The notes beneath the pieces are model-generated. The model was not told the DNA's origin. It saw only the letters and a list, made by a program, of their open reading frames with translations, and searched no databases. A stretch of DNA of 64,000 nucleotides. Origin: Patescibacteria group bacterium (lineage in GTDB: Bacteria > Patescibacteriota > Patescibacteriia > Patescibacteriales > GWC2-42-12). Location of the stretch: the NCBI GenBank assembly GCA_028703305.1, contig JAQVNC010000001.1, positions 56,791 to 120,790 of the forward strand, given 5' to 3'. The position numbers and the translations under genes were made by a program. This document shows, one piece after another, positions 1 to 64,000 of the stretch; positions within the stretch are counted from its first letter, which is position 1; every line of letters starts with the position of its first letter.

Positions 1-593
1 TGATTTTACTGCCATTATCCAAGCAATCTATAAAATCGCAAAAATCTTTGCAGGAATTACAGCCGAAAATAGATGAAATCAAGAAAAAATTCGCGGATAA
101 TAAAGAAGAGCAAGGCCGGGCCATGATGCAACTATACAAAGAAGAAAAAGTTAATCCATTTTCTTCTTGTTTGCCCTTATTAATCCAATTGCCCTTTTTA
201 TGGGCGGTTTTTATGGTTTTTAGAGCCGGGCTGAGCGGCCAATCGCTTAATCTGGTCTACTCTTTTATTTATCGGCCGGAATTTATTAATACCATGTCTT
301 TAGGCTTTATTGATTTGGCAAAGTCTAATATAATTTTGGCTGTTTTAGCCGGTTTGGCCCAATTTTGGCAGGCGAAAATGATGATTACCAAGCGGCCGGA
401 AGTTCGCGGCAACGGGGCTAAAGATGAAGATATGATGGCAATTATGAATAAGCAGATGCTTTATATCATGCCGGCCTTAACCGTTTTTATCGGCCTGTCT
501 TTCCCGGGCGGCCTAGCGCTTTATTGGCTGATTACCACTCTTTTAACCGCCCTGCAACAGCTGTATCTGTTTAAGCAGAAAGAGAAAATATAA
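1..593 (+). CDS. yidC: Membrane protein insertase YidC, C-terminal part; the reading frame is open to the window start, so the CDS is 5'-truncated
   Basis: Translation (…LLPLSKQSIKSQKSLQELQPKIDEIKKKF…, C-terminal TM helices) matches the YidC/Oxa1 conserved region; there is no stop between nt 3 and 47. Confidence 0.85.
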   Translation, partial: ILLPLSKQSIKSQKSLQELQPKIDEIKKKFADNKEEQGRAMMQLYKEEKVNPFSSCLPLLIQLPFLWAVFMVFRAGLSGQSLNLVYSFIYRPEFINTMSLGFIDLAKSNIILAVLAGLAQFWQAKMMITKRPEVRGNGAKDEDMMAIMNKQMLYIMPALTVFIGLSFPGGLALYWLITTLLTALQQLYLFKQKEKI

Positions 594-613
594 AAAATTT
601 AAGATATAAAAAA

Positions 614-643
614 TAGCTCCTTGTAGTAAGGGGCTATTTTTTA
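614..643 (+). terminator. Rho-independent terminator downstream of yidC
   Basis: Hairpin atagctcctt/aaggggctat followed by a T-run. Confidence 0.55.
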
Positions 644-1070
644 TATAAAACAGTTTATTTTCCGCTCCGCTCGGGACCGCTTTTTTAATAAAGCGGTGCA
701 AAAATCGCGAGCTGGAGAAAATTTAGGGAATTTTTAGGCTACGCTCGGGATAATTTATAACTCGCCTAGACGGCTCAAACATATAAATTATCTAATCTCG
801 CTTTCGCCTAAAAATTCCACTAAATTTTCTAGGCTCGCCTTTAAAATACAATTAAAAATCACCCGGGGGTTCGGGGGTTGGAGTTGGCGCCAAGGCTTAC
901 AGAGATTAGATAAATCTACGTGATAGCCAATCGGAAACCCCCCGAGACTTTTTGCTTACTTTTTAGTCATAAAAAGTAAGTCCTAGCGAAGCGTCACGAA
1001 TGCCTATCAGTTTAAAAAAGTTTGCTATATAAAAACAACCCCTATTTTAGAAGTTGTTTTTATGTTTATT

Positions 1071-1823
1071 TTAAAATTTTCTATTTTTCCCTATGATCAC
1101 GTTTAAATGTTTTTTAATAACCGTAATTTCGGCCGGCGCGCTTAACGGAATGGAACCGTCTAAAAGCAATTGATGCTTTAAATTATGAATTATAATTTTT
1201 TTAATTTTAAAAATTGATAAATGATGGTTTTGCTTGGCAAAAAATTTTTTATTGCCGCTGGTATTAATGACTAATTCTAAAAGCCCGTCGTCGGGCATAA
1301 ATTTTACTTTGGGCGGCAGCTTGATTTGTTCACCGATTAAATTAAAAATATAAATTAAGCCCTTTTCCGCGGTTTCAATAGTATAATTTTTATTCATGTC
1401 AATCACAGTGCCTTGATTATCAATGCTAATGTTAGATAAAAAATACGTTTGATTGGCTAAGCCCAAATCAAGCTTGGTTAGCAGTCTGGCTGATAAAATA
1501 TCACAAGCCTCTTCAATTGATTTAATGCCTAAGCTGGCGGCGATATCATTATTGTCTTCGCCGATCGGGATAATACCTAAAGGGACTTGGCTGCCGGCCA
1601 AAGAGTTCACAATTTGATTGATGGTTTTATTGTTGCCGACCGCGATAATGGTTTTTGCCCCCCTTCTAAGCTCATTGTCAATGGTCTCCGGAATATTTCT
1701 GGTTGGACTAAGCCTGGAGATTTTGCCGTTTAATCCTAAATCGGTGATTCTGGTCTCAATGCGCGCCAGCAAACGATCGTATTTTTTTTGATTCAAGAAA
1801 GAATCATAAATAAAAATGTTCAT
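1071..1823 (-). CDS. Diacylglycerol/lipid kinase catalytic-domain protein (YegS/DagK family)
   Basis: N-terminal MNIFIYDSFLNQKK…RGAKTIIAVGNNKTINQIVNSLAGSQVPLGIIPIGEDNNDIAASLGI matches the DAGK_cat signature. Confidence 0.75.
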   Translation of the reverse strand: MNIFIYDSFLNQKKYDRLLARIETRITDLGLNGKISRLSPTRNIPETIDNELRRGAKTIIAVGNNKTINQIVNSLAGSQVPLGIIPIGEDNNDIAASLGIKSIEEACDILSARLLTKLDLGLANQTYFLSNISIDNQGTVIDMNKNYTIETAEKGLIYIFNLIGEQIKLPPKVKFMPDDGLLELVINTSGNKKFFAKQNHHLSIFKIKKIIIHNLKHQLLLDGSIPLSAPAEITVIKKHLNVIIGKNRKF

Positions 1824-1853
1824 GGTAAAAAAATTATACCAAATTACTTGAGT

Positions 1854-2243
1854 TTATTTTTCTTTATTGTTTATTTTTTTTATTTCTTCAAGTCCGGTTG
1901 CCATAAGGCAGTTGCCGTTAAAAACAGCGCCGCGTTCAATTGATAAGCCGGAGGTTTCAATATCGCCGGAGATTTTGGCTGTTGCCGTAATTTCAAGAAA
2001 GCCTTTGATTTTTACATTGCCGGCAACCTGGCCGCCGATTTTTGCTTCTTTAGCTTCTACATTGGCGGTTATTTTGGCAGTCTTGCCCACTTCCAAATTG
2101 CCATTGGTTTTTAAACTGCCGTCAACCATGCCTTCCACGATAATATTGCCTTGGCCGTTAAAATCACCCTTAACCTTTACTGACGGTCCGATAACGGTTT
2201 CAAAATCATTAAAAACTTCTCCTTGGTCTTGTTTGTTGAACAT
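1854..2243 (-). CDS. Bactofilin (CcmA-like polymer-forming cytoskeletal protein)
   Basis: Repetitive beta-helical GDxxG/NVxAKEAKIGGQVAGNVKIKG pattern typical of the bactofilin domain. Confidence 0.8.
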   Translation of the reverse strand: MFNKQDQGEVFNDFETVIGPSVKVKGDFNGQGNIIVEGMVDGSLKTNGNLEVGKTAKITANVEAKEAKIGGQVAGNVKIKGFLEITATAKISGDIETSGLSIERGAVFNGNCLMATGLEEIKKINNKEK

Positions 2244-2482
2244 AAAGTGTATGTAAATTATAAGTTATTAAATAGACCGGTTTTATTAAATTAACTATAC
2301 TAATTCTAGGCAAGTCTGGCCGGTTTGTCAAAATAAAATATTTAAGTTATTATGATAAGAGTAAAATAGAACGCCGATAGCTGGTGTTATTTTTTTAGTG
2401 ATATATTATAATAAGTCCTGGGGGCAGCTTTAAAGCTTAGGAGAAAGCTGTCTATAGGGTTAAATAGTCCCGATTACTTACC

Positions 2483-2554
2483 GCCCTCGTAGTTCAATGG
2501 ATAGAACAAGGGACTCCTAAGCCCTAGATAGAGGTTCGATTCCTCTCGAGGGCA
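2483..2554 (+). tRNA. tRNA-Arg (anticodon CCT)
   Basis: Manual cloverleaf: acceptor gccctcg/cgagggc, D arm gttc/gaac, anticodon loop cuCCUaa, T arm agagg-ttcgatt-cctct; there is one A:G mismatch at the base of the anticodon stem. Confidence 0.7.
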
Positions 2555-2673
2555 CATTGTTTGAAATTTTAGCTAAAATTAGCATAAATATAGATATTTT
2601 GGCTAATATTAGTAGTTTTATAAAATTATTTTGCTAATATTAAAGTAAATATGTAATTATAATTTAATATTAT

Positions 2674-2746
2674 GGGCCATTAGCTCAGCTGGTAGAGCGC
2701 TTCCATGGCATGGAAGAGGTCAAGGGTTCAAGTCCCTTATGGTCCA
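2674..2746 (+). tRNA. tRNA-Ala (anticodon GGC)
   Basis: Cloverleaf gggccat…atggtcc with a G3:U70 wobble (the Ala identity element), anticodon loop atGGCat, T arm aggg-ttcaagt-ccct. Confidence 0.85.
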
Positions 2747-2793
2747 CTAACATTGAACGATTTTTCGTTCTATCAAAAACTCTACTTAAATAT

Positions 2794-3108
2794 ATGATAT
2801 TTAATAAAGATAATTTTAAGACAGAGGTTGAAGGCTTTGCCGGCCTAGTATTGGTTGATTTTTTCGCTCCATGGTGCGGCCCATGCCAAATGATGTCACC
2901 ACTAATAGATGAGCTAATTGCGGAGAATAAAGATAAAGATATTAAAATTGGAAAACTTGATATAGATGAAAGCCCGGAGATCGCTATTCAATATGGTATT
3001 ATGGGTGTCCCGACTTTTATAGTTTTTAAAAATGGCAAAGCAGTAGATAAAAAAACAAATTATTGCGACAAGGAAGAATTGAAACAACTAATCGCCAAAA
3101 ATAAATAG
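2794..3108 (+). CDS. trxA: Thioredoxin
   Basis: WCGPC active site with a thioredoxin fold; the ORF-track start at 2710 overlaps tRNA-Ala, so the internal ATG at 2794 (MIFNKDNF…) was chosen. Confidence 0.85.
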   Translation: MIFNKDNFKTEVEGFAGLVLVDFFAPWCGPCQMMSPLIDELIAENKDKDIKIGKLDIDESPEIAIQYGIMGVPTFIVFKNGKAVDKKTNYCDKEELKQLIAKNK

Positions 3109-3117
3109 TATATAATT

Positions 3118-3143
3118 TTAAGTCCACAAATTTGTGGACTTAA
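3118..3143. promoter_or_regulatory. Perfect 26-bp palindrome (copy 1) followed by a T-run; candidate trxA terminator and/or operator
   Basis: ttaagtccacaaatttgtggacttaa then tttttt. Confidence 0.5.
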
Positions 3144-3163
3144 GTTTTTTATAGCTAACGGGG

Positions 3164-3189
3164 ATAAGTCCACAAATTTGTGGACTTAA
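3164..3189. promoter_or_regulatory. Second identical palindrome (taagtccacaaatttgtggactta) 46 bp downstream of copy 1, upstream of trxB
   Basis: Exact repeat of the copy-1 palindrome core, with no T-run after it. Confidence 0.45.
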
Positions 3190-3275
3190 GTTTAATGAGA
3201 TAGCTAATATTAGCTAAATTTAATTAAGTGGATAAGTTGGGGGTAAATATTAATAATTTGTTAATTTTTAAATAT

Positions 3276-4193
3276 ATGTTTGATACAATAATCATTGGCG
3301 CCGGTCCGACAGGGATGTCGGCAGCTATATATGCCGCCAGAAGAATGATGAAAACATTGGTAATCTCTAAAAATATAGGCGGCCAGGTTATCTGGGCTTC
3401 TGATATAAAAAATTATCCTGGCATAGAGTTTATTAAAGGCTTTGATTTGATAACTAAAATGAGCCGACAGGTGAAAGATCTTGGGGTTGAGATTAAAGCT
3501 GATGAAGTAAAAAAGATCAGCAAAAATAGTGATAATAGCTTTTTAATTGAAGGCAATAAGGCCAGTTATACGGCTAAAACAATAATTATTGCCATGGGGC
3601 TGGCGCCCAGACAGCTTAATTTGGACAAAGAAAATGAGTTAACCGGCAGGGGAATAAGCTACTGCGCCAATTGTGATGGACCATTGTTCAAGGGTAAAAC
3701 TGTGGCTGTGGCTGGGGGCGGCAACGCGGCCTTGGACGCGGCTGAAGTTATGTCTAAAATTGCCAACAAGGTTTATTTGATTTATCGCAAGCCGCAACTA
3801 AAAGCTTTTGAAAGCTTGGTTTCAGCAGTTAAAGATAAAAGTAATGTGGAGATAATTTTAAGCAGTGAAATTTGCCAGATAATTGGCAGTGAAAAATTGG
3901 AAAAATTGAAAATAATTTCTAATATTAGCCAAGAATCAAGAGAATTAGCTGTGGATGGGCTGTTTGTTGAAATTGGCCATCAACCCAAAACAGAGGTGTT
4001 GGAAGGATTAGTGGAAAGAGATAGTTTAGGGCAGGTTGTTGTGGACTTAAGTGGTAAAACCAGCTGTGATGGAGTTTTCGCGGCCGGCGATGTTACTCAA
4101 AGCGAATTTAAGCAGATTGTTATAGGCTGCGGCCAAGGCGCGGTAGCCGCGTTGTCGGCTTATCAATACTTGCAGACAAGCAAACAAAGTTAA
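3276..4193 (+). CDS. trxB: Thioredoxin-disulfide reductase
   Basis: GAGPTG FAD motif, redox CANCDG, GGGNAA NADPH motif, C-terminal GVFAAGDV; an alternative GTG start lies at 3228. Confidence 0.85.
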   Translation: MFDTIIIGAGPTGMSAAIYAARRMMKTLVISKNIGGQVIWASDIKNYPGIEFIKGFDLITKMSRQVKDLGVEIKADEVKKISKNSDNSFLIEGNKASYTAKTIIIAMGLAPRQLNLDKENELTGRGISYCANCDGPLFKGKTVAVAGGGNAALDAAEVMSKIANKVYLIYRKPQLKAFESLVSAVKDKSNVEIILSSEICQIIGSEKLEKLKIISNISQESRELAVDGLFVEIGHQPKTEVLEGLVERDSLGQVVVDLSGKTSCDGVFAAGDVTQSEFKQIVIGCGQGAVAALSAYQYLQTSKQS

Positions 4194-4211
4194 GATAGAA
4201 ATTGCAGATGA

Positions 4212-4318
4212 AGATTGGGCTAAATTTATAAAATTTTCTACTGCGGAACTCGCCCCAACTTAGCGTCGGGGCTCAAACAGTCCTCGCACGAAAATTTTAC
4301 AAGATTTAGCCCAATCTT
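4212..4318 (+). repeat. About 107-nt long-hairpin palindromic element (copy 1; second copy at 9150..9249), possibly a structured RNA
   Basis: Arms gattgggctaaatttataaaatttt…aaaattttacaagatttagcccaatc with a central GC hairpin cccc…gggg; the copy at 9150 has compensatory changes in both outer and central stems. Confidence 0.6.
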
Positions 4319-4328
4319 ATTGCATTAT

Positions 4329-4937
4329 ATGCTAGATTTAACAGAAGAGAAAAAATTATTTTCTCAAGGCTATAAGATAATAGGCGCTTTAGATGAGGCT
4401 GGGCGCGGGCCTTTAGCCGGGCCGGTAGTGGCCGCCTGCGTTATTTTTAATGCTAATATTAGCATAAATAACGACTTAATCAAAGTTAATGACTCAAAAA
4501 AATTAAGCGAAAAAACCAGAGAGGATTTATTTGAGTTAATTAGAAAAAATTTTCTTGAAGTTGGCGTAGGTATATGCGACCATAAAACCATAGACAGAAT
4601 TAATATATTGCAAGCCACGTTTTTGGCCATGAAGAAGGCGATTAGCTCTGTAAAAATCAAGCCGGATTTTATTATAATTGACGGGTCAGCCAACTTACCT
4701 AATTATTCAACTCCGCAGCAAGCTTATATTAAAGGCGATGAAAGGCTTTTTACTGTCGCCGCGGCTTCAATTATCGCCAAAGTGACCAGAGACAGAATAA
4801 TGCGAGAAATGGATAAATTATATCCGGACTACGGTTTTAGCCGGCATAAAGGCTATGGCACTAAATTTCATCTGGAAAAATTAAGGCAATACGGCCCGTG
4901 CGCGATTCACCGTTTAAGTTTTAATAAGGTTAAATAA
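4329..4937 (+). CDS. rnhB: Ribonuclease HII
   Basis: GxDEAGRGPLAGPVVAA active-site region and RNase HII fold; a TTG alternative start lies at 4320. Confidence 0.85.
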   Translation: MLDLTEEKKLFSQGYKIIGALDEAGRGPLAGPVVAACVIFNANISINNDLIKVNDSKKLSEKTREDLFELIRKNFLEVGVGICDHKTIDRINILQATFLAMKKAISSVKIKPDFIIIDGSANLPNYSTPQQAYIKGDERLFTVAAASIIAKVTRDRIMREMDKLYPDYGFSRHKGYGTKFHLEKLRQYGPCAIHRLSFNKVK

Positions 4938-5017
4938 CGGATAGTATTTTAAAGCTTGTTTAAAAACAAAAATTATTTTATAATGAAAGATATAATCAGG
5001 AAATAATAATTTTTTAT

Positions 5018-5572
5018 ATGCCAGTATCAACAGGAGGCAACACGTTAATTGATGTTAATTTGCTTTTTAGCAAAGCTCAAATTGAAGAAAAAATGAAAGT
5101 CGCCGATTTAGGCTGCGGTTCTTCCGGTCATTTTGTTTTTCCCGCGGCTAAGTTAATCGGCAAAAAAGGAACTATGTACGCGGTTGATATTTTAAGAACT
5201 TCCTTGGAAACGATTAGCAAACGTGCTCGTGTTGAAAATTTGGCTAACATTAAAACAATTTGGAGTAATCTGGAAATATTCGGCGCTACTAAAATTGAAG
5301 CCGGCAGCTTGGACGTTGGCTTGTTAATCAATACTTTGTATCAATCTCATAAGCGAGCTGAAATTTTAAGAGAATCAATCAGGTTGTTGAAAAAAAATGG
5401 CAGGTTGGTTATTGTTGAATGGAAAAACGTTGCCGCGCCGTTCGGCCCGCCGGCGGAAGAAAGAGTAAAAAAAGCATTGGTTGATAACGCGGCTAAAAAA
5501 CTCGGGCTAAGGCCGGAGGATGAATTTGAAGCCGGGCCTTATCATTACGGGCTGATTTACGTAAAGTCATAA
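5018..5572 (+). CDS. Class I SAM-dependent methyltransferase
   Basis: DLGCGSSG motif I and Rossmann-like downstream motifs. Confidence 0.6.
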   Translation: MPVSTGGNTLIDVNLLFSKAQIEEKMKVADLGCGSSGHFVFPAAKLIGKKGTMYAVDILRTSLETISKRARVENLANIKTIWSNLEIFGATKIEAGSLDVGLLINTLYQSHKRAEILRESIRLLKKNGRLVIVEWKNVAAPFGPPAEERVKKALVDNAAKKLGLRPEDEFEAGPYHYGLIYVKS

Positions 5573-5589
5573 AAATTAATTTATTCATT

Positions 5590-5979
5590 ATGGGAAATTT
5601 TTTAACTTGGAATTTTTGGTTTAGCGCCAGGCCTGGCGCATTTACCGACCTTTCTCTTAAAATGGTTTTGGGCTTTATTTTTTTATTGATTATTTTGTCC
5701 ATTGCCAGCGGGGTTATTAAAAAAAGATGGCTTAAAAGTTTATATTTTTCTTTTTGGAGCGGTTTATACACTTTTTTTATTACCAATGCCATTATCGGCT
5801 TAGTGCTAACGTTTTTTAATTATGAAATGGTGCCGTTTTTATCCGCCCGGTTTTGGTTTCTGTTTTGGGCTATAGGCATGTTGGTTTGGCTGGTCTTTAT
5901 TTGCAGGCTTGCCATAAAAATACCGGAGAAAAAGGCGCAAATGGAAAAAGAAAAGGAGTTCAAAAAATATATTCCATAG
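5590..5979 (+). CDS. Hypothetical integral membrane protein (4 predicted TM segments)
   Basis: Hydrophobic segments; function unknown. Confidence 0.45.
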   Translation: MGNFLTWNFWFSARPGAFTDLSLKMVLGFIFLLIILSIASGVIKKRWLKSLYFSFWSGLYTFFITNAIIGLVLTFFNYEMVPFLSARFWFLFWAIGMLVWLVFICRLAIKIPEKKAQMEKEKEFKKYIP

Positions 5980-6031
5980 ATTGAAAATGATAATTTAAAT
6001 TTAGGGCTGTTCATCGGCCCTTTTTTGTTAT

Positions 6032-6391
6032 ATGACTCATAATCAAAGAATTGGAGAATTTGGTGAAACCTTAGCCAAAAATTATTTAATTAAACATGGC
6101 TATAAAATTATTGACGCTAATGTTAAATTAAGCTATCAAGAGCTTGATATTATAGCTTCGCGAGACGGCCAAATCGTTTTTGTGGAAGTAAAAACCAGAA
6201 TCAGCCAGTTTTATGGGCCGGCGGAAAATGCTTTTCAGTTTACTAAGCTTGAAAGATTTAGGCGGGGCATGGAAATGTATATTGGCAATAAAAATTTATA
6301 TGCCGAGGAGGTCAGGGCAGACTTAATTACTGTGGATATTGATCATATTAAAAAAACAGCCAAGATAAAGCATTATAAAGACGTAGTCTAA
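6032..6391 (+). CDS. yraN: YraN family (UPF0102) endonuclease
   Basis: GExGExLA…GYxIxxxNxRxxxGEIDIIA…VFVEVKTR pattern. Confidence 0.8.
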   Translation: MTHNQRIGEFGETLAKNYLIKHGYKIIDANVKLSYQELDIIASRDGQIVFVEVKTRISQFYGPAENAFQFTKLERFRRGMEMYIGNKNLYAEEVRADLITVDIDHIKKTAKIKHYKDVV

Positions 6392-6692
6392 ATTATTTTA
6401 ATGGTTTTTTGCAAAATGCTTTCAGTTTGTGCACTTGTTTATTAACAATTTATCAGCCTTTAATAACATTTTATCAACTCTTGGTGCACTTGACGCTCTT
6501 TAGCTCAGGCAGTTAAACTGAAGTCACCGCTAATATTTTTGTTTAAGTACGCGAGCGGTAATTTTTAAAAATTTTCTTATTAGGGCTAGAAGGACAAGTC
6601 GGCTTAGCTGATTTAATCCCTTTAGCCCTATAATAGAAAAATATTTTTTAGTATTTTAAGCAAGGGGGCTATAATAATAAATTTTCAACACC

Positions 6693-7886
6693 ATGAAAGC
6701 ATTAAAAAGTTTGTTAATTGTTAGCCTCGTTTTATTTTTTTCCGTAATTTTTTCAAATTATGCCTTGGCCGAAGAAACAGCGCCTATTTTAATTTCACCG
6801 GCGCCGTCCGCTGAAGTTAAAGTCGAGATTAAGCCATCACCGGCGCCGACATTAATCGCGCCTAACCAAACAACCATTACCGCTAAAGTAAAGCCGCTGA
6901 TTATCGGCTTAACTAAAAGCGGCAGCTTAGTTAAAATTTTTATTGACGGGGTTTATAACGGCAAGACGGAAATTTTAAACCATGAAAGCGGCACGGCCAA
7001 TTTTTCTTATACGCCATTTTTAAATTTAAGCCGCGGCTGGCACGAAGTTTATGCTATGGCCGAGAATAAAACCGGCGGAGCCAGCAAAAAATCGGCGGTT
7101 TTACGTTTTAATATTGAACTGCCCATGCCGGCGCCGACTATTTTCAAGCCGGTAGTTAATAAAGACACTTCTTCAAACCGGCCTTTTATCGTCGGTTTGG
7201 CGAAAAATGATTCTAAAATTAAAGTTTATATTGATAAAAAGCTAAACGGAGAATTTGAGGTTAAAAATCATCCGAGCGGCATTGCCAATTTTGCTTACAA
7301 GCCGGTTAAGCTATTGGAGCGAGGCAGCCATTTAGTTCACGCCGTGGCTGTAGATAAGCGCGGCAAACAAAGCAGTTGGTCAAATCCGGTTTATTTTTCA
7401 GTTAAGAATTCCGCTATCGCCCAATCAGCCGTTGAAGAAAAAAGTGATACGGTTGCCAGCATCAAAGAACCGGAAGCGACAGTTAAAGTAAATTCCGAAA
7501 CGCCGATTATTTCTAAGAGCTCCGGCGAGGTTGAAAAAAAATCAGATGAACTAACAGAGATTAAAACGGAGGCGGATAAGGCTATTAATAAATTAATCCG
7601 GCAGGATCAGGCCGGTTTGGATGAAATAAAAAGTTTAATTAGAGGCGATAAAGCGGAAAAAACTAGCGCCGGGCAAGGCATGATCAATGAAGGCAAATCA
7701 AACCAAGGGAAATTAAAATTAAGCCTGGTCTTGTTTATTCTCTTTTTGGTCGGCGTGGTGGCTTGGCTGTTATGGGTTAATCGCGAGCTGGTTAAAGAGC
7801 GCCGAGCGCAAAATGAAGCTGAAGAAAAAACCGATAAAGAAAAAGAGGATTTGACAAGCGGCGGACAAAAAGATAAGTTATTATAA
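6693..7886 (+). CDS. Cell-surface protein with a signal peptide, two tandem Ig-like repeats and a C-terminal TM anchor
   Basis: N-terminal signal peptide, an internal duplication (IFIDGVYNGKTEILNHESGTANFSY… / KVYIDKKLNGEFEVKNHPSGIANFAY…), and a C-terminal hydrophobic helix plus charged tail. Confidence 0.6.
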   Translation: MKALKSLLIVSLVLFFSVIFSNYALAEETAPILISPAPSAEVKVEIKPSPAPTLIAPNQTTITAKVKPLIIGLTKSGSLVKIFIDGVYNGKTEILNHESGTANFSYTPFLNLSRGWHEVYAMAENKTGGASKKSAVLRFNIELPMPAPTIFKPVVNKDTSSNRPFIVGLAKNDSKIKVYIDKKLNGEFEVKNHPSGIANFAYKPVKLLERGSHLVHAVAVDKRGKQSSWSNPVYFSVKNSAIAQSAVEEKSDTVASIKEPEATVKVNSETPIISKSSGEVEKKSDELTEIKTEADKAINKLIRQDQAGLDEIKSLIRGDKAEKTSAGQGMINEGKSNQGKLKLSLVLFILFLVGVVAWLLWVNRELVKERRAQNEAEEKTDKEKEDLTSGGQKDKLL

Positions 7887-7948
7887 TCAGACAGTTGTTG
7901 ATTAAGTTAAATATAATAGATGAATTTGTTCCCGGAACGGGCCCCTTC

Positions 7949-7990
7949 TACACCCCTCCCAGTTTAACTGGAGAGGGGTGTTGCCTTTAA
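7949..7990 (+). terminator. GC-rich hairpin terminator after the surface-protein gene
   Basis: acacccctcccag-tttaa-ctggagaggggtgt. Confidence 0.5.
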
Positions 7991-8068
7991 TTAGCGCCTG
8001 CCCGGCTTGACAAAAATAACAGGTATGGTATAATTTAGATAGTTGTCTAAATATCTAAATATTTTTAT

Positions 8069-8335
8069 ATGACTTTAAATATCACCCTGCAAGCTTTATC
8101 CGATCCGACCAGGCGCAAAATTTTAGAAATTTTAAAGAAAAAAGACCTGGCGGCCGGAGAGCTTGGCAAAAATTTTGATATGACTCTGCCCTCGCTGTCG
8201 CACCACTTAAATGTTTTAAAGCAGGCGGATTTAGTAACTAGCCGGCGCCGTGGCCAAGAAATTATTTATTCTTTAAATTTAAGCGTTTTTGAGGAAATCG
8301 CGGAAAAATTAATTAAATTTTTTAAAAAACTTTAA
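8069..8335 (+). CDS. ArsR/SmtB-family HTH transcriptional regulator (SdpR-like by context)
   Basis: LSDPTRRKILEIL…ELGKNFDMTLPSLSHHLNVLKQADLV winged-HTH; it lies upstream of an SdpI-family gene. Confidence 0.8.
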   Translation: MTLNITLQALSDPTRRKILEILKKKDLAAGELGKNFDMTLPSLSHHLNVLKQADLVTSRRRGQEIIYSLNLSVFEEIAEKLIKFFKKL

Positions 8336-8398
8336 AAACCTTTTTAGAAAAGGTTTTCCCTCAAGAGGATAAATAATATTTTCCAAAAATATAATGTA

Positions 8399-8453
8399 TC
8401 AAGTAAGAATTTAATAGCGGGCAAAGCCCTACGGCCATTAAATTCTTACTTGA
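8399..8453. promoter_or_regulatory. Perfect 17-bp inverted repeat with a 21-nt GC loop, immediately downstream of a TATAAT box and upstream of the sdpI-like gene; candidate operator or RNA hairpin
   Basis: tcaagtaagaatttaat-[agcgggcaaagccctacggcc]-attaaattcttacttga. Confidence 0.4.
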
Positions 8454-8463
8454 TGAAAAATCT

Positions 8464-9138
8464 ATGGCTAATCCAATCAAGCCAACAATTAAAACCGAAT
8501 TTATTCCCTTGCTTTTAATAATTTTAACCGCGGCCGCTTCGGTGTTTTTTTATAATAATCTGCCTGAACGCATCGCTACCCATTGGAATTTCGCCGGCCA
8601 GGTTGACGCTTATGGGTCGGGCAAAGCGCAAGCGGTTGCTTTGCCGTCAATGATTATTGGCATGTATTTGCTTTTTTTGGTATTCCCTTATCTGGATCCC
8701 AAAAAAGAGCGATACGAGCAGTTTAGCAAGGTATATCATATTTTTAAGGCCATAATTTTGGGACTTTTGGTTATTGTATATTTTATTGTCGGACTAAACG
8801 GTTTAGGCTATAATTTGCCCGTTGGCGTAATTATACCGTTTCTGATTGGTTTGTTATTCATCATCATCGGCAACTACATGGCTAAGATAAAAATGAATTG
8901 GTTTATGGGCATTCGCACGCCCTGGACGCTGTCTAGCGAAGAAATTTGGAATAAAACCCATCGTTTTGGTGGTAAAATATTTGTCTTGGCCGGCCTATTG
9001 ATGATGGCGGAGACTATTTTGCCATTGAGCTGGAAATTGCCGGTTTTTGTGTTTATGATAGCGGCTTTATTGTTCGGCACTATAGGTTATTCTTATATTA
9101 TTTTTCTTCTGGAAAAAAAGAAAAAAAAATTTAATTAA
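8464..9138 (+). CDS. SdpI/YhfL-family membrane protein (DUF1648 + SdpI immunity domain)
   Basis: IATHWNFAGQVDAYGSG (DUF1648) and NYMAKIKMNWFMGIRTPWTLSSEEIWNKTHRFGGK (SdpI motif), with 5-6 TM helices. Confidence 0.75.
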   Translation: MANPIKPTIKTEFIPLLLIILTAAASVFFYNNLPERIATHWNFAGQVDAYGSGKAQAVALPSMIIGMYLLFLVFPYLDPKKERYEQFSKVYHIFKAIILGLLVIVYFIVGLNGLGYNLPVGVIIPFLIGLLFIIIGNYMAKIKMNWFMGIRTPWTLSSEEIWNKTHRFGGKIFVLAGLLMMAETILPLSWKLPVFVFMIAALLFGTIGYSYIIFLLEKKKKKFN

Positions 9139-9149
9139 AACTACATTAA

Positions 9150-9249
9150 GCTTGGCCTAAATTTATAAAATTTTCTACTGCGGAACTCGGCCGCCTGCTG
9201 GCGGCCTCAAACAGTCCTCGCACGAAAATTTTACAAATTCAGCCCAAGC
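9150..9249 (+). repeat. Second copy of the long-hairpin element (see 4212..4318), with covarying stems
   Basis: gcttggcctaaatttataaaattttctactgcggaactcg-GCCGCCtgctGGCGGC-ctcaaacagtcctcgcacgaaaattttacaaattcagcccaagc. Confidence 0.6.
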
Positions 9250-9251
9250 AT

Positions 9252-10043
9252 TTGTTCTATATGTTAAGAAACATTGAAAGCCAGCATAATCCATTGATTA
9301 AAAATTTAATAAAGTTGCGCGAAGCCGGCCGGGAAAGAAAGCGACAAGGCTTGTTTTTAATTGAGGGTTGGCGTGAAATAAATTTGGCGCTAAAGGGCGG
9401 AGTGGAAATTGTTAATTTGTTTTATTGCCGAGATTATATTAAGCAAGAATTGGAATTTGATGAAGAAAAATTAATTGAAGTCTCAAAAAAAGTTTTTGCT
9501 AAAATATCTTATCGGGAAAATCCTGACGGTTTTTTGGCGGTAGCAAAGTTTAGGGAAATAAAATTAGAAAACATAGAATTAAGCCCCAAGCCGTTAATAA
9601 TTATTTTGGAAGCGGTGGAAAAACCGGGAAATTTAGGCGCGATTTTGCGCACGGCCGACGCGGCCGGAGCGGACGCCGTTATAATTAATGATCCTAAAAC
9701 CGATATTTATAATCCGAACGTAATCCGCGCCAGCCAAGGCACGGTTTTTACTGTGCCGGTAGTTTTAAATTCAATTGACGAAACAATTAATTTTTGCAAA
9801 AGCAAAAAAATAAAAATTTTAGCCACTACGCCGGACACGAAGAAAGAATATATTGAAGTTGATTATAATGGCGGCTGTGCTATAGTAATGGGCGCGGAAG
9901 ACAAGGGTTTAAGCGATGAATGGCTGGCATCGGCTAATGAAAAAATTAAAATAAAAATGAGGGGGATAATAGATTCATTAAACGTTTCGGTCAGTACAGC
10001 CATAATTTTGTTTGAAGCCGTAAGGCAGAGAAATAATAAATAA
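9252..10043 (+). CDS. TrmH/SpoU-family RNA 2'-O-methyltransferase (RlmB-like)
   Basis: SPOUT motifs LIIILEAVEKPGNLGAILRTADAAGADAVII…IVMGAEDKGLS; the start may be the ATG at 9261. Confidence 0.8.
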   Translation: MFYMLRNIESQHNPLIKNLIKLREAGRERKRQGLFLIEGWREINLALKGGVEIVNLFYCRDYIKQELEFDEEKLIEVSKKVFAKISYRENPDGFLAVAKFREIKLENIELSPKPLIIILEAVEKPGNLGAILRTADAAGADAVIINDPKTDIYNPNVIRASQGTVFTVPVVLNSIDETINFCKSKKIKILATTPDTKKEYIEVDYNGGCAIVMGAEDKGLSDEWLASANEKIKIKMRGIIDSLNVSVSTAIILFEAVRQRNNK

Positions 10044-10102
10044 AAAAGCGGAGAGTGTTCATTAAAATATATATTTTTGCCCAATAGGCGTGAAGGAGAT
10101 TT

Positions 10103-10897
10103 ATGAAGGAGAATAGAGAAGTGGTTGTAGAAGCGTTTGATGTTGCCGGCAGTTTTAATCTTGTGCTTTTGCGTTCCCAAATTGATGGGCGAGGAAGTGT
10201 ATTAGGGAGAAATCCTTTGATTTTGGGGTTTGCTGAAGAGCGCTATATGGCCGTATTTGATTATGGCTCGGTAGTTTTTTTTAATTTTTCCATTGAGGAG
10301 GCTAGAGTTTGGCTGAAAGAGCTAAAGGAGCTTTCATTCAGTCTTAACCGCAAGGAGTTCACCGACAGCTTCGCTCTTTATATTGGTGAAAATGGCCAGG
10401 AGCAAGCCACAACTGAACAGCTTTTGGTTAAGGAGTTAACCCGGGACGTAGTGAAGCTGGTGGCAATTGTTTTGTCCCGGTCAGTTGCCTTGGAGTATTA
10501 TGAGGATATGATTGAAGACAAGATGGATCATTTAGAAGGGCCGATAAGCTTATTGGCTAATAAAGGCAGGCTATATTGGAGTTCAGGCAAGTTCACTAAA
10601 AAGTTCGGCTCGGTATTAAGTATTAACTTGGAGTTAGTGCATAGTTTGCACCTTTTGGACGAGCCGGATATTGCCTGGGAGTCTGCGGAGATGCAGCGCA
10701 TTTATCGGCAATTAAACGAGGTATTTGATTTGGACAACCGCTCTCGGGCGGTTGGACAAAAGCTTAAGGTTATTAAGGAGTCATGCCAGTTTATTTTGGG
10801 GCTGCAGCATTTTCGTACCGACAGCGTTCTGGAGCTGGCGATCATAATTTTGTTTATCATTGATATTATTCTTCTGTTCTTCCCATTCAAGCTATAA
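10103..10897 (+). CDS. DUF155/RMD1-family protein with a C-terminal TM helix (tentative); noticeably GC-richer than its neighbours
   Basis: Overall architecture with the C-terminal helix LAIIILFIIDIILLFF, and a codon composition shift. Confidence 0.45.
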   Translation: MKENREVVVEAFDVAGSFNLVLLRSQIDGRGSVLGRNPLILGFAEERYMAVFDYGSVVFFNFSIEEARVWLKELKELSFSLNRKEFTDSFALYIGENGQEQATTEQLLVKELTRDVVKLVAIVLSRSVALEYYEDMIEDKMDHLEGPISLLANKGRLYWSSGKFTKKFGSVLSINLELVHSLHLLDEPDIAWESAEMQRIYRQLNEVFDLDNRSRAVGQKLKVIKESCQFILGLQHFRTDSVLELAIIILFIIDIILLFFPFKL

Positions 10898-10918
10898 AGG
10901 GAAGTTCGCGAGATATAA

Positions 10919-10949
10919 CCAACCCATCTTTTTCGGATGGGTTTTTTTA
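10919..10949 (+). terminator. Rho-independent terminator
   Basis: aacccatc-tttttcg-gatgggtt followed by tttttt. Confidence 0.65.
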
Positions 10950-10956
10950 TAATAAA

Positions 10957-10984
10957 TAAAACAATCCGGTTCTTGGATTGTTTT
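10957..10984 (-). terminator. Hairpin terminator for tRNA-Asp (minus strand)
   Basis: aaaacaatcc-ggttcttg-ggattgtttt followed by an A/T run on the minus strand. Confidence 0.5.
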
Positions 10985-10991
10985 ATTTTTG

Positions 10992-11065
10992 CGGGACGGA
11001 CGGGACTCGGACCCGCGACCTCTGCCGTGACAGGGCAGCGCTCTAACCAACTGAGCTACCGTCCC
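10992..11065 (-). tRNA. tRNA-Asp (anticodon GTC)
   Basis: The reverse complement folds into a cloverleaf: gggacgg…ccgtccc acceptor, D arm gctc/gagc, anticodon loop cuGUCac, T arm gcggg-tccgagt-cccgt, discriminator G. Confidence 0.85.
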
Positions 11066-11171
11066 AATGATAAACAAAAAGTCTCTGGCGAGACTAAAAT
11101 TATACTAACAAAAAAAGAGAAGTTAGTCAATTCCGGAATTATTTGTAAAATTATTAAATCTCTGCTAAATT

Positions 11172-11300
11172 CAAGATAGTTTAGCAAGGTAATGGATTCC
11201 CGCTTTCCCGCCAGAGGCGGACAAGCGCGGGAATGACAAATAGATTCAAGGTAGTTTATTAAGGTAATGGATTGCGGCTCGTAGGCCGCAATGACAAAAT
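11172..11300 (+). repeat. Tandem pair of short hairpin repeats (aaggtaatggattcccgc…gcgggaatgacaa and aaggtaatggattgcggc…gccgcaatgacaa) immediately upstream of the ychF start
   Basis: About 70-bp unit duplicated (tcaagRtagtttaNNaaggtaatggatt…aatgacaaa); both units end in the AATGACAA motif shared with other copies. Confidence 0.65.
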
Positions 11301-11308
11301 AAAAAATT

Positions 11309-12367
11309 ATGTCTTTATCAATCGGAATTGTCGGTTTGCCTAATGTCGGCAAATCAACTTTATTTAACGCTTTAACCAAGAAAAAAGTTGAAGCCTCCAA
11401 TTATCCGTTCTGCACCATTGATCCGAATGTGGGCGTGGTTAAAGTTCCGGACGAAAGGCTGGAAAAATTGGCGACTATTTCCAAGCCTAAAAAAATCATA
11501 CCGGCCTATATTGAATTTGTTGATATCGCCGGCCTGGTTAAGGGCGCGTCCCAAGGCGAAGGGCTGGGCAACCAGTTTTTGTCCCATATTAGAGAGTGCG
11601 ACGCTATTTTAGAAGTGGTGCGCGAATTTAAGGACGATAATATTATTCATGTTAACGGTAAAATTGATCCGGAGGGCGATAAGGAAACCATAAACCTTGA
11701 ATTAATTTTTGCCGACTTGGCCACGGTTGAAAAAAGATTGGATAAAGTCGCACGAGAAGCTAAAAGCGGCAATAAAGAGATGATTGCCTTAAAAGCGCTT
11801 TTGGAAAAATTAAAAATACAGCTTGAGGCCGGCAAGGCTGCGCGCGAGCTTGAGTTAACAGATGATGAAAGAAAAGAAATAAAAAATTTGGGATTGTTAA
11901 CGGTTAAGCCGATAATTTACGTCCTAAACTCCGAGGATAACGCCACTGAAAAATTAGATTGGGGCAGCGAGGTTATTAAAATTAACGCCAAGCTGGAAGA
12001 AGAAATTGCCAGCCTGTCGGAAGATGAGCAGATAGAATATATTAAAGAATTAGGCTTAGACCAAAGCGGTTTGGATAAATTAATTAAAGCTTCATATAAT
12101 GTTTTAGGTCTAATTACTTTTTTAACTACCGGAGCTGACGAAACTCGGGCTTGGACAGTTAAACAAAGCTCTAAAGCGCCGCAAGCGGCCGGCGTCATCC
12201 ATACGGATTTTACCAAAGGCTTTATCCGCGCTGAAATTATTAACTGGCAGAAATTCATTGAAGCCGGATCCGAGGCTAAAGCGCGCGAGCTGGGTTGGAT
12301 TAAAACCGAGGGCAAAGAATATATAATACAAGACGGAGACGTTTGCAATTTTTTAATAAATAATTGA
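11309..12367 (+). CDS. ychF: Ribosome-binding ATPase YchF
   Basis: GIVGLPNVGKSTLFNALT G1 motif, DIAGLVKGASQGEGLGNQFL, and a TGS C-terminal domain. Confidence 0.9.
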   Translation: MSLSIGIVGLPNVGKSTLFNALTKKKVEASNYPFCTIDPNVGVVKVPDERLEKLATISKPKKIIPAYIEFVDIAGLVKGASQGEGLGNQFLSHIRECDAILEVVREFKDDNIIHVNGKIDPEGDKETINLELIFADLATVEKRLDKVAREAKSGNKEMIALKALLEKLKIQLEAGKAARELELTDDERKEIKNLGLLTVKPIIYVLNSEDNATEKLDWGSEVIKINAKLEEEIASLSEDEQIEYIKELGLDQSGLDKLIKASYNVLGLITFLTTGADETRAWTVKQSSKAPQAAGVIHTDFTKGFIRAEIINWQKFIEAGSEAKARELGWIKTEGKEYIIQDGDVCNFLINN

Positions 12368-12390
12368 CAAAGTTTATAAAATTGCTATAT
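12363..12390 (+). promoter_or_regulatory. Near-consensus sigma70 promoter (TTGACA-16-TATATT) overlapping the ychF stop codon
   Basis: tTGAca contains the ychF TGA stop; spacer aagtttataaaattgc; -10 tatatt. Confidence 0.6.
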
Positions 12391-12396
12391 TAAAGG

Positions 12397-12645
12397 GCTA
12401 CATCACAGTTGCTCTTTTTTAATACGCGGGATTCATTGGCCTGCCGGGGCTAATGATGAAATTTTTGCTTAAGCCTTTAAAACCAGTCCGCTGGCCGAGG
12501 CCACCTCCTCCTACCGCAACGGACGGGGTTTTCGCAAAAGTTTGATTTCCCGCTTTAGGGGTTGGTCTGCTGTGCGGCGGAGTTGCCAACGACTGCTCCG
12601 CTTGACTAATGCATGCCACGGACCGCCCCTTTTTCTCTTTTTAAA
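12397..12645 (+). ncRNA. Candidate GC-rich structured ncRNA of unknown class, about 250 nt, bounded by a promoter and a terminator
   Basis: About 55% GC in a roughly 35% GC genome with no credible ORF in any frame; long-range stem aggggttggtc/gaccgcccct followed by ttttctcttttt; an internal gcggag…ctccgc hairpin. Confidence 0.4.
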
Positions 12646-12883
12646 AAGCATCAATTAAGATGCTTCTTTTTTTATAAAATTTGCCCAGATTATTTAATCT
12701 AAAATTTCATATTCCCAGCCCGGTTGCCAACCGGTCGCCAGGTCATTCTCATTATCAATCGTCGTGCCATGCACGAAGTAGGTTATTTTTACGGGCATAA
12801 TTAAGAGTAGATATTTTATTTAGTACAAAGTGTAAAAGAATTAGGGTATAAATGCTCCGGAGACAAGGCTTATTATTACATGA

Positions 12884-14137
12884 CTATGCGGCAAAAGCAA
12901 ACAATTGTTGCTGAATGCACACAGGCGTTTCCTCTTTTTCTTCTTCAATTTCACCGTTAAGCATTTTAATTATCATGTCGCCGATGTGATATCCGAGGTT
13001 TGCAGGTACAGCATTTCCTATTTGTTTATATTGTTGCGAAACGGATCCTGAAAATTTCCAACTATCTGGAAATGTTTGAATTCGCGCGTATTCGCGCACA
13101 GACAAAGGGCGCGTTTCATCTGGATGGCAACGTTCAGTTTGTTTTTGAGCCGGACTGCAAGTTAAGGTTAAAGATGGTTCGTCCCATGACAATCGTCTCG
13201 CCATGCCAGTTTTGCCGCCACCCATAAAATAACTTGCTCCCATGTATTCTTTTTGAAGATTTTCCGGAAGATCTCTCCAGTACCCGCCAGGAGGAATTAG
13301 TTCTAATATTTTTTTCTTTTTTTCGGGATATTCTTGGCCTTCAGATTTTGGGCATCTGTTGAATGCTTCACGCAGGGGAACGATATAATCTTTTTCCCTT
13401 GGAAATGAAATTGGAATATTTAAATCTTTTCTAACGCCAATAATTATAAGACGTTCTCTTTTTTGCGGAACATCCAAATATTGTGATCGTAGAATTTTAT
13501 ATTTAACTCGGTATCCAATTTCTTCTAAAACAGACACCATCGTTTTAATCGTTCTGCCATCGTTATGGTTTAGTAATCCTTTGACATTTTCTCCAATTGC
13601 AATTTTAGGCCTAACTTCCTTAACACATCTCGCGAACTCAAAAAATAATGTACCCCGTATATCTTCAAACCCCATTTTTCGACCAGCTTGCGAAAAAGTC
13701 TGGCAAGGGAAACCTCCTTGAACAATATCAGCCTGCCCTTTAAAAAATTTAAGCTCTCTTATATCTTTTTCCACAACATTCCAATTTGGCTTGTTGATTC
13801 GAAGTGTTTCACAGGCGTGTTTGTCATACTCGTTTAATAACACATGTTCAATTCCCGCGTTTTCCATCCCTAAAGCAGTGCCCCCTGCGCCAGCAAATAA
13901 CTCGATTGCTGTGTAGTTGGACATTCGATTATTCTTTAAAATTTTAAATTTGCTTTTTTTATCCCCATGAGTTTTATTTTGTATTCTCTTTATTTCTTCT
14001 AAACTAAATATACGATCGTTTTTTCCATCTCTAAAAGATTTAATTAATCCTTTTTTATCCCACCTCCTGATAGTATCAATTGAAATACCTAATTGACGAG
14101 CCGCCTCTCCAGCGGTTATGAATTGATTTTTTTTCAT
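12884..14137 (-). CDS. DNA (cytosine-5) methyltransferase with an N-terminal MerR/excisionase-type HTH domain
   Basis: N-terminal FITAGEAARQLGISIDTIRRWDKKGLI (HTH); ELFAGAGG (motif I); GFPCQTFSQAGRKMG (PC motif IV); ENV; and a C-terminal QIGNAVP. Confidence 0.85.
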   Translation of the reverse strand: MKKNQFITAGEAARQLGISIDTIRRWDKKGLIKSFRDGKNDRIFSLEEIKRIQNKTHGDKKSKFKILKNNRMSNYTAIELFAGAGGTALGMENAGIEHVLLNEYDKHACETLRINKPNWNVVEKDIRELKFFKGQADIVQGGFPCQTFSQAGRKMGFEDIRGTLFFEFARCVKEVRPKIAIGENVKGLLNHNDGRTIKTMVSVLEEIGYRVKYKILRSQYLDVPQKRERLIIIGVRKDLNIPISFPREKDYIVPLREAFNRCPKSEGQEYPEKKKKILELIPPGGYWRDLPENLQKEYMGASYFMGGGKTGMARRLSWDEPSLTLTCSPAQKQTERCHPDETRPLSVREYARIQTFPDSWKFSGSVSQQYKQIGNAVPANLGYHIGDMIIKMLNGEIEEEKEETPVCIQQQLFAFAA

Positions 14138-14198
14138 AAAAAATGATAGATTAATAATCTATCATAATTATATCAAATAACCTTTGCCTAGGCAATGG

Positions 14199-14906
14199 TT
14201 ATTTAGTGAGAAAAGCTAATTTAAATAATTCAAAATATTTCTTAGCTTCTTCTTTGCTTAATTTAAACTTGTATTTGTCTACTAAAATATGAGATAGTGC
14301 TTCAAATAGTTCCTGCAGGGCATATTTTCGTCCGGTTGCAAGAGCATAAAAGCTTATGCCATCAATTATTCTGATATTTTTTGCGCTCGGTCTTCTTTTT
14401 TGAGTCTTATTGTCTGATGGGGTAAAAGGTTTGTCGTATATGTTTTTTGCTTGAGGTATTATTTCTACATAATATCCAGTAAAGCGATGAAATTTTTCTG
14501 ATTTAAGTTTTGATTTTATAGCATCATATATTTCAACCTTATGATTTCCTTTTGTTGTATTGAATTTATTTTTTACTTCCGCGATAATTTTCATTTTATC
14601 ATTTGCAACATCCAAACCTCCACCAACGCCGAGATTTTTCCAGCCAGGGATTGCACCCAATACTTCTTGATGAAAATCACCAATGGCATTTTGCATTGTT
14701 TTTTGTGATTGTCTGGCCTTTTCTTGTTTTATCCATTCTTTATATGTTATCGCATGGGTGACCCCATGAAACAAGGCTGAAAAAGGATCAATAACATTTT
14801 TATGGAGATTACTACTGGCCTCACGTTCGGTCGTTTTGATTATTCTGACCACTTTTCCAACGGCAGAAATTAGGTTTTTGTCGGATATAAATTTTAGATA
14901 TGGCAT
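14199..14906 (-). CDS. Putative type II restriction endonuclease partnering the C5-MTase (tentatively Eco47II-like)
   Basis: Adjacent and co-directional with the C5-MTase, 235 aa, no housekeeping similarity; the family assignment is from memory only. Confidence 0.45.
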   Translation of the reverse strand: MPYLKFISDKNLISAVGKVVRIIKTTEREASSNLHKNVIDPFSALFHGVTHAITYKEWIKQEKARQSQKTMQNAIGDFHQEVLGAIPGWKNLGVGGGLDVANDKMKIIAEVKNKFNTTKGNHKVEIYDAIKSKLKSEKFHRFTGYYVEIIPQAKNIYDKPFTPSDNKTQKRRPSAKNIRIIDGISFYALATGRKYALQELFEALSHILVDKYKFKLSKEEAKKYFELFKLAFLTK

Positions 14907-14927
14907 AAATATTTTTAATAATTAATT

Positions 14928-15110
14928 AAATCGTTTTCGCGGCGGAGCGGTTTTGCTCAACGTCGGCGCATATAAGAAGAAATGCGAAACGAGTTGAGGT
15001 GGTACAATTTGTGCGGAGCACTACCACCGAAAACGAGTGTAGCATTTTTTGCGTGAACGAGCCATGCGAGTGAGCCTTATATGCGCTGTTATATGCTGTG
15101 CCAGCCTTAT
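14928..15110. repeat. GC-rich repeat A: the 3' half of the 66-bp core plus a variable hairpin module (gcgcatataag…cttatatgcgc)
   Basis: cgcggcggagcggttttgctcaacg matches the right half of the cores at 15731 and 18911; long-range cgttttcg/cgaaaacg pairing. Confidence 0.6.
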
Positions 15111-15111
15111 A

Positions 15112-15570
15112 CTAAAGCTGTTTTTTCATTAGTGTCATTGAACCTACATCACCAACAATTTCCTTTATTTTTTTATATCCTAACTTCTTATAAAAATTTA
15201 CTGCAAAGGGGCTTGCTTTAAGGGAGACGGAGCGAAAACCCCATTTTTTTGCGTCACTTTCTAAACGATTCATGAGCTCTCTACCAATGCCCTTACCATG
15301 ATAATTCGGATTAACAAACACAGCACGACCCCAATTATCGTTCAGTGTTAAATCTAAAGTAGCAGTACCAACAACTTTTCCATTTAATTCAGCAACATAG
15401 ATATTGAATCGTTTAGAATCCTTAATAAACTGACCAGGTGTAAAATGCTTGTAGAGGATCACAGTTTGCTTTTTAGTTATATCTTTACTGTTAATTAAAA
15501 CGATACATTTTCTGCTTAAATAAGAAAGTTTTCGCTCGTCTCCCTTTTTAAATTTTCGAATTTTAATCAT
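15112..15570 (-). CDS. GNAT-family N-acetyltransferase
   Basis: Acetyl-CoA motif VGTATL…RAVFVNPNYHGKGIGRELM; start taken at MIKIRKF (15570), because the ORF-track N-extension runs into the GC repeat. Confidence 0.75.
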   Translation of the reverse strand: MIKIRKFKKGDERKLSYLSRKCIVLINSKDITKKQTVILYKHFTPGQFIKDSKRFNIYVAELNGKVVGTATLDLTLNDNWGRAVFVNPNYHGKGIGRELMNRLESDAKKWGFRSVSLKASPFAVNFYKKLGYKKIKEIVGDVGSMTLMKKQL

Positions 15571-15574
15571 AAGT

Positions 15575-15900
15575 TTAAGGCTGACATGGCATATAACGCG
15601 CGCGGGATATGCGATGCGCCTGGAGGCCAGTACTCTGGCCGCAAGGCGTTTCGCATATCCCGAGTTGGGCGATGCCGCTCCGCCTTGCCCGTAGGGCGGG
15701 CGAGCGGCGAGTCCAACGAGGGCCTGCCCGCGCGCGTTGAGCAAAACCGCGAGCACCGAGCGTTAGCGAGGGCGGAGCGGTTTTGCTCAACGTATCGGCA
15801 TATCTGATGTTTGCCGTAGCGTAGCGGAGGCAAATATGGGTGGAGGCTTTTGTATAAAAGCCGTAACCAGATATGCCGTGTTATGTGATGTGCATGTTTT
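15575..15900. repeat. GC-rich repeat B: hairpin cgggatatgcga…tcgcatatcccg, then the 66-bp core (15731..15796), then a variable hairpin module (ggcatatctg…cagatatgcc)
   Basis: The core cgcgcGTTGAGCaaaaccgc…gcggttttGCTCAACgtatc is identical to 18911..18976. Confidence 0.7.
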
Positions 15901-16016
15901 ACTTTAATCCCGATAGCAATCGGGATTGCTCTAAAAAAGAATTTTAATTTTGTTTTTTTTGTTTTGAAAAAATGAAAGAGGGGTTAGGGGTGAATTCCAT
16001 TTTTCAAAACTCCTTA

Positions 16017-16754
16017 TTATTTACTACGTTGTTTTTTATAAGCCTCAATAATTTTATTTGCCAATTCATTAGATTTAGATTCGTATTTTACAAATTCATC
16101 AATATTATCTTGTTTAACATGTAGCTGCCCTTCTCCGGTGTTGCCTCTGTGCTGTCCTTTTGAATAGTATTTATTTTGCTCAACTTCTTTTGAAGCAAGT
16201 ACCCAATATTTAATCGTGTCTCGCCAAACTCCAACCCAAACAAAAACATCGCAACATTTAGGCTTTACTTGTTGAAAATTCATATCAAATGGTAGTCCTG
16301 ATTCCCATGCTAACGCTTTAACATAAAGTGCTTCTTGACTGTTAAAATCGACAGCTCTTGAGGCTTTAACTTCTATTTTAATCATTTCTCCATTCGTTAG
16401 CGGATATAAAAAGTCGTATTCTCCAGAATAATTTTCTTCAAGTTTCTTTGTTGGCTTAATAAGTTCAGGAGCAAGCTCTTTTAGGTGTCCCTGTGCCCAT
16501 TGTTCTCCAAACCCACGTGGTGCAGAAATTTCAAATATGTAGAGATACATATTTCTAGCAATATACTCATCTCTAATTTCTAGATAATCGTCTAAAGTGA
16601 TTTTATCTAGACCTAACAAAGTTGAAATTATGTATTCATATTCATTAAATGGATACACCGAAATTAAATTTTCGAGCCTTGTTTTAAGTCCGTCGCCCTC
16701 TTGTTTTGAAAGAGAGTCTATCATCTTTTCGAGTTTTTTCTTTAGAATTTCCAT
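16017..16754 (-). CDS. Hypothetical protein with a PD-(D/E)xK-like motif; putative restriction endonuclease of the second R-M module
   Basis: …EYDFLYPLTNGEMIKIEVKASRA… (D…ExK arrangement); 4 bp downstream of and co-directional with the N6A-MTase. Confidence 0.4.
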   Translation of the reverse strand: MEILKKKLEKMIDSLSKQEGDGLKTRLENLISVYPFNEYEYIISTLLGLDKITLDDYLEIRDEYIARNMYLYIFEISAPRGFGEQWAQGHLKELAPELIKPTKKLEENYSGEYDFLYPLTNGEMIKIEVKASRAVDFNSQEALYVKALAWESGLPFDMNFQQVKPKCCDVFVWVGVWRDTIKYWVLASKEVEQNKYYSKGQHRGNTGEGQLHVKQDNIDEFVKYESKSNELANKIIEAYKKQRSK

Positions 16755-16758
16755 AGGA

Positions 16759-18723
16759 TTATTTAATGTTAAAATTTTTAATATGTTTTTTTTCTTTTTC
16801 TGTAAGACTAAATTGATCCATTATATAATTATCCAATTCTTCATATTTGTCTTTTTTGGCTATTATATCATCTACTAATTTCATAATTATTTCAAAAATT
16901 TCTTTATTCCATAAAGGTAAAGGCATTTGTTCAATATGATTTCTCAAAACTTTTATACTCGAAAACTTTTTTTGAAAAATAAACTGATAAGGAGATGAGT
17001 TTAATAAAGCAACGATAACCTTAATTGGATAGTTTGGGATTTTGGGAATTACAATATTTGCACTATTTAAAGTTAATTTTTGCTTGTCATCATATGCAAA
17101 TATCAAATACTTTGAAATGAAGCGATAAATTAATTTTTCTTTAGCTCTATATTTTTCGATAGGAGCAACTTGTTGAAATTTTTCGGGAGTAAATTGTATG
17201 TAATTTGACGGATTACTTAAAATAAATTTATCAACTTCTTTTCCTTTATATATTTCTTCAAGTCCTTCTTTTTTTTCGCTCGTTATATATGCTTTGTTAT
17301 TGCCAGTAACAATACCAAGTGCCCAATCTGCTTGATTTGATAATGTTGTGTGCTGAATATCAAAAATTTTATCAATTATGCTTGTATCAAAGCCATTTGC
17401 ATGTATGTCAAAAACAAAGTCAATATTATTTTTCCACTTAGATTGTTCAATGAAATATTTTTCATTTTCTTTAAAAATTTCAATCTGTGTGTTTTCTATT
17501 CTGTTTTTTTCTAAATCAAGTCTGATAACTGGAGTAAATACATTTTTAAACACACGATTCAAACAAGAGACTTTTTTTATATGAGTATTTTTCAAAATAA
17601 TTTCTCGTATATCTTTGTGTGTTTTTACATTCAAAATTGATTCAGGCAAGATAAATGAAATAAATCCTCCGTCTTTTAGCAAATCAATACTCTTTTTTAA
17701 GAAATAAGAGAAAGATTCTAAAGATGTTATTTCAGGATAGGTTGTTTTTAATTTTTCTGTATCTAATTTTGAAAAATGAACACCCCAAGGTGGATTTGTC
17801 GCAATTACATCAAAATCTCTAATATTCTCGTCATTCAAACTAAATAAATCATAACTTCCAATTTCAAAAAGTGTATTTTTACAAACAATATTTGGTGCGA
17901 AGTTTTGATCTTTATATTTCATCAAGATATTTAATCTTGCGATTCTCACAGCTATTTCGTCTATATCAACTCCGTAAATATTTTTTGGATTTTCAACTGT
18001 ATCAGCAAATGCTAATAAAAATTGACCTGTTCCACAACAAGGGTCTAAAACTTTAGAATCTGTTTTTACATAATCCTTAATTATTTCATTAACGATTGTT
18101 TCTGGCGTATAATAAGAGCCTCCTTGTGATTTTTCCCCCTCAAGTAATAGTGATTGATAAAAAAATCCCAAAGTATCACGTTGTCTGGGGATAGAACAAT
18201 TTAACAAAAAGGAATATTCATCTTTAACATTATCAACACCAATATCTGATAACCATGCTTTGATTTCTTCTGAGATTTGTTTGTTGGTGGAAGATAAATT
18301 TTGTGTGATTAAATTTTGAATTGTAATATTTGAAAATATTTTTTCTTTTTGAAGTAAGTTAAGACTTAATAATAATAAAGAAAGTGAAGTATTAATATTA
18401 TTTTTTGAAACAAAGTCTAAAATTTTATTTATGTCATCAATACTAATCCCATCTTTTAAATATTCATCTGGAATAAAAGTCCTCTCTGCTTTAGATTTAT
18501 TTGCCCTTCCATTTAATTTGTCAAAATCACCATTTACTATGTTAGATTTGATATTTTCAATATCGGATAAACTAAAAGAATATCGTCTTTCATTGTTATA
18601 TGTTTTTAGATGACCGCATTTAACCCAATTTCTTACGGTCGCAGTTGAAATACCTAAAAAAGACGACGCTTTTTCAATGTCTATGATATTTTTTGCCTTA
18701 TTTGTAATAGTTAATTCCTGCAT
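16759..18723 (-). CDS. Gamma-class N6-adenine DNA methyltransferase with an N-terminal HTH and a C-terminal target-recognition domain
   Basis: N-terminal ASSFLGISTATVRNWVKCGHL (HTH); VLDPCCGTGQFLL (motif I) precedes DVIATNPPWG (motif IV); start taken at MQELTIT (18723), so the ORF-track N-extension is untranslated leader. Confidence 0.8.
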   Translation of the reverse strand: MQELTITNKAKNIIDIEKASSFLGISTATVRNWVKCGHLKTYNNERRYSFSLSDIENIKSNIVNGDFDKLNGRANKSKAERTFIPDEYLKDGISIDDINKILDFVSKNNINTSLSLLLLSLNLLQKEKIFSNITIQNLITQNLSSTNKQISEEIKAWLSDIGVDNVKDEYSFLLNCSIPRQRDTLGFFYQSLLLEGEKSQGGSYYTPETIVNEIIKDYVKTDSKVLDPCCGTGQFLLAFADTVENPKNIYGVDIDEIAVRIARLNILMKYKDQNFAPNIVCKNTLFEIGSYDLFSLNDENIRDFDVIATNPPWGVHFSKLDTEKLKTTYPEITSLESFSYFLKKSIDLLKDGGFISFILPESILNVKTHKDIREIILKNTHIKKVSCLNRVFKNVFTPVIRLDLEKNRIENTQIEIFKENEKYFIEQSKWKNNIDFVFDIHANGFDTSIIDKIFDIQHTTLSNQADWALGIVTGNNKAYITSEKKEGLEEIYKGKEVDKFILSNPSNYIQFTPEKFQQVAPIEKYRAKEKLIYRFISKYLIFAYDDKQKLTLNSANIVIPKIPNYPIKVIVALLNSSPYQFIFQKKFSSIKVLRNHIEQMPLPLWNKEIFEIIMKLVDDIIAKKDKYEELDNYIMDQFSLTEKEKKHIKNFNIK

Positions 18724-18771
18724 GGTAATTTGTCTTTTATAGTGTAATTGTATCTTGTTTTCAAAAATATT

Positions 18772-18806
18772 AAAATCGTTTTCGGAGCGATAGCGGAGAA
18801 AACACC
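18772..18806. repeat. Degenerate partial copy (D) of the GC-rich repeat in the 5' leader of the N6A-MTase
   Basis: aaaatcgttttcggagcgatagcggagaaaacacc versus repeat A aaatcgttttcgcggcggagcgg. Confidence 0.45.
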
Positions 18807-18879
18807 TTATACCCCCCTCTTTAAAAATTAAAAAAATCAAATTCCTTGTTTCTTAAAGCCCACCAAAAACATTTAAAAA

Positions 18880-19140
18880 AACAAATTTTTCAAAAATATG
18901 TCGCCTAACGCGCGCGTTGAGCAAAACCGCGAGCACCGAGCGTTAGCGAGGGCGGAGCGGTTTTGCTCAACGTATCCGAATATACGAAGTTCTAATTTTT
19001 TTCTGTGTTATAATTGTGCGGACACGCCAACGCAGAAAAAAATTAGAATTTAGGCGGAGATAAAATTCAACTCATTAATGTAATGTAAAAAGGAATTTTA
19101 TCGGAGCCGTATATTCGGTGTTATCGGATGTAAAATTTAT
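18880..19140. repeat. GC-rich repeat C: GCCTAAC-gcgcgc then the 66-bp core (18911..18976) then a variable module (cgaatatacg…cgtatattcg, with a nested ttctaatttttttctg…cagaaaaaaattagaa hairpin)
   Basis: 66-bp perfect identity with 15731..15796; the flanking stems covary around a central ATAT. Confidence 0.7.
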
Positions 19141-19152
19141 TAGCGGGCTTAT

Positions 19153-19482
19153 TTAAACGAAAATTTGAATAATATAATAATAAATGACACTTAAAACAAG
19201 TATTAAACTTGTTGCTTTGATAAATTGATTTTTTATTAATATCGAAAATTTGATTAAAAAGAACGTTAATGCCAAAAATATTATTAGCGGATAAATGCTC
19301 ATTATAACAAAAGCAGTGCCTCCAAAAACGGCTTGAATGCTTTCGTTGAAATCAGAAGGGTAGCCGTTTATTTTTGGAATTATAAATAAGTAACATGCTG
19401 ATAAAAATAATGAGCTTACAAAAAGAAGCGGAATTAATAAAAAATCAAATTTTTGGGGTCTTAAGATTTGTAGTGGTTTCAT
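19153..19482 (-). CDS. Hypothetical small membrane protein (3 TM segments)
   Basis: Hydrophobic profile only. Confidence 0.45.
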   Translation of the reverse strand: MKPLQILRPQKFDFLLIPLLFVSSLFLSACYLFIIPKINGYPSDFNESIQAVFGGTAFVIMSIYPLIIFLALTFFLIKFSILIKNQFIKATSLILVLSVIYYYIIQIFV

Positions 19483-19597
19483 TGTTATATTGTTAAAAAT
19501 TAGAAAGCTAATAAATTTTATTTCCGATAACTAGTTATATATGAACTTAATTATATTTTATTTAATTTTACAATAAAAATCAAATAAGGTTTTGGGT

Positions 19598-19634
19598 TTT
19601 TTTCTGGATTCCCGCCTGTGCGGGAATGACAAGC
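19598..19634 (+). repeat. Short hairpin repeat ttttctggattcccgcctgtgcgggaatgacaa (S2)
   Basis: Same consensus as the copies at 20845, 50640, 11187 and 62333. Confidence 0.65.
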
Positions 19635-19638
19635 GGGA

Positions 19639-20814
19639 TTATTTTTCCAATATAACTATCTCCCGCCAAACCTTTTGCCCGTCGCGGCCGTAGATAATAC
19701 TGTCGCGGTTGGTTATTTTTAGAAAAATATTTTTTTTCAGGTTGGCCGGTATAGAGCCAATAATTTTATAACCATCTATGTTAGGGTAGATAAAAGTTGA
19801 AAGTTTTCCCTGAAACACGGGCCAAATCATCACGATTTTACCACCGGGTTTTAAAATTTTTTTAAATTCTCTTAAACTTTCGGAATATAATTTTTCCAGT
19901 TCAGTTTTTATTTTATTAATCGGCGTATTGCCTCTTTGCGGGCCTAAATACGGTTCGGTAATAATAAAATCTATTGAATTCGGCGCAATGTGTTTTGAAA
20001 TTTGCGCGGCGTCAGAATGAAAAAGCTTAAAATTTAAAGCTTCAAGTTTAAAATTAGATTGAACCCAGGCGAGATTATTTTTTGTGTCTCCGAGAGCCCT
20101 GTCGGATATATCAGAACCGGTTATTTTTTTATAGCCCATTAAAGCCGCTTCGGTAATAATCGTGCCAGAACCGCAAAATGGATCTAAAATAGCCGCGCCT
20201 AAATCCGCGCCAGCTAAATTTATCATAATCTGCGCCAGCTTGGGCGGCAACATGCCGGAATAATCGTCGCGCGCCGGCCGGCCGTAATCTCTAAATGACA
20301 ATTCTTTAAACGGCTGGACGGCCAGGGTTTTTCCTAAAAGTAATTTTTTATTAAATTCAATAATAACGATTTCCACGCCTTTGTCCGTAACTAATTTGTT
20401 CTGCTCCACCACTACGCTTGATAAAGTCGGTTCCCGGCTTATAACCCAGCGGCTATTTATGCCTGACTCTTTAAGTAATTTTTTAAATTCCATGCCTAAA
20501 ACTTTTAAGTTAATTTTACTTTTACCATAATAAGAAATGCCAAAATTAAATTTTGAATCACTTTTTTCCGGTTTGGCGAAGCTGGTAGCTGATTTTAAAA
20601 TGTCTTTAACAGCAATTGAAGCTGGCTCGCCATGAATTAGGCCGAATTTAACGGTGCCGCCGATTTTTTTAATAATATTAGCCTTTATTTCTTCGTTAGT
20701 TTCTAAAATCGCGATATTTTTTTGAATTAAAGAAAATTGGCCATGATTAAAAACGGCCGTTAGTTCGGCTAAGGATAAAGTCGGGTTGGTGCCCAGAATG
20801 AAGAAATAACGCAT
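19639..20814 (-). CDS. THUMP-domain RNA methyltransferase (RlmL/Trm-G10-like, UPF0020)
   Basis: N-terminal THUMP-like region plus DPFCGSGTIITEAALMGYKKITGSDIS…, a SAM-binding methylase core. Confidence 0.7.
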   Translation of the reverse strand: MRYFFILGTNPTLSLAELTAVFNHGQFSLIQKNIAILETNEEIKANIIKKIGGTVKFGLIHGEPASIAVKDILKSATSFAKPEKSDSKFNFGISYYGKSKINLKVLGMEFKKLLKESGINSRWVISREPTLSSVVVEQNKLVTDKGVEIVIIEFNKKLLLGKTLAVQPFKELSFRDYGRPARDDYSGMLPPKLAQIMINLAGADLGAAILDPFCGSGTIITEAALMGYKKITGSDISDRALGDTKNNLAWVQSNFKLEALNFKLFHSDAAQISKHIAPNSIDFIITEPYLGPQRGNTPINKIKTELEKLYSESLREFKKILKPGGKIVMIWPVFQGKLSTFIYPNIDGYKIIGSIPANLKKNIFLKITNRDSIIYGRDGQKVWREIVILEK

Positions 20815-20844
20815 ATTTTTAGTAAATTGATTTTGCTGATGATT

Positions 20845-20877
20845 TTTTCTGGATTCCCGCTTTCGCGGGAATGACGA
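20845..20877 (+). repeat. Short hairpin repeat ttttctggattcccgctttcgcgggaatgacgaa (S3)
   Basis: Consensus family member; lies in the THUMP-MTase upstream region. Confidence 0.6.
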
Positions 20878-21114
20878 AGGTAATTTAATTAAACCTTAGC
20901 ATAAGAATATGGCTCTTGCAATTTATTTTTGGCTGTGGTAATGTATGAATACAATTTAATTTAACCTTTCCCATATTTAACTGCTAGTGCTGTTAAATAG
21001 CCTGGCGCAAAGCCAGACTAAAGGTATTCTCAAGTAATCCCATGATTGGCAATTCAAGCCGCGAGAATATCTTGGGATTTTTGTTAATAAGGCAAAAATT
21101 AACCAATTAAAATT

Positions 21115-21606
21115 ATGTCCAGAACAAAATCCAGCGAAATTCCCCATTACGAATTGCTTTACTTAATCTCCAATAAGTTCAGCGAAGATGAGGTAAAACC
21201 AATCGTGGAAAAAGTAAATTCTTTGATTGTAAGCAATCAGGGTAAAATAACCTTGGCCGAAGATTTAGGCAAAAAGAGGTTGGCTTATCCGATAAAAGGC
21301 TTTCGTTACGGCTATTATGATTTAGCCGAGTTTGATATGCCGGGAGAAAATTTAATCAATCTTGATCGCGCTTTGCGCATGATGAATGAAGTTTTAAGGC
21401 ATCAAATCGTTACCAAAATCGTAAAAACCGCCGAGCAGATAGCCGAAGACAAAAAAATCGCCGAGAAAATCGCGGCTCGCAACGACAAAGCGGAAAAAGA
21501 AGAAGAGAAAAAAGAAAAAGCCAAAGAAGCCGATAAAGAAAAAGTTGATTTAAAAGATTTGGACGAAAAGCTAGATAAAATTTTAGAAACCAACGATTTG
21601 CTATAA
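21115..21606 (+). CDS. rpsF: 30S ribosomal protein S6 with a Lys/Glu-rich C-terminal tail
   Basis: HYELLYLISNKFSEDEVKPIVEKV… is an S6-like N-terminus; part of the conserved rpsF-ssb-rpsR gene order. Confidence 0.85.
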   Translation: MSRTKSSEIPHYELLYLISNKFSEDEVKPIVEKVNSLIVSNQGKITLAEDLGKKRLAYPIKGFRYGYYDLAEFDMPGENLINLDRALRMMNEVLRHQIVTKIVKTAEQIAEDKKIAEKIAARNDKAEKEEEKKEKAKEADKEKVDLKDLDEKLDKILETNDLL

Positions 21607-21643
21607 TTATTATAAAATTTAATTTATAAATAAACTCAAATTT

Positions 21644-22114
21644 ATGAATTTGAACAAAGCCATGATCATTGGCAATTTGACTCGAGACCCGGAAATAAGG
21701 ACTACGCCAACCGGGCAGACAGTAGCTTCATTCTCGGTCGCGACCAATTACGTTTGGACCGACCAATCAGGCCAGAAAAGAGACAAAGCTGAATTCCATA
21801 ACATTGTCGCTTGGAGGCGGTTAGCGGAAATTTGCGGCCAATACTTAAAGAAGGGGTCAAAAATTTATATTGAAGGCAGGATGCAGACTCGCGACTGGGT
21901 CGGCCAGGACGGAGTCAAGCGCTATCGCACGGAAATTATCGCTGAAAATATGATCATGTTAGATCGCGCCGGCGCCGGTACAGGCGGGTCATTTAGCCGC
22001 CCGGAAGAGCCGCCGATGCCAAGCGAACCGGTGATTGACGTTGAAGAAGCGGTCGGTATGGGCGATGGCGGCGTGAGCGAAGAAGAAATCAGAGTTGAAA
22101 ATATACCATTTTAA
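21644..22114 (+). CDS. ssb: Single-stranded DNA-binding protein
   Basis: MNLNKAMIIGNLTRDPEIRTTPTGQTVASFSVATN OB-fold N-terminus and an acidic C-terminal tip (EEEIRVENIPF). Confidence 0.9.
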   Translation: MNLNKAMIIGNLTRDPEIRTTPTGQTVASFSVATNYVWTDQSGQKRDKAEFHNIVAWRRLAEICGQYLKKGSKIYIEGRMQTRDWVGQDGVKRYRTEIIAENMIMLDRAGAGTGGSFSRPEEPPMPSEPVIDVEEAVGMGDGGVSEEEIRVENIPF

Positions 22115-22121
22115 ATACTTA

Positions 22122-22234
22122 GTCATTGCGAGCGAACGGAGTGAGCGAAGCAATCTCACGTATGAGAAGTTTAAATTATAATTTTTACTTCGTGGGATTG
22201 CTTCGTCGCCTATTACGGCTCCTCGCAATAACAA
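22122..22234. repeat. Nested palindromic repeat L1 (gtcattgcgag…gaagcaatctcac…gtgggattgcttc…ctcgcaataacaa), intercistronic between ssb and rpsR
   Basis: Outer and inner inverted blocks shared with five other copies. Confidence 0.75.
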
Positions 22235-22245
22235 TTCATATTACT

Positions 22246-22467
22246 ATGGAAGAAACAATTAAAAAAGAAAAACGATGCCATTTTTGCGTTGAGAACTTAA
22301 AAGACATTGATTACAAAGACGCTAATTTACTGCGCCGGTTTATAAATTCTTACGGCAAGATTTTACCCAAGAAAAGAACCGGCACCTGCGCGAAACATCA
22401 GCGCAAGCTGGCGGCTTCAATTAAGCGCGCTCGAGTGATGGCTATTTTGCCGTTCACCAATAAATAA
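22246..22467 (+). CDS. rpsR: 30S ribosomal protein S18
   Basis: Translation from the ATG at 22246 ([70 protein letters not shown]); the ORF-track N-extension is repeat-derived. Confidence 0.85.
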
Positions 22468-22487
22468 TCTTCATAAGCAAATATAAT

Positions 22488-23045
22488 ATGTTAAGTTTAA
22501 GCGAAATTAAAATTGGCGCTTTGTTAAAAATTGCCGGCGAACCTTACGCGGTGATTAAAGCCGACCATCATAAAATGGGGCGCGGCGGAGCGGTTCTAAA
22601 AACCAAATTAAAAAATTTAATTAACGGCAATATTTTGGAGCAAACTTTCCAGGGTTCTGATAAAGCCGAAGAAGCCGAAACCGATACCCAGAAAGCCAAT
22701 TATTTATATAAGACTGACAGCGAGGCCAGTTTTATGAATAATGAAAGCTATGAGCAATTTAGCTTGCCTTTAGAGCAGATCGGCGATATGTTGAAATTTT
22801 TAAAAGAAGGCACGGATATAGATGTTTTATATTTTCAAGGCAATCCGGTAGCCTTAAAATTGCCGATTAAAATCGCTTTAAAAGTTGTTAGCGCCCCCCC
22901 TGGAGTTAAAGGCAACTCGGCCGGCAATGTTACCAAGGCGGTTGAGCTGGAAACCGGAACGCAATTAAATGTGCCCATGTTTATTAACGAAGGCGATATA
23001 GTAATCGTCAATACCGATACGGGTGAATATGTCAGCCGGGCGTAG
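22488..23045 (+). CDS. efp: Elongation factor P
   Basis: KIGALLKIAGEPYAVIKADHHKMGRGGAVLKTKLKNL (KOW) with OB domains II and III. Confidence 0.9.
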   Translation: MLSLSEIKIGALLKIAGEPYAVIKADHHKMGRGGAVLKTKLKNLINGNILEQTFQGSDKAEEAETDTQKANYLYKTDSEASFMNNESYEQFSLPLEQIGDMLKFLKEGTDIDVLYFQGNPVALKLPIKIALKVVSAPPGVKGNSAGNVTKAVELETGTQLNVPMFINEGDIVIVNTDTGEYVSRA

Positions 23046-23107
23046 ATAAAAAATAAATTTGCATAAATAAAAAACAGAGGCTAAATTGCCTCTGTTTTTT
23101 TTAAATT

Positions 23108-23245
23108 GTCATTGCGAGCGTTAGCGAAGCAATCTCACGAACAATTTAAATAGAATAAATTTTTATTGCAGTGATAATCTATGATTTTAATAAATAGTAT
23201 GTGAGATTGCTTCGTCGCACGAGTACGTACTCCTCGCAATGACAA
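23108..23245. repeat. Nested palindromic repeat L2, between the efp and recA 3' ends
   Basis: gtcattgcgagcgttagcgaagcaatctcac…gtgagattgcttcgtcgcacgagtacgtactcctcgcaatgacaa. Confidence 0.75.
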
Positions 23246-23252
23246 ACCGAGA

Positions 23253-24290
23253 TTAGGCTTCAACTTCCTTTGCTTCCACTTCCGAGAGAATCCTTTTTCT
23301 GATTTCTTTCATTAATTTTTTATCGGCGCGCAGAAATCTTTTGGCGTTTTCCCGGCCTACGCCCAATTTTATATCGCCGAAGCTATAGGAGTTGCCGGAT
23401 TTGCTGACCACGCCATTAGCTACACCGGTATCTAATAAATCGCCGGAGATAGAAATGCCTTCATTATACATAATATCAAACTCGCAAGCCCGAAACGGCG
23501 CTGCCACTTTATTCTTAACCACTTTGGCTTTAACGCGGTTGCCGATAATTTTGTCGCCTTGTTTAATTTGGGCTGCTCTTCTCACTTCAATTCTGACCGA
23601 AGCATAAAATTTCAAGGCTGTGCCGCCGGTAGTGGTTTCCGGGTTGCCGAAGAAGACACCGATTTTCATCCTAATCTGATTTATGAAAATAACCACGGTT
23701 TTAGTTTTGGCAATAGTGCCGGTTAGCTTTCTTAAGGCTTGGCTCATGAGCCGCGCCTGGAGCCCCATATGAGAATCTCCCATGTCGCCTTCAATTTCTT
23801 TTTGCGGCACCAGCGCGGCTACCGAGTCAACCACCACCACATCAACCGCGTTGGAACGGACCAAAGTTTCCAATATTTCCAAGGCTTGCTCGCCGGTGTC
23901 AGGCTGGCTGATCAGCATTTCTTTGACGTTAATGCCTATTTTTTCCGCGTATTCAGGATCTAAAGCATGTTCGGCGTCAATAAAAGCGGCAATACCTCCC
24001 ATTTTTTGCACCTCGCTGATAATATGCTGGGCCAAGGTGGTTTTACCGCTGGCTTCCGGGCCGAAAATTTCTATAATGCGGCCGCGCGGCACGCCGTTTA
24101 TGCCTAAAGCGATATCTAAGGATAAGCAGCCGGTCGGCACGGCGTCAACGTCTGATTTCTTAGCATCGCCGAACCTCATAATCGCGCCTTCGCCGTATTT
24201 TTCCTTAATTTGTTCTATGGCCGATTGAGCCGCCTGCATTTTTTCGTCGGATTCGCTTCTCTCTTTATTAGCCTTTATTTTAGTGTCCAT
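23253..24290 (-). CDS. recA: Recombinase RecA
   Basis: [13 protein letters not shown] Walker A, L1/L2 loops and overall RecA length. Confidence 0.95.
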
Positions 24291-24388
24291 ATTATATAAT
24301 TTAATAAATTAAAAAAGGGTATAACAACCCCCTTGTTATTTATATAATAGACTATTTTAAAATTATTGGCAATTAAACAATATAACCT

Positions 24389-25063
24389 TTATTCTTTAAC
24401 TAAAATTTGTCTAACGACCGTATTGCCGCGGCTATGCTTTTTATTGGCGGTTATGGTTATGATATTTATGCCGTTTTTAAGGCTGATAGTCTGGGAAAAA
24501 TCGCCGTTTTTATCGGTTAAAACGGTTTGGCCGTTAATTATCAAGCTGGCTTCGGCTTCAGTATGCCCGCTTACTTCCAAAGAAGTCTGGCTGGTAGTTA
24601 AGTTGGCGGCCGGGCTGTTTATAATCAGTAGTGGCGGCGAAATTATTTTATTGACGCGATAGCCTAGATATATAAAACAGACGCAGATAATTAAAAAAAT
24701 TATGACATTTTTTAAAATTTTCGGCATGGCTAAAAGGTAGCGTTTTTTTACAACTTGTTTGGAAAATATTTCTTTATTTCTTTTAGGCTCCAAGACATTA
24801 ATTTCGGCTTCAAAATCAGCGGCCAGTTTTTTATAGTCCAAACCTAAAAAAAGCGCGTATTCGCGCAAAAAGTTTTTTCCGTAGACTCCATGGGGCAGTT
24901 TTTCGTATTCGCCTTTTTCCAAAGCTATTAAGTATTTTTCGTTGATGTTTAGTTTTTTGGCGATTTGAGAAAGCTTTAGTTTTTTCTCTTGCCTTCTGCT
25001 CCTAAGTTGCTCGGAAACCGTCTCGGAGTCTAAATAAATTTTATTGGATTTAAATAAATTCAT
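24389..25063 (-). CDS. RodZ-like cytoskeleton protein (XRE-type HTH + TM + C-terminal domain)
   Basis: N-terminal LRSRRQEKKLKLSQIAKKLNINEKYLIALEKGEYEKLP (HTH), a single TM helix and an extracytoplasmic C-terminus. Confidence 0.6.
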   Translation of the reverse strand: MNLFKSNKIYLDSETVSEQLRSRRQEKKLKLSQIAKKLNINEKYLIALEKGEYEKLPHGVYGKNFLREYALFLGLDYKKLAADFEAEINVLEPKRNKEIFSKQVVKKRYLLAMPKILKNVIIFLIICVCFIYLGYRVNKIISPPLLIINSPAANLTTSQTSLEVSGHTEAEASLIINGQTVLTDKNGDFSQTISLKNGINIITITANKKHSRGNTVVRQILVKE

Positions 25064-25066
25064 TGA

Positions 25067-25501
25067 TTATTTATTAAACCAAGTTGAGGTTGCCCAATTG
25101 CCGCTAATGCCTAAAGAAGTAAAGACTAATTGGATTATCATGTAGCTGGTAAAAACAATAACCAAGCCGACAACCGCGCCGATTAAAGTTTGCTTGCCGC
25201 GTGTTACCCATTCCGGATTGCCGGCCGACAGCATCATCATTAAGCCGCCGGCCACGAAAGCCAATAAGGCTAAGGAGCCGACAATGCCGAGAATAATTTT
25301 AGTGGCATTAATAGCTATCCTGGTAAAATCATTTAATTCGCATGTGCCGGTAGTCATGCAGGCGCTTTTAGCATTTAATGCCATATCGCTGTTTTCTGTG
25401 GGGTCATTAAGCAATGGAGCCGCCTTTACCGTCAAAATACCAATAGCAAAAACATTAATCAAGAGAAAAAGTATGATTGAAAATTTTATAATGTTTTTCA
25501 T
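25067..25501 (-). CDS. TrbC/VirB2-family pilin-like protein
   Basis: Signal peptide plus two hydrophobic helices around GGLMMMLSAGNPEWVTRGKQTLIGAVVGLVIVF. Confidence 0.5.
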   Translation of the reverse strand: MKNIIKFSIILFLLINVFAIGILTVKAAPLLNDPTENSDMALNAKSACMTTGTCELNDFTRIAINATKIILGIVGSLALLAFVAGGLMMMLSAGNPEWVTRGKQTLIGAVVGLVIVFTSYMIIQLVFTSLGISGNWATSTWFNK

Positions 25502-25514
25502 TTGATTTATTTTA

Positions 25515-26921
25515 TTACTGGTTTAAATTAACCGTCTGCTGGACTTTTTGCGCCGCTAAATTAATGACGCTTTCCATTTTATCTTGGGCTAAAATCGCGC
25601 TATCAATCATTTCGGCGAATATTTTTTCCATAGCGTTTGAATCCGCGCCATGGTACCAGCTTTTAGCCGTTAAAACCTGGCTGGCGAAAACGCCAATGTC
25701 TAGATCATCAATTTGTTCGTTAACCAAAGAACGCAGAGCCGTCGGCCTTTTGGATTTTGCTAAATAAGTTTTAGCTTGATCGGCTTTAGTTTCAAATTGG
25801 ATAAAATCCCAAGCCTCATTGGCATATTTGCTTTTGTTGGAAACGGTTTCCAGCCAATAATTGGCGAAATTAATCGGCGTGTTGCCTTCAATCTGCGGCA
25901 TTTTCGTTATGCCGAAATTAAGCTTGGGCGCTTGCGCTTTGATAACCGGTAAATGATAGGCGTAGCCGAACATAACGCCTAATTTCCCTTGAGCGAACAT
26001 ATTTGAAGAAATTTCCAGATCTTTATTCCAGGCATAAACTTCTTTGGCCGGGTTGGCGAAATCAGAATAAAAGCGCAAGGCTTCCAGGCCGGGATTATAT
26101 TTTTGATCTTGGAAAGCCGCCGGGATCCTATTAAATAAAACTTGGCCGTTGTCGTCCATCATGACCGAGCCGTTTTGCATCATTAAAGCCGACAAAATAT
26201 CGCTATAACGTTCAATGTTGGTAGTGCCGCCAAGAGCCGCGCCTGATTGGATAATTTCGCCTTTGTCGTTTTGCTTGGTCATTTTTTTTACGTCTTGTTG
26301 GAATTCAGCATTCCAGTAAGCCGGCGGCTGGGCGATGCCGGCGTTGTTAAACAGATCTTTGTTATAATACATGGCTAGAGTGTCAACCGATAAGGGCAGG
26401 CCGTAGACTTTATCCTCATATTGCTTGGTTTTTTCATTAAAAGTCGGGATAATCACGTCTTGATAAACCGCATCAACGAAATTATTTTTTATGTCATTCA
26501 AGCTCAGGCTTTTAGCAGTTCTTAATTCAGGGATGACTTCTTTTTTAATGGTGCCTTTGGTTATCGGATAAGCCATGGTAATAGTCGCGGGCATAGGCGT
26601 TATTTTGCTCGCGTATTTTTTTGTCCAAGTATTATGGATGGAAAAAATATCCGGTCCGCGATCCTCGGCCAAGGCGTTTATCAGTTCGCTTTCATATTCA
26701 CTATATCGCAATTTACGGTAATTTATGGTAATAAAAGGGTGCAGCGCTTTATAGGCGGCTAAAATTTCTTCAAAAGCGTCTTCGCCGTCATAAACTCGCC
26801 AATAAGTAAGCGTAATCGGCTTCATGGCGTCTTGGGTTTTTTTGTCAACCAGCTTGCAGCCGAAGCCGGAGGTCAGAATGATAATAAAGAGTAGTGATAA
26901 GATTATTATGCGGTTTTTCAT
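25515..26921 (-). CDS. ABC transporter extracellular solute-binding protein (family 1, sugar type), a lipoprotein
   Basis: Lipobox …LTSGFGC and the SBP_bac_1 fold pattern. Confidence 0.75.
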   Translation of the reverse strand: MKNRIIILSLLFIIILTSGFGCKLVDKKTQDAMKPITLTYWRVYDGEDAFEEILAAYKALHPFITINYRKLRYSEYESELINALAEDRGPDIFSIHNTWTKKYASKITPMPATITMAYPITKGTIKKEVIPELRTAKSLSLNDIKNNFVDAVYQDVIIPTFNEKTKQYEDKVYGLPLSVDTLAMYYNKDLFNNAGIAQPPAYWNAEFQQDVKKMTKQNDKGEIIQSGAALGGTTNIERYSDILSALMMQNGSVMMDDNGQVLFNRIPAAFQDQKYNPGLEALRFYSDFANPAKEVYAWNKDLEISSNMFAQGKLGVMFGYAYHLPVIKAQAPKLNFGITKMPQIEGNTPINFANYWLETVSNKSKYANEAWDFIQFETKADQAKTYLAKSKRPTALRSLVNEQIDDLDIGVFASQVLTAKSWYHGADSNAMEKIFAEMIDSAILAQDKMESVINLAAQKVQQTVNLNQ

Positions 26922-27083
26922 AGATAATTAATTTTTGAATTTTTAATTTTGCCCCCATCCGGGGATAAATAATTTTTAAATAATGACTAAATTTTTAATG
27001 TTTAAAAATTGGAAATTAAAAATTGTTAGGTTATTACCTGATAATATTATAACATAAATTAAAAGGTAATAAAAATCGGTGTC

Positions 27084-28601
27084 TTATTCTATCCTCGGCC
27101 GATACTGTAGGGCTTCGGCGATATGAGGCGTTAAAATAGCTTCTTCGCCGGCCAAGTCAGCGATAGTGCGAGCCAGTTTAAGGATGCGAAAATAGCCTCT
27201 GGCCGATAGATGCATTTGATCCACGGCTTGATGCAGTAAATTAGTTGAGATATTGTCAACGCGGCAGAAACGTTTAATGGCTTCAGGCGACATTTCCGAG
27301 TTGGTTATAAAATTAGTGCCGATGAAACGTTCGGTTTGCCTGCTTCTGGCGCTTTCCACCCGTTTTTTTATTTCTTCTGATTTTTCACTATTCGCGGTCG
27401 CGGCCAGTTTATCAAATTTTATTCTCGGCACTTCAATATGCAGGTCAATCCGATCTAAAATCGGGCCGGAGATTTTTTTCTTGTAATTCATAATTTGCGT
27501 TGAAGAACAAACGCAATTTTTTTCCCGATCGCCCAAGTAGCCGCAAGGGCAGGGGTTGGAGGCGGCCACTAAAATGAATTTGGCTGGAAAGCTTAAATTG
27601 CTGGCGGCTCGGCTGATATGAATTACGCCGTCCTCTAAAGGCTGTCTTAAGTTTTCCAGAACCTGGCGTGTGAATTCAGCGAATTCATCCAAAAATAAAA
27701 CACCGCGATGGGCCAAAGAAATTTCTCCGGGCTTTGGCCAGGTGCCGCCGCCGACTAAAGACACGCCAGAGGCTGTATGATGGGGCGACCTAAAGGGACG
27801 CGAAGTCATTAATGGCGTCTCGGCCGGCAATTCTCCGGCCACGCTGTAAATTTTGGTTATTTCCAAAGCTTCTTTTAAAGATAAATTAGGTAAAATTGAC
27901 GGCATAGTGCGGGCAATCAAAGTTTTACCTGATCCTGGCGGGCCGCTCATTAAAACATTATGGGCGCCGGCGGCCGCGATTTCCATGGCTCGCTTAACAT
28001 GCTCTTGGCCTTTAATATAGGCCATGTCAAATTCAACAGTGGCGTTGGTGAAATTAAATTCCGTGTAAGGCGCGCCGGCTATGATTTGGCGGTTTTCCAG
28101 GTGAGCGACCAGTTCAACTAAATTATTAACCGGTATGACTTCAAGGTCATTAACCAGTTTAGCTTCGCAAGCATTGGCCGCCGGCACGAAGATGGCGGTT
28201 AAGCCTTTATTTTTAGCTTTGATGGCAATAGGCAGAACGCCGTTAACCGGCCTAAGTTCGCCGTTTAGAGCCAGTTCGCCGACGAATAAAAAGCGGGAAA
28301 AATCTTCGCAGTTTATTTTTTTAGTCGCGGCTAAAATACTGATGGCGATCGGCAGGTCGTAGCTTGGGCCTTGCTTTCTTAAATCAGCCGGCGCCAGATT
28401 AACCGTGACTTTTCTTTTGGGAAAATAAAGTCCGGAATTTTTTACCGCGCTTCTGACCCGTTCCCTTGATTCCGAAACCGCGGCATCAGGCAGGCCGACA
28501 ATAATAAAAGCGCCTAGAGGGTTATTGGAGATATCAGCTTCAACCTGAACCAGCTCGGCATCCAGCCCGACTACGGCGGCGGAGATAATTTTTGAAGACA
28601 T
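27084..28601 (-). CDS. comM: YifB/ComM-family Mg-chelatase-like AAA+ ATPase
   Basis: N-terminal Lon-like SSKIISAAVVGLDAELVQVEADIS, Walker A GPPGSGKT and a C-terminal Mg-chelatase region. Confidence 0.85.
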   Translation of the reverse strand: MSSKIISAAVVGLDAELVQVEADISNNPLGAFIIVGLPDAAVSESRERVRSAVKNSGLYFPKRKVTVNLAPADLRKQGPSYDLPIAISILAATKKINCEDFSRFLFVGELALNGELRPVNGVLPIAIKAKNKGLTAIFVPAANACEAKLVNDLEVIPVNNLVELVAHLENRQIIAGAPYTEFNFTNATVEFDMAYIKGQEHVKRAMEIAAAGAHNVLMSGPPGSGKTLIARTMPSILPNLSLKEALEITKIYSVAGELPAETPLMTSRPFRSPHHTASGVSLVGGGTWPKPGEISLAHRGVLFLDEFAEFTRQVLENLRQPLEDGVIHISRAASNLSFPAKFILVAASNPCPCGYLGDREKNCVCSSTQIMNYKKKISGPILDRIDLHIEVPRIKFDKLAATANSEKSEEIKKRVESARSRQTERFIGTNFITNSEMSPEAIKRFCRVDNISTNLLHQAVDQMHLSARGYFRILKLARTIADLAGEEAILTPHIAEALQYRPRIE

Positions 28602-28631
28602 AAATTATAATGTCATGGCGATAATAAAAGA

Positions 28632-31286
28632 CTAACTTCTTACCACCTTGGCGGCTTCATCCAATTTGATGCTTAAGAGTTTGGAAACGCCGCTTTCTTC
28701 CATGGTAACGCCGTAAAGAATATTGGCGCGGCGCATGGAGGCGCGGTTATGAGTAATGACAATAAATTGAGTTTTATGCGATAGATCGTCTAAAATTTTT
28801 GCCAGGCGCTCGGAATTGGCTTCGTCTAGCGAAGCGTCAACTTCGTCTAAAACCACGAACGGCGAAGGATTACAGCTAATAATAGCGCAAATTAGCCCAA
28901 TAGCGGTTAAAGCTCTTTCGCCGCCGGAGAGCATGGTGATGGCTTTTATTTTTTTACCCGGGGGCGTAGCTAAAATTTCAATGCCGGCCAAGCCGGTGGC
29001 ATTATATTTTTGCAAGTATTTTATCCGTTTTAAGTTAGCCGCGAATTTATCTTCCAGCGCCTGGTCTTCAGCCGCCGGTTTAATTATGTCAGTTTCATTT
29101 TTTTCCTCTTTTTTGTTTTCAGGCAATTCTTCAGTTAAAACTTTAACGATTTTGGCCGAGCCGCCGTTAAATAAAATTTTAAAATACTCTTCAAACTTAA
29201 GGGAAATATTTTTAAATTCTTTATCAAACCTTTCCTTGATTATGGCATCAAGCTCTTTAATTATTTTTTCCAGGGATCCAACGGCTTCATTTAAATCATG
29301 AGTTTGATTTTCAAGGTAATCAAAGCGCTCTTTAGTTTCAAAATATTCTTTTTCAATTTCCGGATCAATGCCGCCAATTTGATCAATTTGCCGCTTCAGC
29401 GAATTAATTTTTTCCAAAGCCGCTTCCGCGTCAATCGGCTCTTCCACAATTTTATCCATGACTTCTTTTAGGTTGCCATAGTTATTTCTGATTTCAATTT
29501 CCAAATCTTCCAGCCTGGTTTCAAATCTGGTGGAATTTATTTTTAATTCATTTAATTCGCGGCTTAAATCGTTTATTTCGCTTTGCAGAGAAGAGAGATT
29601 TTTTTGCAGAGAAAAAAGTTTGGCTCTTTGCTCATTTTCTTTGGCGTTAAACGAATTTAATTTTTCTTTAATAGCGCTGATTTTCAGATTAAATTCTTCA
29701 ATTTTACTTTTTATATCAGTTTGCTCTTTTTTGTTGCCATTTAAATCGGCCATCCCCTTATTAGCCTTCAGTTTATTAGCAATATTGTTAAGCTCTGTTT
29801 CTAGCTGTTCTTTTCTTTCTTTAATCAATTTAACTCTTTCCGATCTGGCGGAAATGCGGAAACTGCTTTCGTTAATTTTTGCCATAATCGCCTCTTTTTC
29901 ATAAGTTAGAGCCATTAAATTTTTTTGCGCCTGTTCTAAATTTTCTTTTTCCAGAGCGTCGGAAGAAAGACCTAAAATTAGTTTAATTTTTTCCCTGATT
30001 TTAGCTATTATTATTTTAATTTCGGCTAAATTTTCAGTATTATCAATTTCCTCGGATAAGCTTTTCAAGTTTTTTAATTCCAGGTTGATTTTTTCCATGC
30101 CTTCGCCGCTAAGGCTTGAGCCATGCCGCAAAAGTTCGTCATTTAAGCGGCTAACTTTTAAGTTAATGGCCTCTTTATCTTTTTCCAAGTTGACTAAAAT
30201 TAGCTTTTCCTGTTCAATATTTTTTTCCAAGCCTTCAGCTTCTTCGCTTAATTTTTTAATTTCTTTTTCAATCTCCGAACTTTTATTGACGAGCCAGGAC
30301 AAATCAAATTGGCCGCTAGCCTCAAGCTTAACTTCAAGTTCTGCTTCCAATTTGGCTAATTGTTTAGTTAAAACTTCTTTTTTGCTTAAGAATTCATTTA
30401 ATTCTTTCTGCCAGCCGTTAAATTCATCGCTGTTCTGATTTTGTTTTTCAAGCTGACCCAGTTCACGGCTTAAAAGAGCGCTTTTCTTTTCTTTTTCCAG
30501 CTTAACGCGCTCTAAATTTAAAAATTTTTTATTAAAATCAGTGAATTTACCGTTAATTTCGTGCCAAATTTTACTATAATAATTTTTCTGCAAATCTTTT
30601 AATTCGGCTTCAACCTCGCCGCGTTTTTTTAATTTATTTACCTGCCTGGTTAAGCTTTTTAAGCGTGGCTCAATTTCCGTTAACAGCATTGAAGCCTGGT
30701 TTAAGTTTTCGTAACTCCTAATTAATTTATTAAGCGAGTCGTCGCGTTTGATTTGAAATTGCTTAACGCCGGTGGCCTCATCAAAAAATTCTTTTCTTTC
30801 GGAAAGCGTGGTGTTTAAAAAACCTTCAACCATGCCCTGGCCGATGACGCTATAGGTTTTTTGGCCGAAATTTGATTTGGCTAAGAGTATCTGCACATCG
30901 CTTAAGCGGACGCGGTTTTGATTGATTAAATATTCGCTTTCGCCGTCGCGGTAGATGCGGCGGGTTAAGATTACCTGTGAATAATCAATGGCGGCTTTAT
31001 GGTCTTCGTTATTTAAGTAAAGCGAAACTTCGGCCATACTTAGCTTTCCCTTCTTATCCGAGCCGGAAAAGATAATATCTTCGCTTTTTTTGCCGCGCAA
31101 GGTTTTCATGCTTTGCTCGCCCAAAGCCCAGCGCACGGCGTCGGCGATATTGGACTTGCCCGAACCGTTAGGGCCGACGATAGAAGTAATGCCGCGCTGG
31201 TTGCCGGTCAGCATGCCGGGAAAAATCAAAGTATTTTTATTGGCAAAAGATTTAAAGCCTTGGATTTCCAGTTTTTCTAAATACAT
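28632..31286 (-). CDS. smc: Chromosome segregation protein SMC (short form, 884 aa)
   Basis: N-terminal FKSF…GPNGSGKSNIADAVRWALGEQS, long coiled coils, and a C-terminal LSGGERALTAIGL…DEVDASLD signature. Confidence 0.85.
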   Translation of the reverse strand: MYLEKLEIQGFKSFANKNTLIFPGMLTGNQRGITSIVGPNGSGKSNIADAVRWALGEQSMKTLRGKKSEDIIFSGSDKKGKLSMAEVSLYLNNEDHKAAIDYSQVILTRRIYRDGESEYLINQNRVRLSDVQILLAKSNFGQKTYSVIGQGMVEGFLNTTLSERKEFFDEATGVKQFQIKRDDSLNKLIRSYENLNQASMLLTEIEPRLKSLTRQVNKLKKRGEVEAELKDLQKNYYSKIWHEINGKFTDFNKKFLNLERVKLEKEKKSALLSRELGQLEKQNQNSDEFNGWQKELNEFLSKKEVLTKQLAKLEAELEVKLEASGQFDLSWLVNKSSEIEKEIKKLSEEAEGLEKNIEQEKLILVNLEKDKEAINLKVSRLNDELLRHGSSLSGEGMEKINLELKNLKSLSEEIDNTENLAEIKIIIAKIREKIKLILGLSSDALEKENLEQAQKNLMALTYEKEAIMAKINESSFRISARSERVKLIKERKEQLETELNNIANKLKANKGMADLNGNKKEQTDIKSKIEEFNLKISAIKEKLNSFNAKENEQRAKLFSLQKNLSSLQSEINDLSRELNELKINSTRFETRLEDLEIEIRNNYGNLKEVMDKIVEEPIDAEAALEKINSLKRQIDQIGGIDPEIEKEYFETKERFDYLENQTHDLNEAVGSLEKIIKELDAIIKERFDKEFKNISLKFEEYFKILFNGGSAKIVKVLTEELPENKKEEKNETDIIKPAAEDQALEDKFAANLKRIKYLQKYNATGLAGIEILATPPGKKIKAITMLSGGERALTAIGLICAIISCNPSPFVVLDEVDASLDEANSERLAKILDDLSHKTQFIVITHNRASMRRANILYGVTMEESGVSKLLSIKLDEAAKVVRS

Positions 31287-31489
31287 AATATTTTAAAGCC
31301 CTCTTTTAAAAGAGGGATGAGGTTTGTTGCTAGATTTATTATACAATATTTTGTTTAAATAAAAAAGCCGGCAGATGTTTTTGTCTCTGCCGGGTGAACA
31401 TTGTTGAAGAGCGAAGTCGCCGCGCATGGCTTAGATTTGCCTTTTAAGGGCAGGCCGGCCGCGGCCAAGGGTTTTAGGATCACCTCACT

Positions 31490-31939
31490 TTACCCATACC
31501 TTCGCCTATTCGGTTGAATCTGAAACACTTTCGATTTATTAGTGTTCATATTCACACCTCCTTTCGTCTGGCGATGGGCAGGTTCAATGCTTGGGGTATA
31601 GCTCAACCCGCCGAACTGCATAGTCAATTCAATTTTTCCGTCAATAATCATCTGGTGCGCGGCGCGTATTTCCCTGATGCGCCATTTCATCTTTTTCCCC
31701 AGAAGCAGAATTTGTAAAAATAGTATAGCTTCGCTTGGAGTTAAATTACCGAACAGCTGATGAAAGCACCAGTGAATAATGCCGTTGAAGCGTTTGAGGT
31801 TGCCAGAATTTTTGCCACCCCCTCTTTTTTCTGAAATTAGATGGTGGTCTTCGAAGTTACCCCAATTTTTCCAGGGGCGAGATTTATTTTCATGAGATTC
31901 TTTTTTTTCCACCCCTTTTTTCTTGGCTTTTCTGGACAT
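31490..31939 (-). CDS. Small HNH endonuclease-domain protein
   Basis: EDHHLISEKRGGGKNSGNLKRFNGIIHWCFHQLF follows the HH…GG…NL…H spacing of an HNH motif. Confidence 0.5.
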   Translation of the reverse strand: MSRKAKKKGVEKKESHENKSRPWKNWGNFEDHHLISEKRGGGKNSGNLKRFNGIIHWCFHQLFGNLTPSEAILFLQILLLGKKMKWRIREIRAAHQMIIDGKIELTMQFGGLSYTPSIEPAHRQTKGGVNMNTNKSKVFQIQPNRRRYG

Positions 31940-32295
31940 ATTTCCCCCTTTCCGGTTTTTGGCAAAATATTAATGAAAAGTTCTGTGTATAATAATTTTA
32001 CCATTATTTAAAAAATAATAAAAGATAAATTAAAAACACCGCCTTTGGAGTCCTGGCGGTGTTTTTTCCCATGCTCGCCTTATCATGACGATAATTGATA
32101 AAGCAGGAAAGGGAGCTGTGTTAATCAGGCAGTATTTCCGTTAACCATTTTTTTATTTTTGGTTTTTTATTGTCTTGGCTGTTTAATTAACACAGCTTCT
32201 TCATATGTTTTTATGACATATGCTAAATTTATTTTTTAGCCCTCCTTTTTACTTATTCATTTTTCAAGGTGCGATGTCCGCGGCATTTATTTGTT

Positions 32296-32589
32296 TTAAC
32301 CGCGATATATATTTATATATAATGATAAATTTATCTGGCCGGATCTTTCCAAATAATAAATATTTTCATTAACCAGCCCTTGGTTTTGCCGTCCCGCTTC
32401 TATTGAATTAAAAATAAAGCTAAGAAATAAAGCGCTGGTTATTACAATAAAAAAAGCAATGGACAAGCTTACTAAGAGTCCAGACCAGCTGAACTCCTGC
32501 TCCACTGCTTTTTTCTTTATCGTATTGTAATATTTCCAACCGATATTCCCTAAATTAAAATAATCGGCTTGATTTTTTGCTAATGACAT
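32296..32589 (-). CDS. Hypothetical small membrane protein
   Basis: Single TM helix; its start lies 95 bp downstream of the glgA stop on the same (minus) strand; weak support. Confidence 0.3.
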   Translation of the reverse strand: MSLAKNQADYFNLGNIGWKYYNTIKKKAVEQEFSWSGLLVSLSIAFFIVITSALFLSFIFNSIEAGRQNQGLVNENIYYLERSGQINLSLYINIYRG

Positions 32590-32684
32590 TTGTTTTGATT
32601 TTTGTTTTTTATAGATAATATAATTTTGTATTATCTAATATCATTTTAGCAAAAATTTTGTATTTTGTCAATGTGGATAAAAAA

Positions 32685-34097
32685 TTATTTTTTTAATTTT
32701 TTGTAAAGTTTTAAATATTCATGAGCCGGCTTATTCCAGGAAAAATCTTGCTTTAGGCCGTTAAGCTGAAGCCGGCGCCAGAATTTTTTATTTTTATAAA
32801 AAACAGTTAAAGCCTTATCTATGGTTTTATATAATTCTTGGCCGGAATATTTTTTAAAAGCAAAACCAACTTTATGGTTGACCGTATCGGCCAGTCCGCC
32901 GGTTTTTCTGACTAGCGGTACGCTGCCATAGCGCATGGCGATTATCTGGCCCAGACCGCAGGGTTCAAAACGGGACGGCATTAAGAAAATATCGGCGCCG
33001 GCGTAAATTTGATGCGCCAGTTTTTCGTCAAATTTAATTAGCGCGCTGAATTGGCGCGGAAATTTTTTAGATAAGCTTAAAAGCTGCTGCTCGTATTCTT
33101 TTTGGCCGGTGCCCAAAAAGACAAACTGGCAGTTAAGCTGGCTAAAGTTTTCCGTAATTAAATTCAGGCCCTTTTGCCAAACTAAACGAGAAATTAAACC
33201 GACCAAAGCCATATTTTTATCTAGGGGCAAGCCTAATTGCTTCTGTAAAGCCAGTTTATTGGCGGTTTTTTTCTCTAAATTTTTAAACGAATATTTTTGG
33301 CTGATTAAATTATCAGTAGCTGGGTTAAAAAAGCCGGTATCAATGCCGTTTAGTATGCCGTAAAGATCCTTTTTTCTTTTTTTAAGGATTTTTTCAAGAT
33401 TAGCGCCATATTCTTTGGTTAAAATTTCTTTAGCATAAGTCGGGCTGACCGTATTAATTAAATCGGCGTTTAAGATACCATCGGCCAGGTAATTATTGTT
33501 TTTATTTATGCCTTGGTTAGCCAAATTATGGATGGTTAGGAGAGTTTTGGTTTTAGCGAAGAAATTATCTTGTTGATTTAATGTTTTAATAAAACCGGCG
33601 ACCGGAGCCGTATGCCAATCATTTAAATGCATGACGTCAGGCTTGAAATTTAATTTTTTTGCCACGGCCAGGGCGGCGCGGCTAAAAAAGGCAAATCTTT
33701 TTAAATCATCTGGCTGTCTGGTATATTTTCCGTTTAATATTAATCGCGGGCCGGAGTAGATTTCGCTGGAGCTAAAAAATTTATGCTCAATTAAATAAAC
33801 GGGAATTTTTGTTCCCGGCAGATTAGTTTTATAGACATCAATAATTTTGTCTTTATCGCCCGTTGTCACGGCCAGGCGGCTGATAATTTTTTCAGCCGGA
33901 TATTTTCTTTTATCAATCAAGCCGTAAAAGGGCAGGCAGATTCTAATATCTATCCCTAGCCCAGCCAGAGCTTTAGGCAAGCTGCCAGCTACGTCGCCCA
34001 AGCCGCCGACTTTAGCTAAAGGCGCGACCTCGGCCGAGAGAAATAAAACTTTAATTTTAGGTTTGTTTGGCATAATTTTTATCTTTCTTTTATCCAT
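32685..34097 (-). CDS. glgA: Glycogen/starch synthase (ADP-glucose type, GT5)
   Basis: KVGGLGDVAGSLPKAL N-terminal motif and a GT-B C-terminal domain. Confidence 0.85.
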   Translation of the reverse strand: MDKRKIKIMPNKPKIKVLFLSAEVAPLAKVGGLGDVAGSLPKALAGLGIDIRICLPFYGLIDKRKYPAEKIISRLAVTTGDKDKIIDVYKTNLPGTKIPVYLIEHKFFSSSEIYSGPRLILNGKYTRQPDDLKRFAFFSRAALAVAKKLNFKPDVMHLNDWHTAPVAGFIKTLNQQDNFFAKTKTLLTIHNLANQGINKNNNYLADGILNADLINTVSPTYAKEILTKEYGANLEKILKKRKKDLYGILNGIDTGFFNPATDNLISQKYSFKNLEKKTANKLALQKQLGLPLDKNMALVGLISRLVWQKGLNLITENFSQLNCQFVFLGTGQKEYEQQLLSLSKKFPRQFSALIKFDEKLAHQIYAGADIFLMPSRFEPCGLGQIIAMRYGSVPLVRKTGGLADTVNHKVGFAFKKYSGQELYKTIDKALTVFYKNKKFWRRLQLNGLKQDFSWNKPAHEYLKLYKKLKK

Positions 34098-34651
34098 TTA
34101 AGTATTTGTTCGGTTAAATTATTATCCGGCAGTTTTTCAGTTTCAATTATTAAATAAGGCAGAGTCGTTTTTTTAATTTCTTTAAGATATTCTTGCTGTT
34201 GCTTAATATACCAATCCGGCCGGCGCAAGATTCTTTCATAATGCGGGTAAAGTTTTAGCCGGTCGTTAATTCTGGCTTGGATTATTTTTTTGTCCGGCGG
34301 TAAAGTTATTAAAATTATTTTAAAGCCCAGTTTTTTTAAATGTTGCTCCGTCTTTTTATAATTTATTTCTTTGTGGCGGTGCAGGCGGCTATAGATAATA
34401 TCGGATAAATAAAATTTTTCCACCAAGAGATTGCTGTTTTTTAATTCAGTAAAAATTTTTAAATAAGATTCTATAACCGGCCGGCCATGCTTGGTGCCGT
34501 AGACGCCGATATCACAGTTAAACCAGTGGCAGCCGTCAAGCAGATAGCCGCTTTTATTATATTTTGGCTCTAACTGGTCGTAAATTCGCGACATCAGCCA
34601 GCTTTTGCCGGCCAGCTCCGCCCCTTCAAAAATTAGATGGTGTATTTTCAT
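34079..34651 (-). CDS. P-loop nucleoside/nucleotide kinase-like protein (dNK/thymidylate-kinase fold, tentative)
   Basis: FEGAELAGKS Walker A and a DIIYSR motif. Confidence 0.4.
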   Translation of the reverse strand: MKIHHLIFEGAELAGKSWLMSRIYDQLEPKYNKSGYLLDGCHWFNCDIGVYGTKHGRPVIESYLKIFTELKNSNLLVEKFYLSDIIYSRLHRHKEINYKKTEQHLKKLGFKIILITLPPDKKIIQARINDRLKLYPHYERILRRPDWYIKQQQEYLKEIKKTTLPYLIIETEKLPDNNLTEQILKWIKER

Positions 34652-34655
34652 TTGA

Positions 34656-35519
34656 TTAGCCGATTATTTTTTTAATATCGGTTAAATAATCAGAGTCAAT
34701 TCTAAAATAATCATAGCAGTTATTTAGGCCGTCCGAGGTTGGTTCAAAACGGTGAAAATCAGAGCCGCCGGCCATAATTAATTTATATTCTCGGGCCAGG
34801 CGCCGGGTGTACATAATCGCGCCAAGGGAATGATGGGGCGAAATAACTTCCAGGCCGTCTATGCCAAGTTTTTTAAGGCTGGCGATGAATTTTTTATCAA
34901 GATGATTATGCTTGCCCGGATGGTTTAGAATCAGCTGGCCGTTAATTTTTTTCTTTAATTTTATAATTTGCTTTAGGCTAATATAGCTTTCGCTGATTTT
35001 AACAAAGGCCGGGTTTTTAAAAATTTTCATCAAGATTTCGTCTTGGCCGGGTTTGGCTGTTTTTAATTTTTTTACGATTATTTTTTTATTGGCCGGTATT
35101 TTATAAATATGGTCAATCAGATGATTAAGCGGAATATAATGGTTAAATTTATCCAACAGGCGGTTTTCGTTAATTTTAAAGCCGTGTTGCTTTAATTTAA
35201 TTAAAGCGTTTCTAATCTGGCGCCGGCGCCTGGTTTGGCTGGCCCTTAAAAGATTATGAAGTTCCGGGTCGCGCGAGTCAAAATTGTACCATAAGAGATT
35301 GAATTTTCTATGGCCGAGCTTTGCGTAAAGCTCCAAGCCGTTAATGGCTTTAATGTTTTTCTTTTGGCAGGCCAGTTTAAATTCTTCAAGCCCGCCGACC
35401 GTGTTATGGTCGGTTAGGGCGGCGATTTTTATATTACTTTCTGACAAAAAATCAGCCAATTGGCTAGGCGTTAGGTAGCCGTCGGAATAAATTGAATGAA
35501 GCTGCAAATCAATTAACAT
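34656..35519 (-). CDS. PHP-domain phosphoesterase
   Basis: DLQLHSIYSDGYLTP…ALTDHNTV PHP motifs. Confidence 0.7.
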   Translation of the reverse strand: MLIDLQLHSIYSDGYLTPSQLADFLSESNIKIAALTDHNTVGGLEEFKLACQKKNIKAINGLELYAKLGHRKFNLLWYNFDSRDPELHNLLRASQTRRRRQIRNALIKLKQHGFKINENRLLDKFNHYIPLNHLIDHIYKIPANKKIIVKKLKTAKPGQDEILMKIFKNPAFVKISESYISLKQIIKLKKKINGQLILNHPGKHNHLDKKFIASLKKLGIDGLEVISPHHSLGAIMYTRRLAREYKLIMAGGSDFHRFEPTSDGLNNCYDYFRIDSDYLTDIKKIIG

Positions 35520-35523
35520 AATT

Positions 35524-36561
35524 TTATATATTGATGTCCAATTTTAAATTTTGGCTGATTTGGATTAAGAGGCCATGCGCTCTCTCCGGCTCGGCTTTAT
35601 CTTTTAAGAGGAAAAAAATAGCGGTGCGCAGAGCTGTCCAGTTATAGTAATTATCAATTCTTTTATTTAGATTATCATCTAAAGTTATTTTGGCGTTTTT
35701 AAGGTAGCTTTTTAAAAAAAGCTGCTTTATTTTTTTTACCTCCTCTTGGTCGTTGATTTTACGAAGCATCATAAATTCCAGCTGCTGTAAAAAGGCGCCT
35801 AAATCCCGGGCGTAATCCGCCAAGCAAATATCGGTAAAATCTATGACGCCGATTTTATTTTTATCAATAATAATGACATTCTCCGGATGGGCGTCGCCAT
35901 GAATCAACCAGCGTTCTTCGGTTGAAGAGAGAAAGTTTTTTTCTTCTTGATTTATCCTTTCATAGGCGTGTCGGCAAACTTCAAAATAGCGCGGCTCGCT
36001 GTCCCGCACTTTGGTCAGGGCTTGAGCCATGCCCGGAATAACAGTTTCAATCCGGCTGTTTAAAGGGTTAAAATTTTTGGCCGTTTCGGCCACGGCGCTA
36101 AGATGATGCAATTTGGCGAACCAAGCGGCCGCTTTAACCACAACCGATTCTACGGTCTTTATGTCTCCGCGGCGGATATATTGATAAAGATTTTCGCCGC
36201 TAATGCCTTGATAAAAAAAAGCGTTAAAATCAGGCGAATAAAATAGCGGCCTGGGTATGGTCAAATTGCCTTTATTAAATCCGTTTTGCCAAAGAAAAGT
36301 TAAAGCTTCAAAAGAATTAAGGCGCGGTTCATCGCTATGAGCCGTAGCGTAAATTAATAGAGTCTGCGGTTTATTTTCCGAAGCTACAAAAGTAGTTTGA
36401 TATTCAATTACCACATGATAAGTGGAAACCCAAATATTGTCTTTTATCAAGCGAGTTTTTATCTCTTTAATATCGGAAAACTCGGGATATTCGGGCAAGA
36501 TTTCTTTTTTAAATAAAGCTAAAACGAATTTTTGGTCTAGTAAATTATTGATTTTGTTCAT
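35524..36561 (-). CDS. APH/choline-kinase-fold phosphotransferase (possibly maltokinase-like, by context)
   Basis: HGDAHPENVIII…IDFTD catalytic loop (Brenner and DFG-like motifs). Confidence 0.6.
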   Translation of the reverse strand: MNKINNLLDQKFVLALFKKEILPEYPEFSDIKEIKTRLIKDNIWVSTYHVVIEYQTTFVASENKPQTLLIYATAHSDEPRLNSFEALTFLWQNGFNKGNLTIPRPLFYSPDFNAFFYQGISGENLYQYIRRGDIKTVESVVVKAAAWFAKLHHLSAVAETAKNFNPLNSRIETVIPGMAQALTKVRDSEPRYFEVCRHAYERINQEEKNFLSSTEERWLIHGDAHPENVIIIDKNKIGVIDFTDICLADYARDLGAFLQQLEFMMLRKINDQEEVKKIKQLFLKSYLKNAKITLDDNLNKRIDNYYNWTALRTAIFFLLKDKAEPERAHGLLIQISQNLKLDINI

Positions 36562-36562
36562 A

Positions 36563-37732
36563 TTATTTCAGCCAAAAGCGATGCCAATGCTTATGCCAAA
36601 TTAGTTGTTTTATTTTTATGTATAATTTTTCCGCCTTGATTTTAGCCTGCCTGGTTTTCGGATCGGCTAAGGCGCGGATGCTTCTAATTAATTCATTTAC
36701 GCCTTTTTCCGTTTCATCCGGATTCCAGGCAATCGGCCCGTAAAGCTTAAAGTCATGGGCGCTGGCCCACCAAAAAGTGCAGCTGGCTAAGCCTTTGTCC
36801 AGATGCTGTCTGGCCCAAAAATAATTTTGGTCTTTGGCGTATTTATTAACGTTGGCGATAGCGGCGCCGGCTAATTGCCACAGCAGGGTTTGAATTTTAT
36901 TTTTTTTATTTTGCCAGAGAAAATAGGGCAAATTATTTTTTAATTCTTTTTCGGTTGATTCCCAGGATGAGGCTCGCAAGGCGATTTTTTCAGGCTGGCT
37001 TAATCCGCTTAAATATTCGCCGGCCGTCAAGGTTTTAACTTCAGGGCAATGCAACAGCTTTTCAAAAGCATAGCTAAAATCTTTATGCCTTAAGCCGTAA
37101 AGTTCGGCGTCGGTTGCCGTAACAACAATTTCATTTTTTGGTTTTTCCATCAATTTAAAAATTACTTGCGGCGCGTATTTTTTTGAATTTTGCCTTTGGC
37201 GAAAAAGTATTTTAAGGCCGGAATTTTTATCAAGGTAAAGGCGGGAAAAATTAAGCCGGCTCGGCTTTTTTGCGGCGCTTATTTCATCAAGCATAATCCA
37301 GCGATAATTTAACTTTTTTATTATTTTAGCCAGCCTAATCCCGTAAGCCGCTTCGGGAATAAAAAAGCCCGAAGCCTTAAATTTCGGGCCGAAATATTTT
37401 TTTAAAATTTCCTCGTTAAGTTTAATCTGCCTGATAATTTCTTTGTCGGGCAGTAAGGCAAGTAATGGATGAAAAGCGGCCGAGCCGGTTAGTTCTATCT
37501 GCCCGCTAGCCACTAGCGCTTTTAAGTCGTTAATTAATTCTTTGTAGCCTAAAATTTCCAGTCTTTCCAAAAGGCAGCCGGTTAGATTAAGGGTGAATTT
37601 AATTTGCCGGTTTCGTTTTAAGGCGCTAATGATTCTTTTATAGCTTTTTTCAACCGCCTCAACAATAGTTTCGCCGGCCGCGGTCGGCGGCTGATAAAAG
37701 TGAAGAAAATTAACCCAAGTGATTTTAGGCAT
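36563..37732 (-). CDS. Glycoside hydrolase family 57 protein
   Basis: N-terminal VNFLHFYQPP (the HxHQP-type GH57 signature). Confidence 0.7.
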   Translation of the reverse strand: MPKITWVNFLHFYQPPTAAGETIVEAVEKSYKRIISALKRNRQIKFTLNLTGCLLERLEILGYKELINDLKALVASGQIELTGSAAFHPLLALLPDKEIIRQIKLNEEILKKYFGPKFKASGFFIPEAAYGIRLAKIIKKLNYRWIMLDEISAAKKPSRLNFSRLYLDKNSGLKILFRQRQNSKKYAPQVIFKLMEKPKNEIVVTATDAELYGLRHKDFSYAFEKLLHCPEVKTLTAGEYLSGLSQPEKIALRASSWESTEKELKNNLPYFLWQNKKNKIQTLLWQLAGAAIANVNKYAKDQNYFWARQHLDKGLASCTFWWASAHDFKLYGPIAWNPDETEKGVNELIRSIRALADPKTRQAKIKAEKLYIKIKQLIWHKHWHRFWLK

Positions 37733-37743
37733 ACTATAATTTT

Positions 37744-37845
37744 GTCATTGCGAGGAGCCACGTACTCGTGGCGACGCGGCAATCTCTGGTTGAGCTCCGA
37801 GTATGTGAGATTGCTTCGCTTCCTTTGGTCGCTCGCAATGACAAT
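37744..37845. repeat. Nested palindromic repeat L3
   Basis: gtcattgcgaggagccacgtactcgtggcgacgcggcaatctctg…gtgagattgcttcgcttcctttggtcgctcgcaatgacaa; near-identical to L6. Confidence 0.75.
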
Positions 37846-37854
37846 CGTAAAAAG

Positions 37855-39324
37855 TTATTCGTTGTTTTTTAACGCTTTTCTATATAAAGCGACGTATTTT
37901 TTGGCCGGTATTTCCCAGCTATTGGATTCTTCCATCGCTCGCACAATCAATGCACGCCAAATATTTTTATATTGGCGGGTTTCCAAAGCTCTGATAATGG
38001 CGGCAAAAAGCGAATATTTGTCAAAACCGGTAAAGTTAAAGCCGGTGCCGCGGTTGGTTCGGGGATTATAATTAGTAACAGTATCATAAAGGCCGCCGAC
38101 TTTTCTAACCACCGGGATGCAGCCATAGCGCATGGCGATTAATTGGTTGATGCCGCAAGGCTCATGGTGCGATGGCAGAAGAAAAATATCAGCGCCGGCG
38201 TAAATTAAAGTTTCCATGGCTTGGTTTTCCTTAAATGACAGCCAGATGATTTTTTTTGGGTATTTTTTATTATATTTTTTAAGTTCGGCGATATAGCTTT
38301 TATCGCCATCGCCCATAATTATAATTTGTATATCCAATTTAGCCAATGGCTCCATTATTTCCAAGACTAAATCCATGCCTTTTTGGAAAGTAACCCTTGA
38401 AGTTAAAGCGATAATCGGCATTTCCCGGTCAACCGGCAGGCCGATTTTTTTCTGCAGATATTCTTTATTTAATTTTTTGCGGTGGATTTTTTTGTAATTA
38501 TAGTTTTTAAATAAGCCTTTGTCATTATCCGGATTGTAAGTTTTGTAGTCAATGCCGTTTATAATGCCGTAAAGCTTGTCTTGGCGGTTACCGAGGATCC
38601 GATGCAAGTCTTGGCCGAATTTTTTTGTTAAAATTTCTTCGCGGTATTGCTCGCTGACCGTATTTATAATATCGGCCGAGAGAATGGCCCGTTTGGCGAA
38701 ATTAATATTTTCCATTCTAGGGTCGTCTTGATGCGGCAGGCGGCTGCGGCCGTAGTCTTTATCTTTATTGGGTATTTCCCACCAGCTGTGGCCGAGCTGA
38801 AACACCAAATTATGGATAGTAAAAATTGTTTTGGCTTTTTTCAGGGTGTCTGAATACTGGAAATCAGTTTTTAAATAATAGGGAATTAAACCGGTATGCC
38901 AGTCATGGCAATGCACGATGTCAGCCTCAAATTTTAAAAAAGAAATGAGTTTTAACGCCGCCACGTCAAAGGCTAAAAAGCGCGCGTTTTCATGCGATGA
39001 GCCGTAAATGGTTTTTCTGGCGGAGAAATATTTTTTATTTTCAATAAAATAGACCGGCAGATTTTTCATCAAGTAGCCTCGCCAGAAATTAACTTGGATT
39101 TTATCAACCGAATTTAAATAGACGCTTGCATTTTCTTTGATTAATTTTAAATTATGCTGTTTAACATCAATGGTTTGGCCGTAAAGCGGAGTAATAATAA
39201 TGATTTCATGGCCCAATCTTTTAAGGGCCTTAGGCAGGCTTTTAGCCACGTCAGCCAGCCCGCCGGTTTTGGAAAACGGGGCGACTTCGGCCGCGATGGA
39301 AACTATTTTTAAGGGCTTAGACAT
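37855..39324 (-). CDS. Second glycogen synthase-like glycosyltransferase (GT5/GT4)
   Basis: KTGGLADVAKSLPKAL; start taken at MSKPLKIV (39324). Confidence 0.75.
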   Translation of the reverse strand: MSKPLKIVSIAAEVAPFSKTGGLADVAKSLPKALKRLGHEIIIITPLYGQTIDVKQHNLKLIKENASVYLNSVDKIQVNFWRGYLMKNLPVYFIENKKYFSARKTIYGSSHENARFLAFDVAALKLISFLKFEADIVHCHDWHTGLIPYYLKTDFQYSDTLKKAKTIFTIHNLVFQLGHSWWEIPNKDKDYGRSRLPHQDDPRMENINFAKRAILSADIINTVSEQYREEILTKKFGQDLHRILGNRQDKLYGIINGIDYKTYNPDNDKGLFKNYNYKKIHRKKLNKEYLQKKIGLPVDREMPIIALTSRVTFQKGMDLVLEIMEPLAKLDIQIIIMGDGDKSYIAELKKYNKKYPKKIIWLSFKENQAMETLIYAGADIFLLPSHHEPCGINQLIAMRYGCIPVVRKVGGLYDTVTNYNPRTNRGTGFNFTGFDKYSLFAAIIRALETRQYKNIWRALIVRAMEESNSWEIPAKKYVALYRKALKNNE

Positions 39325-39334
39325 AGAAATAAAA

Positions 39335-39811
39335 TTAAATACTATTACCGGCGCAAATCGCGATCGCCAGCGCGTCGGCCGCGTCATCAGGTCTGGGCAG
39401 TTCTTTAAGATTTAAAATAATTTTGACCATTCTTTGCACCTGGTCTTTTCTGGCGTGGCCATAAGTGGAAACGGCTTGTTTTACTTGATACGGCGTGAAT
39501 TCCACGCTGTTAATTTTATTTAGCTTGGCCGTTAAGACAACCACGCCCCTGGCTTGGCCGACGATCAGCGCGGTTTTTACGTTGTTGCCGAAAAATAATT
39601 CTTCAATGGCAATTAAATCCGGCTTATATTTTTTAATTAGTTTGGTGAGCTCTGAATTTATTATTTCCAGCCGATCGGCCAGGTTAAGCTTGGCCGAAGT
39701 TTTTATTGAGCCATAGCCAAGGCAGGTTAATTTATTGTTATCAATTTTAACAATGCCAAAGCCGGTATCGGCGATGCCCGGGTCAATGCCCAGAATCGTT
39801 TTTATAGCCAT
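39335..39811 (-). CDS. ruvC: Holliday junction resolvase RuvC
   Basis: ILGIDPGIADTGFGIV and catalytic D/E positions. Confidence 0.85.
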   Translation of the reverse strand: MAIKTILGIDPGIADTGFGIVKIDNNKLTCLGYGSIKTSAKLNLADRLEIINSELTKLIKKYKPDLIAIEELFFGNNVKTALIVGQARGVVVLTAKLNKINSVEFTPYQVKQAVSTYGHARKDQVQRMVKIILNLKELPRPDDAADALAIAICAGNSI

Positions 39812-39816
39812 TTAAT

Positions 39817-40539
39817 TTATAAATTAGCGTTTGTATAGTAATCCGAGACATCTTCATTATTATCTAGCTCTTCAATGAATTTTTCCACTTGATTTTTTTC
39901 TTCTTCGCTTAAATCGGCCGGCTCTTTGGCGACGTATTCAACTTCAGCCGACGCGGTTTTAATATTTTTATTTTCTAAAAATTGTTTGGCTTTTTGCAGA
40001 TCCGCAGGCGCGGTATAAATAGTCATGCCTTCAGCTTCTCTTTTAATATCTTCGGCGCCGGCGTCAATCAATTCCAACTCAAAATTTTCATCGGTTAATT
40101 TTTTGCTGTTAATCTCCTCGCTTTCAATCATAATTACCCCGCGCTGGGAGAAATTCCACATAACCGATCCCAAGGCGCCGCCATGCTTGGAAAATAAATG
40201 GCGGATTTCCGAAGCGGTGCGGTTTTTATTATCGCTTAAGCATTTAACGATAAATTGCGTCTTAACCGGCCCGATGCCTTCATAAGTAAGCTCTTCAATC
40301 TGCGCTCCGCCGGCTTCACCGGTGCCGCGCTTAACGGCGCGATCAATATTGTCTTTAGGCATATTAACGGCGCGCCCTTTATCCATGGCCATGCGCAAGC
40401 TAAAATTAACGTCTGGGTCGCCGCCTTTTCGCGCCGCTATAGTAATCAGCTTGGCGATTTTAGTAAAAATCGCTCCTTTTTTAGCGTCCACTACGGCTTT
40501 TTGCCTTTTAGTTGTCGCCCATTTTGAGTGTCCGGACAT
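39817..40539 (-). CDS. yebC: YebC/PmpR-family transcriptional regulator
   Basis: MSGHSKWATTKRQKAVVDAKKG N-terminus. Confidence 0.85.
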   Translation of the reverse strand: MSGHSKWATTKRQKAVVDAKKGAIFTKIAKLITIAARKGGDPDVNFSLRMAMDKGRAVNMPKDNIDRAVKRGTGEAGGAQIEELTYEGIGPVKTQFIVKCLSDNKNRTASEIRHLFSKHGGALGSVMWNFSQRGVIMIESEEINSKKLTDENFELELIDAGAEDIKREAEGMTIYTAPADLQKAKQFLENKNIKTASAEVEYVAKEPADLSEEEKNQVEKFIEELDNNEDVSDYYTNANL

Positions 40540-40662
40540 ATGATTCAATTATAAATTTTAAATTAATATATTTATTTAAAATCAGCTTATAGCTGATGGA
40601 GTAAATTTAACAGAAGTTTAGACAAAAATCAAGGTTATGATATAATAAAATTATCATAAAAT

Positions 40663-41316
40663 ATGGCGCTTAAAACCGCGCTGATTAATAATTTAACGAA
40701 TAAAATTATGAATATTGATTTTAAAAATGTTTTAAAGCATTACGCGGCGCGAACCCATGAAAAAATGAAAGAAGTTTTAATGGATCCGGCCGGAGCCGGT
40801 CCGGCTATTCATTATTATATGATTAGAGGCGGAGTTAACCAAAGGAATATTACCGTTTGGGAGCCCGGCACAATTTCAGGGGAATATATTAAAACCTACG
40901 GCCATTATCATGTGGGCGAGTTGAGCGAGACTTATGAAATTATTTATGGCCAGGGGGTGGCACTGCTGCAAAAATTAGCCGAAGATGAAAATGGAAATAT
41001 AATTGTTGATGAGGTTGAAGAATTTAAAGCCATTTCGGTTAAGGCGGGCCAGGTTGTATTTATGCCGCCTAAATGGGGCCATTTGGTAGTTAATGCCGGA
41101 AAGACATATTTTGCCACAGCTGATGACAGCCCGGTGGATTTTGAAGACCGCGACCCGGCCAGTTTTCCCGGGCATGCGGACTATGAACTGGTGAAAAAAA
41201 TGAGGGGCTTCGCTTACTATGTGGTTGAGCATGGCGGCCAGCCGGCGCTTAAGAAGAACCCGCTTTATAAAATAATTAAAAAACAAGATTTGGGCGGTTT
41301 GCCGGTAATAAAATAA
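40663..41316 (+). CDS. Cupin-type glucose-6-phosphate isomerase (cPGI), tentative
   Basis: TYGHYH…E motif region and a cupin fold. Confidence 0.5.
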   Translation: MALKTALINNLTNKIMNIDFKNVLKHYAARTHEKMKEVLMDPAGAGPAIHYYMIRGGVNQRNITVWEPGTISGEYIKTYGHYHVGELSETYEIIYGQGVALLQKLAEDENGNIIVDEVEEFKAISVKAGQVVFMPPKWGHLVVNAGKTYFATADDSPVDFEDRDPASFPGHADYELVKKMRGFAYYVVEHGGQPALKKNPLYKIIKKQDLGGLPVIK

Positions 41317-41535
41317 ATGAATTTAATTCATAAATATAAATTTATGTTCATCCCCTGGCTATTGATTATTTTAGGATTTATTTTCCTTTTGGAAAATCTT
41401 AATCTCCTGCCTTGGTTAAATTGGTCTGTGATTTGGCCGGTGATTTTAATTTTAGCCGGATTGTATATGATGAAAAAGAAAGGCGGCGATAATTGCTGCG
41501 GCTGGCTAAGCGGGAAGAAAGAAGGAGAAAAATAA
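41317..41535 (+). CDS. Small membrane protein (2 TM)
   Basis: Hydrophobicity; start adjacent to the upstream gene's stop. Confidence 0.4.
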   Translation: MNLIHKYKFMFIPWLLIILGFIFLLENLNLLPWLNWSVIWPVILILAGLYMMKKKGGDNCCGWLSGKKEGEK

Positions 41536-41564
41536 GCAGGTGATTTGCTAAATAAGTGTGTTTA

Positions 41565-41593
41565 TTGACTAAAAGTAAGTTTTAGTTTATAAT
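41565..41593 (+). promoter_or_regulatory. Consensus sigma70 promoter (TTGACT-17-TATAAT) for tRNA-Glu
   Basis: ttgact aaaagtaagttttagtt tataat, about 37 nt upstream of the tRNA. Confidence 0.6.
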
Positions 41594-41629
41594 TTTTTTA
41601 GTCTTGCGAAAGGCTATTTATTTTTACTC

Positions 41630-41701
41630 GGCCCCTTCGTCTAGTGGTTAGGACACCAGGTTTTCATCCTGGTAACAGGAGTTCGATTCTCCTAGGGGCT
41701 A
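41630..41701 (+). tRNA. tRNA-Glu (anticodon TTC)
   Basis: Cloverleaf ggcccct…aggggct, anticodon stem-loop ccagg-ttTTCat-cctgg, T arm aggag-ttcgatt-ctcct. Confidence 0.85.
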
Positions 41702-41709
41702 CAATTAAA

Positions 41710-41735
41710 AAAACCGGCAGTTGCCGGTTTTTATT
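41710..41735 (+). terminator. Rho-independent terminator after tRNA-Glu
   Basis: aaccggcag-ttgccggtt plus ttttt. Confidence 0.65.
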
Positions 41736-41754
41736 TTGTTAAATTATGTAATCT

Positions 41755-42693
41755 TTAAAAGAAAATAAATTTTTTTATGGCGCTTCTGTAAACCCGGTAA
41801 GGCTTGGGGCCGACAAAAACTTGGCCGTTTATAAAAATCGTGGGCGTGCCGTAAAGTTTGGTTTTTTGCAGTTCTTTAAATTGATTTTTAATAATATTTT
41901 TAGCGCTAGGCTCGCCTAAGCATTTATTGATGCCGGACGCGTTAAAGCCAAATTCATCTAAGGCTTGATTGATAAAAGCCGTATCGGACAATTTTGTTTT
42001 GTCGGCGGTGAATAAATAATCGTTTAAGGCCCAAAATTTTTCTTGGTCTTGGCTATAAGCGCAATAAGCGATGTCTGATAAATAACCGGTGTTGGCTACG
42101 GCCGGATAATGGGCGAAAATTAAATTAGTTTTTTCCGTTTTAGCCAGCCGGCGAATTTCCGGATAGGCCTTGCGGCTGTAATCGCATTCATAGCAGCCGA
42201 TAAAAACAATGGTATTTTTTGAATCGGCGGTTATTTTTGGAAAGCTTGATAAATCAACGCCAGAAAGCGTTAAATCTTTTTCGCTTTGCCCTTTGGCGCT
42301 GCAGCTGCCGGCCGTATTTAGCTGCGTTATTTTATTGTTTTCTCCGCTCGGGTCAAAAGCGCAAAAGCCGGATTGATTTAAGCCATTGCAGCTGCCGTAA
42401 AAATAATAATTGTAGCCGCCTTTAACTATATAAAAAGTGCTGGCCACCATTAAAATAAAGAAAATCCAGGAAAGAAGCTCAAAATGTTTATTGAACATTC
42501 GCGCGGCCAAGTCAGAGCGGTTTAACAGTTTAGCCAAGATTTTATTTTTTATCTTTTCTTTAAAGTCCATTTTACAGGGGCGGAAAGTTACTCTTCTAAA
42601 AACGCAATCCAGGGCTTCTAAGGCTAAAGCGCGGTGCGTGGCGCTAAATATGCCTAAGATTGAAAAAATGATTAAAGCGATGACACAGAACAT
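41755..42693 (-). CDS. Membrane-anchored DsbA-like thiol:disulfide oxidoreductase
   Basis: N-terminal TM helix, CYEC CxxC motif and a thioredoxin-like C-terminus. Confidence 0.55.
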   Translation of the reverse strand: MFCVIALIIFSILGIFSATHRALALEALDCVFRRVTFRPCKMDFKEKIKNKILAKLLNRSDLAARMFNKHFELLSWIFFILMVASTFYIVKGGYNYYFYGSCNGLNQSGFCAFDPSGENNKITQLNTAGSCSAKGQSEKDLTLSGVDLSSFPKITADSKNTIVFIGCYECDYSRKAYPEIRRLAKTEKTNLIFAHYPAVANTGYLSDIAYCAYSQDQEKFWALNDYLFTADKTKLSDTAFINQALDEFGFNASGINKCLGEPSAKNIIKNQFKELQKTKLYGTPTIFINGQVFVGPKPYRVYRSAIKKFIFF

Positions 42694-42696
42694 AAA

Positions 42697-43911
42697 TTAT
42701 AATATTTTAATTATTTTATTTAAACCGTTGATAAATATTTCCGCCTCGGCCATGGTGTTATAAAAATAAAGAGAGGCGCGAGCTGAAGTTTTTATATTAT
42801 GGGCATCAAACCAACTGTGAACGCAGTGCTGGCCCGAACGGATCATAATATTGGAAGTTTCATCCAGCAGCATGGCGATTTGGTTTGAATCCATGCTTTC
42901 AATATAGAATGATACAATGCCGCCTCTTAGGCTCGGGTTAATCGGACCGATTATTTTTGCTTGGGGAATTTTTAAAATTTCTTCGGTGAGATATTCATTT
43001 AACTTGTATTCCTGCTCGGCGATATTTTCATAGCCGATTTTTTTTAAATAATCAACGGCTTCACCTAAGCCGATAATGCCGGCATAATCCTGCAGTCCGG
43101 CTTCAAATTTTTCCGGCAGGGGTAATAATTTATGGCCAGAGTAAGTTGAATATTCAACCGTTTCGCCGCCGGTTAAGAACGGGTCAAGATTTTCCAGTAA
43201 ATATTTTTTGCCGTATAAGACGCCAGTACCGGTCGGCCCAAGCATTTTATGCCCGGAAAACGCCAGAAAATCAACGTCCAAATCGGTTACGTTAATTTTT
43301 TTATGCGGCGCTGATTGAGCCGCGTCTAAAAGTACCAAGGCTCCATGCTGATGCGCTATGTTAATTATTTCTTTGGCCGGAATACTGACGCCGTCAAGAT
43401 TTGAAGTCTGGACCATGGCGACTAATTTTACCTGCCCACTCATCATGCTCTCAAATTTTTCCAGGTCAAAAGTATTGTCCGGTTTTGAAGGAACGATTTT
43501 ATGAATTACGTTGATTTTTTTTGTCAGAATCTGCCAGGGTATTAGATTGGAATTATGTTCTTTGTCAGTAGTTAAAATTATGTCGCCCGGGCTTAATTTT
43601 AGGCTGTGGGCGATTAAGTTTATGCCTTCAGTGGTGTTGCGGGTAAAAATTATTTCCTCCGTATGTTTTGCATTGATAAATTCGGCTATGGTTTTCCTGG
43701 CCTCAGCCACTTTTTTAGTTACCATATCCGCCAGCTTATGTCCGCTTCGTCCGGCGCAAGCCGGGTAATCATTATAATACTCATTTATGGCTTTAATCAC
43801 GGGTAATGGCTTTAAGCTCATACAGGCATTATCAAAATAAACCGGCGGCTGGCCGTTGATTGTTTTTTGGAATAAGGCGAAATCTTGCCGGATTTTTTCC
43901 AGATTTATCAT
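42697..43911 (-). CDS. Cysteine desulfurase (class V aminotransferase, SufS/NifS-like)
   Basis: PLP lysine context AFSGHKMLGPTGTGVLYGKK and a C-terminal catalytic-Cys region. Confidence 0.8.
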   Translation of the reverse strand: MINLEKIRQDFALFQKTINGQPPVYFDNACMSLKPLPVIKAINEYYNDYPACAGRSGHKLADMVTKKVAEARKTIAEFINAKHTEEIIFTRNTTEGINLIAHSLKLSPGDIILTTDKEHNSNLIPWQILTKKINVIHKIVPSKPDNTFDLEKFESMMSGQVKLVAMVQTSNLDGVSIPAKEIINIAHQHGALVLLDAAQSAPHKKINVTDLDVDFLAFSGHKMLGPTGTGVLYGKKYLLENLDPFLTGGETVEYSTYSGHKLLPLPEKFEAGLQDYAGIIGLGEAVDYLKKIGYENIAEQEYKLNEYLTEEILKIPQAKIIGPINPSLRGGIVSFYIESMDSNQIAMLLDETSNIMIRSGQHCVHSWFDAHNIKTSARASLYFYNTMAEAEIFINGLNKIIKIL

Positions 43912-43935
43912 ATCTAGTATTATAGCTGATTAATT

Positions 43936-44889
43936 TTAATAAACAAGATTAAATAAATAACCGATAAAAATAATTCCCAGAGCCACCGTGCTAAAAAATA
44001 TCGCCAAAAGCTTCATGGTCATAACTTTTTTAAGCATGATCGCTTCAGGCAGTGACAGCCCGGCAATAGCCATCATGAAAGCCAGCGCGGTTCCCAGGGG
44101 AATACCTTGGACGGTTAGGGCAAAAATTATCGGCACTAGCATTGAACAGCCGGCATAAATCGGAATTCCGATTAAAGTGGCGATGGGAACGGCCAGAATT
44201 GAATTAACGCTAAGATATTTTTGAAAAAAATCAGTTGGAATATAGCCGTGGATTATGGCGCCGACGCCCACGCCGATAATGATAACCAGCCAAAGTTTTT
44301 TAAAAGTGATAAAGCTTTCATTTAGCGAATATTGAATTTTTCCCTCAAGGCTTTTAGGCAGATAGTTAAGGTTTAAATTCTCCCCATTATCGCCGTTAAA
44401 TTTTAAAATTATTTCTTTATCCAGTTTCATCTTTCCGATTATTAAACCGACAACAACGCCTAAAATAATACCGGTCAGAGCGTAAAGAGCGGCGATTTTC
44501 CAGCCAAAGGTTCCGCCCATTAGCACAAAAACAACTTCATTTACCAAAGGAGAGGTAATAATAAAAGAAAAAGCGACTCCCAGAGGCATCTCCGCTTTTA
44601 TAAATCCAATAAAAATTGGTATGGACGAGCAAGAACAAAAAGGCGTAACCGCTCCGAGCATTGAAGCGGAAAGATTGCCTAGGCCGAATTTTTGTTTAGA
44701 GAAGGTTTCTTTTAATTTATGGGGAGGCAGAAAGGTCCGAATAAAAGCGATAACCGCGATAATAATCAGGATTAGAAAATAAATTTTAACCGTGTCATAA
44801 ACAAAAAAGTTTAGGCTGCCGCCTATTTTTGAAGCGGAGTCAAAATTTAAAAGAGAAAAAATAAGCCAGTCGGCGAATATTTTAATCAT
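43936..44889 (-). CDS. Permease (UPF0718-type, 8-9 TM)
   Basis: Polytopic membrane protein with conserved Cys pairs (PFCSCSS). Confidence 0.6.
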   Translation of the reverse strand: MIKIFADWLIFSLLNFDSASKIGGSLNFFVYDTVKIYFLILIIIAVIAFIRTFLPPHKLKETFSKQKFGLGNLSASMLGAVTPFCSCSSIPIFIGFIKAEMPLGVAFSFIITSPLVNEVVFVLMGGTFGWKIAALYALTGIILGVVVGLIIGKMKLDKEIILKFNGDNGENLNLNYLPKSLEGKIQYSLNESFITFKKLWLVIIIGVGVGAIIHGYIPTDFFQKYLSVNSILAVPIATLIGIPIYAGCSMLVPIIFALTVQGIPLGTALAFMMAIAGLSLPEAIMLKKVMTMKLLAIFFSTVALGIIFIGYLFNLVY

Positions 44890-44908
44890 AATTTTAATTC
44901 ATTATTTT

Positions 44909-45208
44909 TTAGCCGCAGCAGCCGCAGCCATCATTTTTGCCGCTATGGCTAGTATTATTATTTTTTGTTTCGTTCACGCGGCAATCTTCGCTGCCAATAT
45001 TTTTATCGCAACAACAATCGTCGGTTTTGCCATAGGCCTTAAAGATATTTTTGATAAAATTAGCCGCGGAAAATTCCGGTCTGATATTTTTTGATCGGCA
45101 TTTTGGGCAAACGAATTTTTCGCTTTTGCCTTCTTCTTTTTCTCGGATTGCCGCTTTAATCTCAAAGGCATTGCCGCAATCAGCGCATTTATAAGCGTAA
45201 GTCGCCAT
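44909..45208 (-). CDS. Zinc-ribbon (FmdB-like) protein with a Cys-rich C-terminal tail
   Basis: CADCG…CPKC ribbon and a DDCCCD…GCGCCG tail. Confidence 0.5.
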   Translation of the reverse strand: MATYAYKCADCGNAFEIKAAIREKEEGKSEKFVCPKCRSKNIRPEFSAANFIKNIFKAYGKTDDCCCDKNIGSEDCRVNETKNNNTSHSGKNDGCGCCG

Positions 45209-45239
45209 AGATTTTAAAATTAATAAGTTAAATTATTTT

Positions 45240-45509
45240 TTAATGCAAAATTTTTTCTAAAGTTTTTTTTAATTCCGCCAGAGTTTTTTTATTTAAGGAA
45301 TAGTACACCCGTTTGCCGTCTTTACGGTCCGAGATCACTTTATTTTCTCGCAAGATTCCTAGGTGATGCGAAGTAAGATTTTGCGGTAAATTAAATTTTT
45401 TAAAAATATTACAAACGCACTTTTCTTCGGAAGCCAAATAATTAACGATATTGAAACGTATGTCATTCCCTAAAATATTAAACAGCTTGTATGTTTTTTT
45501 TATTGCCAT
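45240..45509 (-). CDS. ArsR-family metalloregulator
   Basis: ILGNDIRFNIVNYLASEEKCVCNIFKKFNLPQNLTSHHLGILRENKVI, including a CVC metal site. Confidence 0.8.
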   Translation of the reverse strand: MAIKKTYKLFNILGNDIRFNIVNYLASEEKCVCNIFKKFNLPQNLTSHHLGILRENKVISDRKDGKRVYYSLNKKTLAELKKTLEKILH

Positions 45510-45511
45510 AG

Positions 45512-45539
45512 TATCATATCAATATATATTGATATGATA
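45512..45539. promoter_or_regulatory. Perfect 28-bp palindrome immediately upstream of arsR; a probable ArsR operator
   Basis: tatcatatcaatatatattgatatgata. Confidence 0.6.
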
Positions 45540-45573
45540 ACGCATAAAAAAAATATAGTCAAACGGCTATATT

Positions 45574-46038
45574 TTATTTTAAGTTATTAAGGCAACTATT
45601 TTGCCGGTAGAGCCGGTGCATAGAGCAGCCCCGGCGAGAAAAGGCGTCGTTTAAGCCTGAGGCGTCAACCAACCAACCGGCGATGATTATGGCGGCAACG
45701 AAGCCGATGATGATTATTTTAAAATTAATTTTATAAGAAAAATCATATTGGCGGATCAGCCAAACCCCGATAATCAGGCCTGAAATTGCCAGAATTATCG
45801 CCCACCAGGGAAAGCTTTCTATGAGTTGGGCAAAACGGTACTCGCCCATAGGTCCATGGGTGCGCAAAGAAAATCTGATTAAGCCGACTAGAAAAACTGA
45901 GCTGATAACGGAAAAGACTAAACCGATTAAAATCAGGCTTGAACCAATAATAAAATAAAACCGCGGGCGCATCTTTAATTTGCTCTCATGGATTTCGCGC
46001 ATGACGCTGTCGGCGATATTTTTTATTTCTTTTGGCAT
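45574..46038 (-). CDS. Membrane protein, a probable anti-sigma factor overlapping the ECF sigma gene by 16 nt
   Basis: Overlapping arrangement with the sigma gene; 3 TM segments. Confidence 0.45.
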   Translation of the reverse strand: MPKEIKNIADSVMREIHESKLKMRPRFYFIIGSSLILIGLVFSVISSVFLVGLIRFSLRTHGPMGEYRFAQLIESFPWWAIILAISGLIIGVWLIRQYDFSYKINFKIIIIGFVAAIIIAGWLVDASGLNDAFSRRGCSMHRLYRQNSCLNNLK

Positions 46039-46565
46039 ATGTGTTTTAATAATATTTTTGCCCGGCTAATGCGGGTGGCGACCGTACCTATCGGCAATCT
46101 TAAAATGTCACTGATTTCTTCGTAAGACTGCTCGTCAATATAATGTAGCCTTAATGGCTCGGCGTAAAGCAGCGGCATTTCATTGAAACATTTTTCAATG
46201 TTTTCGGCGATTTCTTGGCGCTCAAAATTTATTTCAATATTCTCCCCGCTTTTAAAATCAACTTTATCTAAAATTGGGGTTTCTTTTTGGTATTTTTTAA
46301 TAATATTTAAGGCTTCATTATGGACAATGCGGTAGATCCAGCTGGAAAATTTCTTTTTAACGTTAAAGCCTTTTAAATTGATGAAAGCTTTAATGAAAGC
46401 GGTTTGGACGATATCGGCGGCACTGGCTTCGTTTTTAGTTAAATTAACGGCATAGCGCAAAAGTTTGTCCTGATAGCGGCTGATTATGACGGCATAAAGC
46501 TCCTGGTCTTCTGACCGGACTTTTTCAATCATGGCTTCGTCAGAAAACTCTTTATATTCTTTCAT
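46023..46565 (-). CDS. ECF-type RNA polymerase sigma-70 factor
   Basis: Region 2 (SSWIYRIVHNEALN) and region 4 HTH (LPIGTVATRISRAK). Confidence 0.85.
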   Translation of the reverse strand: MKEYKEFSDEAMIEKVRSEDQELYAVIISRYQDKLLRYAVNLTKNEASAADIVQTAFIKAFINLKGFNVKKKFSSWIYRIVHNEALNIIKKYQKETPILDKVDFKSGENIEINFERQEIAENIEKCFNEMPLLYAEPLRLHYIDEQSYEEISDILRLPIGTVATRISRAKILLKHICQKK

Positions 46566-46650
46566 AATAGAATTATATCAAATCCTTTTAAACAATACAC
46601 TAAGCCCCGAACTAGCTAGGGCTTAGTGTATTAAATAGGTTCGCGTTTAA

Positions 46651-47040
46651 TTATCGGTTTAAGCCGCGCCCCATGCCTCGGCCGCCGCCGTTTAGTCCGC
46701 AGCCCGCGCCGTTATTTAGGCCTAGGCCAAGTTCCTGGCGAAGCTTTTGCGCTTCAGCGGTTTTGCCCTGAACGGCCAAGTTATGGGCTTCGGCGAATTT
46801 AGCGAAATTATCCTGATTGATAACTTGCGTAACCCGCCCCCGTCCGGCCATCAAATTTTTCCAGGCGTTATAATCTTTATTTAAGAAAGCCTGCTCCATA
46901 GCCGCGTGGCGCTCGGCCGTATAGTTTGGCCCTTTAACCGTTGGGTCGCCCTGATAAGCGTAAACCGAACTGGCGTAGAGGCCGGCGCTGCCAAAGATGA
47001 TCAGCGCCAATAATCCCAATCCCAAAGTAATTTTTTTCAT
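46651..47040 (-). CDS. Secreted protein with a Gly-rich C-terminus (Spy/ZraP-like envelope-stress protein?)
   Basis: Signal peptide; sits next to the ECF sigma module. Confidence 0.4.
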   Translation of the reverse strand: MKKITLGLGLLALIIFGSAGLYASSVYAYQGDPTVKGPNYTAERHAAMEQAFLNKDYNAWKNLMAGRGRVTQVINQDNFAKFAEAHNLAVQGKTAEAQKLRQELGLGLNNGAGCGLNGGGRGMGRGLNR

Positions 47041-47174
47041 AAGGTTAAATTGTTAGTTTATTATTTATTCCGACCTTTGCTTCTACTACAATACTAGAGG
47101 TGGTTTTCTTTCATGGCCGGGCATTAAATTAATTTTTTTTTGACTAATTTTAGTGGGCGAATTAGAATATAGGC

Positions 47175-47954
47175 ATGAATAAGCTATTTATTAAAAATCG
47201 TAAAGGTCAGAATATGGCGGTAGTTATAGAAGAAGCTGACAACCCCAAAGGCTTGGCGTTTGTCATGCATGGCAATGCCAGCAATAAAGACTTGGTGCAG
47301 ATAAAAACTTTTGCCAGGGTATTTTTGGATAATGGCTACACGGTCGTCAGGTTTGACACCACCAATTCTTCGGGCGAAAGCGATGGCCAGCTGGAAGATG
47401 CCACACTGACTAATTATTATGAAGATTTGGAAGATGTAATTAGTTGGGCCAGCAGGCAAAGTTTTTATAAGGAACCGTTTATTTTATGCGGCCACAGTCT
47501 GGGCGGCATGGCCGTGGCGTTGTTCGCGGAAAAATATCCGGAAAAAATTAAAGCCTTGGCGCCAATTTCCGTTGTGATATCAGGAGAATTATCGGAGCAG
47601 ACCCAGGAATTTAAAGAAATAGGGCTAGCCTGGAAAGAAAAAGGTATAAGAGAGTGGCCGAGTGTCAGCATGCCAGGGATGATGAAAAGATTGAAATGGA
47701 ATCATGTAGTGGACAAAAGAAAATATGATATACTGCCCGAGGCGAATAAATTAACCATGCCAGTACTGATGATAGTAGGAGAATTAGACGACGTTACTCC
47801 GCTGGAACACCAAAAATTACTCTACGAAAAACTGCCGGGGGAAAAAGAACTTCATGTCATCAAAGGCTCCGGCCATTCTTTCATCAAGCAGGGGCATTTG
47901 GATGAAATAAAAGAGATTATGGGGAGGTGGGCGGTAAAAATTATAAATTTATGA
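47175..47954 (+). CDS. Alpha/beta-fold hydrolase
   Basis: GHSLGG nucleophile elbow with Asp/His downstream. Confidence 0.75.
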   Translation: MNKLFIKNRKGQNMAVVIEEADNPKGLAFVMHGNASNKDLVQIKTFARVFLDNGYTVVRFDTTNSSGESDGQLEDATLTNYYEDLEDVISWASRQSFYKEPFILCGHSLGGMAVALFAEKYPEKIKALAPISVVISGELSEQTQEFKEIGLAWKEKGIREWPSVSMPGMMKRLKWNHVVDKRKYDILPEANKLTMPVLMIVGELDDVTPLEHQKLLYEKLPGEKELHVIKGSGHSFIKQGHLDEIKEIMGRWAVKIINL

Positions 47955-48988
47955 TTATCTTAGGTATTGAAACATCTTGCGATGAAACCGCGGCTACGGT
48001 TTTACACGGGGCTGGTAATAAAATAAAAGTTTTATCCAACGTGGTGTCATCGCAAATTGAGATACATAAAAAATACGGCGGCGTGGTGCCGGAAGTGGCG
48101 GCTAGGGAGCATGTTTTAAATATTTTGCCGGTAGTAAATGAAGCTTTGAGAAAGGCTAAAATCCTCCTAGCCCCCTTTGTTAAAGGGGGTAAAAAAATTG
48201 ACGCCATCGCGGTAACAATTGGGCCGGGTCTAATTACTTCTTTGTTGGTGGGCGTGGAAACGGCCAAGACTTTAGCCTATGCCTGGGGCGTACCGGCGGT
48301 GGCGGTCAATCACATTGAAGGCCATATCTATGCCAATTTTATAAATAACCAGCCAAAATTTCCCGCCTTGATTTTAACCGTTAGCGGCGGGCATACCATG
48401 CTTATTTTAATGAGCGGGCATGGAAAATATAAAGTTTTGGGCGAAACGCGGGACGACGCGGCCGGTGAAGCGTTTGATAAAGCGGCGCAATTACTGGGGT
48501 TGGGATATCCGGGCGGTCCGATAATCGCCGCCGAAGCGCTTAAGGCAAAAAATAAAAATTTGAGCTTGCCTAGGCCAATGCTTAATTCTGGCGATTTTGA
48601 TTTTTCTTTTTCCGGGCTTAAAACCGCGCTATTATATGAAATACAGAAAGATAAAAATTGGCGGAAAAGAATACCGGATTATGCTTATGAATTTGAACAG
48701 GCCGTGGCGGATGTATTAGTGAGTAAAACCATTAAAGCGGCTTTAAAATATAAGGTAAAAAACATAATGTTGTCCGGTGGTGTGGCCGCGAACCTAGAGC
48801 TGAGAAGCCAACTGGATCAAGCTGTGAAAAATAAATTAACTGGCGCGAAATTAATTATTCCGGAATTTAAATATTGTACTGATAACGCGGCCATGATTGC
48901 CGTGGCCGGCTACTTTCGAGCTAAAAGAAAAGATTTTACGCCGTGGCAAAAGCTAAAAGCGGATGCGAATTTAGAATTGACAAAATAA
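47951..48988 (+). CDS. tsaD: tRNA N6-adenosine threonylcarbamoyltransferase TsaD
   Basis: MIILGIETSCDETAATV…, HxxGH metal site; ATGA overlap with the upstream gene. Confidence 0.85.
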   Translation: MIILGIETSCDETAATVLHGAGNKIKVLSNVVSSQIEIHKKYGGVVPEVAAREHVLNILPVVNEALRKAKILLAPFVKGGKKIDAIAVTIGPGLITSLLVGVETAKTLAYAWGVPAVAVNHIEGHIYANFINNQPKFPALILTVSGGHTMLILMSGHGKYKVLGETRDDAAGEAFDKAAQLLGLGYPGGPIIAAEALKAKNKNLSLPRPMLNSGDFDFSFSGLKTALLYEIQKDKNWRKRIPDYAYEFEQAVADVLVSKTIKAALKYKVKNIMLSGGVAANLELRSQLDQAVKNKLTGAKLIIPEFKYCTDNAAMIAVAGYFRAKRKDFTPWQKLKADANLELTK

Positions 48989-49004
48989 TTATATTTGCTA
49001 TACT
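48977..49004 (+). promoter_or_regulatory. Consensus sigma70 promoter (TTGACA-16-TATACT) overlapping the tsaD stop
   Basis: ttgaca aaataattatatttgc tatact. Confidence 0.6.
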
Positions 49005-49011
49005 GATTTTA

Positions 49012-49296
49012 GAACTTAACAATCATAAAACCCGTTCGGATCCCGAGTAATCGGGATTGGGTCTGAACATAAAGGGTGGTTTCTGCATTAGTGGAAACCC
49101 GGCTTCCTCCGTAACCATAGGATAATTGATGTCTTCTGCCTTTGGGCAGAGTATGAGTCAATGAGCGGAAACAAAGCGCTCAAAAGCGTTTTTTTGTTTT
49201 CGGAATAAGGGTGGCAACACGTAAAGTTAAAGGCTTTTCGTCCCTTAAGCATAGTTTGGCTATGTTTAAGAGAGGGGAAGCTTTTTTGTTTTTTTA
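49012..49296 (+). promoter_or_regulatory. Candidate T-box riboswitch leader with a Trp (UGG) specifier
   Basis: AAUAAGGGUGGCAACACG (T-box-like; AAGGG…CCCUU antiterminator with a UGGC bulge) lies about 60 nt upstream of an alternative terminator hairpin plus UUUUUUGUUUUUUU; an agUGGAaa specifier candidate in a 5' stem; a GUAA-tetraloop hairpin. Confidence 0.45.
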
Positions 49297-49329
49297 AATT
49301 GAACATTATAAATTAAGGAGGGAAAAATT

Positions 49330-49503
49330 ATGAAATGCGGTAAACATCCGGATGTGAAAATGGTAGTTAAGGAAATGGCGGTTGGCTGGGGCAATGAAAG
49401 CAAATTAGTTTGCCCAAAATGCGAAGAGGAAGCAAAAGCGTCGGCTGATAAAACAATTGGTTCTCAGGCGGTTTTTTCAGTAGGAGGGCATGGCGGCTGG
49501 TAA
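49330..49503 (+). CDS. Small (57 aa) zinc-ribbon protein; not in the ORF track because it is under 60 aa
   Basis: Strong SD (aaggaggg) 6 nt before the ATG; MKCGKH…CPKCEEE. Confidence 0.5.
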   Translation: MKCGKHPDVKMVVKEMAVGWGNESKLVCPKCEEEAKASADKTIGSQAVFSVGGHGGW

Positions 49504-49597
49504 TAGCCAAAACGCGGGGAACGAAATTATCTTTCGTTGCCCGCTCTTTTTTAAAATTAAACTTTACAAATTAACCAAATAAATATAGAATAAAACC

Positions 49598-50626
49598 ATG
49601 GAATTAAATAAAAACAACAATAAACCAACTGTTTTTTCCGGAGTTCAGCCTTCGGGCGTTTTGCATTTGGGCAATTATCTGGGTGCTTTGGCCCAATGGG
49701 TGGAAATGCAGAATCAATTTAACTGCATTTTTTGCGTGGTGGATTACCATGCCATTACGGTTAAACAGGAGGCTAAAAATTTATCTGAGAATATTTTAAA
49801 TGTGGTAAAAGCATATCTGGCTTCCGGCATCAACCCGGAAAGATCCGTAATTTTTCAGCAATCGGATATTACGGCGCATACGGAGTTGGCTTGGATTTTA
49901 AATTGCGTGGCCAGAATGTCGGATTTAAATAAGATGACGCAATTTAAGGAAAAAGGTCTGGGCAAAGAATCGGTCGGCGTGGGGCTTTTTGATTATCCGG
50001 TTTTAATGGCGGCCGATATTTTACTCTATAATACCGATGCCGTGCCGGTCGGCGAAGATCAAGTCCAGCATGTGGAATTAACCCGCACGCTGGCAAAAAG
50101 ATTTAATAATGAATATGGCAATGTGTTTAAAATTCCCGAAGTAACGGTCAGGAAACAAGGCGCGCGCATTATGGGGCTTGACGATCCAACGAAAAAAATG
50201 AGCAAAAGCGCGGCTTCGGCGGCCAATTATATTTCTTTATTAGACAGGCCGGAAGCGGCGGCCAAGAAAATTACGCGGGCGGTAACCGACTCGGGCTCGG
50301 AAATAAAATATGACGCGAAGAAAAAGCCGGCCATTGCCAATTTAATGACGATTTATTCATTGTTGTCCAATACGAGTATTAAAGAGCTGGAGGCGAAGTA
50401 TGAAGATAAAGGTCCCGCCTACGCTAAAGCTTCGGCGGGCAAGTATGGTGATTTTAAAAAAGATTTAGCTGGGGTGGTCGTAGAGTTTTTAAATGAATTT
50501 CAAATTAAATATAATAGTTTTAGCGATAAAGAAGTAAAGCAAATTCTAAAAGACGGCGCGGAAAAAGTCAGGCCGATAGCCGAAGCGACATTAAAAAATG
50601 TAAAAAATAATTTAGGCATTAACTAA
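49598..50626 (+). CDS. trpS: Tryptophan--tRNA ligase
   Basis: PSGVLHLGNYLGA (HIGH-type) and KMSKS. Confidence 0.9.
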   Translation: MELNKNNNKPTVFSGVQPSGVLHLGNYLGALAQWVEMQNQFNCIFCVVDYHAITVKQEAKNLSENILNVVKAYLASGINPERSVIFQQSDITAHTELAWILNCVARMSDLNKMTQFKEKGLGKESVGVGLFDYPVLMAADILLYNTDAVPVGEDQVQHVELTRTLAKRFNNEYGNVFKIPEVTVRKQGARIMGLDDPTKKMSKSAASAANYISLLDRPEAAAKKITRAVTDSGSEIKYDAKKKPAIANLMTIYSLLSNTSIKELEAKYEDKGPAYAKASAGKYGDFKKDLAGVVVEFLNEFQIKYNSFSDKEVKQILKDGAEKVRPIAEATLKNVKNNLGIN

Positions 50627-50629
50627 ATT

Positions 50630-50700
50630 GTTATTGCGAAAAATTTCTGGATTCCCGCCTGCGCGGGAATGACAAATTGGAGATTGGTCGCAATGACATT
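50630..50700 (+). repeat. Short hairpin repeat S4 (tttctggattcccgcctgcgcgggaatgacaa) nested inside a minimal gttattgcgaa…gtcgcaatgaca frame; it supplies ATGs upstream of gdh
   Basis: Shares the consensus of the other S copies; the flanks resemble the termini of the L family. Confidence 0.65.
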
Positions 50701-51946
50701 TAAATTTATGGCAGACCAATTTAAAGGAGTTATCAATCAGTTAAATAAAACAGCGGCTATCATGAAGATTGAACATGATGAATTGGAAATTTTAAGAAAA
50801 CCCGACCGGATAATAGAAGTCTCTTTGCCCGTGCTAATGGATGACGGCCATATCAAAGTTTTTACCGGCTACCGAGTGCAGTATAATAACATTCGCGGGC
50901 CGTATAAAGGCGGAATTCGCTATCATCCTAAAGTTAATTTAGACGAGGTCAAGACCTTGGCTTTTTGGATGACCATAAAATGCGCTGTGGCCGACATACC
51001 TTACGGCGGCGGCAAAGGCGGCGTTTCCGTTGACGTAAAAAAATTAAGTTCCGGAGAGCTTGAGCGCTTAACGCGCGCTTATACCCGGGGCTTTGCCGAT
51101 TTTATCGGTCCGACTAAAGATGTGCCGGCGCCTGACGTTTATACCAATCCGCAAATTATGGCTTGGCTGATGGACGAATATAGCCATATTAAGGGCGAAA
51201 ATACGCCGGCGGTCGTAACCGGCAAACCGGTGGAAATCGGCGGCTCGCTCGGTCGCGGCACGGCAACCAGCTTAGGCGGGTTTTATGTTTTTGAAGAGGT
51301 TCTCGCCAAAATGAAAATGCCGAAAAAGAAAATCAGCCTGGCGGTCCAGGGCTTTGGCAACGTCGGCATGAATTTCGCGGTTATCGCTTACGCGGCCGGC
51401 TATAAGATCGTGGCCGTGTCTGATTCAAGCGGGGCGATATATGATAAAAACGGCTTAAATATAGATAAGGTTTTGTCTCATAAACAGGCTACCGGCTCGG
51501 TCATTAATTTTATTGGCGCGAAAAATATTACCAATGAGCAATTATTGGAATTGCCGGTTGACGTAGTCGTGCCGGCGGCCTTGGAAAATGTCATCACTGA
51601 AAAAAACGCCGGCCGGGTAAAAGCCAAAGTAATTTTTGAGATGGGCAACGGCCCGACCACGGCCGAGGCTGAAGTCAAGCTTAATAAAAAAGGCGTGTTA
51701 ATCGTGCCGGATGTTTTAGCCAATTCCGGCGGCGTGATCGTTTCTTATTTTGAATGGGTGCAGAATTTAAGGCATTTCTATTGGGATCAAGCCAAGGTTG
51801 AATCCCATTTGAAAAGGCAGATTATCAATGCCTTTGATAAGGTTTGGCAGACCATGGAGAGCCAAGGCAACCGGGAGATGAGGACCGCGGCCTATATAGT
51901 CGCGGTGGAAAGATTGGTTAAAGCGCTTAAAGTAAGAGGAATTTAA
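50693..51946 (+). CDS. Glutamate dehydrogenase
   Basis: [14 protein letters not shown], and a Rossmann GFGNVG; start ambiguous (50669, 50693 or 50708). Confidence 0.85.
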
Positions 51947-51955
51947 GATAATATT

Positions 51956-52064
51956 GTCATTGCGAGCTTCTGAAAGAAGCGAAGCAATCTCACGAATGGC
52001 AAGTTTGGGTAAAAAATTGTTGTCCGTGAGATTGTTTCGTCGCTGAAGCTCCTCGCAATGACAG
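51956..52064. repeat. Nested palindromic repeat L4
   Basis: gtcattgcgagcttctgaaagaagcgaagcaatctcac…gtgagattgtttcgtcgctgaagctcctcgcaatgaca. Confidence 0.75.
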
Positions 52065-52070
52065 AATAAT

Positions 52071-52367
52071 ATGGATATCCAAGAACTTTTAGCTTCGGCT
52101 AAAACGCAAACCTTTGACCGGTTCGCGCAAAAGCTAAATACTTTAGTCAGAGAAAATTACCGCTTTAGCAATTTGGACGAAGCTAACAGGAAAATTGTTT
52201 TAGATATAATTAAGAAGCATTTAGGCGATATCCATCGCGGCCAGGGCATCTCTTCGGTGGTTTTAGAGCGGGAAAGTTATAATTTGTACCAAAATCGAGA
52301 GAAGCTGAAATTGACCGAAGAAGATTTGAAAGACATTAAGGAGATATTGAGATTATTTAAAAAATAG
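52071..52367 (+). CDS. Hypothetical protein (98 aa)
   Basis: An ORF with plausible start context; no recognisable family. Confidence 0.4.
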   Translation: MDIQELLASAKTQTFDRFAQKLNTLVRENYRFSNLDEANRKIVLDIIKKHLGDIHRGQGISSVVLERESYNLYQNREKLKLTEEDLKDIKEILRLFKK

Positions 52368-52423
52368 AAGACAAATAAAAAAGCCGAGGCGATAACAGCC
52401 TCGGCTTTTTTATATGAAAAATT

Positions 52424-53761
52424 TTAATTCTCTCGGATTAATTTTAATAATTCGTTTTTTTTGTTTTCCATCAATTCCTTGGTCTTTGCTTCTAAGTTAA
52501 GCCGTAGAACCGGTTCAGTATTTGATTTTCTAATATTAAACCACCATTCGGGGTACTCAACCGTTATTCCATCAAGGTTGGAAATTTTCCCATTTTTATA
52601 TTTTCTTTTTATCTCTTTTAATTTAGCGTCTTTGTTTTTAACTTCACTGTTAGTTTCTTCAATTTGGAAGTATTTAATATAATCTTTTATCATTCCCGAA
52701 AAGTTTTTTTTGCTTTCGGAAAGTATCTGGGTAATAATTACCGCCGTTATCATGGCGCTGTCGGCTCGGTAGTTATCGCGGAAATAGTAATGGCCGGACA
52801 GCTCGCCTCCAAAAACCGCCTTAGTTTGCTTCATTAATTTTTTTATAAAGCTATGGCCAACTCTGGAAATTAAAGGTTGTCCGCCGTTGGCCTTAATTAA
52901 TTCCGGAATAAGGCGGCTACAGCGCAAATCATAAATTATTTTTTCTCCTTTATGCCGGCTTAAAAAATATTTTGCCAGAATGGCAACGATAGAGGCGCCA
53001 TTTATTAGATTGCTTTTTTCATCAACAAAAAATACCCTGTCAGCGTCGCCGTCAAAAGCCATGCCGAAATCAGCTTTCGTTTGTCTAACTTTTTTTTGCA
53101 GCTGAACCATGTTTTTGCCTTCAATCGGGCTTGGCTGATGGTTAGGAAAAGAGCCGTCTAGCTTAAAATATAGAGGTATGATTTTGCAAGGAAGTTCCGC
53201 ATAAATTTTTGATAAAATTTTTCCGCCCATGCCATTGCCGGCGTCAGCAACTATTTTTAGCTTTTTTATTTTATTTTTGTCAATAAAGCTTAAGACATTC
53301 TTATTGTAATTTGGCAGGATATTATTTTTTTTTATTTTTTGTTTGGCGTTTTTTATATTTATTTTGTGTTTTATGACTGCTTGCCTAAGTTTTTTTATAT
53401 CATTTTCGCCAAAAGGAACGGCTCCTTCTTTAGTTAATTTAAAACCGTTCCATTCTTTAGGATTATGAGAAGCCGTTATCATTATGGCGGCTAAGTTTAA
53501 TTTGCCTGACGCGAAATAAGTTACATCGGTAGATACCAAGCCGATATCAATTACTTCCGAGCCGGCTTGATTTATGCCTTTAGCCAAAGCATCAAATATT
53601 GGCTTGGAAGAAAGCCGCATATCTCTGCCAACAATAATCTTTTTAGCTTGATTTAATCTGGCAAAACAAAAGCCAATCGCCTGCGCCGTTTCTTCATTTA
53701 ATTGATTCGGATAAATTCCCCGGATATCATAGGCTTTAAAGATGCTTGGATTAACTTGCAT
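52424..53761 (-). CDS. Phosphoglucosamine mutase / phosphomannomutase (alpha-D-phosphohexomutase)
   Basis: Active-site TASHNP and GDGDADR metal loop. Confidence 0.85.
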   Translation of the reverse strand: MQVNPSIFKAYDIRGIYPNQLNEETAQAIGFCFARLNQAKKIIVGRDMRLSSKPIFDALAKGINQAGSEVIDIGLVSTDVTYFASGKLNLAAIMITASHNPKEWNGFKLTKEGAVPFGENDIKKLRQAVIKHKINIKNAKQKIKKNNILPNYNKNVLSFIDKNKIKKLKIVADAGNGMGGKILSKIYAELPCKIIPLYFKLDGSFPNHQPSPIEGKNMVQLQKKVRQTKADFGMAFDGDADRVFFVDEKSNLINGASIVAILAKYFLSRHKGEKIIYDLRCSRLIPELIKANGGQPLISRVGHSFIKKLMKQTKAVFGGELSGHYYFRDNYRADSAMITAVIITQILSESKKNFSGMIKDYIKYFQIEETNSEVKNKDAKLKEIKRKYKNGKISNLDGITVEYPEWWFNIRKSNTEPVLRLNLEAKTKELMENKKNELLKLIREN

Positions 53762-53835
53762 ATTTATCGGTTATTTTATAAAAAAGGCGATAGATTTTAC
53801 CGCCTTTTTTATTCTAACAAAGTATATTATTTTTG

Positions 53836-54972
53836 TTAAGCTTTCTTAAATGACAGCATAATTCCGCCCAAGCCCCAGAGCATGGCCAGCAGCGCCACAA
53901 TCCAGCCGATAAACGGCAAAGCGAAAATCAAATAGGCTACTATAATGCCAACTACCATGGCTAAAATCAAGGAATCTTTTTGCTTGGCCCAATAATTATT
54001 TAAGAGGCTTCGGCCGATTAAAATGCCGACCAAAATTTTACTTAGGTAAATCGCGATTAGCCAGAGGCCCAGCGTAATAAAAGCCAGAGGCAAGCCGATA
54101 ATAGTAATAAGTAAAACTATAAATATTAAAGGCGTTAAGAATAAAGCTAAAACTCCCCAGCCCAAAGCCGGGCCGACTTTAGCCAGCATTAAGTCCGTGG
54201 TTTTAATTATCTGTTCGCGCCAGAAACTGATTATAACCAAGCCGATGACTAAAGCGGAAAAAATGGAAATTAATTTTCCCCACCACCAGCCCAAATTAGC
54301 CGCGTTTGATTTTTTATTAACCACGGCCGGGAAATTATGGATAGTTTCACCTTTTATTACCGCGCCGGCATCAACGGCCGCGTCTTTACCAGATTTATAG
54401 GTTACATTGCCGTTAATTTTGGCCGTGTTGGCGATTACTAATGGTTTATCATAGTTGTTCTGCGAGCCAAAATTAAGATTAAGATTTTTTCCGATTTGTC
54501 CGGCCACGTTAACTTTGCCGGCGCTGCCGTAGAAATCGCGGCCGATATTGCCCCTTAGTTCAAAAATATTGCCTAACACCAATAAGTCCCAGCCGATGGT
54601 TGAGCTGGCCGAGGTAACGACGGTTGCGCCAACGGTTATGCCGTTGCGCGCCACTTGGCCGTTAAAATTAACCGTATTGCCAACCACGCGCAGATTGCCG
54701 CCGATTTTGCCGTTAATGCTAATGGATTGTCCGGCGCAAATCACATCGCCGGCCACGTCGCCATTGATGTTGACGGATTGTCCGGCGCAAATCACATCGC
54801 CGGTAACTTTGCCTTCAATGGTTAAATTAGAACCGACCGCGTAAAGGTTGCCCTCAATTACTTCCTCTTTAGGCACATAAATAGAGTCGCCTTTTTTAAC
54901 GCTGTAAGCTGAGGCCGCTAAAGGAAGGAGCAGGACGGCCAAACAGGCCACCAGAAGAGTTGTTTTTTTCAT
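53836..54972 (-). CDS. Membrane-anchored bactofilin-like repeat protein
   Basis: Signal/TM at the N-terminus, GDVICAGQSVNINGDVAGDVICAGQSISINGKIGGNL bactofilin-like repeats, and a multi-TM C-terminus; start taken at MKKTTLL (54972). Confidence 0.55.
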   Translation of the reverse strand: MKKTTLLVACLAVLLLPLAASAYSVKKGDSIYVPKEEVIEGNLYAVGSNLTIEGKVTGDVICAGQSVNINGDVAGDVICAGQSISINGKIGGNLRVVGNTVNFNGQVARNGITVGATVVTSASSTIGWDLLVLGNIFELRGNIGRDFYGSAGKVNVAGQIGKNLNLNFGSQNNYDKPLVIANTAKINGNVTYKSGKDAAVDAGAVIKGETIHNFPAVVNKKSNAANLGWWWGKLISIFSALVIGLVIISFWREQIIKTTDLMLAKVGPALGWGVLALFLTPLIFIVLLITIIGLPLAFITLGLWLIAIYLSKILVGILIGRSLLNNYWAKQKDSLILAMVVGIIVAYLIFALPFIGWIVALLAMLWGLGGIMLSFKKA

Positions 54973-55019
54973 ATAATTGTGTTTTAATAATATATACTCT
55001 AATAATAACATTTAAGGTA

Positions 55020-56624
55020 ATGGCTATCAAGCAAAAGCAAAACAGAAAAAACGCTATCGGCGAATTATTAAACAGTAAGATTAAGTCGCGCGTTGAGTTA
55101 ATGGCGATTAAAAGAAAACTGGCTAAAAAATACGGCGAGAAAATTTTGTCGCACTCGGAAATTTTAAAAGAATATAGAAATAAGTTGAGTACAACAACGA
55201 TTAAGCGGCAAGCCGAGCTGGAAAAAGTTTTGCGCAAGCGTTCGGTCAGGACCATGTCCGGCATCGCGCCGGTAGCGGTTTTAACCAAGACCTACCCCTG
55301 CCCGGGTAAATGCGCTTATTGCCCGACTGAAAAAGATGTGCCGCAAAGTTATTTGTCCAATGAGCCGGCGGTCATGCGCGCTATCCGCTGTGGCTATGAT
55401 CCGTATAAGCAGGTTCAACTGCGCTTGCGCGCCCTAGAAGCTAATGGGCATGAACCGACCAAAATTGAATTGATTGTCATCGGCGGAACCTGGTCGGTTT
55501 TACCGGAGAATTATAAATATTGGTATATTATGGAGTGTTTTAGGGCGGCAAATGAACATGGCGTTAAAAGCCAAAAACACAGTTCAAAATTAAAAATTGC
55601 TAAATTAAAAAATAATTTAAATTTAGAGCAGAAAAAAAACGAAAGCGCTAAATATAAAATTATCGGCATAACTTTGGAAACCAGACCGGATTATATTAAT
55701 AAAAAAGAGCTGTTAGAGATGCGCGAGCTGGGCTGTACCAGGGTTGAATTAGGCGTGCAGGCGATTGACGATAAAATTTTAAAATTAAATAAGCGCGGCC
55801 ATGGCGTGGCAGAGGTGGCGCAGGCTACCAAGTTACTAAAAAATTATGGTTTTAAAGTAACTTATCATATCATGCCGGGGCTGCCCGGGGCGACGGCCAA
55901 AAAAGATTTGGCCATGTTTAAAAAATTATTTACAAACGAACGTTTTCAGCCGGATCAGCTTAAATTTTATCCGACCGTGGTAACGCGCGGCAGTTTATTA
56001 TATAAATGGTGGCGCGCCGGGAAATATAAGCCGTATTCGGATAAGGTTCTCAAAGACTTGATTATGAAATGCAAAAAAGTCGTGCCGCCATACGTGCGCA
56101 TTATCCGCCTTATCCGTGATATTCCCGGCGAATCAATTATGGCCGGAAATTTAATAACCAATCTAAGGCAGGTCATGAAAGATCAAGGCGTGGTTTGCAG
56201 GTGCATAAGATGCCGGGAAGCCAAAGAGCAAAAGTTTAAAGTTGAAAGTTTAAAGTTGAAAGTTATTAGATATAAAGCTTCCGGCGGGGTAGAATATTTT
56301 TTAAGTTATGAATCTAAAGATGGAAAAGTTTTATATGGGTTTTGCAGGTTAAGGCTTGTTAATGCAAAATCCCCCTTGCCCCCTTTGCTAAAGGGGGCTG
56401 GATTGATTCGTGAATTACATGTTTATGGCGAGTTGGTTTCGGTGGGTAAATTAAAAAAAGTCCAGCATGCGGGACTGGGAAAAATGTTAATGCAAGAAGC
56501 GGAAAAAATAACGCGCGAGCAAGGTTATAAAAAAATAGCCGTGATTGCCGGCGTGGGCGTGCGCGGCTATTATCGGAAGTTAGGATATCGCCTGGAAGAT
56601 AGTTATATGGTTAATAGCTGGTAA
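55020..56624 (+). CDS. Elp3-like radical-SAM plus GNAT acetyltransferase (tRNA wobble-uridine modification homologue)
   Basis: CPGKCAYCP radical-SAM cluster motif and a C-terminal GNAT region (GLGKMLMQEAE); start at the ATG at 55020. Confidence 0.75.
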   Translation: MAIKQKQNRKNAIGELLNSKIKSRVELMAIKRKLAKKYGEKILSHSEILKEYRNKLSTTTIKRQAELEKVLRKRSVRTMSGIAPVAVLTKTYPCPGKCAYCPTEKDVPQSYLSNEPAVMRAIRCGYDPYKQVQLRLRALEANGHEPTKIELIVIGGTWSVLPENYKYWYIMECFRAANEHGVKSQKHSSKLKIAKLKNNLNLEQKKNESAKYKIIGITLETRPDYINKKELLEMRELGCTRVELGVQAIDDKILKLNKRGHGVAEVAQATKLLKNYGFKVTYHIMPGLPGATAKKDLAMFKKLFTNERFQPDQLKFYPTVVTRGSLLYKWWRAGKYKPYSDKVLKDLIMKCKKVVPPYVRIIRLIRDIPGESIMAGNLITNLRQVMKDQGVVCRCIRCREAKEQKFKVESLKLKVIRYKASGGVEYFLSYESKDGKVLYGFCRLRLVNAKSPLPPLLKGAGLIRELHVYGELVSVGKLKKVQHAGLGKMLMQEAEKITREQGYKKIAVIAGVGVRGYYRKLGYRLEDSYMVNSW

Positions 56625-57480
56625 TTTCTTTTAGCAGTTGGTTAACATAATCCAGAGATGAATCATTTAAAATAGTAATATCAAATTTTTTCTTAAACTG
56701 TTTTAAGTTTTCTTTTTCGTCATGATTATAAAAGCCGATTTTAATTAAATGGTCGTAATTAAAGCCGGTTACCATATCAACATCGCCCAGCCGGTCGCCC
56801 AACAGGATAACATTTTTTCTTTTTTTCATTTTCCGCCAGATGACCGGAAAATTTTTTATTTTCGCTTCATCTTTATTGGCGCTATGGATAATAGGCTTTT
56901 TAAAGCCAATCATCCGCCCTTTTTTATCCCAGATTAAAGTATTGGAAATTATATAAATATTGTTTGATTGGATTTTGCTTTGGCGCAGGCTGGCCTTGAC
57001 CGACTCATCGCCCAGACCGCTGGCCGACATGATAACTAAAGGTATTTTATTAATTCTAAGAAGTTTAAAAAAATCAACGCCGCCGTCTCTTAAGCGGATA
57101 TTATCAGACTTAACTGCCCGGGCGATATCTTTTTTGGTCAGGTCGGATTCAATTAGGAGTTTGAAATGTTTAGACCACCATTCATTCATGGCGCGTTTTT
57201 TTTTGGTCGGGGAAACTTTATAGCTGTCTTCTATGGGGTGGTATTTGTAGTAAAGGGCGTAGGATTTTTCCGGGTAATCAGGGGTCAGATATTTTTCATC
57301 GCGCAATACTGAAATTAGGGAATTTACTTTTTTGCCATTAACATAGGCTTTAGTTAAAGTATTGTCAAAATCAGCCAGAACATGAATTTTGCGCGCGCCA
57401 GTGCGCGCTAAAGCGGCAATAGTTTTTTTCAGCTTTTTAGGGCTGGTAATTATTATATTTTTAGGCGTTATTTTAGACAT
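56611..57480 (-). CDS. HAD-superfamily hydrolase, pyrimidine-5'-nucleotidase (UMPH-1)-like
   Basis: HVLADFDNTLT motif I, and a downstream Lys and DD motif. Confidence 0.55.
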   Translation of the reverse strand: MSKITPKNIIITSPKKLKKTIAALARTGARKIHVLADFDNTLTKAYVNGKKVNSLISVLRDEKYLTPDYPEKSYALYYKYHPIEDSYKVSPTKKKRAMNEWWSKHFKLLIESDLTKKDIARAVKSDNIRLRDGGVDFFKLLRINKIPLVIMSASGLGDESVKASLRQSKIQSNNIYIISNTLIWDKKGRMIGFKKPIIHSANKDEAKIKNFPVIWRKMKKRKNVILLGDRLGDVDMVTGFNYDHLIKIGFYNHDEKENLKQFKKKFDITILNDSSLDYVNQLLKEITSY

Positions 57481-57620
57481 ATTTTTATGGTAGCAAGTTT
57501 ATTTATTTTTGTCATGCCAGCCGTAGCCTGCCCCCTTTCTTTTGACAAAAAGAGTGGAAAAAACTACTATTAAGATAAAGATTTTGTATTATCGTAGACA
57601 GTATTTATTAAATTATGAGT

Positions 57621-57662
57621 GTGTGAGATTGCTTCGTCGCTGGAGCTCCTCGCAATGACAAT
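57621..57662. repeat. Right half of nested palindromic repeat L5 (a possible degenerate left arm lies near 57513)
   Basis: gtgtgagattgcttcgtcgctggagctcctcgcaatgacaa. Confidence 0.6.
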
Positions 57663-57671
57663 TTTAAATAT

Positions 57672-58919
57672 ATGTTAAATTATAAAATTTTAAATGAGCA
57701 GGATGCTGAAGTTATGGCCGCGGTTAAACGGGAAATGGCCAGGCAGGCCGAGGAAATGGAATTAATCGCTTCGGAAAATTATACTTCTAAAGCCGTGCTG
57801 GAAGCCATGGCGACCGTCTTGACCAATAAATATTCCGAGGGCACGCCAGGCCACCGTTATTACGGCGGCAATAAATTCGTGGATGAAGTGGAAACTATCG
57901 CGGTAGAGCGGGCAAAAAAATTATTCTCGGCTGAGCATGTTAATGTCCAGCCTCTTTCCGGTTCGCCGGCTAACGCGGCCGTGTATATGGCATTTATTAA
58001 GCCGGGTGATAAAGTTTTAGGCTTGCGCTTAGACCATGGCGGGCATTTATCGCATGGTCATCCGGTTAATTTTTCCGGCATGCTGTATAATTTTACCCAA
58101 TATGAAGTTGACGCCGAAACCGGTAAAATTGATATGGAGAAAGTTAGGGAAGTCGCTTTGCGGGAAAAGCCGAAAATGATCGTGGCCGGCTATAGCGCTT
58201 ATTCACGGGAAATAGAATGGCAAAAATTTAAAGATATCGCGGACGAAGTAGGCGCGTTCACTTTCGCGGATATAGCTCATACGGCAGGACTGATCGCGGC
58301 CGGCGAGATGAATAATCCGGTGTTGATTTTTGACGTGGTTTCCACGACCACTCATAAAACTTTACGCGGCCCGCGCGGCGCCATGATAATGTGCAAAGAG
58401 CAGTTTGCCAAGCAGGTTGACCGGGCGGTTTTTCCCGGCATGCAGGGCGGGCCGCATGACCATATCACCGCGGCTAAAGCCGTGGCTTTCGGCGAAGCTT
58501 TGCGCCCGGAATTTAAAGAGTATGCCAAGCAAGTAACCTTGAACGCCAAACTTATGGCCGAGGAATTTATAAGGCTGGGCTATCGGGTAATTTCTAACGG
58601 CACGGACAACCATTTAATGGTGGTTGATATGACCTCTAAAGGTTTATCGGGCAAAGAAGCTGAAATTATTTTAGATAAATGCGGTATTTCGGTTTCCCGC
58701 TCCACAATTCCGAACGACCCTAATCCGCCCATGAACCCATCGGGCGTGCGCTTTGGCACTCCGGCTATTACCACCCGCGGCATGAAAGAGGAAGAAATTA
58801 AAAAAATCGTCGGCTGGATTAATGCCGCGATTGAACAAAAAGACGAGGCGGAAATGCTTGATAATATTAAGAAGCAAGTTAAAGAAATGTGCTTGGAATT
58901 TCCGATACCTTCAATATGA
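57672..58919 (+). CDS. glyA: Serine hydroxymethyltransferase
   Basis: PLP site …STTTHKTLRGPRGAMI… and overall SHMT conservation. Confidence 0.95.
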   Translation: MLNYKILNEQDAEVMAAVKREMARQAEEMELIASENYTSKAVLEAMATVLTNKYSEGTPGHRYYGGNKFVDEVETIAVERAKKLFSAEHVNVQPLSGSPANAAVYMAFIKPGDKVLGLRLDHGGHLSHGHPVNFSGMLYNFTQYEVDAETGKIDMEKVREVALREKPKMIVAGYSAYSREIEWQKFKDIADEVGAFTFADIAHTAGLIAAGEMNNPVLIFDVVSTTTHKTLRGPRGAMIMCKEQFAKQVDRAVFPGMQGGPHDHITAAKAVAFGEALRPEFKEYAKQVTLNAKLMAEEFIRLGYRVISNGTDNHLMVVDMTSKGLSGKEAEIILDKCGISVSRSTIPNDPNPPMNPSGVRFGTPAITTRGMKEEEIKKIVGWINAAIEQKDEAEMLDNIKKQVKEMCLEFPIPSI

Positions 58920-58920
58920 T

Positions 58921-59013
58921 GTCATTGCGAGGAGCGCTAGCGACGAAGCAATCTCTGGTTAATATCCGAGTACGTGAGATTGCTTCGCTCCTTTCAGTCG
59001 CTCGCAATGACAC
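58921..59013. repeat. Nested palindromic repeat L6, abutting the glyA stop
   Basis: gtcattgcgaggagcgctagcgacgaagcaatctctg…gtgagattgcttcgctcctttcagtcgctcgcaatgaca. Confidence 0.75.
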
Positions 59014-59021
59014 TATTTTTT

Positions 59022-59870
59022 ATGTCTAAAATTATTGACGGCAAAATTTTGGCGGAAAAAATCAAAGATAAAATCGCCAAAGAAATATATGATTTAAAAG
59101 GGCCAAGGCCGAATTTGGCCATTATTTTAATCGGCCAGCGTCCGGATTCGCAGTTGTATGTAAATTTAAAAGAAAGAGAGGCTAAAAAAGTCGGCATTGA
59201 TACCCATCTCTATAAATGCCCGGAGAATATCAGCGAGCTGGAAATTTTAGAAATGATAAAATGCTTAAATGAAGATAAAACCATTGACGCGATTTTAGTG
59301 CAGCTGCCCATGCCGGTAGAAATTGATACGGACACGATTATTATGGCGCTTGATCCGGTAAAAGACGTTGACGGTTTTCATCCGGATAATTTGGAAAAAA
59401 TTTTAAAAGACTGCGGTTCATCTTATTTAATGCCGCCGGTTTATGCCACGGTTTTAGAGATGCTAAACAGCATAAATTATGAAATAAAAGATAAACAAGT
59501 TTGTGTAATTTCCAATGCTGATATTTTCGGTCAGACTTTAGCCCATGTTTTAAAATGCCAAGGCGCCAAAGCGGAGATGGCTAAAGCGGATGATAAAAAT
59601 TTAGCCGAAAAAACCGGCCAAGCCGACGTTTTAATCACGGCCGCTGGCAGACCGGAATTTATCAAGAAGCGGATGATAAAACAAGGTGCCGTCATTATAG
59701 ATATTGGCATTAATCAGAAAGGCGATAAAGTCGTGGGTGATGTTGATTTTAATAATGTAAAAGACAAAGCCGGCTATATTACTCCGGTACCCGGCGGGGT
59801 CGGCCCCATGACTATCGCCATGGCGTTTAAAAATACACTGGAGATTTTTAAGAAAAGGCATAAAAAATAA
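59022..59870 (+). CDS. folD: Bifunctional methylenetetrahydrofolate dehydrogenase/cyclohydrolase
   Basis: KIIDGKILAEKIK…, YxxxK active site and a PGGVGPMT C-terminal motif; start at the ATG at 59022. Confidence 0.9.
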   Translation: MSKIIDGKILAEKIKDKIAKEIYDLKGPRPNLAIILIGQRPDSQLYVNLKEREAKKVGIDTHLYKCPENISELEILEMIKCLNEDKTIDAILVQLPMPVEIDTDTIIMALDPVKDVDGFHPDNLEKILKDCGSSYLMPPVYATVLEMLNSINYEIKDKQVCVISNADIFGQTLAHVLKCQGAKAEMAKADDKNLAEKTGQADVLITAAGRPEFIKKRMIKQGAVIIDIGINQKGDKVVGDVDFNNVKDKAGYITPVPGGVGPMTIAMAFKNTLEIFKKRHKK

Positions 59871-59970
59871 AGTGAATGATTGAATAAAAAATACCGGAGT
59901 CATTTCTGGCTCCGGTTTTTGCTTGAATTTTTCCGTTATGTTAATCTTAAGTTAGTTTATTTATTACGTC

Positions 59971-60008
59971 AAGGAAATGGATCCCGGGTCAAGTCCGCAA
60001 TGACAATA
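59971..60008 (+). repeat. Degenerate short hairpin repeat S6 (aaggaaatggatcccgggtcaagtccgcaatgacaa) overlapping the recQ start
   Basis: Matches the aaggtaatggattcccgc…gcaatgacaa family; its aATGacaa provides the recQ ATG. Confidence 0.5.
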
Positions 60009-62072
60009 CAAAATATGGAAAATAAAAAACAAGAGCTCTTAGAGCTTTTAAAAATACACTATGGTTTTAATTCGTTTCGGCCGGGCCAAGAAAAAGTTAT
60101 AGATAATATCCTGGCCGGCCGTTCTACCGTAGTTATTATGCCGACCGGCGGCGGCAAGTCTTTATGCTACCAGCTGCCGGCTTTGGTTTTGGACGGCGTT
60201 ACTTTAGTAATTTCGCCTTTAATCGCTTTAATGAAAGATCAGGTTGACGGCCTTTTAAAAATCGGTCTGCCGGCTACTTTTATTAACTCTTCTATTAGCC
60301 AGGCTGAAACTTTAAACAGAATAGAAGCGGTTAAAGCCGGCCAATATAAATTACTCTATATCGCGCCGGAAAGATTTTATAGCGCCGATTTTATGGCTGC
60401 TTTAAGCCAGATTAAAGTTAGTTTGTTCGCGGTTGACGAAGCGCATTGCATTAGCCAATGGGGGCATGATTTTCGCCCCAGCTACATAAAATTAAGAAGC
60501 GCCATTGAAGTATTGGGCAAGCCTACGGTGGTGGCCTTAACCGCTACGGCCACGTTGGAAGTCAGGGACGATATCATTAAGCAATTAGGCTTAATTGATC
60601 CAGCCTTAGTTATTACCGGTTTTGCCAGGCCTAATTTGCAGTTTGGCGTAATTAACACCCAAGATTCGCGCAAGCCGCAATTTGTTTTAGACGCGATTTC
60701 TAGCGCGCCGGACGGCACCGGCATAATTTACGTTGGCACGCGATCGCGCGCCGACGAACTCTTGCAGGTATTACTCGGCAATAATATTGAAGCGGTGAGT
60801 TATCATGCCGGCATGGATATAGAAGACCGGAAATGGGTGCAGGAAAATTTTATGAAAGGCAAAGCTAAAGTTATTGTGGCCACTAACGCCTTTGGGCTGG
60901 GCATTGATAAGCGAGACATCAGGTTTGTTATTCATTATGACATGCCGGGCACGATTGAAGCCTATTATCAGGAAGCCGGCCGAGCCGGCCGCGACGGCAA
61001 ACAAAGTTTTTGCCTGCTTTTATATAGTCCGCGCGACCGCTATCTTCAGGAATTTTTTATCAAAGGCGATAATCCGCCGCCGGAAATGATTTTGGAAATT
61101 TATGAAATTTTAAAAAATTACGAAACCGACACGATTTTAATCACTTACGCGGAAATTGCCGAAATGCTGTCCGATAAAGTTCCGGAAATGGCTATTGGTA
61201 CGGCCATAAAAGTTTTGGAACGCGAAGGCTATATCACGCGTTCGCATGACCGGGTGGGGCAGGCGTATCTCAAAGCTCATAACTCAAAACTCGCAACTCA
61301 AAACTTAAAGAGTAAAAGCCAGCGTGAAAATTTGGAGCGCCTGCTTAATAAATACGGCAGCGAGCTGGAAGCCGGCATGTACGCCGACTTAGAAGAAGTG
61401 GCGGATGTTTTAGGCATAAAAAAAGATACTTTAGCGCGCCTAATTAAAAAATTAAAAGATCTGGATTTAGTTGATTATGTGCCGCCGTTTCGGGGCACGG
61501 AATTAAAAATATTAAAACGAGTTGATGGCAATGATGTTAAGCTTGACTTCGCGGCTTTAAAATATAAATTAAAGCATGCTTACAATAAATTGGATCTAAT
61601 GGAAAATTATATTTATCATAATACTTGCAGACAAAAATATATTCTTGATTATTTTGGCGACTTGGAGTCGCAAAAATGCGCCAAGTGCGATAATTGCCTG
61701 GTCGGCAATATGGATGAGGTGGAAAAAGTTCAAGTTGAAGCCAAACATAAAAAGAAAACTTCAAGCCTGTCAACCAAGCTAACGCAGCTGGAAACTTTGG
61801 AATTATGGAATAAGGGATTTAGTTTGGAAAAAATCGCCCAGGCGCGAGAGTTGGCCGTCGGCACGATTATCGGCCATTTGTGTTTTTTAGCCGAAAAAGG
61901 CTTAGGCGTTAATATTGATAAGCTGGTTAAGCCGGAACGGCAGAAAAGAATAATGGAAGTTGTAAAGAAAATTGGCGCGGATAAGCTAACGCCGATTCGC
62001 GAGGCGCTAGGCGAGGAATTTAGCTGGGACGAGATAAAATTGGTATTGGCGAAGATGAAAAGTAAAAAATAA
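60000..62072 (+). CDS. recQ: ATP-dependent DNA helicase RecQ
   Basis: [15 protein letters not shown] (motif I), [14 protein letters not shown] (DEAH), Zn-binding and HRDC-like C-terminus. Confidence 0.85.
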
Positions 62073-62074
62073 AC

Positions 62075-62785
62075 ATGGATAAACAAACGCAGAAAAATTT
62101 ATTAGAGCTGGTAAAAAAAAATTACGAGGAAATCGCGGAGAATTTTGATATAACCAGAAAAAAACAGTTATGGCCGGAGCTTTTGAAATTGGCCGAAATG
62201 GTGAAAGATGGAGATAGAATTTTAGATGTTGGCTGTGGCAACGGTAGATTGATAGAAGCGTTTGGCGAAAAGAAAATAGAATATCTGGGAGTGGATAGTA
62301 GTGAGAAACTGGTTGAAACGGCGAAGAAGAATCTGGGCTCCCGCCTGCGCGGGCATGACAAATTGGCGGTCGGTGATATTTTAAAATTGGATAAATTGCC
62401 GGAGAAAGATTTTAATTATGTTTTTTGCATTGCCGTCTTGCACCATCTGCCGGGCGAAGATTTAAGGCTGGAAGCTTTAAAGCAGATGAAAAATAAAATA
62501 AATAGTAACGGCAAAATTATAATCACGGTTTGGAATTTATGGAGCCGGTGGAAATTTATAAAATTGATTTTTAAGTACGGTTGGTTTAAGTCAGCCGGCA
62601 AAAACCAGATGGACTTCGGCGATATTTTGTTTGATTGGAAAAATAATAAGGGCGAGCGGATTAGCCGGCGGTATTACCATGCCTTTACCAAAAATGAATT
62701 AAAAAAACTGTCTGTCCGCGCGGGGTTTAAAGCGGAGAAAATATATAAAGATAAATATAATTATTACGCGATTTTAACCAAATAG
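62075..62785 (+). CDS. Class I SAM-dependent methyltransferase carrying an in-frame repeat-derived insertion
   Basis: LDVGCGNGRL motif I; residues …LGSRLRGHDKLAVGD… are encoded by an S-type repeat. Confidence 0.65.
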   Translation: MDKQTQKNLLELVKKNYEEIAENFDITRKKQLWPELLKLAEMVKDGDRILDVGCGNGRLIEAFGEKKIEYLGVDSSEKLVETAKKNLGSRLRGHDKLAVGDILKLDKLPEKDFNYVFCIAVLHHLPGEDLRLEALKQMKNKINSNGKIIITVWNLWSRWKFIKLIFKYGWFKSAGKNQMDFGDILFDWKNNKGERISRRYYHAFTKNELKKLSVRAGFKAEKIYKDKYNYYAILTK

Positions 62786-62867
62786 CCTTGATTTATTAAA
62801 GGTGTTATGTTATTTTAAAATAGACTCCGAGCTAAGGAGTTTTTTGCTATAATATAATTAAGCATTA

Positions 62868-62941
62868 GCACCCGTAGCTCAATTGGATAGAGTACTTGGC
62901 TTCGGACCAAGGGGTTGTAGGTTCAAATCCTGCCGGGTGCA
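62868..62941 (+). tRNA. tRNA-Arg (anticodon TCG)
   Basis: Cloverleaf gcacccg…cgggtgc; anticodon stem-loop cttgg-ctTCGga-ccaag; T arm gtagg-ttcaaat-cctgc. Confidence 0.75.
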
Positions 62942-63061
62942 CAAAGTAAATTTGAAAATTTGGCTGGGTAGCTTCCGCCTACGCCAAGGCTTCGACGGAC
63001 AAGCGCATTAGAGATATGTTTATGTCTTTATGGCTTGCCCTACGAAGCTTTAGCGAAGTAG

Positions 63062-63138
63062 GGCTGGGTAGCTCAGTTGGTTAGAGCGTGGCACTCATAA
63101 CGCCAAGGTCGAGAGTTCAAGCCTCTCCCCAGCCACCA
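63062..63138 (+). tRNA. tRNA-Met/Ile2 (anticodon CAT); CCA is encoded
   Basis: Acceptor ggctggg/cccagcc, D arm gctc/gagc, anticodon loop ctCATaa, T arm gagag-ttcaagc-ctctc. Confidence 0.8.
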
Positions 63139-63146
63139 AAATTCAA

Positions 63147-63222
63147 GCGCTGTTAGCTCAGCTGGTAGAGCAGATCCCTCTTAAGGATAAGGTCACAGGT
63201 TCGAATCCTGTACAGCGCACCA
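63147..63222 (+). tRNA. tRNA-Lys (anticodon CTT); CCA is encoded
   Basis: Acceptor gcgctgt/acagcgc, anticodon loop ctCTTaa, T arm acagg-ttcgaat-cctgt. Confidence 0.8.
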
Positions 63223-63225
63223 AAT

Positions 63226-63256
63226 AAAAAAGAAGGCTTTTAGAGCCTTCTTTTGT
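63226..63256 (+). terminator. Terminator after the tRNA cluster
   Basis: agaaggct-tttag-agccttct followed by ttttg. Confidence 0.6.
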
Positions 63257-63269
63257 TGTCGGTAATTTT

Positions 63270-63551
63270 TTATTTTCCCTTTAGCGCGTCTTTCAAAGTT
63301 TTTCCGGTTTTAAATTTAGCTACCGTGACCTGCGGGATCTGGATTCTTTCTGATGGCCTTTGTGGATTAACGCCGCCTCGGGCATGGCGCGACTTTGCCA
63401 TAAATGTGCCGAAGCCGGTTATAGTAACTTCGTTGCCGGCTTTAAGCTCGGAGATAATGGTCGAGACCAAAGCTTCAACCATGTCTTCGGCCTGTTTTTT
63501 TGTTACCGCCACTTCAGCGGCGATTTTTTCTATTAAGCCTGCTTTGTTCAT
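63270..63551 (-). CDS. HU-family nucleoid-associated DNA-binding protein
   Basis: MNKAGLIEKIA…GFGTF…R..R.GRNP arm. Confidence 0.9.
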   Translation of the reverse strand: MNKAGLIEKIAAEVAVTKKQAEDMVEALVSTIISELKAGNEVTITGFGTFMAKSRHARGGVNPQRPSERIQIPQVTVAKFKTGKTLKDALKGK

Positions 63552-63561
63552 AGATTTAAAG

Positions 63562-64000
63562 TTATTTTATATTAATATATTTTATGATTGGTTTTATACT
63601 TTTGGCTTTTTTGGTTTTCGGATCAATCGTTAATAAGACGGCGCTGAAAATGGCGCGCCCGGTTTCCGGTATAATATGGGTGGTTTTAATTTGCGTTAGA
63701 AAAGTTTTAATAATGCCTGCTTTATCTACACCGATAACTCCGTCAGCCAAGCCGGTCATGCCCACGTCAGAAATCGCGGCCGTGCCTGATTCTGAAATTC
63801 GCGCGTCAGCCGTCATAATATGAGTATGCGTTCCTAAAATCGCGCTTACTCTACCGTCCAGGTAATGGGCCAAAGCGATTTTTTCCGAAGTGGCTTCAGC
63901 ATGCATATCAATTATTATAGCAGATAGGTTATTATTGGCAAGATTAGATAAAATTTCGTCGGCTTTATGGAAAGGATTATTATGATCCATGGACATAAAA
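63562..64000 (-). CDS. YmdB-like metallophosphoesterase (TIGR00282), truncated by the window edge
   Basis: DMHAEATSEKIALAHYLDGRVSAILGTHTHIMTADARI matches the C-terminal half of YmdB; the N-terminus lies beyond the window. Confidence 0.75.
   Translation of the reverse strand, partial: FMSMDHNNPFHKADEILSNLANNNLSAIIIDMHAEATSEKIALAHYLDGRVSAILGTHTHIMTADARISESGTAAISDVGMTGLADGVIGVDKAGIIKTFLTQIKTTHIIPETGRAIFSAVLLTIDPKTKKAKSIKPIIKYINIK

Follow-up and report, generated by a model that had tools for sequence, protein, structure and literature searches.

An exactly repeated palindromic segment of 68 nt is probably the core of a junction module in an integron-like gene-cassette array, one that lacks an integrase (CALIN-like) and is built on non-canonical sites. 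The array occupies a low-GC island of 6.8 kb (about 12690..19530) in the window, the whole 64-kb stretch of DNA that was analysed, with GC of 0.25-0.36 in gene bodies, rising to 0.60 in the compound junction. The island stands in place of three housekeeping-type genes of a close relative, L127, and because it is absent from relatives whose flanking proteins are 74-88% identical, it appears to be an insertion, presumably in the chromosome of a bacterium of Falkowbacteria type (CPR/Patescibacteria). The array model draws on four loci.

The repeat and its hairpin

The original prediction described a 66-bp repeat; the repeat is real, and identity in fact reaches 2 nt further left, with 0 differences over the 68 nt at 15729-15796 and 18909-18976 (both + strand). 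Each copy contains a hairpin, P, with a perfect 16-bp stem, whose arms, CGTTGAGCAAAACCGC and GCGGTTTTGCTCAACG, form a perfect 16-nt inverted repeat, one position longer than first described (15735-15750 and 15777-15792 in copy 1, 18915-18930 and 18957-18972 in copy 2). The 56-nt core running from GTTGAGC to GCTCAAC has two exact copies only, at 15736-15791 and 18916-18971, with 0 mismatches, and no exact second copy is expected by chance (100 shuffles). As single-stranded DNA the P element folds at -24.1 kcal/mol (z = -4.5), a stability equalled by 0/200 shuffles.

The arms carry genuine GTTRRRY and RYYYAAC boxes, as had been proposed (in copy 1, GTTGAGC at 15736-15742 and GCTCAAC at 15785-15791, + strand), and amount to a complementary box pair lengthened to 16 bp. 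Copy 2 is preceded by GCCTAAC-gcgcgc (18903-18915, the box itself at 18903-18909), to which the original prediction had also drawn attention. This box marks a predicted crossover: the copies become identical precisely at its final C (GCCTAA^C, the caret being the predicted AA^C crossover). Measured this way, P is a 62-nt unit (18909-18970) with an AA^C position at both ends, and the same unit lies within 15717-15790. The variable hairpin that adjoins P uses the right arm of P as its crossover-side box, which accounts for the box order that had seemed inverted relative to attC.

All further copies of P found, in the related loci L001, L118 and L126, lie at gene-unit boundaries, so the original prediction survives the refuting condition set with it, copies unconnected with cassette boundaries. 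Between genomes its arms co-vary, GTTGAGC/GCTCAAC being replaced by GTTGTGC/GCACAAC or GTTATGC/GCATAAC, and deeper in the stem C:G changes to T:A. The 29-nt loop of the window is invariant in both L126 copies, and the L001 and L118 copies each have two 1-nt G insertions in it. Since the arms differ in other genomes, with compensatory changes, and the loop is fixed, selection on the 66 nt alone, which the perfect identity had been taken to signify, is less likely; duplication or homogenisation of a junction module inside a single array accounts better for it. We favor P as an ORF-less, hairpin-forming junction module of that array.

Parts of P recur nearby. Its right half alone (GGCGGAGCGGTTTTGCTCAAC, 14941..14961, + strand) is joined to the leader of an Eco47II-type RM operon in an irregular junction, and similarity to the 3' half runs on to 14979 (repeat family D3), much as had been seen at 14938..14973. 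The degenerate piece reported at 18772-18806, a hairpin GTTTTC..GGAGCGATAGCGGAG..GAAAAC, is P-related, with kinship to the P interior and to 14930-14950, but it is a shorter hairpin and the likeness, judged by eye, is weak; the short P-like hairpin in the RM leader, also delimited by eye, reads GTTTTC-GGAGCGATAGCGGA-GAAAAC (18778..18802, + strand). A second box-armed, ORF-less hairpin, H (GTTGGGC...GTCCAAC, 15664..15717, + strand), has another sequence in L126 with its pairing retained, and its arms, like those of P, co-vary between genomes as box pairs. The linker gaGGGCctGCCCgcgcgc (15718..15735, + strand) has the appearance of a vestigial inverted site of the constant type called stem1, an assignment we partly infer; an alternative fold pairs the linker with 15598-15606. 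Across four independent assemblies the block stem1-H-P turns up in five gene neighbourhoods that differ from one another, and its orientation never changes.

Variable hairpin sites and the gene units between them

Four hairpin sites between the island genes share one design, [NNNNAAC]-4/5 nt-[11-13 bp stem]-1 nt-[GTTNNNN], with boxes that read [RYYYAAC] ... [GTTRRRY]. They are polar, all with the same polarity relative to the genes, and the + strand that carries them corresponds to the integron 'bottom' strand. Site 1, [GCTCAAC]gtcg-GCGCATATAAG...CTTATATGCGC-t[GTTATAT] (14955..15094, +), is on the 3' side of the GNAT unit (genes on the - strand). Site 2, of the constant stem1 type, is [ATATAAC]gcgcg-CGGGATATGCGA...TCGCATATCCCG-a[GTTGGGC] (15591..15670, +). 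Site 3, [GCTCAAC]gtat-CGGCATATCTG...CAGATATGCCG-t[GTTATGT] (15785..15886, +), is 3' of the RM unit, and site 4, [GCTCAAC]gtat-CCGAATATACG...CGTATATTCGG-t[GTTATCG] (18965..19126, +), is 3' of the 109-aa unit; the stem and ends of site 4 recur in L118 and L126 beside other genes. Within the window such sites, and likewise P and H, are found only in the island (14.9-19.1 kb).

Nine more sites of this design in L001, L118 and L126 bring the set to 13, from four unrelated assemblies. Stem pairing across the set is 100%, with compensatory double changes in 8/11 pairs (a level reached by 0/500 shuffles); every one of the 143 stem cells is Watson-Crick, with no G-U pairs, and the AAC and GTT triplets are invariant (13/13). 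Sites range up to 244 nt, or 574 nt with a HicAB pair inside, HicAB genes being enclosed within hairpin sites in L126, and the array hairpins have conserved inner modules, two inner hairpins around TTTGGGYGAG. The palindrome had been put forward as a recombination site resembling attC. It does belong to an integron-type site complex, but it is not itself the attC: the polarity, spacing and covariation reside in the adjacent variable hairpins.

The island genes (RM, GNAT and small genes) are co-oriented. Unit X (19153..19482, - strand) encodes a predicted membrane protein of 109 aa with no family match. The RM unit (16017..18723, -) encodes an N6-adenine methyltransferase with Eco57I/TaqI_C domains (16759-18723, -) and a 245-aa protein without family assignment (16017-16754, -), and has an AT-rich leader at 18724-18902; directly after a stop codon, at 15960-16010, is an AT-rich hairpin separate from P. 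The GNAT acetyltransferase unit (15112..15570, -) has its start codon 20 nt past the junction box and so apparently has no promoter of its own. The distal RM operon (12884..14906, -) comprises an Eco47II-type endonuclease (14199-14906, -) and a MerR-fused C5 cytosine methyltransferase (12884-14137, -). Across the arrays the cargo consists of co-oriented genes for RM systems, GNAT, HicAB and small unknown proteins, typical of chromosomal integrons.

In 7/10 gene units the GTT-box and the AAC-box at opposite ends are perfect reverse complements of each other over the four variable positions, and one more unit matches at 3/4 (permutation p 2-3e-5). The covarying end-box pairs are CGATAAC/GTTATCG, AGATAAC/GTTATCT, GCACAAC/GTTGTGC, ATATAAC/GTTATAT and ACATAAC/GTTATGT, and the H and P units likewise have complementary end boxes. 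The RM unit has mismatched end boxes (1-2/4 positions), and the distal RM operon shows no regular 3' site, carrying half of P only. Read by analogy with integron cassettes, the box complementarity is a signature of units that presumably circularise. At the proximal end of the array a border palindrome, [CGATAAC]ta[GTTATAT] (19525..19540, +), supplies a CGATAAC exactly complementary to the GTTATCG at 19120-19126; its core, TAACTAGTTA, recurs in L127, a relative without the array, and at the L001 array end. A role for this palindrome as attI is unsupported, as it is found too in a relative with neither array nor integrase.

Under the proposed mechanism, a tyrosine recombinase like the integron integrases, with its gene elsewhere or lost, would cut at AA^C on a folded single strand, excise units as circles and then re-insert them. 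P, and the larger stem1-H-P block, may have been moved or copied by the same route; identical copies, with identity starting at the crossover, would follow from such recombinase-driven movement or copying of P.

Recombinase search, attC models and competing explanations

No tyrosine recombinase (PF00589) was found among the 48 ORFs scanned in the window, in keeping with the earlier remark that no intI is nearby, and no integrase was found on L001, L118 or L126. An apparent integrase N-terminus seen by eye in L001 failed every test. A proxy attC covariance model, R1, which was built from seven experimentally validated attCs and is not IntegronFinder's own model, recovers control attCs in L129 and L130 at 69.5, 46.9 and 20.5 bits, while missing some control attCs; applied to the window, L001, L118 and L126, it returned noise only (12 bits or less, E > 1). 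Nor do the perfect 11-13 bp stems of the variable sites contain the extrahelical bases of attC, and their spacers of 4-5 nt and 1 nt, versus about 5 and 5, depart from the canonical layout. CALIN elements are defined as two or more attC sites that share a strand and lie within about 4 kb, with no intI in the vicinity; the island has that geometry, with four co-oriented sites 0.1-3.1 kb apart and no intI in the window, its sites falling below R1 detection.

Possibly P is instead the inner part (L-box and terminal loop) of an extended but otherwise canonical attC, the variable hairpin being an insertion in its spacer, although we think this rather unlikely. On the + strand the site would then be [GCCTAAC]-gcgcgc-[GTTGAGC..P..GCTCAAC]-gtat{variable hairpin}t-[GTTATCG], which follows the textbook order RYYYAAC-6-GTTRRRY ... 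RYYYAAC-5-GTTRRRY, and the boxes at 18903-19126 do agree in order, and in their spacings of 6 nt and 5 nt, with the layout of validated attCs. The start of copy identity at GCCTAA^C agrees with this arrangement, as does the position of P directly beside a variable hairpin in 8/8 of its occurrences. In the four full compounds, however, a degenerate outer box, CCTGCCC or CTTGCCC, stands in place of RYYYAAC, and four variable hairpins of the same type serve as junctions without P (L126 1824, 3133 and 5530; L118rc 1498), the one at L118rc 1498-1584 neighbouring a unit whose end boxes match perfectly. The proxy attC model gave the extended arrangement no score.

It is more doubtful still that these are REP/BIME- or MITE-like selfish palindromes, spread by an HUH/RAYT-type or unknown transposase and gathered between horizontally acquired genes, in which case the box complementarity would stem from transposed units with short terminal inverted repeats and not from circular cassettes. 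GC-rich nested palindromes in an AT-rich genome, in BIME-like mosaic clusters, have that look; the lack of a nearby integrase and of a match to the canonical attC model is compatible with it, the HicAB pairs inside L126 hairpins suggest insertion into palindromes, and the window holds other dispersed repeat families. Against this, the elements are confined in the 64 kb to the island and to gene-unit boundaries, they keep a single polarity relative to genes, and the invariant AAC...GTT frame, with spacers fixed at 4-5 nt and 1 nt, is of the integron type. Neither the window nor the related loci contain a transposase or RAYT-like ORF. REP/BIME mosaics with RAYT are similarly GC-rich hairpins, tandem and inverted, intergenic and highly conserved within a genome, but REPs are dispersed genome-wide and bear a GTAG-type tetranucleotide, whereas here a single island holds units framed by complementary AAC/GTT boxes.

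That P acts mainly in RNA, as a terminator, 3'-end stabiliser or insulator hairpin whose identity reflects selection on that role, is very improbable: the hairpin is highly stable, lies between co-oriented genes and keeps its loop sequence between genomes, but no U-tract follows P, a terminator scan returned nothing at any P, H or hairpin site, the stems of the neighbouring sites contain no G-U pairs, the arms consist of boxes and change in step with the recombination boxes, and a distinct hairpin, the AT-rich one at 15960-16010, directly follows the stop codon.

Relation to known systems and significance

An integrase-less array with non-canonical sites remains our preferred reading. Arrays without an integrase are a recognised class, CALIN, and very small genomes have been reported to be without complete integrons (PMC4889954). 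Arrays without intI are frequent, indeed dominant, in metagenome-assembled genomes, archaeal genomes having yielded 6 IntI versus 539 attCs (PMC9668308). In the literature searched we found no report of integrons in CPR bacteria.

The island resembles CALIN arrays, and also sedentary chromosomal integrons with homogeneous attC sites, like the VCR arrays of Vibrio, in having co-oriented, mostly promoterless small genes between RYYYAAC...GTTRRRY imperfect palindromes; polar sites with invariant AAC/GTT and a variable terminal part; units whose first bases are complementary to the far-end box; and sites highly alike within a lineage, with TA, GNAT and RM/defence cargo. ORF-less cassettes are known in arrays of that type, and P and H are also ORF-less. 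Several features set it apart. The central spacer of those arrays is unpaired and roughly symmetric, about 5 nt, unlike the 4-5 nt and 1 nt here; the stems here are perfect over 11-13 bp without extrahelical bases, in sites of up to 244 nt; there are conserved inner modules, sites that enclose HicAB (L126), and extra box-armed hairpins, P and H, between sites; the sites are missed by a proxy canonical attC model; and the host is a CPR bacterium.

Other systems do without a dedicated integrase nearby. In Xer elements such as the CTX-phi attP, a folded single-stranded hairpin stands in for the duplex core site and can serve as substrate for the host's tyrosine recombinase, and pdif modules are gene modules bounded by short recombinase sites, with alternating site orientation. 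The island may resemble these in part; unlike dif-like and pdif systems, it has no evident 11-6-11 dif-like site and a single polarity. We suggest, tentatively and with less confidence than we place in the array itself, that CPR bacteria may possess their own class of hairpin-bounded cassette arrays, integron-like in their single-strand hairpin sites, AA^C crossover and circular units but distinct in site architecture and missed by standard attC models. The recombinase might then be very divergent from IntI, or a non-IntI enzyme such as a host Xer-type recombinase, and P and H might be mobile mini-units or by-products of the making of new cassette sites.

No system for storing and reshuffling accessory genes is better known than the integron. 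Surveys that depend on canonical attC models may be systematically blind to arrays of the present kind. Their asymmetric spacer, absent bulged bases and conserved inner modules offer material for the question of strand choice in integrons, and ORF-less units made from crossover-box pairs bear on the origin of cassette recombination sites. If confirmed, the array would mean that cassette-type gene capture extends to ultra-small episymbiotic bacteria, in this case for RM, toxin-antitoxin and acetyltransferase genes.

Repeat P, hairpin H and the attC-like sites

The original observation of an identical GC-rich repeat was borne out. In the 64 kb there are exactly two copies of the 56-nt core of this hairpin, designated P (15736-15791 and 18916-18971), where chance predicts none; identity between the copies covers 68 of 68 nt (15729-15796 and 18909-18976). 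The arms, GTTGAGC...GCTCAAC, are inverted repeats that match perfectly over 16 nt; folding of the element as single-stranded DNA gives -24 kcal/mol (z = -4.5), and its right half is seen again at 14941-14961. GCCTAAC-gcgcgc precedes copy 2 (box at 18903-18909), and the identity of the copies begins exactly at the C that follows the AA of GCCTAAC. Scanning a genome collection with the repeat found a sole relative, L001, from a Candidatus Falkowbacteria MAG (JACQYU01); a metagenome scan gave eight matches, one a real relative (L118, a JGI metagenome contig) and the other seven chance matches inside high-GC coding DNA. A further related locus, L126 (an ENA contig), was reached through a protein-database search whose query was a spurious ORF crossing the conserved junction. 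Viral contigs returned only single chance matches to a 15-mer and none to the P loop. Rfam found only tRNAs at gathering threshold, and its sole match at E <= 1 across 12.3-19.7 kb was a chance miRNA.

A pattern scan of the window identified four attC-like sites of one design: NNNNAAC, 4/5 nt, a perfect 11-13 bp stem, 1 nt, and GTTNNNN. Site 1 (14955-15094), site 2 (15591-15670), site 3 (15785-15886) and site 4 (18965-19126) all lie within one island and in the same orientation on the + strand, while the remaining pattern matches are AT-only chance stems. Nine further sites of this design occur across L001, L118 and L126. Over the 13 sites, from four assemblies, the AAC and GTT triplets do not vary and stem positions pair in 100% of cells, with compensatory two-sided changes in 8 of 11 stem pairs; none of 500 shuffles reached this covariation, and slid controls drop to 21-50% pairing. 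No G-T pair occurs in any of these stems, which fits a constraint at the level of DNA rather than RNA. Sites of variable type carry two small inner hairpins flanking the motif T(T/A)TGGG(Y)G(G)AG, found in 10 of 11 such sites (window 15835, 19049 and 15048; L001 234 and 1498; L118rc 864 and 1536; L126 3240, 4298 and 4917) and missing from sites of the constant type, called stem1 (site 2 in the window). A resemblance of the stems (..GCGCATAT..) to dif/Xer sites, noticed only by eye, was dropped because the spacing is unfit.

Copy 1 of P lies between sites 2 and 3 together with a second box-armed hairpin, H (15664-15717; GTTGGGC...GTCCAAC), to which an 18-nt GC linker joins it. The arms of each hairpin are a GTT-box/AAC-box pair: the left arm of H is the GTT-box of site 2, and the right arm of P doubles as the AAC-box of site 3 or, for copy 2, of site 4. 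The block of site 2, H, linker and P is conserved at more than 95% among the window, L001 (two copies) and L118. L126 holds two diverged copies whose boxes have changed in concert, to GTTGTGC/GCACAAC in both H and P and, in the other copy, to GTTATGC/GCATAAC; a deeper C:G pair of the L126 P has become T:A, and its 29-nt loop is unchanged. Copy 2 has P without H and without site 2, its left border being the intact box GCCTAAC. All 8 occurrences of P adjoin a variable site, but four sites of that type have no P; our reading is therefore that P is a separable junction unit without an ORF, 62 nt long and delimited by two positions between AA and C. P may have been copied within the window array, which would account for the perfect identity of its copies.

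Gene units and their end boxes

Read on the + strand, each gene unit has the GTTxxxx box of one site as its left edge and the xxxxAAC box of the next as its right edge. In 7 of 10 gene units one box is the exact reverse complement of the other at all four variable positions, and the matching pairs vary from unit to unit: GTTATCG/CGATAAC in window unit X (encoding a 109-aa predicted membrane protein), in L118 unit K and in the L126 unit for a 174-aa protein; GTTATAT/ATATAAC in the window GNAT unit; GTTGTGC/GCACAAC and GTTATCT/AGATAAC in L001 units c1 and c2; and GTTATGT/ACATAAC in L118 unit J. Random re-pairing equalled this match in about 3 of 100,000 permutation trials. Such complementarity is what a circular unit would show if its ends formed one paired box with crossover inside it, between AA and C; integron cassettes are defined by this logic. 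Chimeric sites of integron recombination have been described (PMC4889954). The end boxes of the window restriction-modification (RM) unit do not match. Upstream of the distal RM operon there is only half a P; downstream, past the C5 methyltransferase (12690-12883, the distal array end), a regular 3' site was looked for and none was found.

Three assemblies share identical unit ends, 5' TTATCGGAAATA.. and 3' site stem CCGAATATACG with a largely identical interior (window 19120-19126 and 19525-19531; L118rc 610-625; L126 5520-5536 and 4867-4993). The genes between them are those for the 109-aa membrane protein, a 115-aa ORF and a CxxCxxCC protein; because three different genes are enclosed, the site is not bound to one gene. 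Two attC-like sites, L126 1824-2397 and 3781-4347, each enclose a HicA/HicB-like toxin-antitoxin gene pair within their first inner hairpin (arms TTGACTTATTTTTT / AAAAAATAAGTCAA), so the "loop" of the site hairpin holds a 0.5-kb gene pair.

The island, its cargo and its relatives

The repeats sit in a low-GC island, with gene bodies at 0.25-0.36 GC versus 0.38-0.41 elsewhere. Every island gene is on the - strand: a MerR-fused C5 methyltransferase, an Eco47II-type endonuclease, a GNAT acetyltransferase, a 245-aa protein without family assignment, an Eco57I/TaqI_C-type N6 methyltransferase and the 109-aa membrane protein. Across the window and the related loci the arrays carry RM systems, GNAT, two HicAB pairs, small unknown proteins, a 2'-5' RNA-ligase-like protein, the CxxCxxCC protein and a PEMT-like methyltransferase, a cargo that fits the integron cassette reading. 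The window belongs to a Patescibacteria/CPR genome: one flanking protein has a 100% identical database entry labelled "Patescibacteria group bacterium", whose closest relatives are Falkowbacteria. The gene order recA-efp-S18-ssb-S6-Trm11...ychF is preserved in relatives whose Trm11-like flanking protein is 74-88% identical, with other genes and no palindromes between Trm11 and ychF; the syntenic relatives L122, L124, L127 and L128 have neither array nor integrase at this locus. Homology to the closest, L127, ends at about 12690 and on the other side continues through a short palindrome at 19525-19540, so the island is a 6.8-kb replacement or insertion. Since array-less L127 carries this border palindrome too, its candidacy as attI is unsupported and we do not give it that label.

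Several other features were seen in the window and related loci. Palindromes GATAGATTAATAATCTATC and AAATAACCTTTGCCT/AGGCAATGGTTATTT in the RM intergenic region 14140-14198, between the Eco47II-type endonuclease and MerR-fused C5 methyltransferase genes, resemble an operator controlling the RM genes. A near-identical AT-rich hairpin, TTTTGAAAAA(A)TGAAA-gaggGGTTRGGGgtg-..TTTCATTTTTCAAAA, comes immediately after the stop codon in two cassette genes that are unrelated and belong to different genomes (window 15960-16010, L001 388-432), with a GTT-box-like heptamer in its loop. Relatives also conserve a GC-rich non-coding segment, about 240 nt long, beside ychF (window 12395-12640, - strand; L127 2530-2632; L124 ~5690-5910), which has no Rfam match at E <= 1 and a fold no more stable than that of shuffled sequence (z = -0.14); this could be a leader or a CPR RNA gene not yet recognised. 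Two other dispersed repeat families shared with L001, TCTGGATTCCCGCCTGCGCGGGAATGACAA and hairpin pairs GTCATTGCGAGC...GCGAAGCAATCTCAC, occur throughout the window and are unrelated to the island elements (19603-19645, 20848-20890, 50646-50688, 62332-62374; 22122-22209, 37771-37843, 51956-52063, 57608-57660, 58940-59012).

Comparison with integrons and competing explanations

Ten validated attCs (PMC9668308) served for comparison. In these the L box contains bulged bases and the spacers, at about 5 nt, are roughly symmetric; sites of the window array have spacers of 4-5 nt and 1 nt and no bulges. A proxy covariance model built from seven of the ten scored 69.5 bits for aadA1, 46.9 bits for a second site and 20.5 bits for arr-3 on two class 1 integrons, but missed other control attCs, so its sensitivity is only moderate. 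This moderately sensitive model found nothing above noise in the window, L001, L118 or L126. In the control class 1 integron L130, the arr-2 cassette, for which the proxy model reported no attC, is immediately followed by a gene for a group II intron reverse transcriptase (7667-9022), presumably that of an attC-targeting group IIC intron.

The recombination site first proposed is supported in part, as an integron-like junction module, and not in canonical site geometry or attC model match. The main rival treats P as the inner L-box of a canonical but extended attC, and it is kept because box order and the 6/5 spacing at 18903-19126 fit it strikingly well. Against REP/BIME- or MITE-like elements, the hairpins are restricted to the island, occur only at unit boundaries, have a single polarity and come with no transposase. 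Four independent assemblies share this architecture, which speaks against an assembly artefact. Terminator function is rejected, as U-tracts are lacking and a terminator scan is silent at P, H and the hairpin sites. The best explanation, held with moderate confidence, is that P serves as a junction module in an array of integron-like type.

Among known systems, integrase-less integron cassette arrays come nearest (CALIN; PMC4889954). The window array works like them in every structural respect tested, but has neither the canonical site geometry or model match nor a nearby IntI; on these two counts it is classed as a variant rather than a member. The absence of a nearby intI, already noted, was confirmed by finding no tyrosine recombinase among 48 window ORFs, nor any on L001, L118 or L126. 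An L001 ORF (2053-2190, ..IRNFSPKTIQAYVYYNKG) that by eye resembled a recombinase N-terminus was rejected as an integrase remnant; it has no homologue, Pfam/NCBIfam match, BLASTP similarity to IntI1, or PDB match. Integrase-less arrays are common in data from MAGs, archaeal genomes having 6 IntI to 539 attCs (PMC9668308), and complete integrons are reported absent from very small genomes (PMC4889954). No report of integrons in CPR/Patescibacteria was found in the literature searched, a limited library, so this absence does not prove novelty. Discovery of an IntI-like gene, especially beside a TAACTAGTTA-type site, would strengthen the integron reading.

Follow-up and report, generated by a model that had tools for sequence, protein, structure and literature searches.

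Paired palindromic repeats of a Patescibacterium as probable doublets of an NTS/SRM-class hairpin

In Neisseria, the NTS is the recognition hairpin of SsnA, a GIY-YIG single-strand nuclease (Chenal et al. 2025, PMC11893778). The NTS/SRM class comprises oriented palindromic repeats; in single-stranded form these are bound by the Ssn family of small single-domain GIY-YIG nucleases (cd10448), which nick the DNA a few nucleotides upstream of them (PMC11893778). Both binding and cleavage of the NTS by SsnA are specific to single-stranded DNA, with the GTC needed for cutting and the 3′ C for binding, and Nm SsnA loses its activity when the sequence of the palindrome is changed (PMC11893778). A role of Ssn proteins in copying the repeats was offered by the same authors as a hypothesis only, and insertion polymorphism was not among the subjects of their study (PMC11893778). 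The NIMEs (dRS3-RS-dRS3), stated in 2007 to be specific to Neisseria (PMC1797815), are related to these hairpins through their dRS3 palindrome, which is the core of the NTS.

Here we analyse a stretch of 64,000 nt of DNA (the window) from a Falkowbacteria-like Patescibacterium, an ultra-small groundwater-type bacterium. Six elements in this window are probably tail-to-tail doublets (one of them a half copy) of an NTS/SRM-class hairpin that have been copied, each doublet as one unit, into AT-rich spacers between genes without target-site duplication.

Anatomy of the composite repeats

The original prediction described a family of nested palindromic repeats with six copies. The repeats are real, their motifs lying far above chance in the window: GAAGCAATCTCAC occurs 10 times with at most 2 mismatches, compared with 0.91 expected, and GTCATTGCGAG occurs 13 times with at most 1 mismatch, compared with 0.48 expected. 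Five of the six copies are complete composites of 91–136 bp with an AT-rich middle, at coordinates that agree to within 1–3 nt with those first given (Table 1). The copy at 57.6 kb, however, is a half copy; its left side, from 57511, reads GTCATGCCAGCC, which is not a matching arm. As had been noted from the gene context, the copies sit tight against gene ends, one of them inside the rpsF-ssb-rpsR operon. This is copy 1, between ssb and rpsR; glyA (the SHMT gene) is flanked by copies 5 and 6.

Table 1. Composite repeats and single hairpins in the window
Feature	Position	Strand	Parts or match	Site
Pair of hairpins with GTC-ATT...AAT-C frame	11195..11295	-	two hairpins	between tRNA-Asp and ychF
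First tRNA-Asp/ychF hairpin	11195-11237	-	ATTCCCGC stem, extended loop	
Second tRNA-Asp/ychF hairpin	11270-11295	-	ATTGCGGC stem	
NTS hairpin	19604..19631	-	2 mismatches	just downstream of methyltransferase gene 19639-20814 (- strand)
Canonical NTS hairpin, CGTCATTCCCGCGAAAGCGGGAATCCAG	20849..20876	-	0 mismatches to published consensus	
Composite 1	22122..22232	+	arm A 22122-22159, AT-rich centre, arm B 22192-22232 on reverse strand	between ssb stop (22114) and rpsR start (22246), inside rpsF-ssb-rpsR
Composite 2	23108..23243	+	arm A 23108-23138, 62-nt AT-rich centre, arm B 23201-23243 on reverse strand	between efp and recA: 3′ of conserved efp terminator (23070-23103), ahead of recA stop (23253)
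Composite 3	37744..37842	- (opposite polarity)	arm B 37744-37789 on + strand, arm A 37805-37842 on - strand	between GH57 gene start (37732) and glycogen synthase stop (37855)
NTS hairpin	50647..50674	-	1 mismatch to consensus	spacer between aminoacyl-tRNA synthetase and glutamate dehydrogenase genes
Short related hairpin	50687-50697	-	adjoins NTS hairpin 50647..50674	same spacer
Composite 4	51956..52062	+	arm A 51956-51993, arm B 52026-52062 on reverse strand	between glutamate dehydrogenase stop (51946) and ORF 52071-52367
Solo arm B (copy 5 of the original prediction, half copy)	57623..57659	-	right arm intact	divergent spacer between pyrimidine 5′-nucleotidase gene (start 57480) and glyA (start 57672)
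Composite 6	58921..59011	- (opposite polarity)	arm B 58921-58958 on + strand, arm A 58974-59011 on - strand	starts 1 nt past glyA stop (58919), ends 10 nt short of folD start (59022)
Degenerate hairpin of the same frame, GTCATTGCGGACTTGACCCGGGATC	59980..60004	-		between folD and recQ
Degenerate NTS-like sequence	62333..62360	-	still fits SRM pattern	inside SAM-methyltransferase ORF 62075-62785

Each composite arm is a hairpin, here named U-type, that reads Y-GTC-ATTGC-GAG-(variable stem-loop)-GAA-GCAAT-C, with a basal stem of 5 bp, an internal loop of conserved purines (GAG/GAA) and a second stem-loop that varies. The inverted sequences behind the proposed outer and inner pairs do exist, but the outer 11-mer and the inner 13-mer both belong to a single arm hairpin, as its 5′ and its 3′ half, and the stretch taken for a variable spacer is the distal stem-loop of this arm. 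Two arms joined tail to tail make up a composite, whose polarity is fixed and common to all, running from arm A (GAG-CGAC..GGAGC-GAA) through the AT-rich centre to an inverted arm B (GAG-GAGC..GCGAC-GAA). Composite 3, which shares 86% identity with composite 6 across 73 nt, was assigned its polarity from the alignment of the composites. Similar centres connect composites across loci and across genomes, including a central CGAATGRC..GTTT common to composites 1 and 4 and to the composites of relatives L128 and L132.

The ends of the hairpins are strongly conserved. Y-GTC followed by ATT opens all 11 arms and all single hairpins, with GTT in one degenerate arm (the outer end of arm B in composite 1 is degenerate, GTTATT), and every copy closes with a C, as GCAAT-C or GGGAAT-C. 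A pyrimidine precedes the GTC in 96% of units, and C or T follows the closing C. Outside the window, the unit GTCATTGCGAG-N5-25-GAAGCAATC occurs in at least 120 IMG/VR contigs, and U-type units are found as singles, tail-to-tail pairs and tandems. Adjacent hairpins are mostly tail-to-tail, with 51 such pairs versus 9 head-to-head in viral contigs and 162 versus 25 in metagenome contigs, and 264 distinct arm inserts are more self-complementary than shuffled sequences (Wilcoxon p = 4e-19).

The single hairpins of the window all lie on the minus strand, regardless of the direction of the neighbouring genes. Comparison within the window bears out the earlier observation that the right terminus of the composites is shared with the short S-repeats. 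The S-repeats are canonical NTS hairpins, of the kind that SsnA recognises in Neisseria: the published NTS consensus matches three window sites (with 0, 1 and 2 mismatches), and the published SRM pattern finds 4 window sites versus 0.02 expected. The hairpin at 20849..20876 has an 8-bp stem with a DNA fold of -9 kcal/mol (z -4.8) and, flanks included, matches a Neisseria gonorrhoeae copy without a single difference over 33 nt.

Ssn genes beside U-type hairpins in metagenomes, and insertion polymorphism

Scanning metagenomes for a U head 5–35 nt past DNA encoding NPxWxDL yielded at least 120 contigs. A full Ssn-family ORF is present in 116 of the 120 matching contigs listed, with E-values down to 1e-49. 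Among these matches, 112 ORFs have E ≤ 1e-20, and for 103 of them the hairpin follows the stop codon at a distance of 0–16 nt. A U head in the same orientation also lies upstream of 63 Ssn ORFs among the matches listed, a feature for which the search did not select. The U-linked Ssn proteins in this set are as similar to Neisseria SsnA as they are to one another (median identity 53%, at most 66%). None of the Ssn-linked metagenome contigs listed comes from a close relative of the source organism, and neither the window nor the syntenic sequence of 80 relatives (1.09 Mb) contains an Ssn-family gene. Given the retained GTC…C frame and the adjacency to Ssn genes, the U-type hairpin reads as an undescribed variant of the Ssn-related motif.

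Transposase, HUH, TnpB and GIY-YIG genes are all absent from the 64,000-nt window, in keeping with the earlier remark that no transposase is visible. The cognate enzyme then proposed, a TnpA/TnpB of the IS200/IS605 or IS1595 type, is probably wrong: the frame of GTC, palindrome and C is that of NTS/SRM hairpins (PMC11893778), and at least 116 metagenome contigs show the arm motif in physical linkage with a gene of the Ssn family.

The composites behave as small mobile insertions between genes. Their mobility on an evolutionary scale is supported by the ssb-rpsR and efp-recA sites of composites 1 and 2, which are empty in the closest relatives (80–85% EF-P identity). The ssb-rpsR spacer is 4–33 nt long in seven close relatives, and the length of the filled spacer minus the element equals that of the empty one; the efp terminator is kept but the element is absent in L122–L127, L130 and L132. 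The insertion polymorphism runs in both directions, with a reciprocal site that is empty in the window (25502-25514) and filled in L125, L128 and L132, and the loci that hold composites vary from one close relative to another. In L178, three spacers in a row contain nested arrays, with S-type pairs nested inside a U-type doublet. Target-site duplications at the composites amount to 0 nt in 10 of 11 and 1 nt in the remaining one. The window copies are only 74–86% alike, which indicates no recent burst and makes the earlier description of the family as actively proliferating too strong. The elements resemble REPIN or NIME units rather than classical MITEs, and their original reading as REP-like and non-coding is supported.

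Relation to described repeats and rival explanations

The elements share with the NTS/SRM class an oriented hairpin with GTC directly 5′ and C directly 3′ of the palindrome, an ATT...AAT stem base and a dispensable loop (PMC11893778), as well as many intergenic copies, a position immediately 3′ of Ssn genes (in many cases also 5′ of them) and the exact NTS copies among the S-repeats of the window. They differ in the build of the U-type arm, whose 5-bp basal stem, GAG/GAA internal loop and second stem-loop leave no arm matching the published SRM search pattern, and in the arrangement of U arms here mainly as polar tail-to-tail doublets. Further, the window has no Ssn gene, and the host belongs to a group outside the RefSeq representative set of PMC11893778. 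NIMEs (PMC1797815) and the composites have in common GC-rich palindromes around AT-richer spacers of 19–214 bp and an occurrence between genes both as isolated units and as nested or clustered arrays (here L178). Unlike in NIMEs, the bracketing palindromes are U-type and not the 20-bp dRS3 ATTCCC-N8-GGGAAT, which only single S-repeats carry in the window, and the units are mostly isolated instead of forming long arrays.

We consider it quite improbable that a RAYT, a REP-associated Y1/HUH tyrosine transposase encoded elsewhere in the genome, copies the doublets in trans as REPINs. The architecture of the doublets is that of the REP/REPIN/BIME-RAYT systems (IS200/IS605-like Y1), in which two inverted, short, imperfect palindromes with a conserved oriented head flank a less conserved spacer and the inverted doublet, able to form a long hairpin, propagates as a unit; the intergenic position without target-site duplications, the strand bias of single units, the recognition of single-stranded DNA hairpins and an associated gene flanked by its own repeats are further points of likeness. 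REP heads are of the GTAG type, however, whereas the conserved flanks here are GTC...C as in NTS/SRM, and Y1_Tnp is absent among the window ORFs. In 116 of the 120 contigs among the matches listed, the U-type hairpin has an Ssn GIY-YIG gene beside it, encoding a nuclease of ~95 aa and not an HUH/Y1 enzyme with a covalent intermediate; moreover, the motif is not confined to one species or genus but recurs in many phyla, and we found no literature linking RAYTs or REPINs to Patescibacteria. The MITE label of the original prediction fares worse still, and we give almost no credence to a classical MITE, that is, a deletion derivative of a DDE-type IS with terminal inverted repeats that moves by cut-and-paste. 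Target-site duplication is entirely lacking at 10 of 11 composites, and neither the window nor the loci examined in relatives yielded a parent IS or a transposase. The arms are indeed mutually inverted, and elements of this length with an AT-rich middle that are polymorphic between relatives have the appearance of MITEs, but the supposed terminal repeat is far more often solitary or in tandem than paired in inverted orientation about a fixed core, carries internal compensatory variation and recurs as the same arm sequence in Cyanobacteria, Proteobacteria, Patescibacteria and viral contigs. The Correia (CREE) MITEs of Neisseria are likewise small, non-coding, intergenic and strain-polymorphic with inverted ends; the composites differ from them in having neither target-site duplication nor parent IS and in that their 'ends' are independent hairpin units.

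It is also most unlikely that the hairpins are kept for a role in transcripts (termination, attenuation or mRNA stabilisation) and not as DNA sites. They have no following U-tract and no Rfam match, the composites occur in both polarities relative to genes, and the single hairpins of the window keep to the minus strand whatever the direction of the neighbouring gene. Every copy does abut a gene end, one of them within the rpsF-ssb-rpsR operon, E. coli REPs stabilise upstream mRNA, and RNA folding gives every complete composite a very stable long hairpin of -43 to -55 kcal/mol (z -4 to -9; -47 kcal/mol and z -6.9 for composite 1). Yet close relatives have empty sites and retain the efp terminator without the element, near-identical sequence across phyla would be unexpected of a purely structural RNA signal, and SsnA fails to bind the NTS as RNA (PMC11893778). 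A secondary effect of the hairpins on transcripts may nevertheless exist. Unlikely, in our view, is a lineage without Ssn whose hairpins are inert remnants, or in which homologous recombination or foreign DNA uptake alone spreads and shuffles them, a route once proposed for the dRS3/NIME arrays of Neisseria. Such orphan repeats would fit the lack of an Ssn gene in the window and the syntenic sequence of the 80 relatives, the divergence of the copies, and the orthologous composites of L128 and L132, whose arm inserts differ while their centres stay alike, suggesting conversion between copies; among genomes with more than 200 SRMs, 19% have no Ssn homologue (PMC11893778). They are harder to square with composites at different loci in different close relatives and with the nested arrays of L178, which need a precise, duplication-free insertion process, and the conservation of GTC and the 3′ C in nearly all copies argues for continued recognition by a protein.

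If the elements are doublets of an NTS/SRM-class hairpin, as we prefer, the source genome would encode a cognate Ssn outside the window. This Ssn would recognise the U-type arms; since Nm SsnA loses activity with an altered palindrome, the U-type hairpin would need a cognate enzyme of its own. With nicks 5′ of both arms, one on each strand of the doublet, the composite could then be copied or lost. A GIY-YIG nuclease makes a simple nick and we know of no strand-transfer chemistry for it, so a role in copying the repeats is conjecture. More tentative, and as a whole rather doubtful, is the proposal that Ssn-hairpin doublets are non-autonomous mobile elements whose copying depends on the ~95-aa GIY-YIG single-strand nuclease, that they are active even in streamlined Patescibacteria genomes, and that the arm-against-arm doublet protects the element from its own nuclease. 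If true, this would be a partnership like that of REPIN and RAYT on a different nuclease fold and with no covalent intermediate. When single-stranded, the doublet would fold arm against arm and so hide the individual recognition hairpins. In DNA folding, the composites favour the inter-arm hairpin over single-arm folds: with DNA parameters, composites 4 and 6 reach -26.5 and -31 kcal/mol, and single U arms as single-stranded DNA fold weakly, at -0.8 to -7.6 kcal/mol and no better than shuffled sequences under nearest-neighbour rules.

Paired hairpins and their single-hairpin relatives

The family of nested palindromes put forward in the original prediction is real. With 2 mismatches allowed, the inner 13-mer GAAGCAATCTCAC has 10 matches in the window (0.91 expected); with 1 allowed, the outer 11-mer GTCATTGCGAG has 13 (0.48 expected). 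Five complete composites can be read out; of the six copies proposed, the one at 57.6 kb is only half present, as a right arm. The nesting itself has to be read differently. When all GTCAT occurrences in the window are listed, the 11-mer and 13-mer, thought to be outer and inner inverted pairs, turn out to be the two ends of each single arm, (T)GTC-ATTGC-GAG-(7-21 nt)-GAA-GCAAT-C-TCAC. The window contains 11 of these U-type arms, and each composite consists of two of them facing tail to tail, with 15-62 nt of AT-rich centre in between. All complete composites form a long RNA hairpin on either strand (z -4 to -9). Folded with DNA parameters as single strands, arm against arm, the two composites tested reach -26.5 and -31 kcal/mol, compared with -0.8 to -7.6 for single arms. 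Their gene context was confirmed by Pfam scans.

Repeats and neighbouring features of the window
Feature	Position	State	Context
NTS consensus match	19604-19631	2 mismatches	
NTS consensus match	20849-20876	0 mismatches	
NTS consensus match	50647-50674	1 mismatch	
Degenerate NTS-like sequence	62333-62360 (- strand)	fits SRM pattern	within SAM-methyltransferase ORF 62075-62785
Composite 1	22122-22232	complete	rpsF-ssb-[1]-rpsR-efp
Composite 2	23108-23243	complete	between efp and recA
Composite 3	37744-37842	complete	GH57-[3]-glycogen synthase
Composite 4	51956-52062	complete	adjoins glutamate dehydrogenase
Copy 5	57623-57659 (right arm)	half copy; right arm intact, left side non-matching	pyrimidine nucleotidase-[5]-glyA
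Composite 6	58921-59011	complete	glyA-[6]-folD
Palindrome TAAGTCCACAAATTTGTGGACTTA	3113-3194	two adjacent copies	between thioredoxin and thioredoxin reductase genes
Restriction-modification island	12884-18840	GC 29-33%	
Repeat CGCGCGCGTTGAGCAAAACCGC...GCGGTTTTGCTCAACGT	15729-15811; 18909-18991; 14941-14979	two full copies, 94% identical; last partial	between island genes
Glycogen/starch synthase paralogues	32685-34097; 37855-39387	common stretch 32881-33009 and 38078-38206	

The variable insert of the arm almost always forms a small stem-loop whose sequence changes (for example CGAAGC, GAGCGCAGCGAC or GCTGACTTCGTCAGCC), and 264 distinct inserts are more self-complementary than their shuffled versions (p = 4e-19). 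A pyrimidine precedes GTC in 96% of units, and C or T follows the closing C. A K-turn reading of the GAG/GAA loop was dropped, its strand geometry being unsuited when judged by hand. The short S-repeats combine the same frame with a perfect stem of 8 bp, GTC-ATTCCCGC-NNNN-GCGGGAAT-C-CAG, and other stems occupy this frame in the window (ATTGCGGC) and in relatives (ATGCT, ATTCCGGG). The GTC, the ATT/AAT stem base and the 3′ C are constant across variants.

Other repeats of the window are of different kinds. The low-GC island, which encodes a C5 cytosine methylase with a MerR HTH domain, an Eco47II-like endonuclease, a GNAT acetyltransferase, an unknown ORF and a TaqI/Eco57I-like N6 methylase, has its own palindromic repeat between genes and contains no Ssn-related motif (SRM) hairpins. 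The paired palindrome beside the thioredoxin genes looks like an operator, and the two glycogen/starch synthase paralogues have in common a 129-nt stretch with 74% DNA identity.

Canonical NTS elements and a variant linked to Ssn genes

For the repeats, Rfam gives no family at gathering scores, and at E ≤ 10 only chance miRNA/sRNA-like matches far under their thresholds. A literature search with the translated repeats as a peptide motif returned nothing relevant, and we found no paper linking RAYT/REPIN with CPR. A full-text search with DNA words led to a single relevant paper, the first description of the Ssn/SRM system (Chenal et al. 2025, PMC11893778). There, the Neisseria Transformation Sequence (NTS), CGTCATTCCCGCGMAVGCGGGAATCYRG, which includes the older dRS3 repeat, is recognized by SsnA, a 94-aa single-domain GIY-YIG protein (cd10448) that binds it solely as single-stranded DNA and cleaves a few nucleotides upstream (PMC11893778). 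Cutting is governed by the three nucleotides 5′ of the palindrome and binding by the C 3′ of it, the loop can be removed or extended, and Ssn homologues in many phyla are each flanked by their own SRMs (PMC11893778).

Three window sites match the NTS consensus, compared with none in shuffles; four fit the published SRM pattern, compared with 0.02 expected; and window 20846-20880 has a 33-nt identity with the copy at the N. gonorrhoeae ssnA locus. The S-repeats are therefore canonical NTS elements in a Patescibacterium. The degenerate site in the methyltransferase ORF, across which the Pfam alignment runs without a gap, may be a chance occurrence or an old in-frame copy.

The U-type arms do not fit the published SRM pattern, and their linkage to Ssn genes was therefore tested directly. 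A metagenome scan for DNA encoding the conserved C-terminal NPxWxDL, followed after 5-35 nt by a U-type head, returned at least 120 contigs. Among the matches listed, 116 of 120 contigs contain an Ssn-family ORF of full length, scoring as low as E = 1e-49 with a profile of 151 family representatives. Where E ≤ 1e-20, the stop codon is followed by the hairpin after 0-16 nt in 103 of 112 ORFs, the same geometry as that of ssnA and NTS in Neisseria. A same-orientation U-type head, for which the search did not select, also lies within 250 nt upstream of 63 of the Ssn ORFs among the matches listed. The linked proteins resemble Neisseria SsnA at a median of 53% and a maximum of 66%, as closely as they resemble one another. 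Because of this linkage, the stop-codon geometry and the similarity to SsnA, we take the U-type hairpin to be a probable SRM variant, so far undescribed, that has Ssn partners of its own.

U-type units occur on plasmids of Cyanobacteria and of Alpha- and Gammaproteobacteria, in many viral contigs and in Patescibacteria. The query GTCATTGCGAG-N5-25-GAAGCAATC finds them in at least 120 IMG/VR contigs, mostly singly, sometimes in tandem and often as tail-to-tail pairs; the combined hairpin-plus-Ssn pattern has no match in viral contigs. None of the seven Ssn loci fetched from the plasmid collection has a U-type hairpin: those of Neisseria, Azospirillum, Aeromonas and Photobacterium have NTS-type hairpins, that of Sinorhizobium has one of ATCCTCGGG type, and those of R. 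tumorigenes and Novosphingobium have none of the GTC...C frame by eye or stem scan. The best 120 matches of the Ssn profile name Nitrospirota, Bacteroidota, Cyanobacteria and Chloroflexi, among other groups, and Patescibacteria are absent from these names; among the Ssn-linked metagenome contigs listed there is neither a close relative of the source nor a copy of the clade-specific CTCAC-tailed composite.

Filled and empty sites

The source, which is present in SRR22315503, is close to Candidatus Falkowbacteria, and its best matches by EF-P have 80-85% identity and the same gene order. An exact match to its EF-P came only from a Logan contig of 1.5 kb with the same sequence as the window, and RecA had no exact match on record. 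Many relatives, L122, L124 and L129 among them, have records titled 'uncultured Gammaproteobacteria bacterium'; given the EF-P identity and gene order, these titles look like placeholders for Patescibacteria.

Orthologous spacers in relatives provide empty sites. The ssb-rpsR spacer is 4-33 nt in seven close relatives and 131 nt in the window, where removal of composite 1 leaves 21 nt, equal to the empty-site length. The efp-recA spacer has a conserved terminator alone in eight relatives and the terminator plus composite 2 in the window. The reverse holds for the 13-nt spacer at window 25502-25514, which is empty here and in relatives L122, L123 and L129 and contains a U-type composite of 125-133 nt in L125, L128 and L132. 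The target-site duplications that were looked for are missing: across window and relatives, 10 of 11 composites lack any duplication at the junctions, and the remaining one shows 1 nt. The reading of the proposed element as mobile and REP-like holds in spirit; the MITE label, with its target-site duplications, is not supported.

When oriented alike, all composites have a common polarity, arm A and arm B always coming in the same order. In their centres, composites 1 and 4 are similar to the composites of L128 and L132 (CGAATGRC..GTTTAAATTATA); composites 3 and 6 match each other at 86%. It is therefore the doublet as a whole that is copied. In every data set hairpins pair tail to tail far more often than in any other way. 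In relative L178 three spacers in a row contain hairpins, and a U-type doublet there encloses an S-type pair. In being copied as a doublet and in their insertion behaviour the composites resemble REPINs, and they behave like isolated NIME units. The kind of element is already known, as NTS/SRM-Ssn and NIME, with REPIN-like architecture; new are the variant of the hairpin, the insertion of a polar doublet as one unit, documented by clean empty sites, and the occurrence in Patescibacteria.

Across relatives the ssb-rpsR spacer is a hot spot for insertions: it holds an unrelated insert of ~130 nt in L123 (9621-9769), repeats of ATTACTACGAATATTTGTAGTATTCG type in L161, L137 and L159, and a variant doublet with an ATGCT/AGCAT stem in L178.

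Candidate nuclease, strand bias and consequences

As the original prediction noted, no transposase is visible: among all substantial window ORFs scanned there is no transposase, HUH enzyme, TnpB or GIY-YIG nuclease. TnpA/TnpB are not supported as the cognate enzyme. Nor do viral contigs L058 and L061 have a transposase-like ORF between their two inverted hairpins. Six-frame regex and local HMM searches of the window and of the syntenic regions of 80 relatives (1.09 Mb) revealed no Ssn gene; the sole finds of the GIY-YIG searches were a frameshifted Ssn in locus L089 and, as the single hit within the relatives' sequence, a small GIY-YIG of a different type in the Patescibacteria relative L138. 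The latter ORF (L138 15100-15351), of another subfamily, has C-terminal KTGQGRERRKYL and no ATG start and is wedged between two sequences resembling tRNA 5′ halves. The source organism nevertheless probably has a cognate Ssn, because the GTC and C positions are conserved, the repeats have been active in the clade and an Ssn homologue is present in 81% of SRM-rich genomes (PMC11893778).

On a folded single strand, NTS is nicked strand-specifically upstream of GTC (PMC11893778), and U-type hairpins would be nicked likewise by their own Ssn. Speculatively, a tail-to-tail doublet would present one forward hairpin at the 5′ side of each strand, so that two Ssn nicks on opposite strands would bracket it, and the arm-against-arm hairpin would mask the recognition hairpins within. 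GIY-YIG enzymes are not known to have a strand-transfer step.

Single hairpins of the GTC...C frame have their forward strand on the - strand in 8 of 8 listed cases in the window, where GC skew is mostly positive with slight dips at ~12-20 kb and 28-34 kb. They favour the C-rich strand in viral contigs (71 versus 23) and in relatives (16 versus 5). This bias would fit avoidance of the exposed lagging-strand template, a speculative reading confounded with gene direction.

The U-type hairpin escapes the published SRM pattern, although many metagenomes show it linked to Ssn genes, and pattern-based surveys therefore undercount the Ssn/SRM system. Clean pairs of filled and empty sites without target duplications show that hairpin doublets insert as units, and a GIY-YIG single-strand nuclease can now be tested as the driver of REP-like repeat expansion. 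Both canonical NTS and the U-type variant occur in Patescibacteria, which are thought to depend on DNA uptake.

In practice, the repeats generate spurious ORFs and misplaced start codons. The mechanical glutamate dehydrogenase start (50669) falls within an NTS hairpin (repeat region 50647-50697). The longest rpsR ('S18') ORF (22126-22467, 113 aa) crosses composite 1 with its 5′ end, the real S18 start being at 22246, and a 108-aa rpsR call on the Logan contig also crosses this composite.

Follow-up and report, generated by a model that had tools for sequence, protein, structure and literature searches.

Canonical transcriptional T-boxes (Rfam RF00230), such as those of Bacillus subtilis tyrS and trpS, carry a T-box sequence, an antiterminator with a 7-nt UGGN bulge, an overlapping intrinsic terminator, a stem II, a IIA/B pseudoknot and a stem III, and their stem I holds the codon on its 3’ side. 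A review calls the elbow-binding platform essential in transcriptional T-boxes, describes the roles of the F-box (canonically CCGUCA) and of the IIA/B pseudoknot, and reports that stem II and the pseudoknot become essential for tRNA binding once stem I is truncated (PMC7583486). The Actinobacterial ileS T-boxes (Mycobacterium and Nocardia; class II in TBDB) combine stem II and the IIA/B pseudoknot with a short stem I that lacks the elbow-binding motif, and are translational, SD-sequestering and specific for Ile. Two further systems are related to Trp: Dehalococcoides (Chloroflexi) is reported to carry a T-box ahead of a trpB-like gene (PMC2494555), and in Bacillus subtilis a Trp T-box governs the induction of anti-TRAP (rtpA), a zinc-binding protein of 53 aa (PMC10327191).

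The leader analyzed here lies 5’ of a small open reading frame and of trpS in a Patescibacteria (CPR) genome, within a 64-kb window (the whole stretch of DNA that was analyzed), and all features described below are on the forward strand. It is a genuine but unusual tRNA-sensing Trp T-box, with predicted tRNA binding; it is transcriptional, has an Actinobacteria-like short decoding module and carries a micro-protein cargo. The leader shares each of the elements listed above with the canonical T-boxes, but its stem I is just ~46 nt long without a double T-loop platform or a recognizable K-turn, its codon is in a 5-nt bulge instead of an S-turn specifier loop, and an extra hairpin follows the pseudoknot. 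The missing elbow-binding motif of its short stem I, the stem II and the pseudoknot are features held in common with the Actinobacterial ileS T-boxes, from which the leader differs in acting on transcription, in its Trp codon and in the phylum that carries it. The Dehalococcoides T-box, which we could liken by description only, is Trp-related and controls a TrpB-like gene, as do the leaders of several relatives; here, however, a zinc-ribbon micro-ORF usually lies between the leader and trpB2, and trpB2 is missing from the window.

The first-pass annotation had proposed a consensus promoter at 48977..49004 followed by a structured leader of roughly 280 nt, and both proposals held up. The promoter consists of a -35 element TTGACA (48977-48982), a 16-nt spacer and a -10 element TATACT (48999-49004), matching the consensus at 11 of 12 positions, with an extended -10 TG at 48996-48997. 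The same TTGACA-16-TGnTAnnnT arrangement is common to all 17 leaders of the family. The leader is ~285 nt long and folds with an MFE z-score of -5.9; none of 200 shuffled sequences folded as well. The suggested Infernal search with RF00230 returned an above-chance match at 49025-49248, scoring 38 bits, with E = 7.3e-7 over the 671-nt region; over the window as a whole, where it is the sole such T-box hit, E is 6.9e-5. The score misses the membership threshold, a gathering score of 93, so that a default Rfam scan of the window returns nothing. The leaders of the relatives scored similarly low (29.5-37.7 bits). The databases miss the leader because the usual long tRNA-gripping arm is absent.

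We recovered 17 homologous leaders from Patescibacteria contigs, and these adopt one common fold. In a 12-leader alignment, 98.9% of the cells were paired and 24 of the 54 pairs showed double changes; when the pairing partners were slid along the same alignment, 2-5 pairs did so, and none of 500 shuffles reached the observed value. A covariance model built for the family recovered the 17 leaders and produced no other match in 660 kb, and it yielded no leader of the same architecture with a non-Trp codon, all members appearing to be of the Trp type. Since 19 loci had been fetched using the antiterminator sequence as the pattern, the invariance of the antiterminator is partly built in at those loci. 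Six TrpB2 lineages were sampled independently of the motif, and four of them carried the leader, its bulge reading UGGC or UGGU. Neither the window nor the ~95 fetched loci yielded a tRNA-Trp gene from which the anticodon and discriminator base could be read.

The truncated stem I occupies 49031..49076 in the RNAalifold consensus, as supported by the pair counts. It consists of a base helix (49031-33 with 49074-76), a lower helix (49034-41 with 49061-68) and an upper hairpin (49042-46 with 49051-55) closed by a GUAA loop, which is the GUAA-tetraloop hairpin recognized in the first reading of the sequence (49042-49055); an asymmetric AUAAA loop (49069-73) is found on the 3’ side. Helices 1-4 of the consensus were paired in 94-100% of cases, with both-sided changes in 11 of 16 pairs. 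Most of the single-sequence folds of 15 leaders reproduced this layout, the exceptions being L100 and L105, which have large insertions. In the Rfam alignment, ~90 model positions of stem I are replaced by 38 nt. The distal double T-loop platform (AGAGA + UGxRA) is absent, the upper stem I being a 5-8-bp hairpin with a variable 3-6-nt loop, and neither a canonical specifier loop with an S-turn nor a K-turn was identified in stem I. No tandem G-A motif was visible by eye at the base of the stem, and the AUAAA loop becomes a hairpin in distant members of the family.

We propose, from sequence and consensus fold, that the specifier is the UGG at 49058-49060, which lies in a 5-nt AUUGG bulge (49056..49060) and would be presented to the tRNA-Trp anticodon. 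UGG is the sole Trp codon, and here it is the only invariant unpaired triplet of stem I. All 17 leaders have an unchanged UUGGG at this place, both flanking helices covary, UGG is unpaired in the consensus fold as well as in each of the 17 leaders, and the nucleotide directly 3’ of it, G49061, pairs with U49041. A UGG codon also fits the trpB2 or trpA-trpB2 cargo of the relatives. Two other UGG triplets were considered and rejected. The agUGGAaa segment previously put forward as the specifier loop (UGG at 49092-94) is in fact the 3’ strand of the covarying stem II, reading GUGUUA or GUGAUA in relatives, so that its UGG becomes GUU or GAU, with compensation on the opposite strand. The UGG at 49077-79, at the junction of stems I and II, is CGG in L098.

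The region 3’ of stem I contains the remaining elements of a T-box decoding module, including stem II, the IIA/B pseudoknot and an F-box-like sequence. Stem II (49078..49099), which Rfam aligns to the stem II GAA/AGUA region, has an invariant UGC-RUUA-GUG apex, a degenerate S-turn-like cap, and shows double changes in four of nine pairs. Stem IIA (49100-02 with 49109-11) and the pseudoknot IIB (49105-08 with 49119-22) together span 49100..49122 and include the F-box-like CCGUAA. The pseudoknot pair 116-127 changes from U-A to C-G or U-G among the leaders, and pair 113-130 from U-A to G-C in L111, L102 and L105. Between the pseudoknot and stem III is an extra hairpin (49125..49162; helices 8-9), which lies outside the Rfam consensus and is treated by Rfam as an insertion, with double changes in seven of its ten pairs. 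Within stem III (49166..49202), a short GC hairpin (49176-49189) runs into U7 (49189-49195), a possible RNA polymerase pause site. A hairpin with U7-8 occurs in 12 of 16 leaders, 8-12 nt 5’ of the T-box sequence (32 nt in L001), and the hairpins in those 12 leaders have five different sequences.

The T-box sequence AAUAAGGGUGGCAACACG (49204-49221) and the antiterminator (49204..49246) coincide with the highest posterior probabilities of the Rfam alignment, in agreement with the first-pass annotation, which had recognized a near-consensus T-box sequence with a UGGN bulge. Helix A1 pairs 49207-11 with 49242-46, helix A2 starts from 49219, and the 7-nt bulge between them, UGGCAAC (49212-18), places UGGC (49212-15) in position for a predicted pairing with the GCCA 3’ end of the tRNA. 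Leaders fetched independently of the T-box motif have UGGCACC or UGGUACC at the same place. The proposed competition between an AAGGG/CCCUU antiterminator (49207-49246) and a terminator was likewise confirmed: the terminator (49229..49296) consists of a hairpin (49229-49285), into which the antiterminator’s 3’ strand is drawn, and of a U-run to 49296. The predicted free energy of the terminator in the window is -28.9 kcal/mol, compared to -8.4 kcal/mol for the antiterminator. The corresponding ranges are -27 to -45 and -5.6 to -9.9 kcal/mol in 16 of the 17 leaders, the terminator of L102 having been read from the sequence and left unfolded. The SD (49315-21) is outside the competing helix and is not sequestered as in a translational class II T-box. 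The terminator and U-run are located ~30 nt 5’ of this free SD, indicating that the leader acts on transcription.

The reading we prefer, with a probability of about 0.72, is that a short-arm Trp T-box attenuates transcription of the micro-protein gene, that trpS is transcribed from its own promoter, and that the T-box unit represents a Trp-starvation regulon. The covarying structure, the helices that compete, the cargo and the synteny were established directly by the analysis; we infer tRNA binding, Trp specificity and the transcript starts and ends for this unit, and the proposed sequence of events is as follows. The sigma-70-type promoter would start the ~285-nt leader RNA, and the truncated stem I would offer UGG to the tRNA-Trp anticodon. 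In place of an elbow-binding platform, stem II and the IIA/B pseudoknot would probably clamp the codon-anticodon helix, as in the Actinobacterial ileS T-boxes. An uncharged tRNA, once bound, could pair its 3’ end with the UGGC bulge and stabilize the weak antiterminator; otherwise the far stronger terminator would form and transcription would stop. Read-through would give the 57-aa zinc-ribbon micro-protein (49330-49503), with the transcript ending at a second terminator (49514-49552), while trpS would be transcribed apart from the unit, probably as a leaderless mRNA. In relatives the leader drives a 65-aa partner as well and, in many cases, trpB2, suggesting that the unit is a Trp-starvation regulon, of which the window genome would retain the micro-protein alone at this locus.

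The first gene after the leader was described initially as an SD-ATG small ORF with Cys ligands, and it proved to be a conserved gene, with homologues directly 3’ of the leader in at least eight lineages. It has an AAGGAGG SD (49315-49321) and encodes a 57-aa zinc-ribbon-like micro-protein (49330-49503; 49315..49503 with the SD). An SD was present in just three of 50 ORFs of the window. Two details required correction: the first ligand pair is C3-x2-H6 (KCGKH) instead of CxxC, and the protein, thought to be unannotated, has an NCBI entry as hypothetical protein PHF50_00660. The candidate ligands are C3, H6, C28 and C31; C3 and C28 are invariant in the family, C31 is nearly so, and most members have His or Cys at position 6. 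Pfam returned weak and inconsistent zinc-ribbon hits only, the best Foldseek match had an E of 3.9, and the AF2 model (pLDDT 67) has a beta-hairpin and a helix. The protein is similar to anti-TRAP in being a tiny Cys-ligand protein whose gene comes first behind a Trp-specific T-box, a position suggesting that its level would report uncharged tRNA-Trp, as for rtpA. However, we detected no similarity to anti-TRAP in sequence or fold: a search of PDB sequences with the micro-protein profile gave no hit, anti-TRAP chains being absent from the matches up to E 10, and Pfam DnaJ_CXXCXGXG matched one of nine members (E 0.073). The ligands are arranged as C-x2-H/C ... C-x2-C and not as two DnaJ-like CxxCxGxG motifs, and the micro-protein is usually accompanied by the 65-aa partner. 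A TRAP gene is not known in this context, and none was seen. A relationship of the 65-aa protein to TrpR was considered and rejected (hhalign probability 0.5%; best E of 0.18 in a PDB profile search; no NCBIfam hit).

The leader probably controls the zinc-ribbon micro-protein rather than trpS. In relatives it is followed by the same micro-ORF, usually the 65-aa partner and often trpB2, whose product makes tryptophan from indole and serine; trpA-trpB2 cargo was also seen, and distant members carry a YbdK-like ligase and an aspartoacylase-like gene. A TrpB-like gene accompanies the leader in L001, L002, L100, L102, L105 and L107, and trpB2 is missing from the T-box locus in L083, L098, L111 and L112. 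It is thus common for a lineage to lack trpB2 at the locus, and trpB2 appears to be optional cargo and not the sole purpose of the unit.

The presence of trpS downstream (49598..50626; Pfam PF00579 tRNA-synt_1b, 261 bits) was confirmed, and it raises the possibility of a single T-box operon of micro-ORF and trpS whose main purpose would be trpS induction, as for Bacillus trpS. The cassette is almost always directly 5’ of a same-strand trpS, as it is in the window and likewise in L001, L002, L005, L083, L098, L100, L102 and L105, and intrinsic terminators are seldom fully efficient, so that there may be some read-through into trpS. The window genome evidently translates genes that have no SD, and since most of its genes lack one, the trpS start could also be translated from a read-through transcript; with SDs as rare as noted above, we no longer count their absence at trpS in favour of a leaderless mRNA. 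Nevertheless, we consider the single operon unlikely, and with it the earlier claim that the micro-ORF is co-expressed with trpS. A strong terminator (49514..49552) follows the micro-ORF, with a hairpin at 49514-49544 (-19.5 kcal/mol) and then UCUUUUUU (49545-52). In relatives, a homologue of this hairpin (23 of 23 nt) follows the last small ORF, and the U-run is present only where trpS is next and absent where trpB2 is next. The trpS promoter (49563..49591) consists of TTTACA (49563-68), a 17-nt spacer and TAGAAT (49586-91); the ATG (49598) follows 6 nt later and probably begins a leaderless mRNA. Its motif and fixed spacing are conserved in at least ten relatives, including the T-box-less L003, L004 and L006, and in L112 the same promoter is 2.6 kb from the T-box unit, with opposite-strand genes in between; L111 has no downstream trpS. 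The expectation that relatives would carry the leader upstream of trpS held in three of 80 species-level trpS loci, the only three that also have trpB2, and failed in 76 of the 80; neither nhmmer nor the covariance model revealed a hidden leader 5’ of trpS in the T-box-less relatives. We therefore regard trpS as probably a neighbour, not a member, of the T-box unit. The first-pass annotation made no mention of the terminator or the promoter between the ORF and trpS.

It is decidedly improbable that the leader and micro-ORF are non-functional relics of a lineage that lost trpB2 and the 65-aa gene. The window is the only family member found with the Zn ORF alone, and trpB2, trpA, a TrpR-like gene and the 65-aa gene are absent elsewhere in it, as such decay would predict. 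Yet all the consensus base pairs, bulges, promoter, SD and ORF ligands of the window leader are intact, it scores 117 bits in the family model, among the best, and the absence of trpB2 is shared with the four lineages listed above. A T-box-resembling attenuator that senses a protein or small molecule, with UUGGG as a ligand site or tertiary contact, would be consistent with the sub-threshold Rfam score, the atypical stem I (no platform, K-turn or specifier-loop S-turn) and the distant cargo without an obvious Trp link, but it is the least credible reading given the co-occurring 7-nt UGGN bulge, A1/A2 helices, overlapping terminator, F-box-like pseudoknot and stem II, the trpB2 or trpA-trpB2 cargo and trpS adjacency that fit Trp, and the sole Trp codon as the sole invariant unpaired triplet of stem I.

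With the Trp T-box controlling the micro-protein as the preferred reading, the leader combines a decoding module that lacks the elbow clamp with a transcription terminator, making it a natural test case for how tRNA is bound fast enough by such switches. More speculatively, and doubtful at present, the leader might belong to a T-box class of the Patescibacteria’s own, transcriptional and without the clamp, for which the hairpin-U7 pause perhaps compensates, and in which the micro-protein pair, as the core cargo, relays the uncharged-tRNA-Trp signal to further targets in an anti-TRAP-like manner; if true, the pair would serve metabolically minimal organisms as a functional counterpart to anti-TRAP. 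The results suggest that these reduced, probably host-dependent bacteria regulate their salvage of tryptophan from indole (trpB2), and flag two conserved micro-proteins as predicted to be switched on by tryptophan starvation.

A literature search returned no paper joining T-boxes with Patescibacteria or the candidate phyla radiation, although such papers may still exist. The suggestion that leaders of this kind escape annotation in this lineage was supported by six Patescibacteria T-box matches of 29-46 bits, compared to the gathering score of 93. tRNA-sensing riboswitches thus exist in CPR/Patescibacteria and are overlooked by standard annotation because they score well below the Rfam cut-off; a family-specific model would recover them. 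Five of the six matches are leaders of the Trp T-box family. The sixth is an Asp T-box in L103, and its decoding domain differs from that of the Trp family.

A near-consensus promoter (TTGACA-16-TGcTATACT, 48977-49004) is followed by a structured leader of approximately 285 nt (z = -5.9 against shuffled sequence), both as described in the first-pass annotation, whose placement of sequence features agrees with ours. A default Rfam scan of the whole window reported seven tRNAs only and no T-box. With permissive filters, the suggested comparison with the Rfam T-box model RF00230 did yield a 38-bit end-to-end match at 49025-49248, the only one in the whole window (E = 7.3e-7 for a 671-nt region and 6.9e-5 for the whole window), which is above chance but far under the gathering score of 93. 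In this alignment 38 nt stand in for about 90 stem I model positions, and the T-box sequence and antiterminator are the best-supported part. Six T-box matches in the lineage (five family leaders and an Asp T-box on contig L103) scored only 29-46 bits against the gathering score, which explains why T-boxes go unannotated there and agrees with the earlier remark that they rarely are.

We collected related loci and contigs (L numbers) in four ways, by trpS loci, antiterminator pattern, TrpB2 homologues and the micro-protein family. A TrpS-based scan of species-representative genomes gave 80 loci, the closest from Falkowbacteria- and Moranbacteria-like Patescibacteria MAGs; three of the 80 (L001, L002 and L005) had the leader, and exactly those three carried a TrpB2 gene (trpB2; NCBIfam NF009057, 730 bits). 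Searching metagenomes with the antiterminator sequence as pattern gave 19 contigs, 14 with the leader, and for these 19 loci antiterminator invariance is partly built in because it was their search pattern. Six TrpB2 homologues of falling identity were used to pull further contigs, which avoids motif bias; the leader was found in four of these lineages (L100, L102, L105 and L107) with core variants UGGCACC and UGGUACC, and this unbiased check showed the same antiterminator/terminator design. The micro-protein search added two leaders (L111 and L112). Across 660 kb, a covariance model built on the decoding domain matched 17 distinct leaders, scoring 53-118 bits, with no further match.

RNAalifold on 12 non-identical leaders predicted 50 pairs, 22 of them with compensatory changes. 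With the IIB pseudoknot included, 98.9% of cells in the 12 leaders were standard pairs and both sides had changed in 24 of 54 pairs; none of 500 shuffles attained these values, and sliding the 3' partners by 1-3 columns left pairing at 29-53% and only 2-5 pairs doubly changed. The fold, on the plus strand, comprises a short stem I (49031-49076), stem II (49078-49099), stem IIA with pseudoknot IIB (49100-49122), where CCGUAA replaces the F-box CCGUCA, an extra covarying hairpin (49125-49162), stem III (49166-49202), the T-box sequence with the antiterminator (49204-49246) and a terminator (49229-49296) overlapping the antiterminator. Two pairs of the pseudoknot covary, the first from U-A to C-G or U-G and the second from U-A to G-C in L111, L102 and L105. 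The competing helices proposed earlier were found in 16 of the 17 leaders (the L102 terminator was read from sequence, outside the folded set): a weak antiterminator with a 7-nt UGGN bulge (-5.6 to -9.9 kcal/mol) is overlapped by a strong terminator (-27 to -45 kcal/mol) followed by a U-run. The element works like a T-box. It has the defining T-box features in its discriminator, terminator, codon and stem II/pseudoknot, and lacks the stem I platform and an Rfam score above threshold; we predict, as first read, with a probability of about 90% that it is a T-box.

Stem I lacks an AGAGA or UGxRA double T-loop platform, and no K-turn was seen in it. The platform is present in most T-boxes and described as essential in transcriptional ones (PMC7583486). 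Truncated stem I's have been described for Actinobacterial translational T-boxes, and stem II and the IIA/B pseudoknot are then essential to tRNA binding (PMC7583486); the short decoding module is common to both, whereas the window family has a clear intrinsic terminator. The SD of the micro-ORF lies outside the switch region. Stem III also contains a short GC hairpin followed by U7-8 (49176-49195 in the window), 8-12 nt ahead of the T-box sequence (32 nt in L001). Twelve of 16 leaders conserve this arrangement, although the hairpin itself differs in sequence, with five versions among them. It looks like a pause site or weak terminator, and we suggest that it might pause RNA polymerase, giving time for tRNA binding. 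In two independent leaders (L005:~640-700 and L112:~1320-1385) an inverted repeat of ~60 nt (CACCCYGTTAAAT...ATTTAACAGGG) has been inserted after the transcription start and before stem I; this region evidently tolerates insertions.

Three UGG-containing segments were considered as the specifier. The UGG at the stem I/stem II junction was rejected, being CGG in L098. The agUGGAaa segment favored by the first-pass annotation proved to be the 3' strand of stem II, which covaries in relatives: it reads GUGUUA in L002, L005 and L084 and GUGAUA in L093, and the opposite strand changes to match. Only one UGG is both invariant and unpaired, that of the bulge (A/G)UUGG (49056-49060), on the 3' side of stem I immediately above its lower helix, the usual place of the T-box codon. 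UGG, the only tryptophan codon, was unchanged here in 17 of 17 leaders, with both flanking helices wholly different in distant members. Most leaders have C as base N of the UGGN bulge and two have U; either can pair with G73, the usual discriminator of bacterial tRNA-Trp. No tRNA-Trp gene was found in the window or any fetched locus. All family members seem to be Trp-type. We consider it likely that the leader is Trp-specific.

Behind the leader, L001 has trpB2, a terminator, a trpS promoter and trpS, and L107 has trpA and trpB2. In L002 and L005 the order is leader, zinc-ribbon-like micro-ORF, 66-aa ORF, hairpin without U-run, trpB2, terminator, trpS promoter and trpS; L084 matches this up to trpB2, where the contig ends, with a 78-aa ORF. 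L083 and L098 have the micro-ORF, a 65-67-aa ORF, terminator, trpS promoter and trpS. L112 and L111 also have the micro-ORF. In L112 (65-aa ORF) 2.6 kb including opposite-strand genes separate the terminator from the trpS promoter and trpS, and in L111 (67-aa ORF) the terminator is followed by opposite-strand defence genes, with trpS absent downstream. At L111:4438-8165 and L112:2458-4608, defence or mobile genes have been inserted between the T-box unit and trpS: AbiEii, HicA/HicB and a diversity-generating retroelement with bAvd and reverse transcriptase. The window has the micro-ORF (49330-49503), terminator, trpS promoter and trpS (49598-50626); the 65-aa partner gene was not found in it.

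The hairpin 3' of the window micro-ORF is homologous in 23 of 23 nt to that after the relatives' last small ORF, and a U-run follows the post-ORF hairpin only where the next gene is trpS. TTTACA-17-TAGAAT, then exactly 6 nt and ATG, lies upstream of trpS in at least 10 relatives. The same promoter precedes trpS in the T-box-less L003, L004 and L006 and is directly abutted by tsaD in L004, indicating that the cassette has been inserted between tsaD and trpS. The proposed co-expression of micro-ORF and trpS is unlikely, given the intervening strong terminator and second promoter, neither previously mentioned. Most likely trpS has its own transcript, probably leaderless, and we lean towards placing trpS outside the T-box unit. 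By rough counts with mechanically assigned starts, an SD-like sequence precedes 3 of 50 long window ORFs and a TANNNT (-10-like) hexamer ending 5-8 nt before the start precedes 16 of 50 (example starts: 46565(-), 47175(+), 42697-43911(-) and 49598(+)); leaderless or SD-independent initiation looks common in this genome. We dropped the missing SD at trpS as evidence of a leaderless mRNA since SD is so rare (3/50), and for the same reason the AAGGAGG of the micro-ORF stands out as a real translation signal.

The CxxC...CPKC ORF noted earlier is present, but its first ligand pair is C-x2-H (MKCGKH start) rather than CxxC, and it is not unannotated, since the NCBI annotation of a Patescibacteria MAG includes it (hypothetical protein, PHF50_00660). 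A profile search recovered a small family of 51-69 aa with the form MxC(G/D/E)KHP..EM.V..GGFG.ER...CPECE.EE....FSSG.GW, in which C3 and C28 are invariant, C31 is nearly so, and most members carry His or Cys at position 6, the residues expected of a candidate metal ligand. No significant match was found in Pfam, NCBIfam, PDB sequences or a fold search; an AF2 model gave a beta-hairpin and helix with modest confidence (pLDDT 67). The 65-aa partner has invariant LSEIA, IW and LW and no detected relatives. One metagenome copy of the L083-type micro-ORF (L087:241-420) is frameshifted after residue 14, perhaps through sequencing error, perhaps as a variant; four others are intact. In Bacillus, a Trp T-box mediates induction of the small zinc protein anti-TRAP (PMC10327191), the nearest functional precedent, although homology is absent. 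We infer that the micro-protein level reports tryptophan starvation.

A 2008 survey listed T-boxes in Firmicutes, Actinobacteria, Chloroflexi, Deinococcus-Thermus and two Proteobacteria, including one before a trpB-like gene in Dehalococcoides (PMC2494555); our literature search found no paper linking T-boxes to CPR. On another Patescibacteria contig, L103:6575-6710 (and L104), a T-box of another type, with core AGGGUGGCACCGCG and a terminator, scores 45.5 bits in Rfam and lies directly 5' of aspS (NF001750, 599 bits), with a GAC-A triplet immediately 3' of a hairpin; T-boxes of the lineage therefore extend beyond Trp. Distant family leaders (L081:2847-3100, L086:2435-2694(-) and L092:7215-7500), which score 88 bits against the family model and retain the UUGGG bulge, are followed not by trpB2 but by a YbdK-like carboxylate-amine ligase gene and an aspartoacylase/AstE-like gene. 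The remaining two of the six TrpB2-derived lineages have no leader and instead a TrpR-like gene just upstream of trpB2 (L103:3447-3743 and L109:2782-3102; Pfam Trp_repressor, and TIGR01321 at 55 bits, under its cut-off), suggesting that Trp control is RNA-based in some lineages and protein-based in others.

A palindromic repeat of type GGATTCCCGCCTGCGCGGGAATGACA (with related ...CGCAATGACA elements) recurs between genes, often just 5' of gene starts, in the window (50649-50674 and ahead of the ORF starts at 11309, 37732(-) and 57672) and in relatives (L001:1585-1615, L002:2560-2600 and L102:3890-3930), and probably represents a family of REP- or MITE-like elements. The segment 52353-52414, flanked by the glutamate dehydrogenase gene and a gene on the minus strand, gave a sub-threshold match to the Rfam threonine operon leader (38.7 bits vs 55, E 0.0012) and a weak overlapping opposite-strand match, and is probably a mere palindromic terminator.
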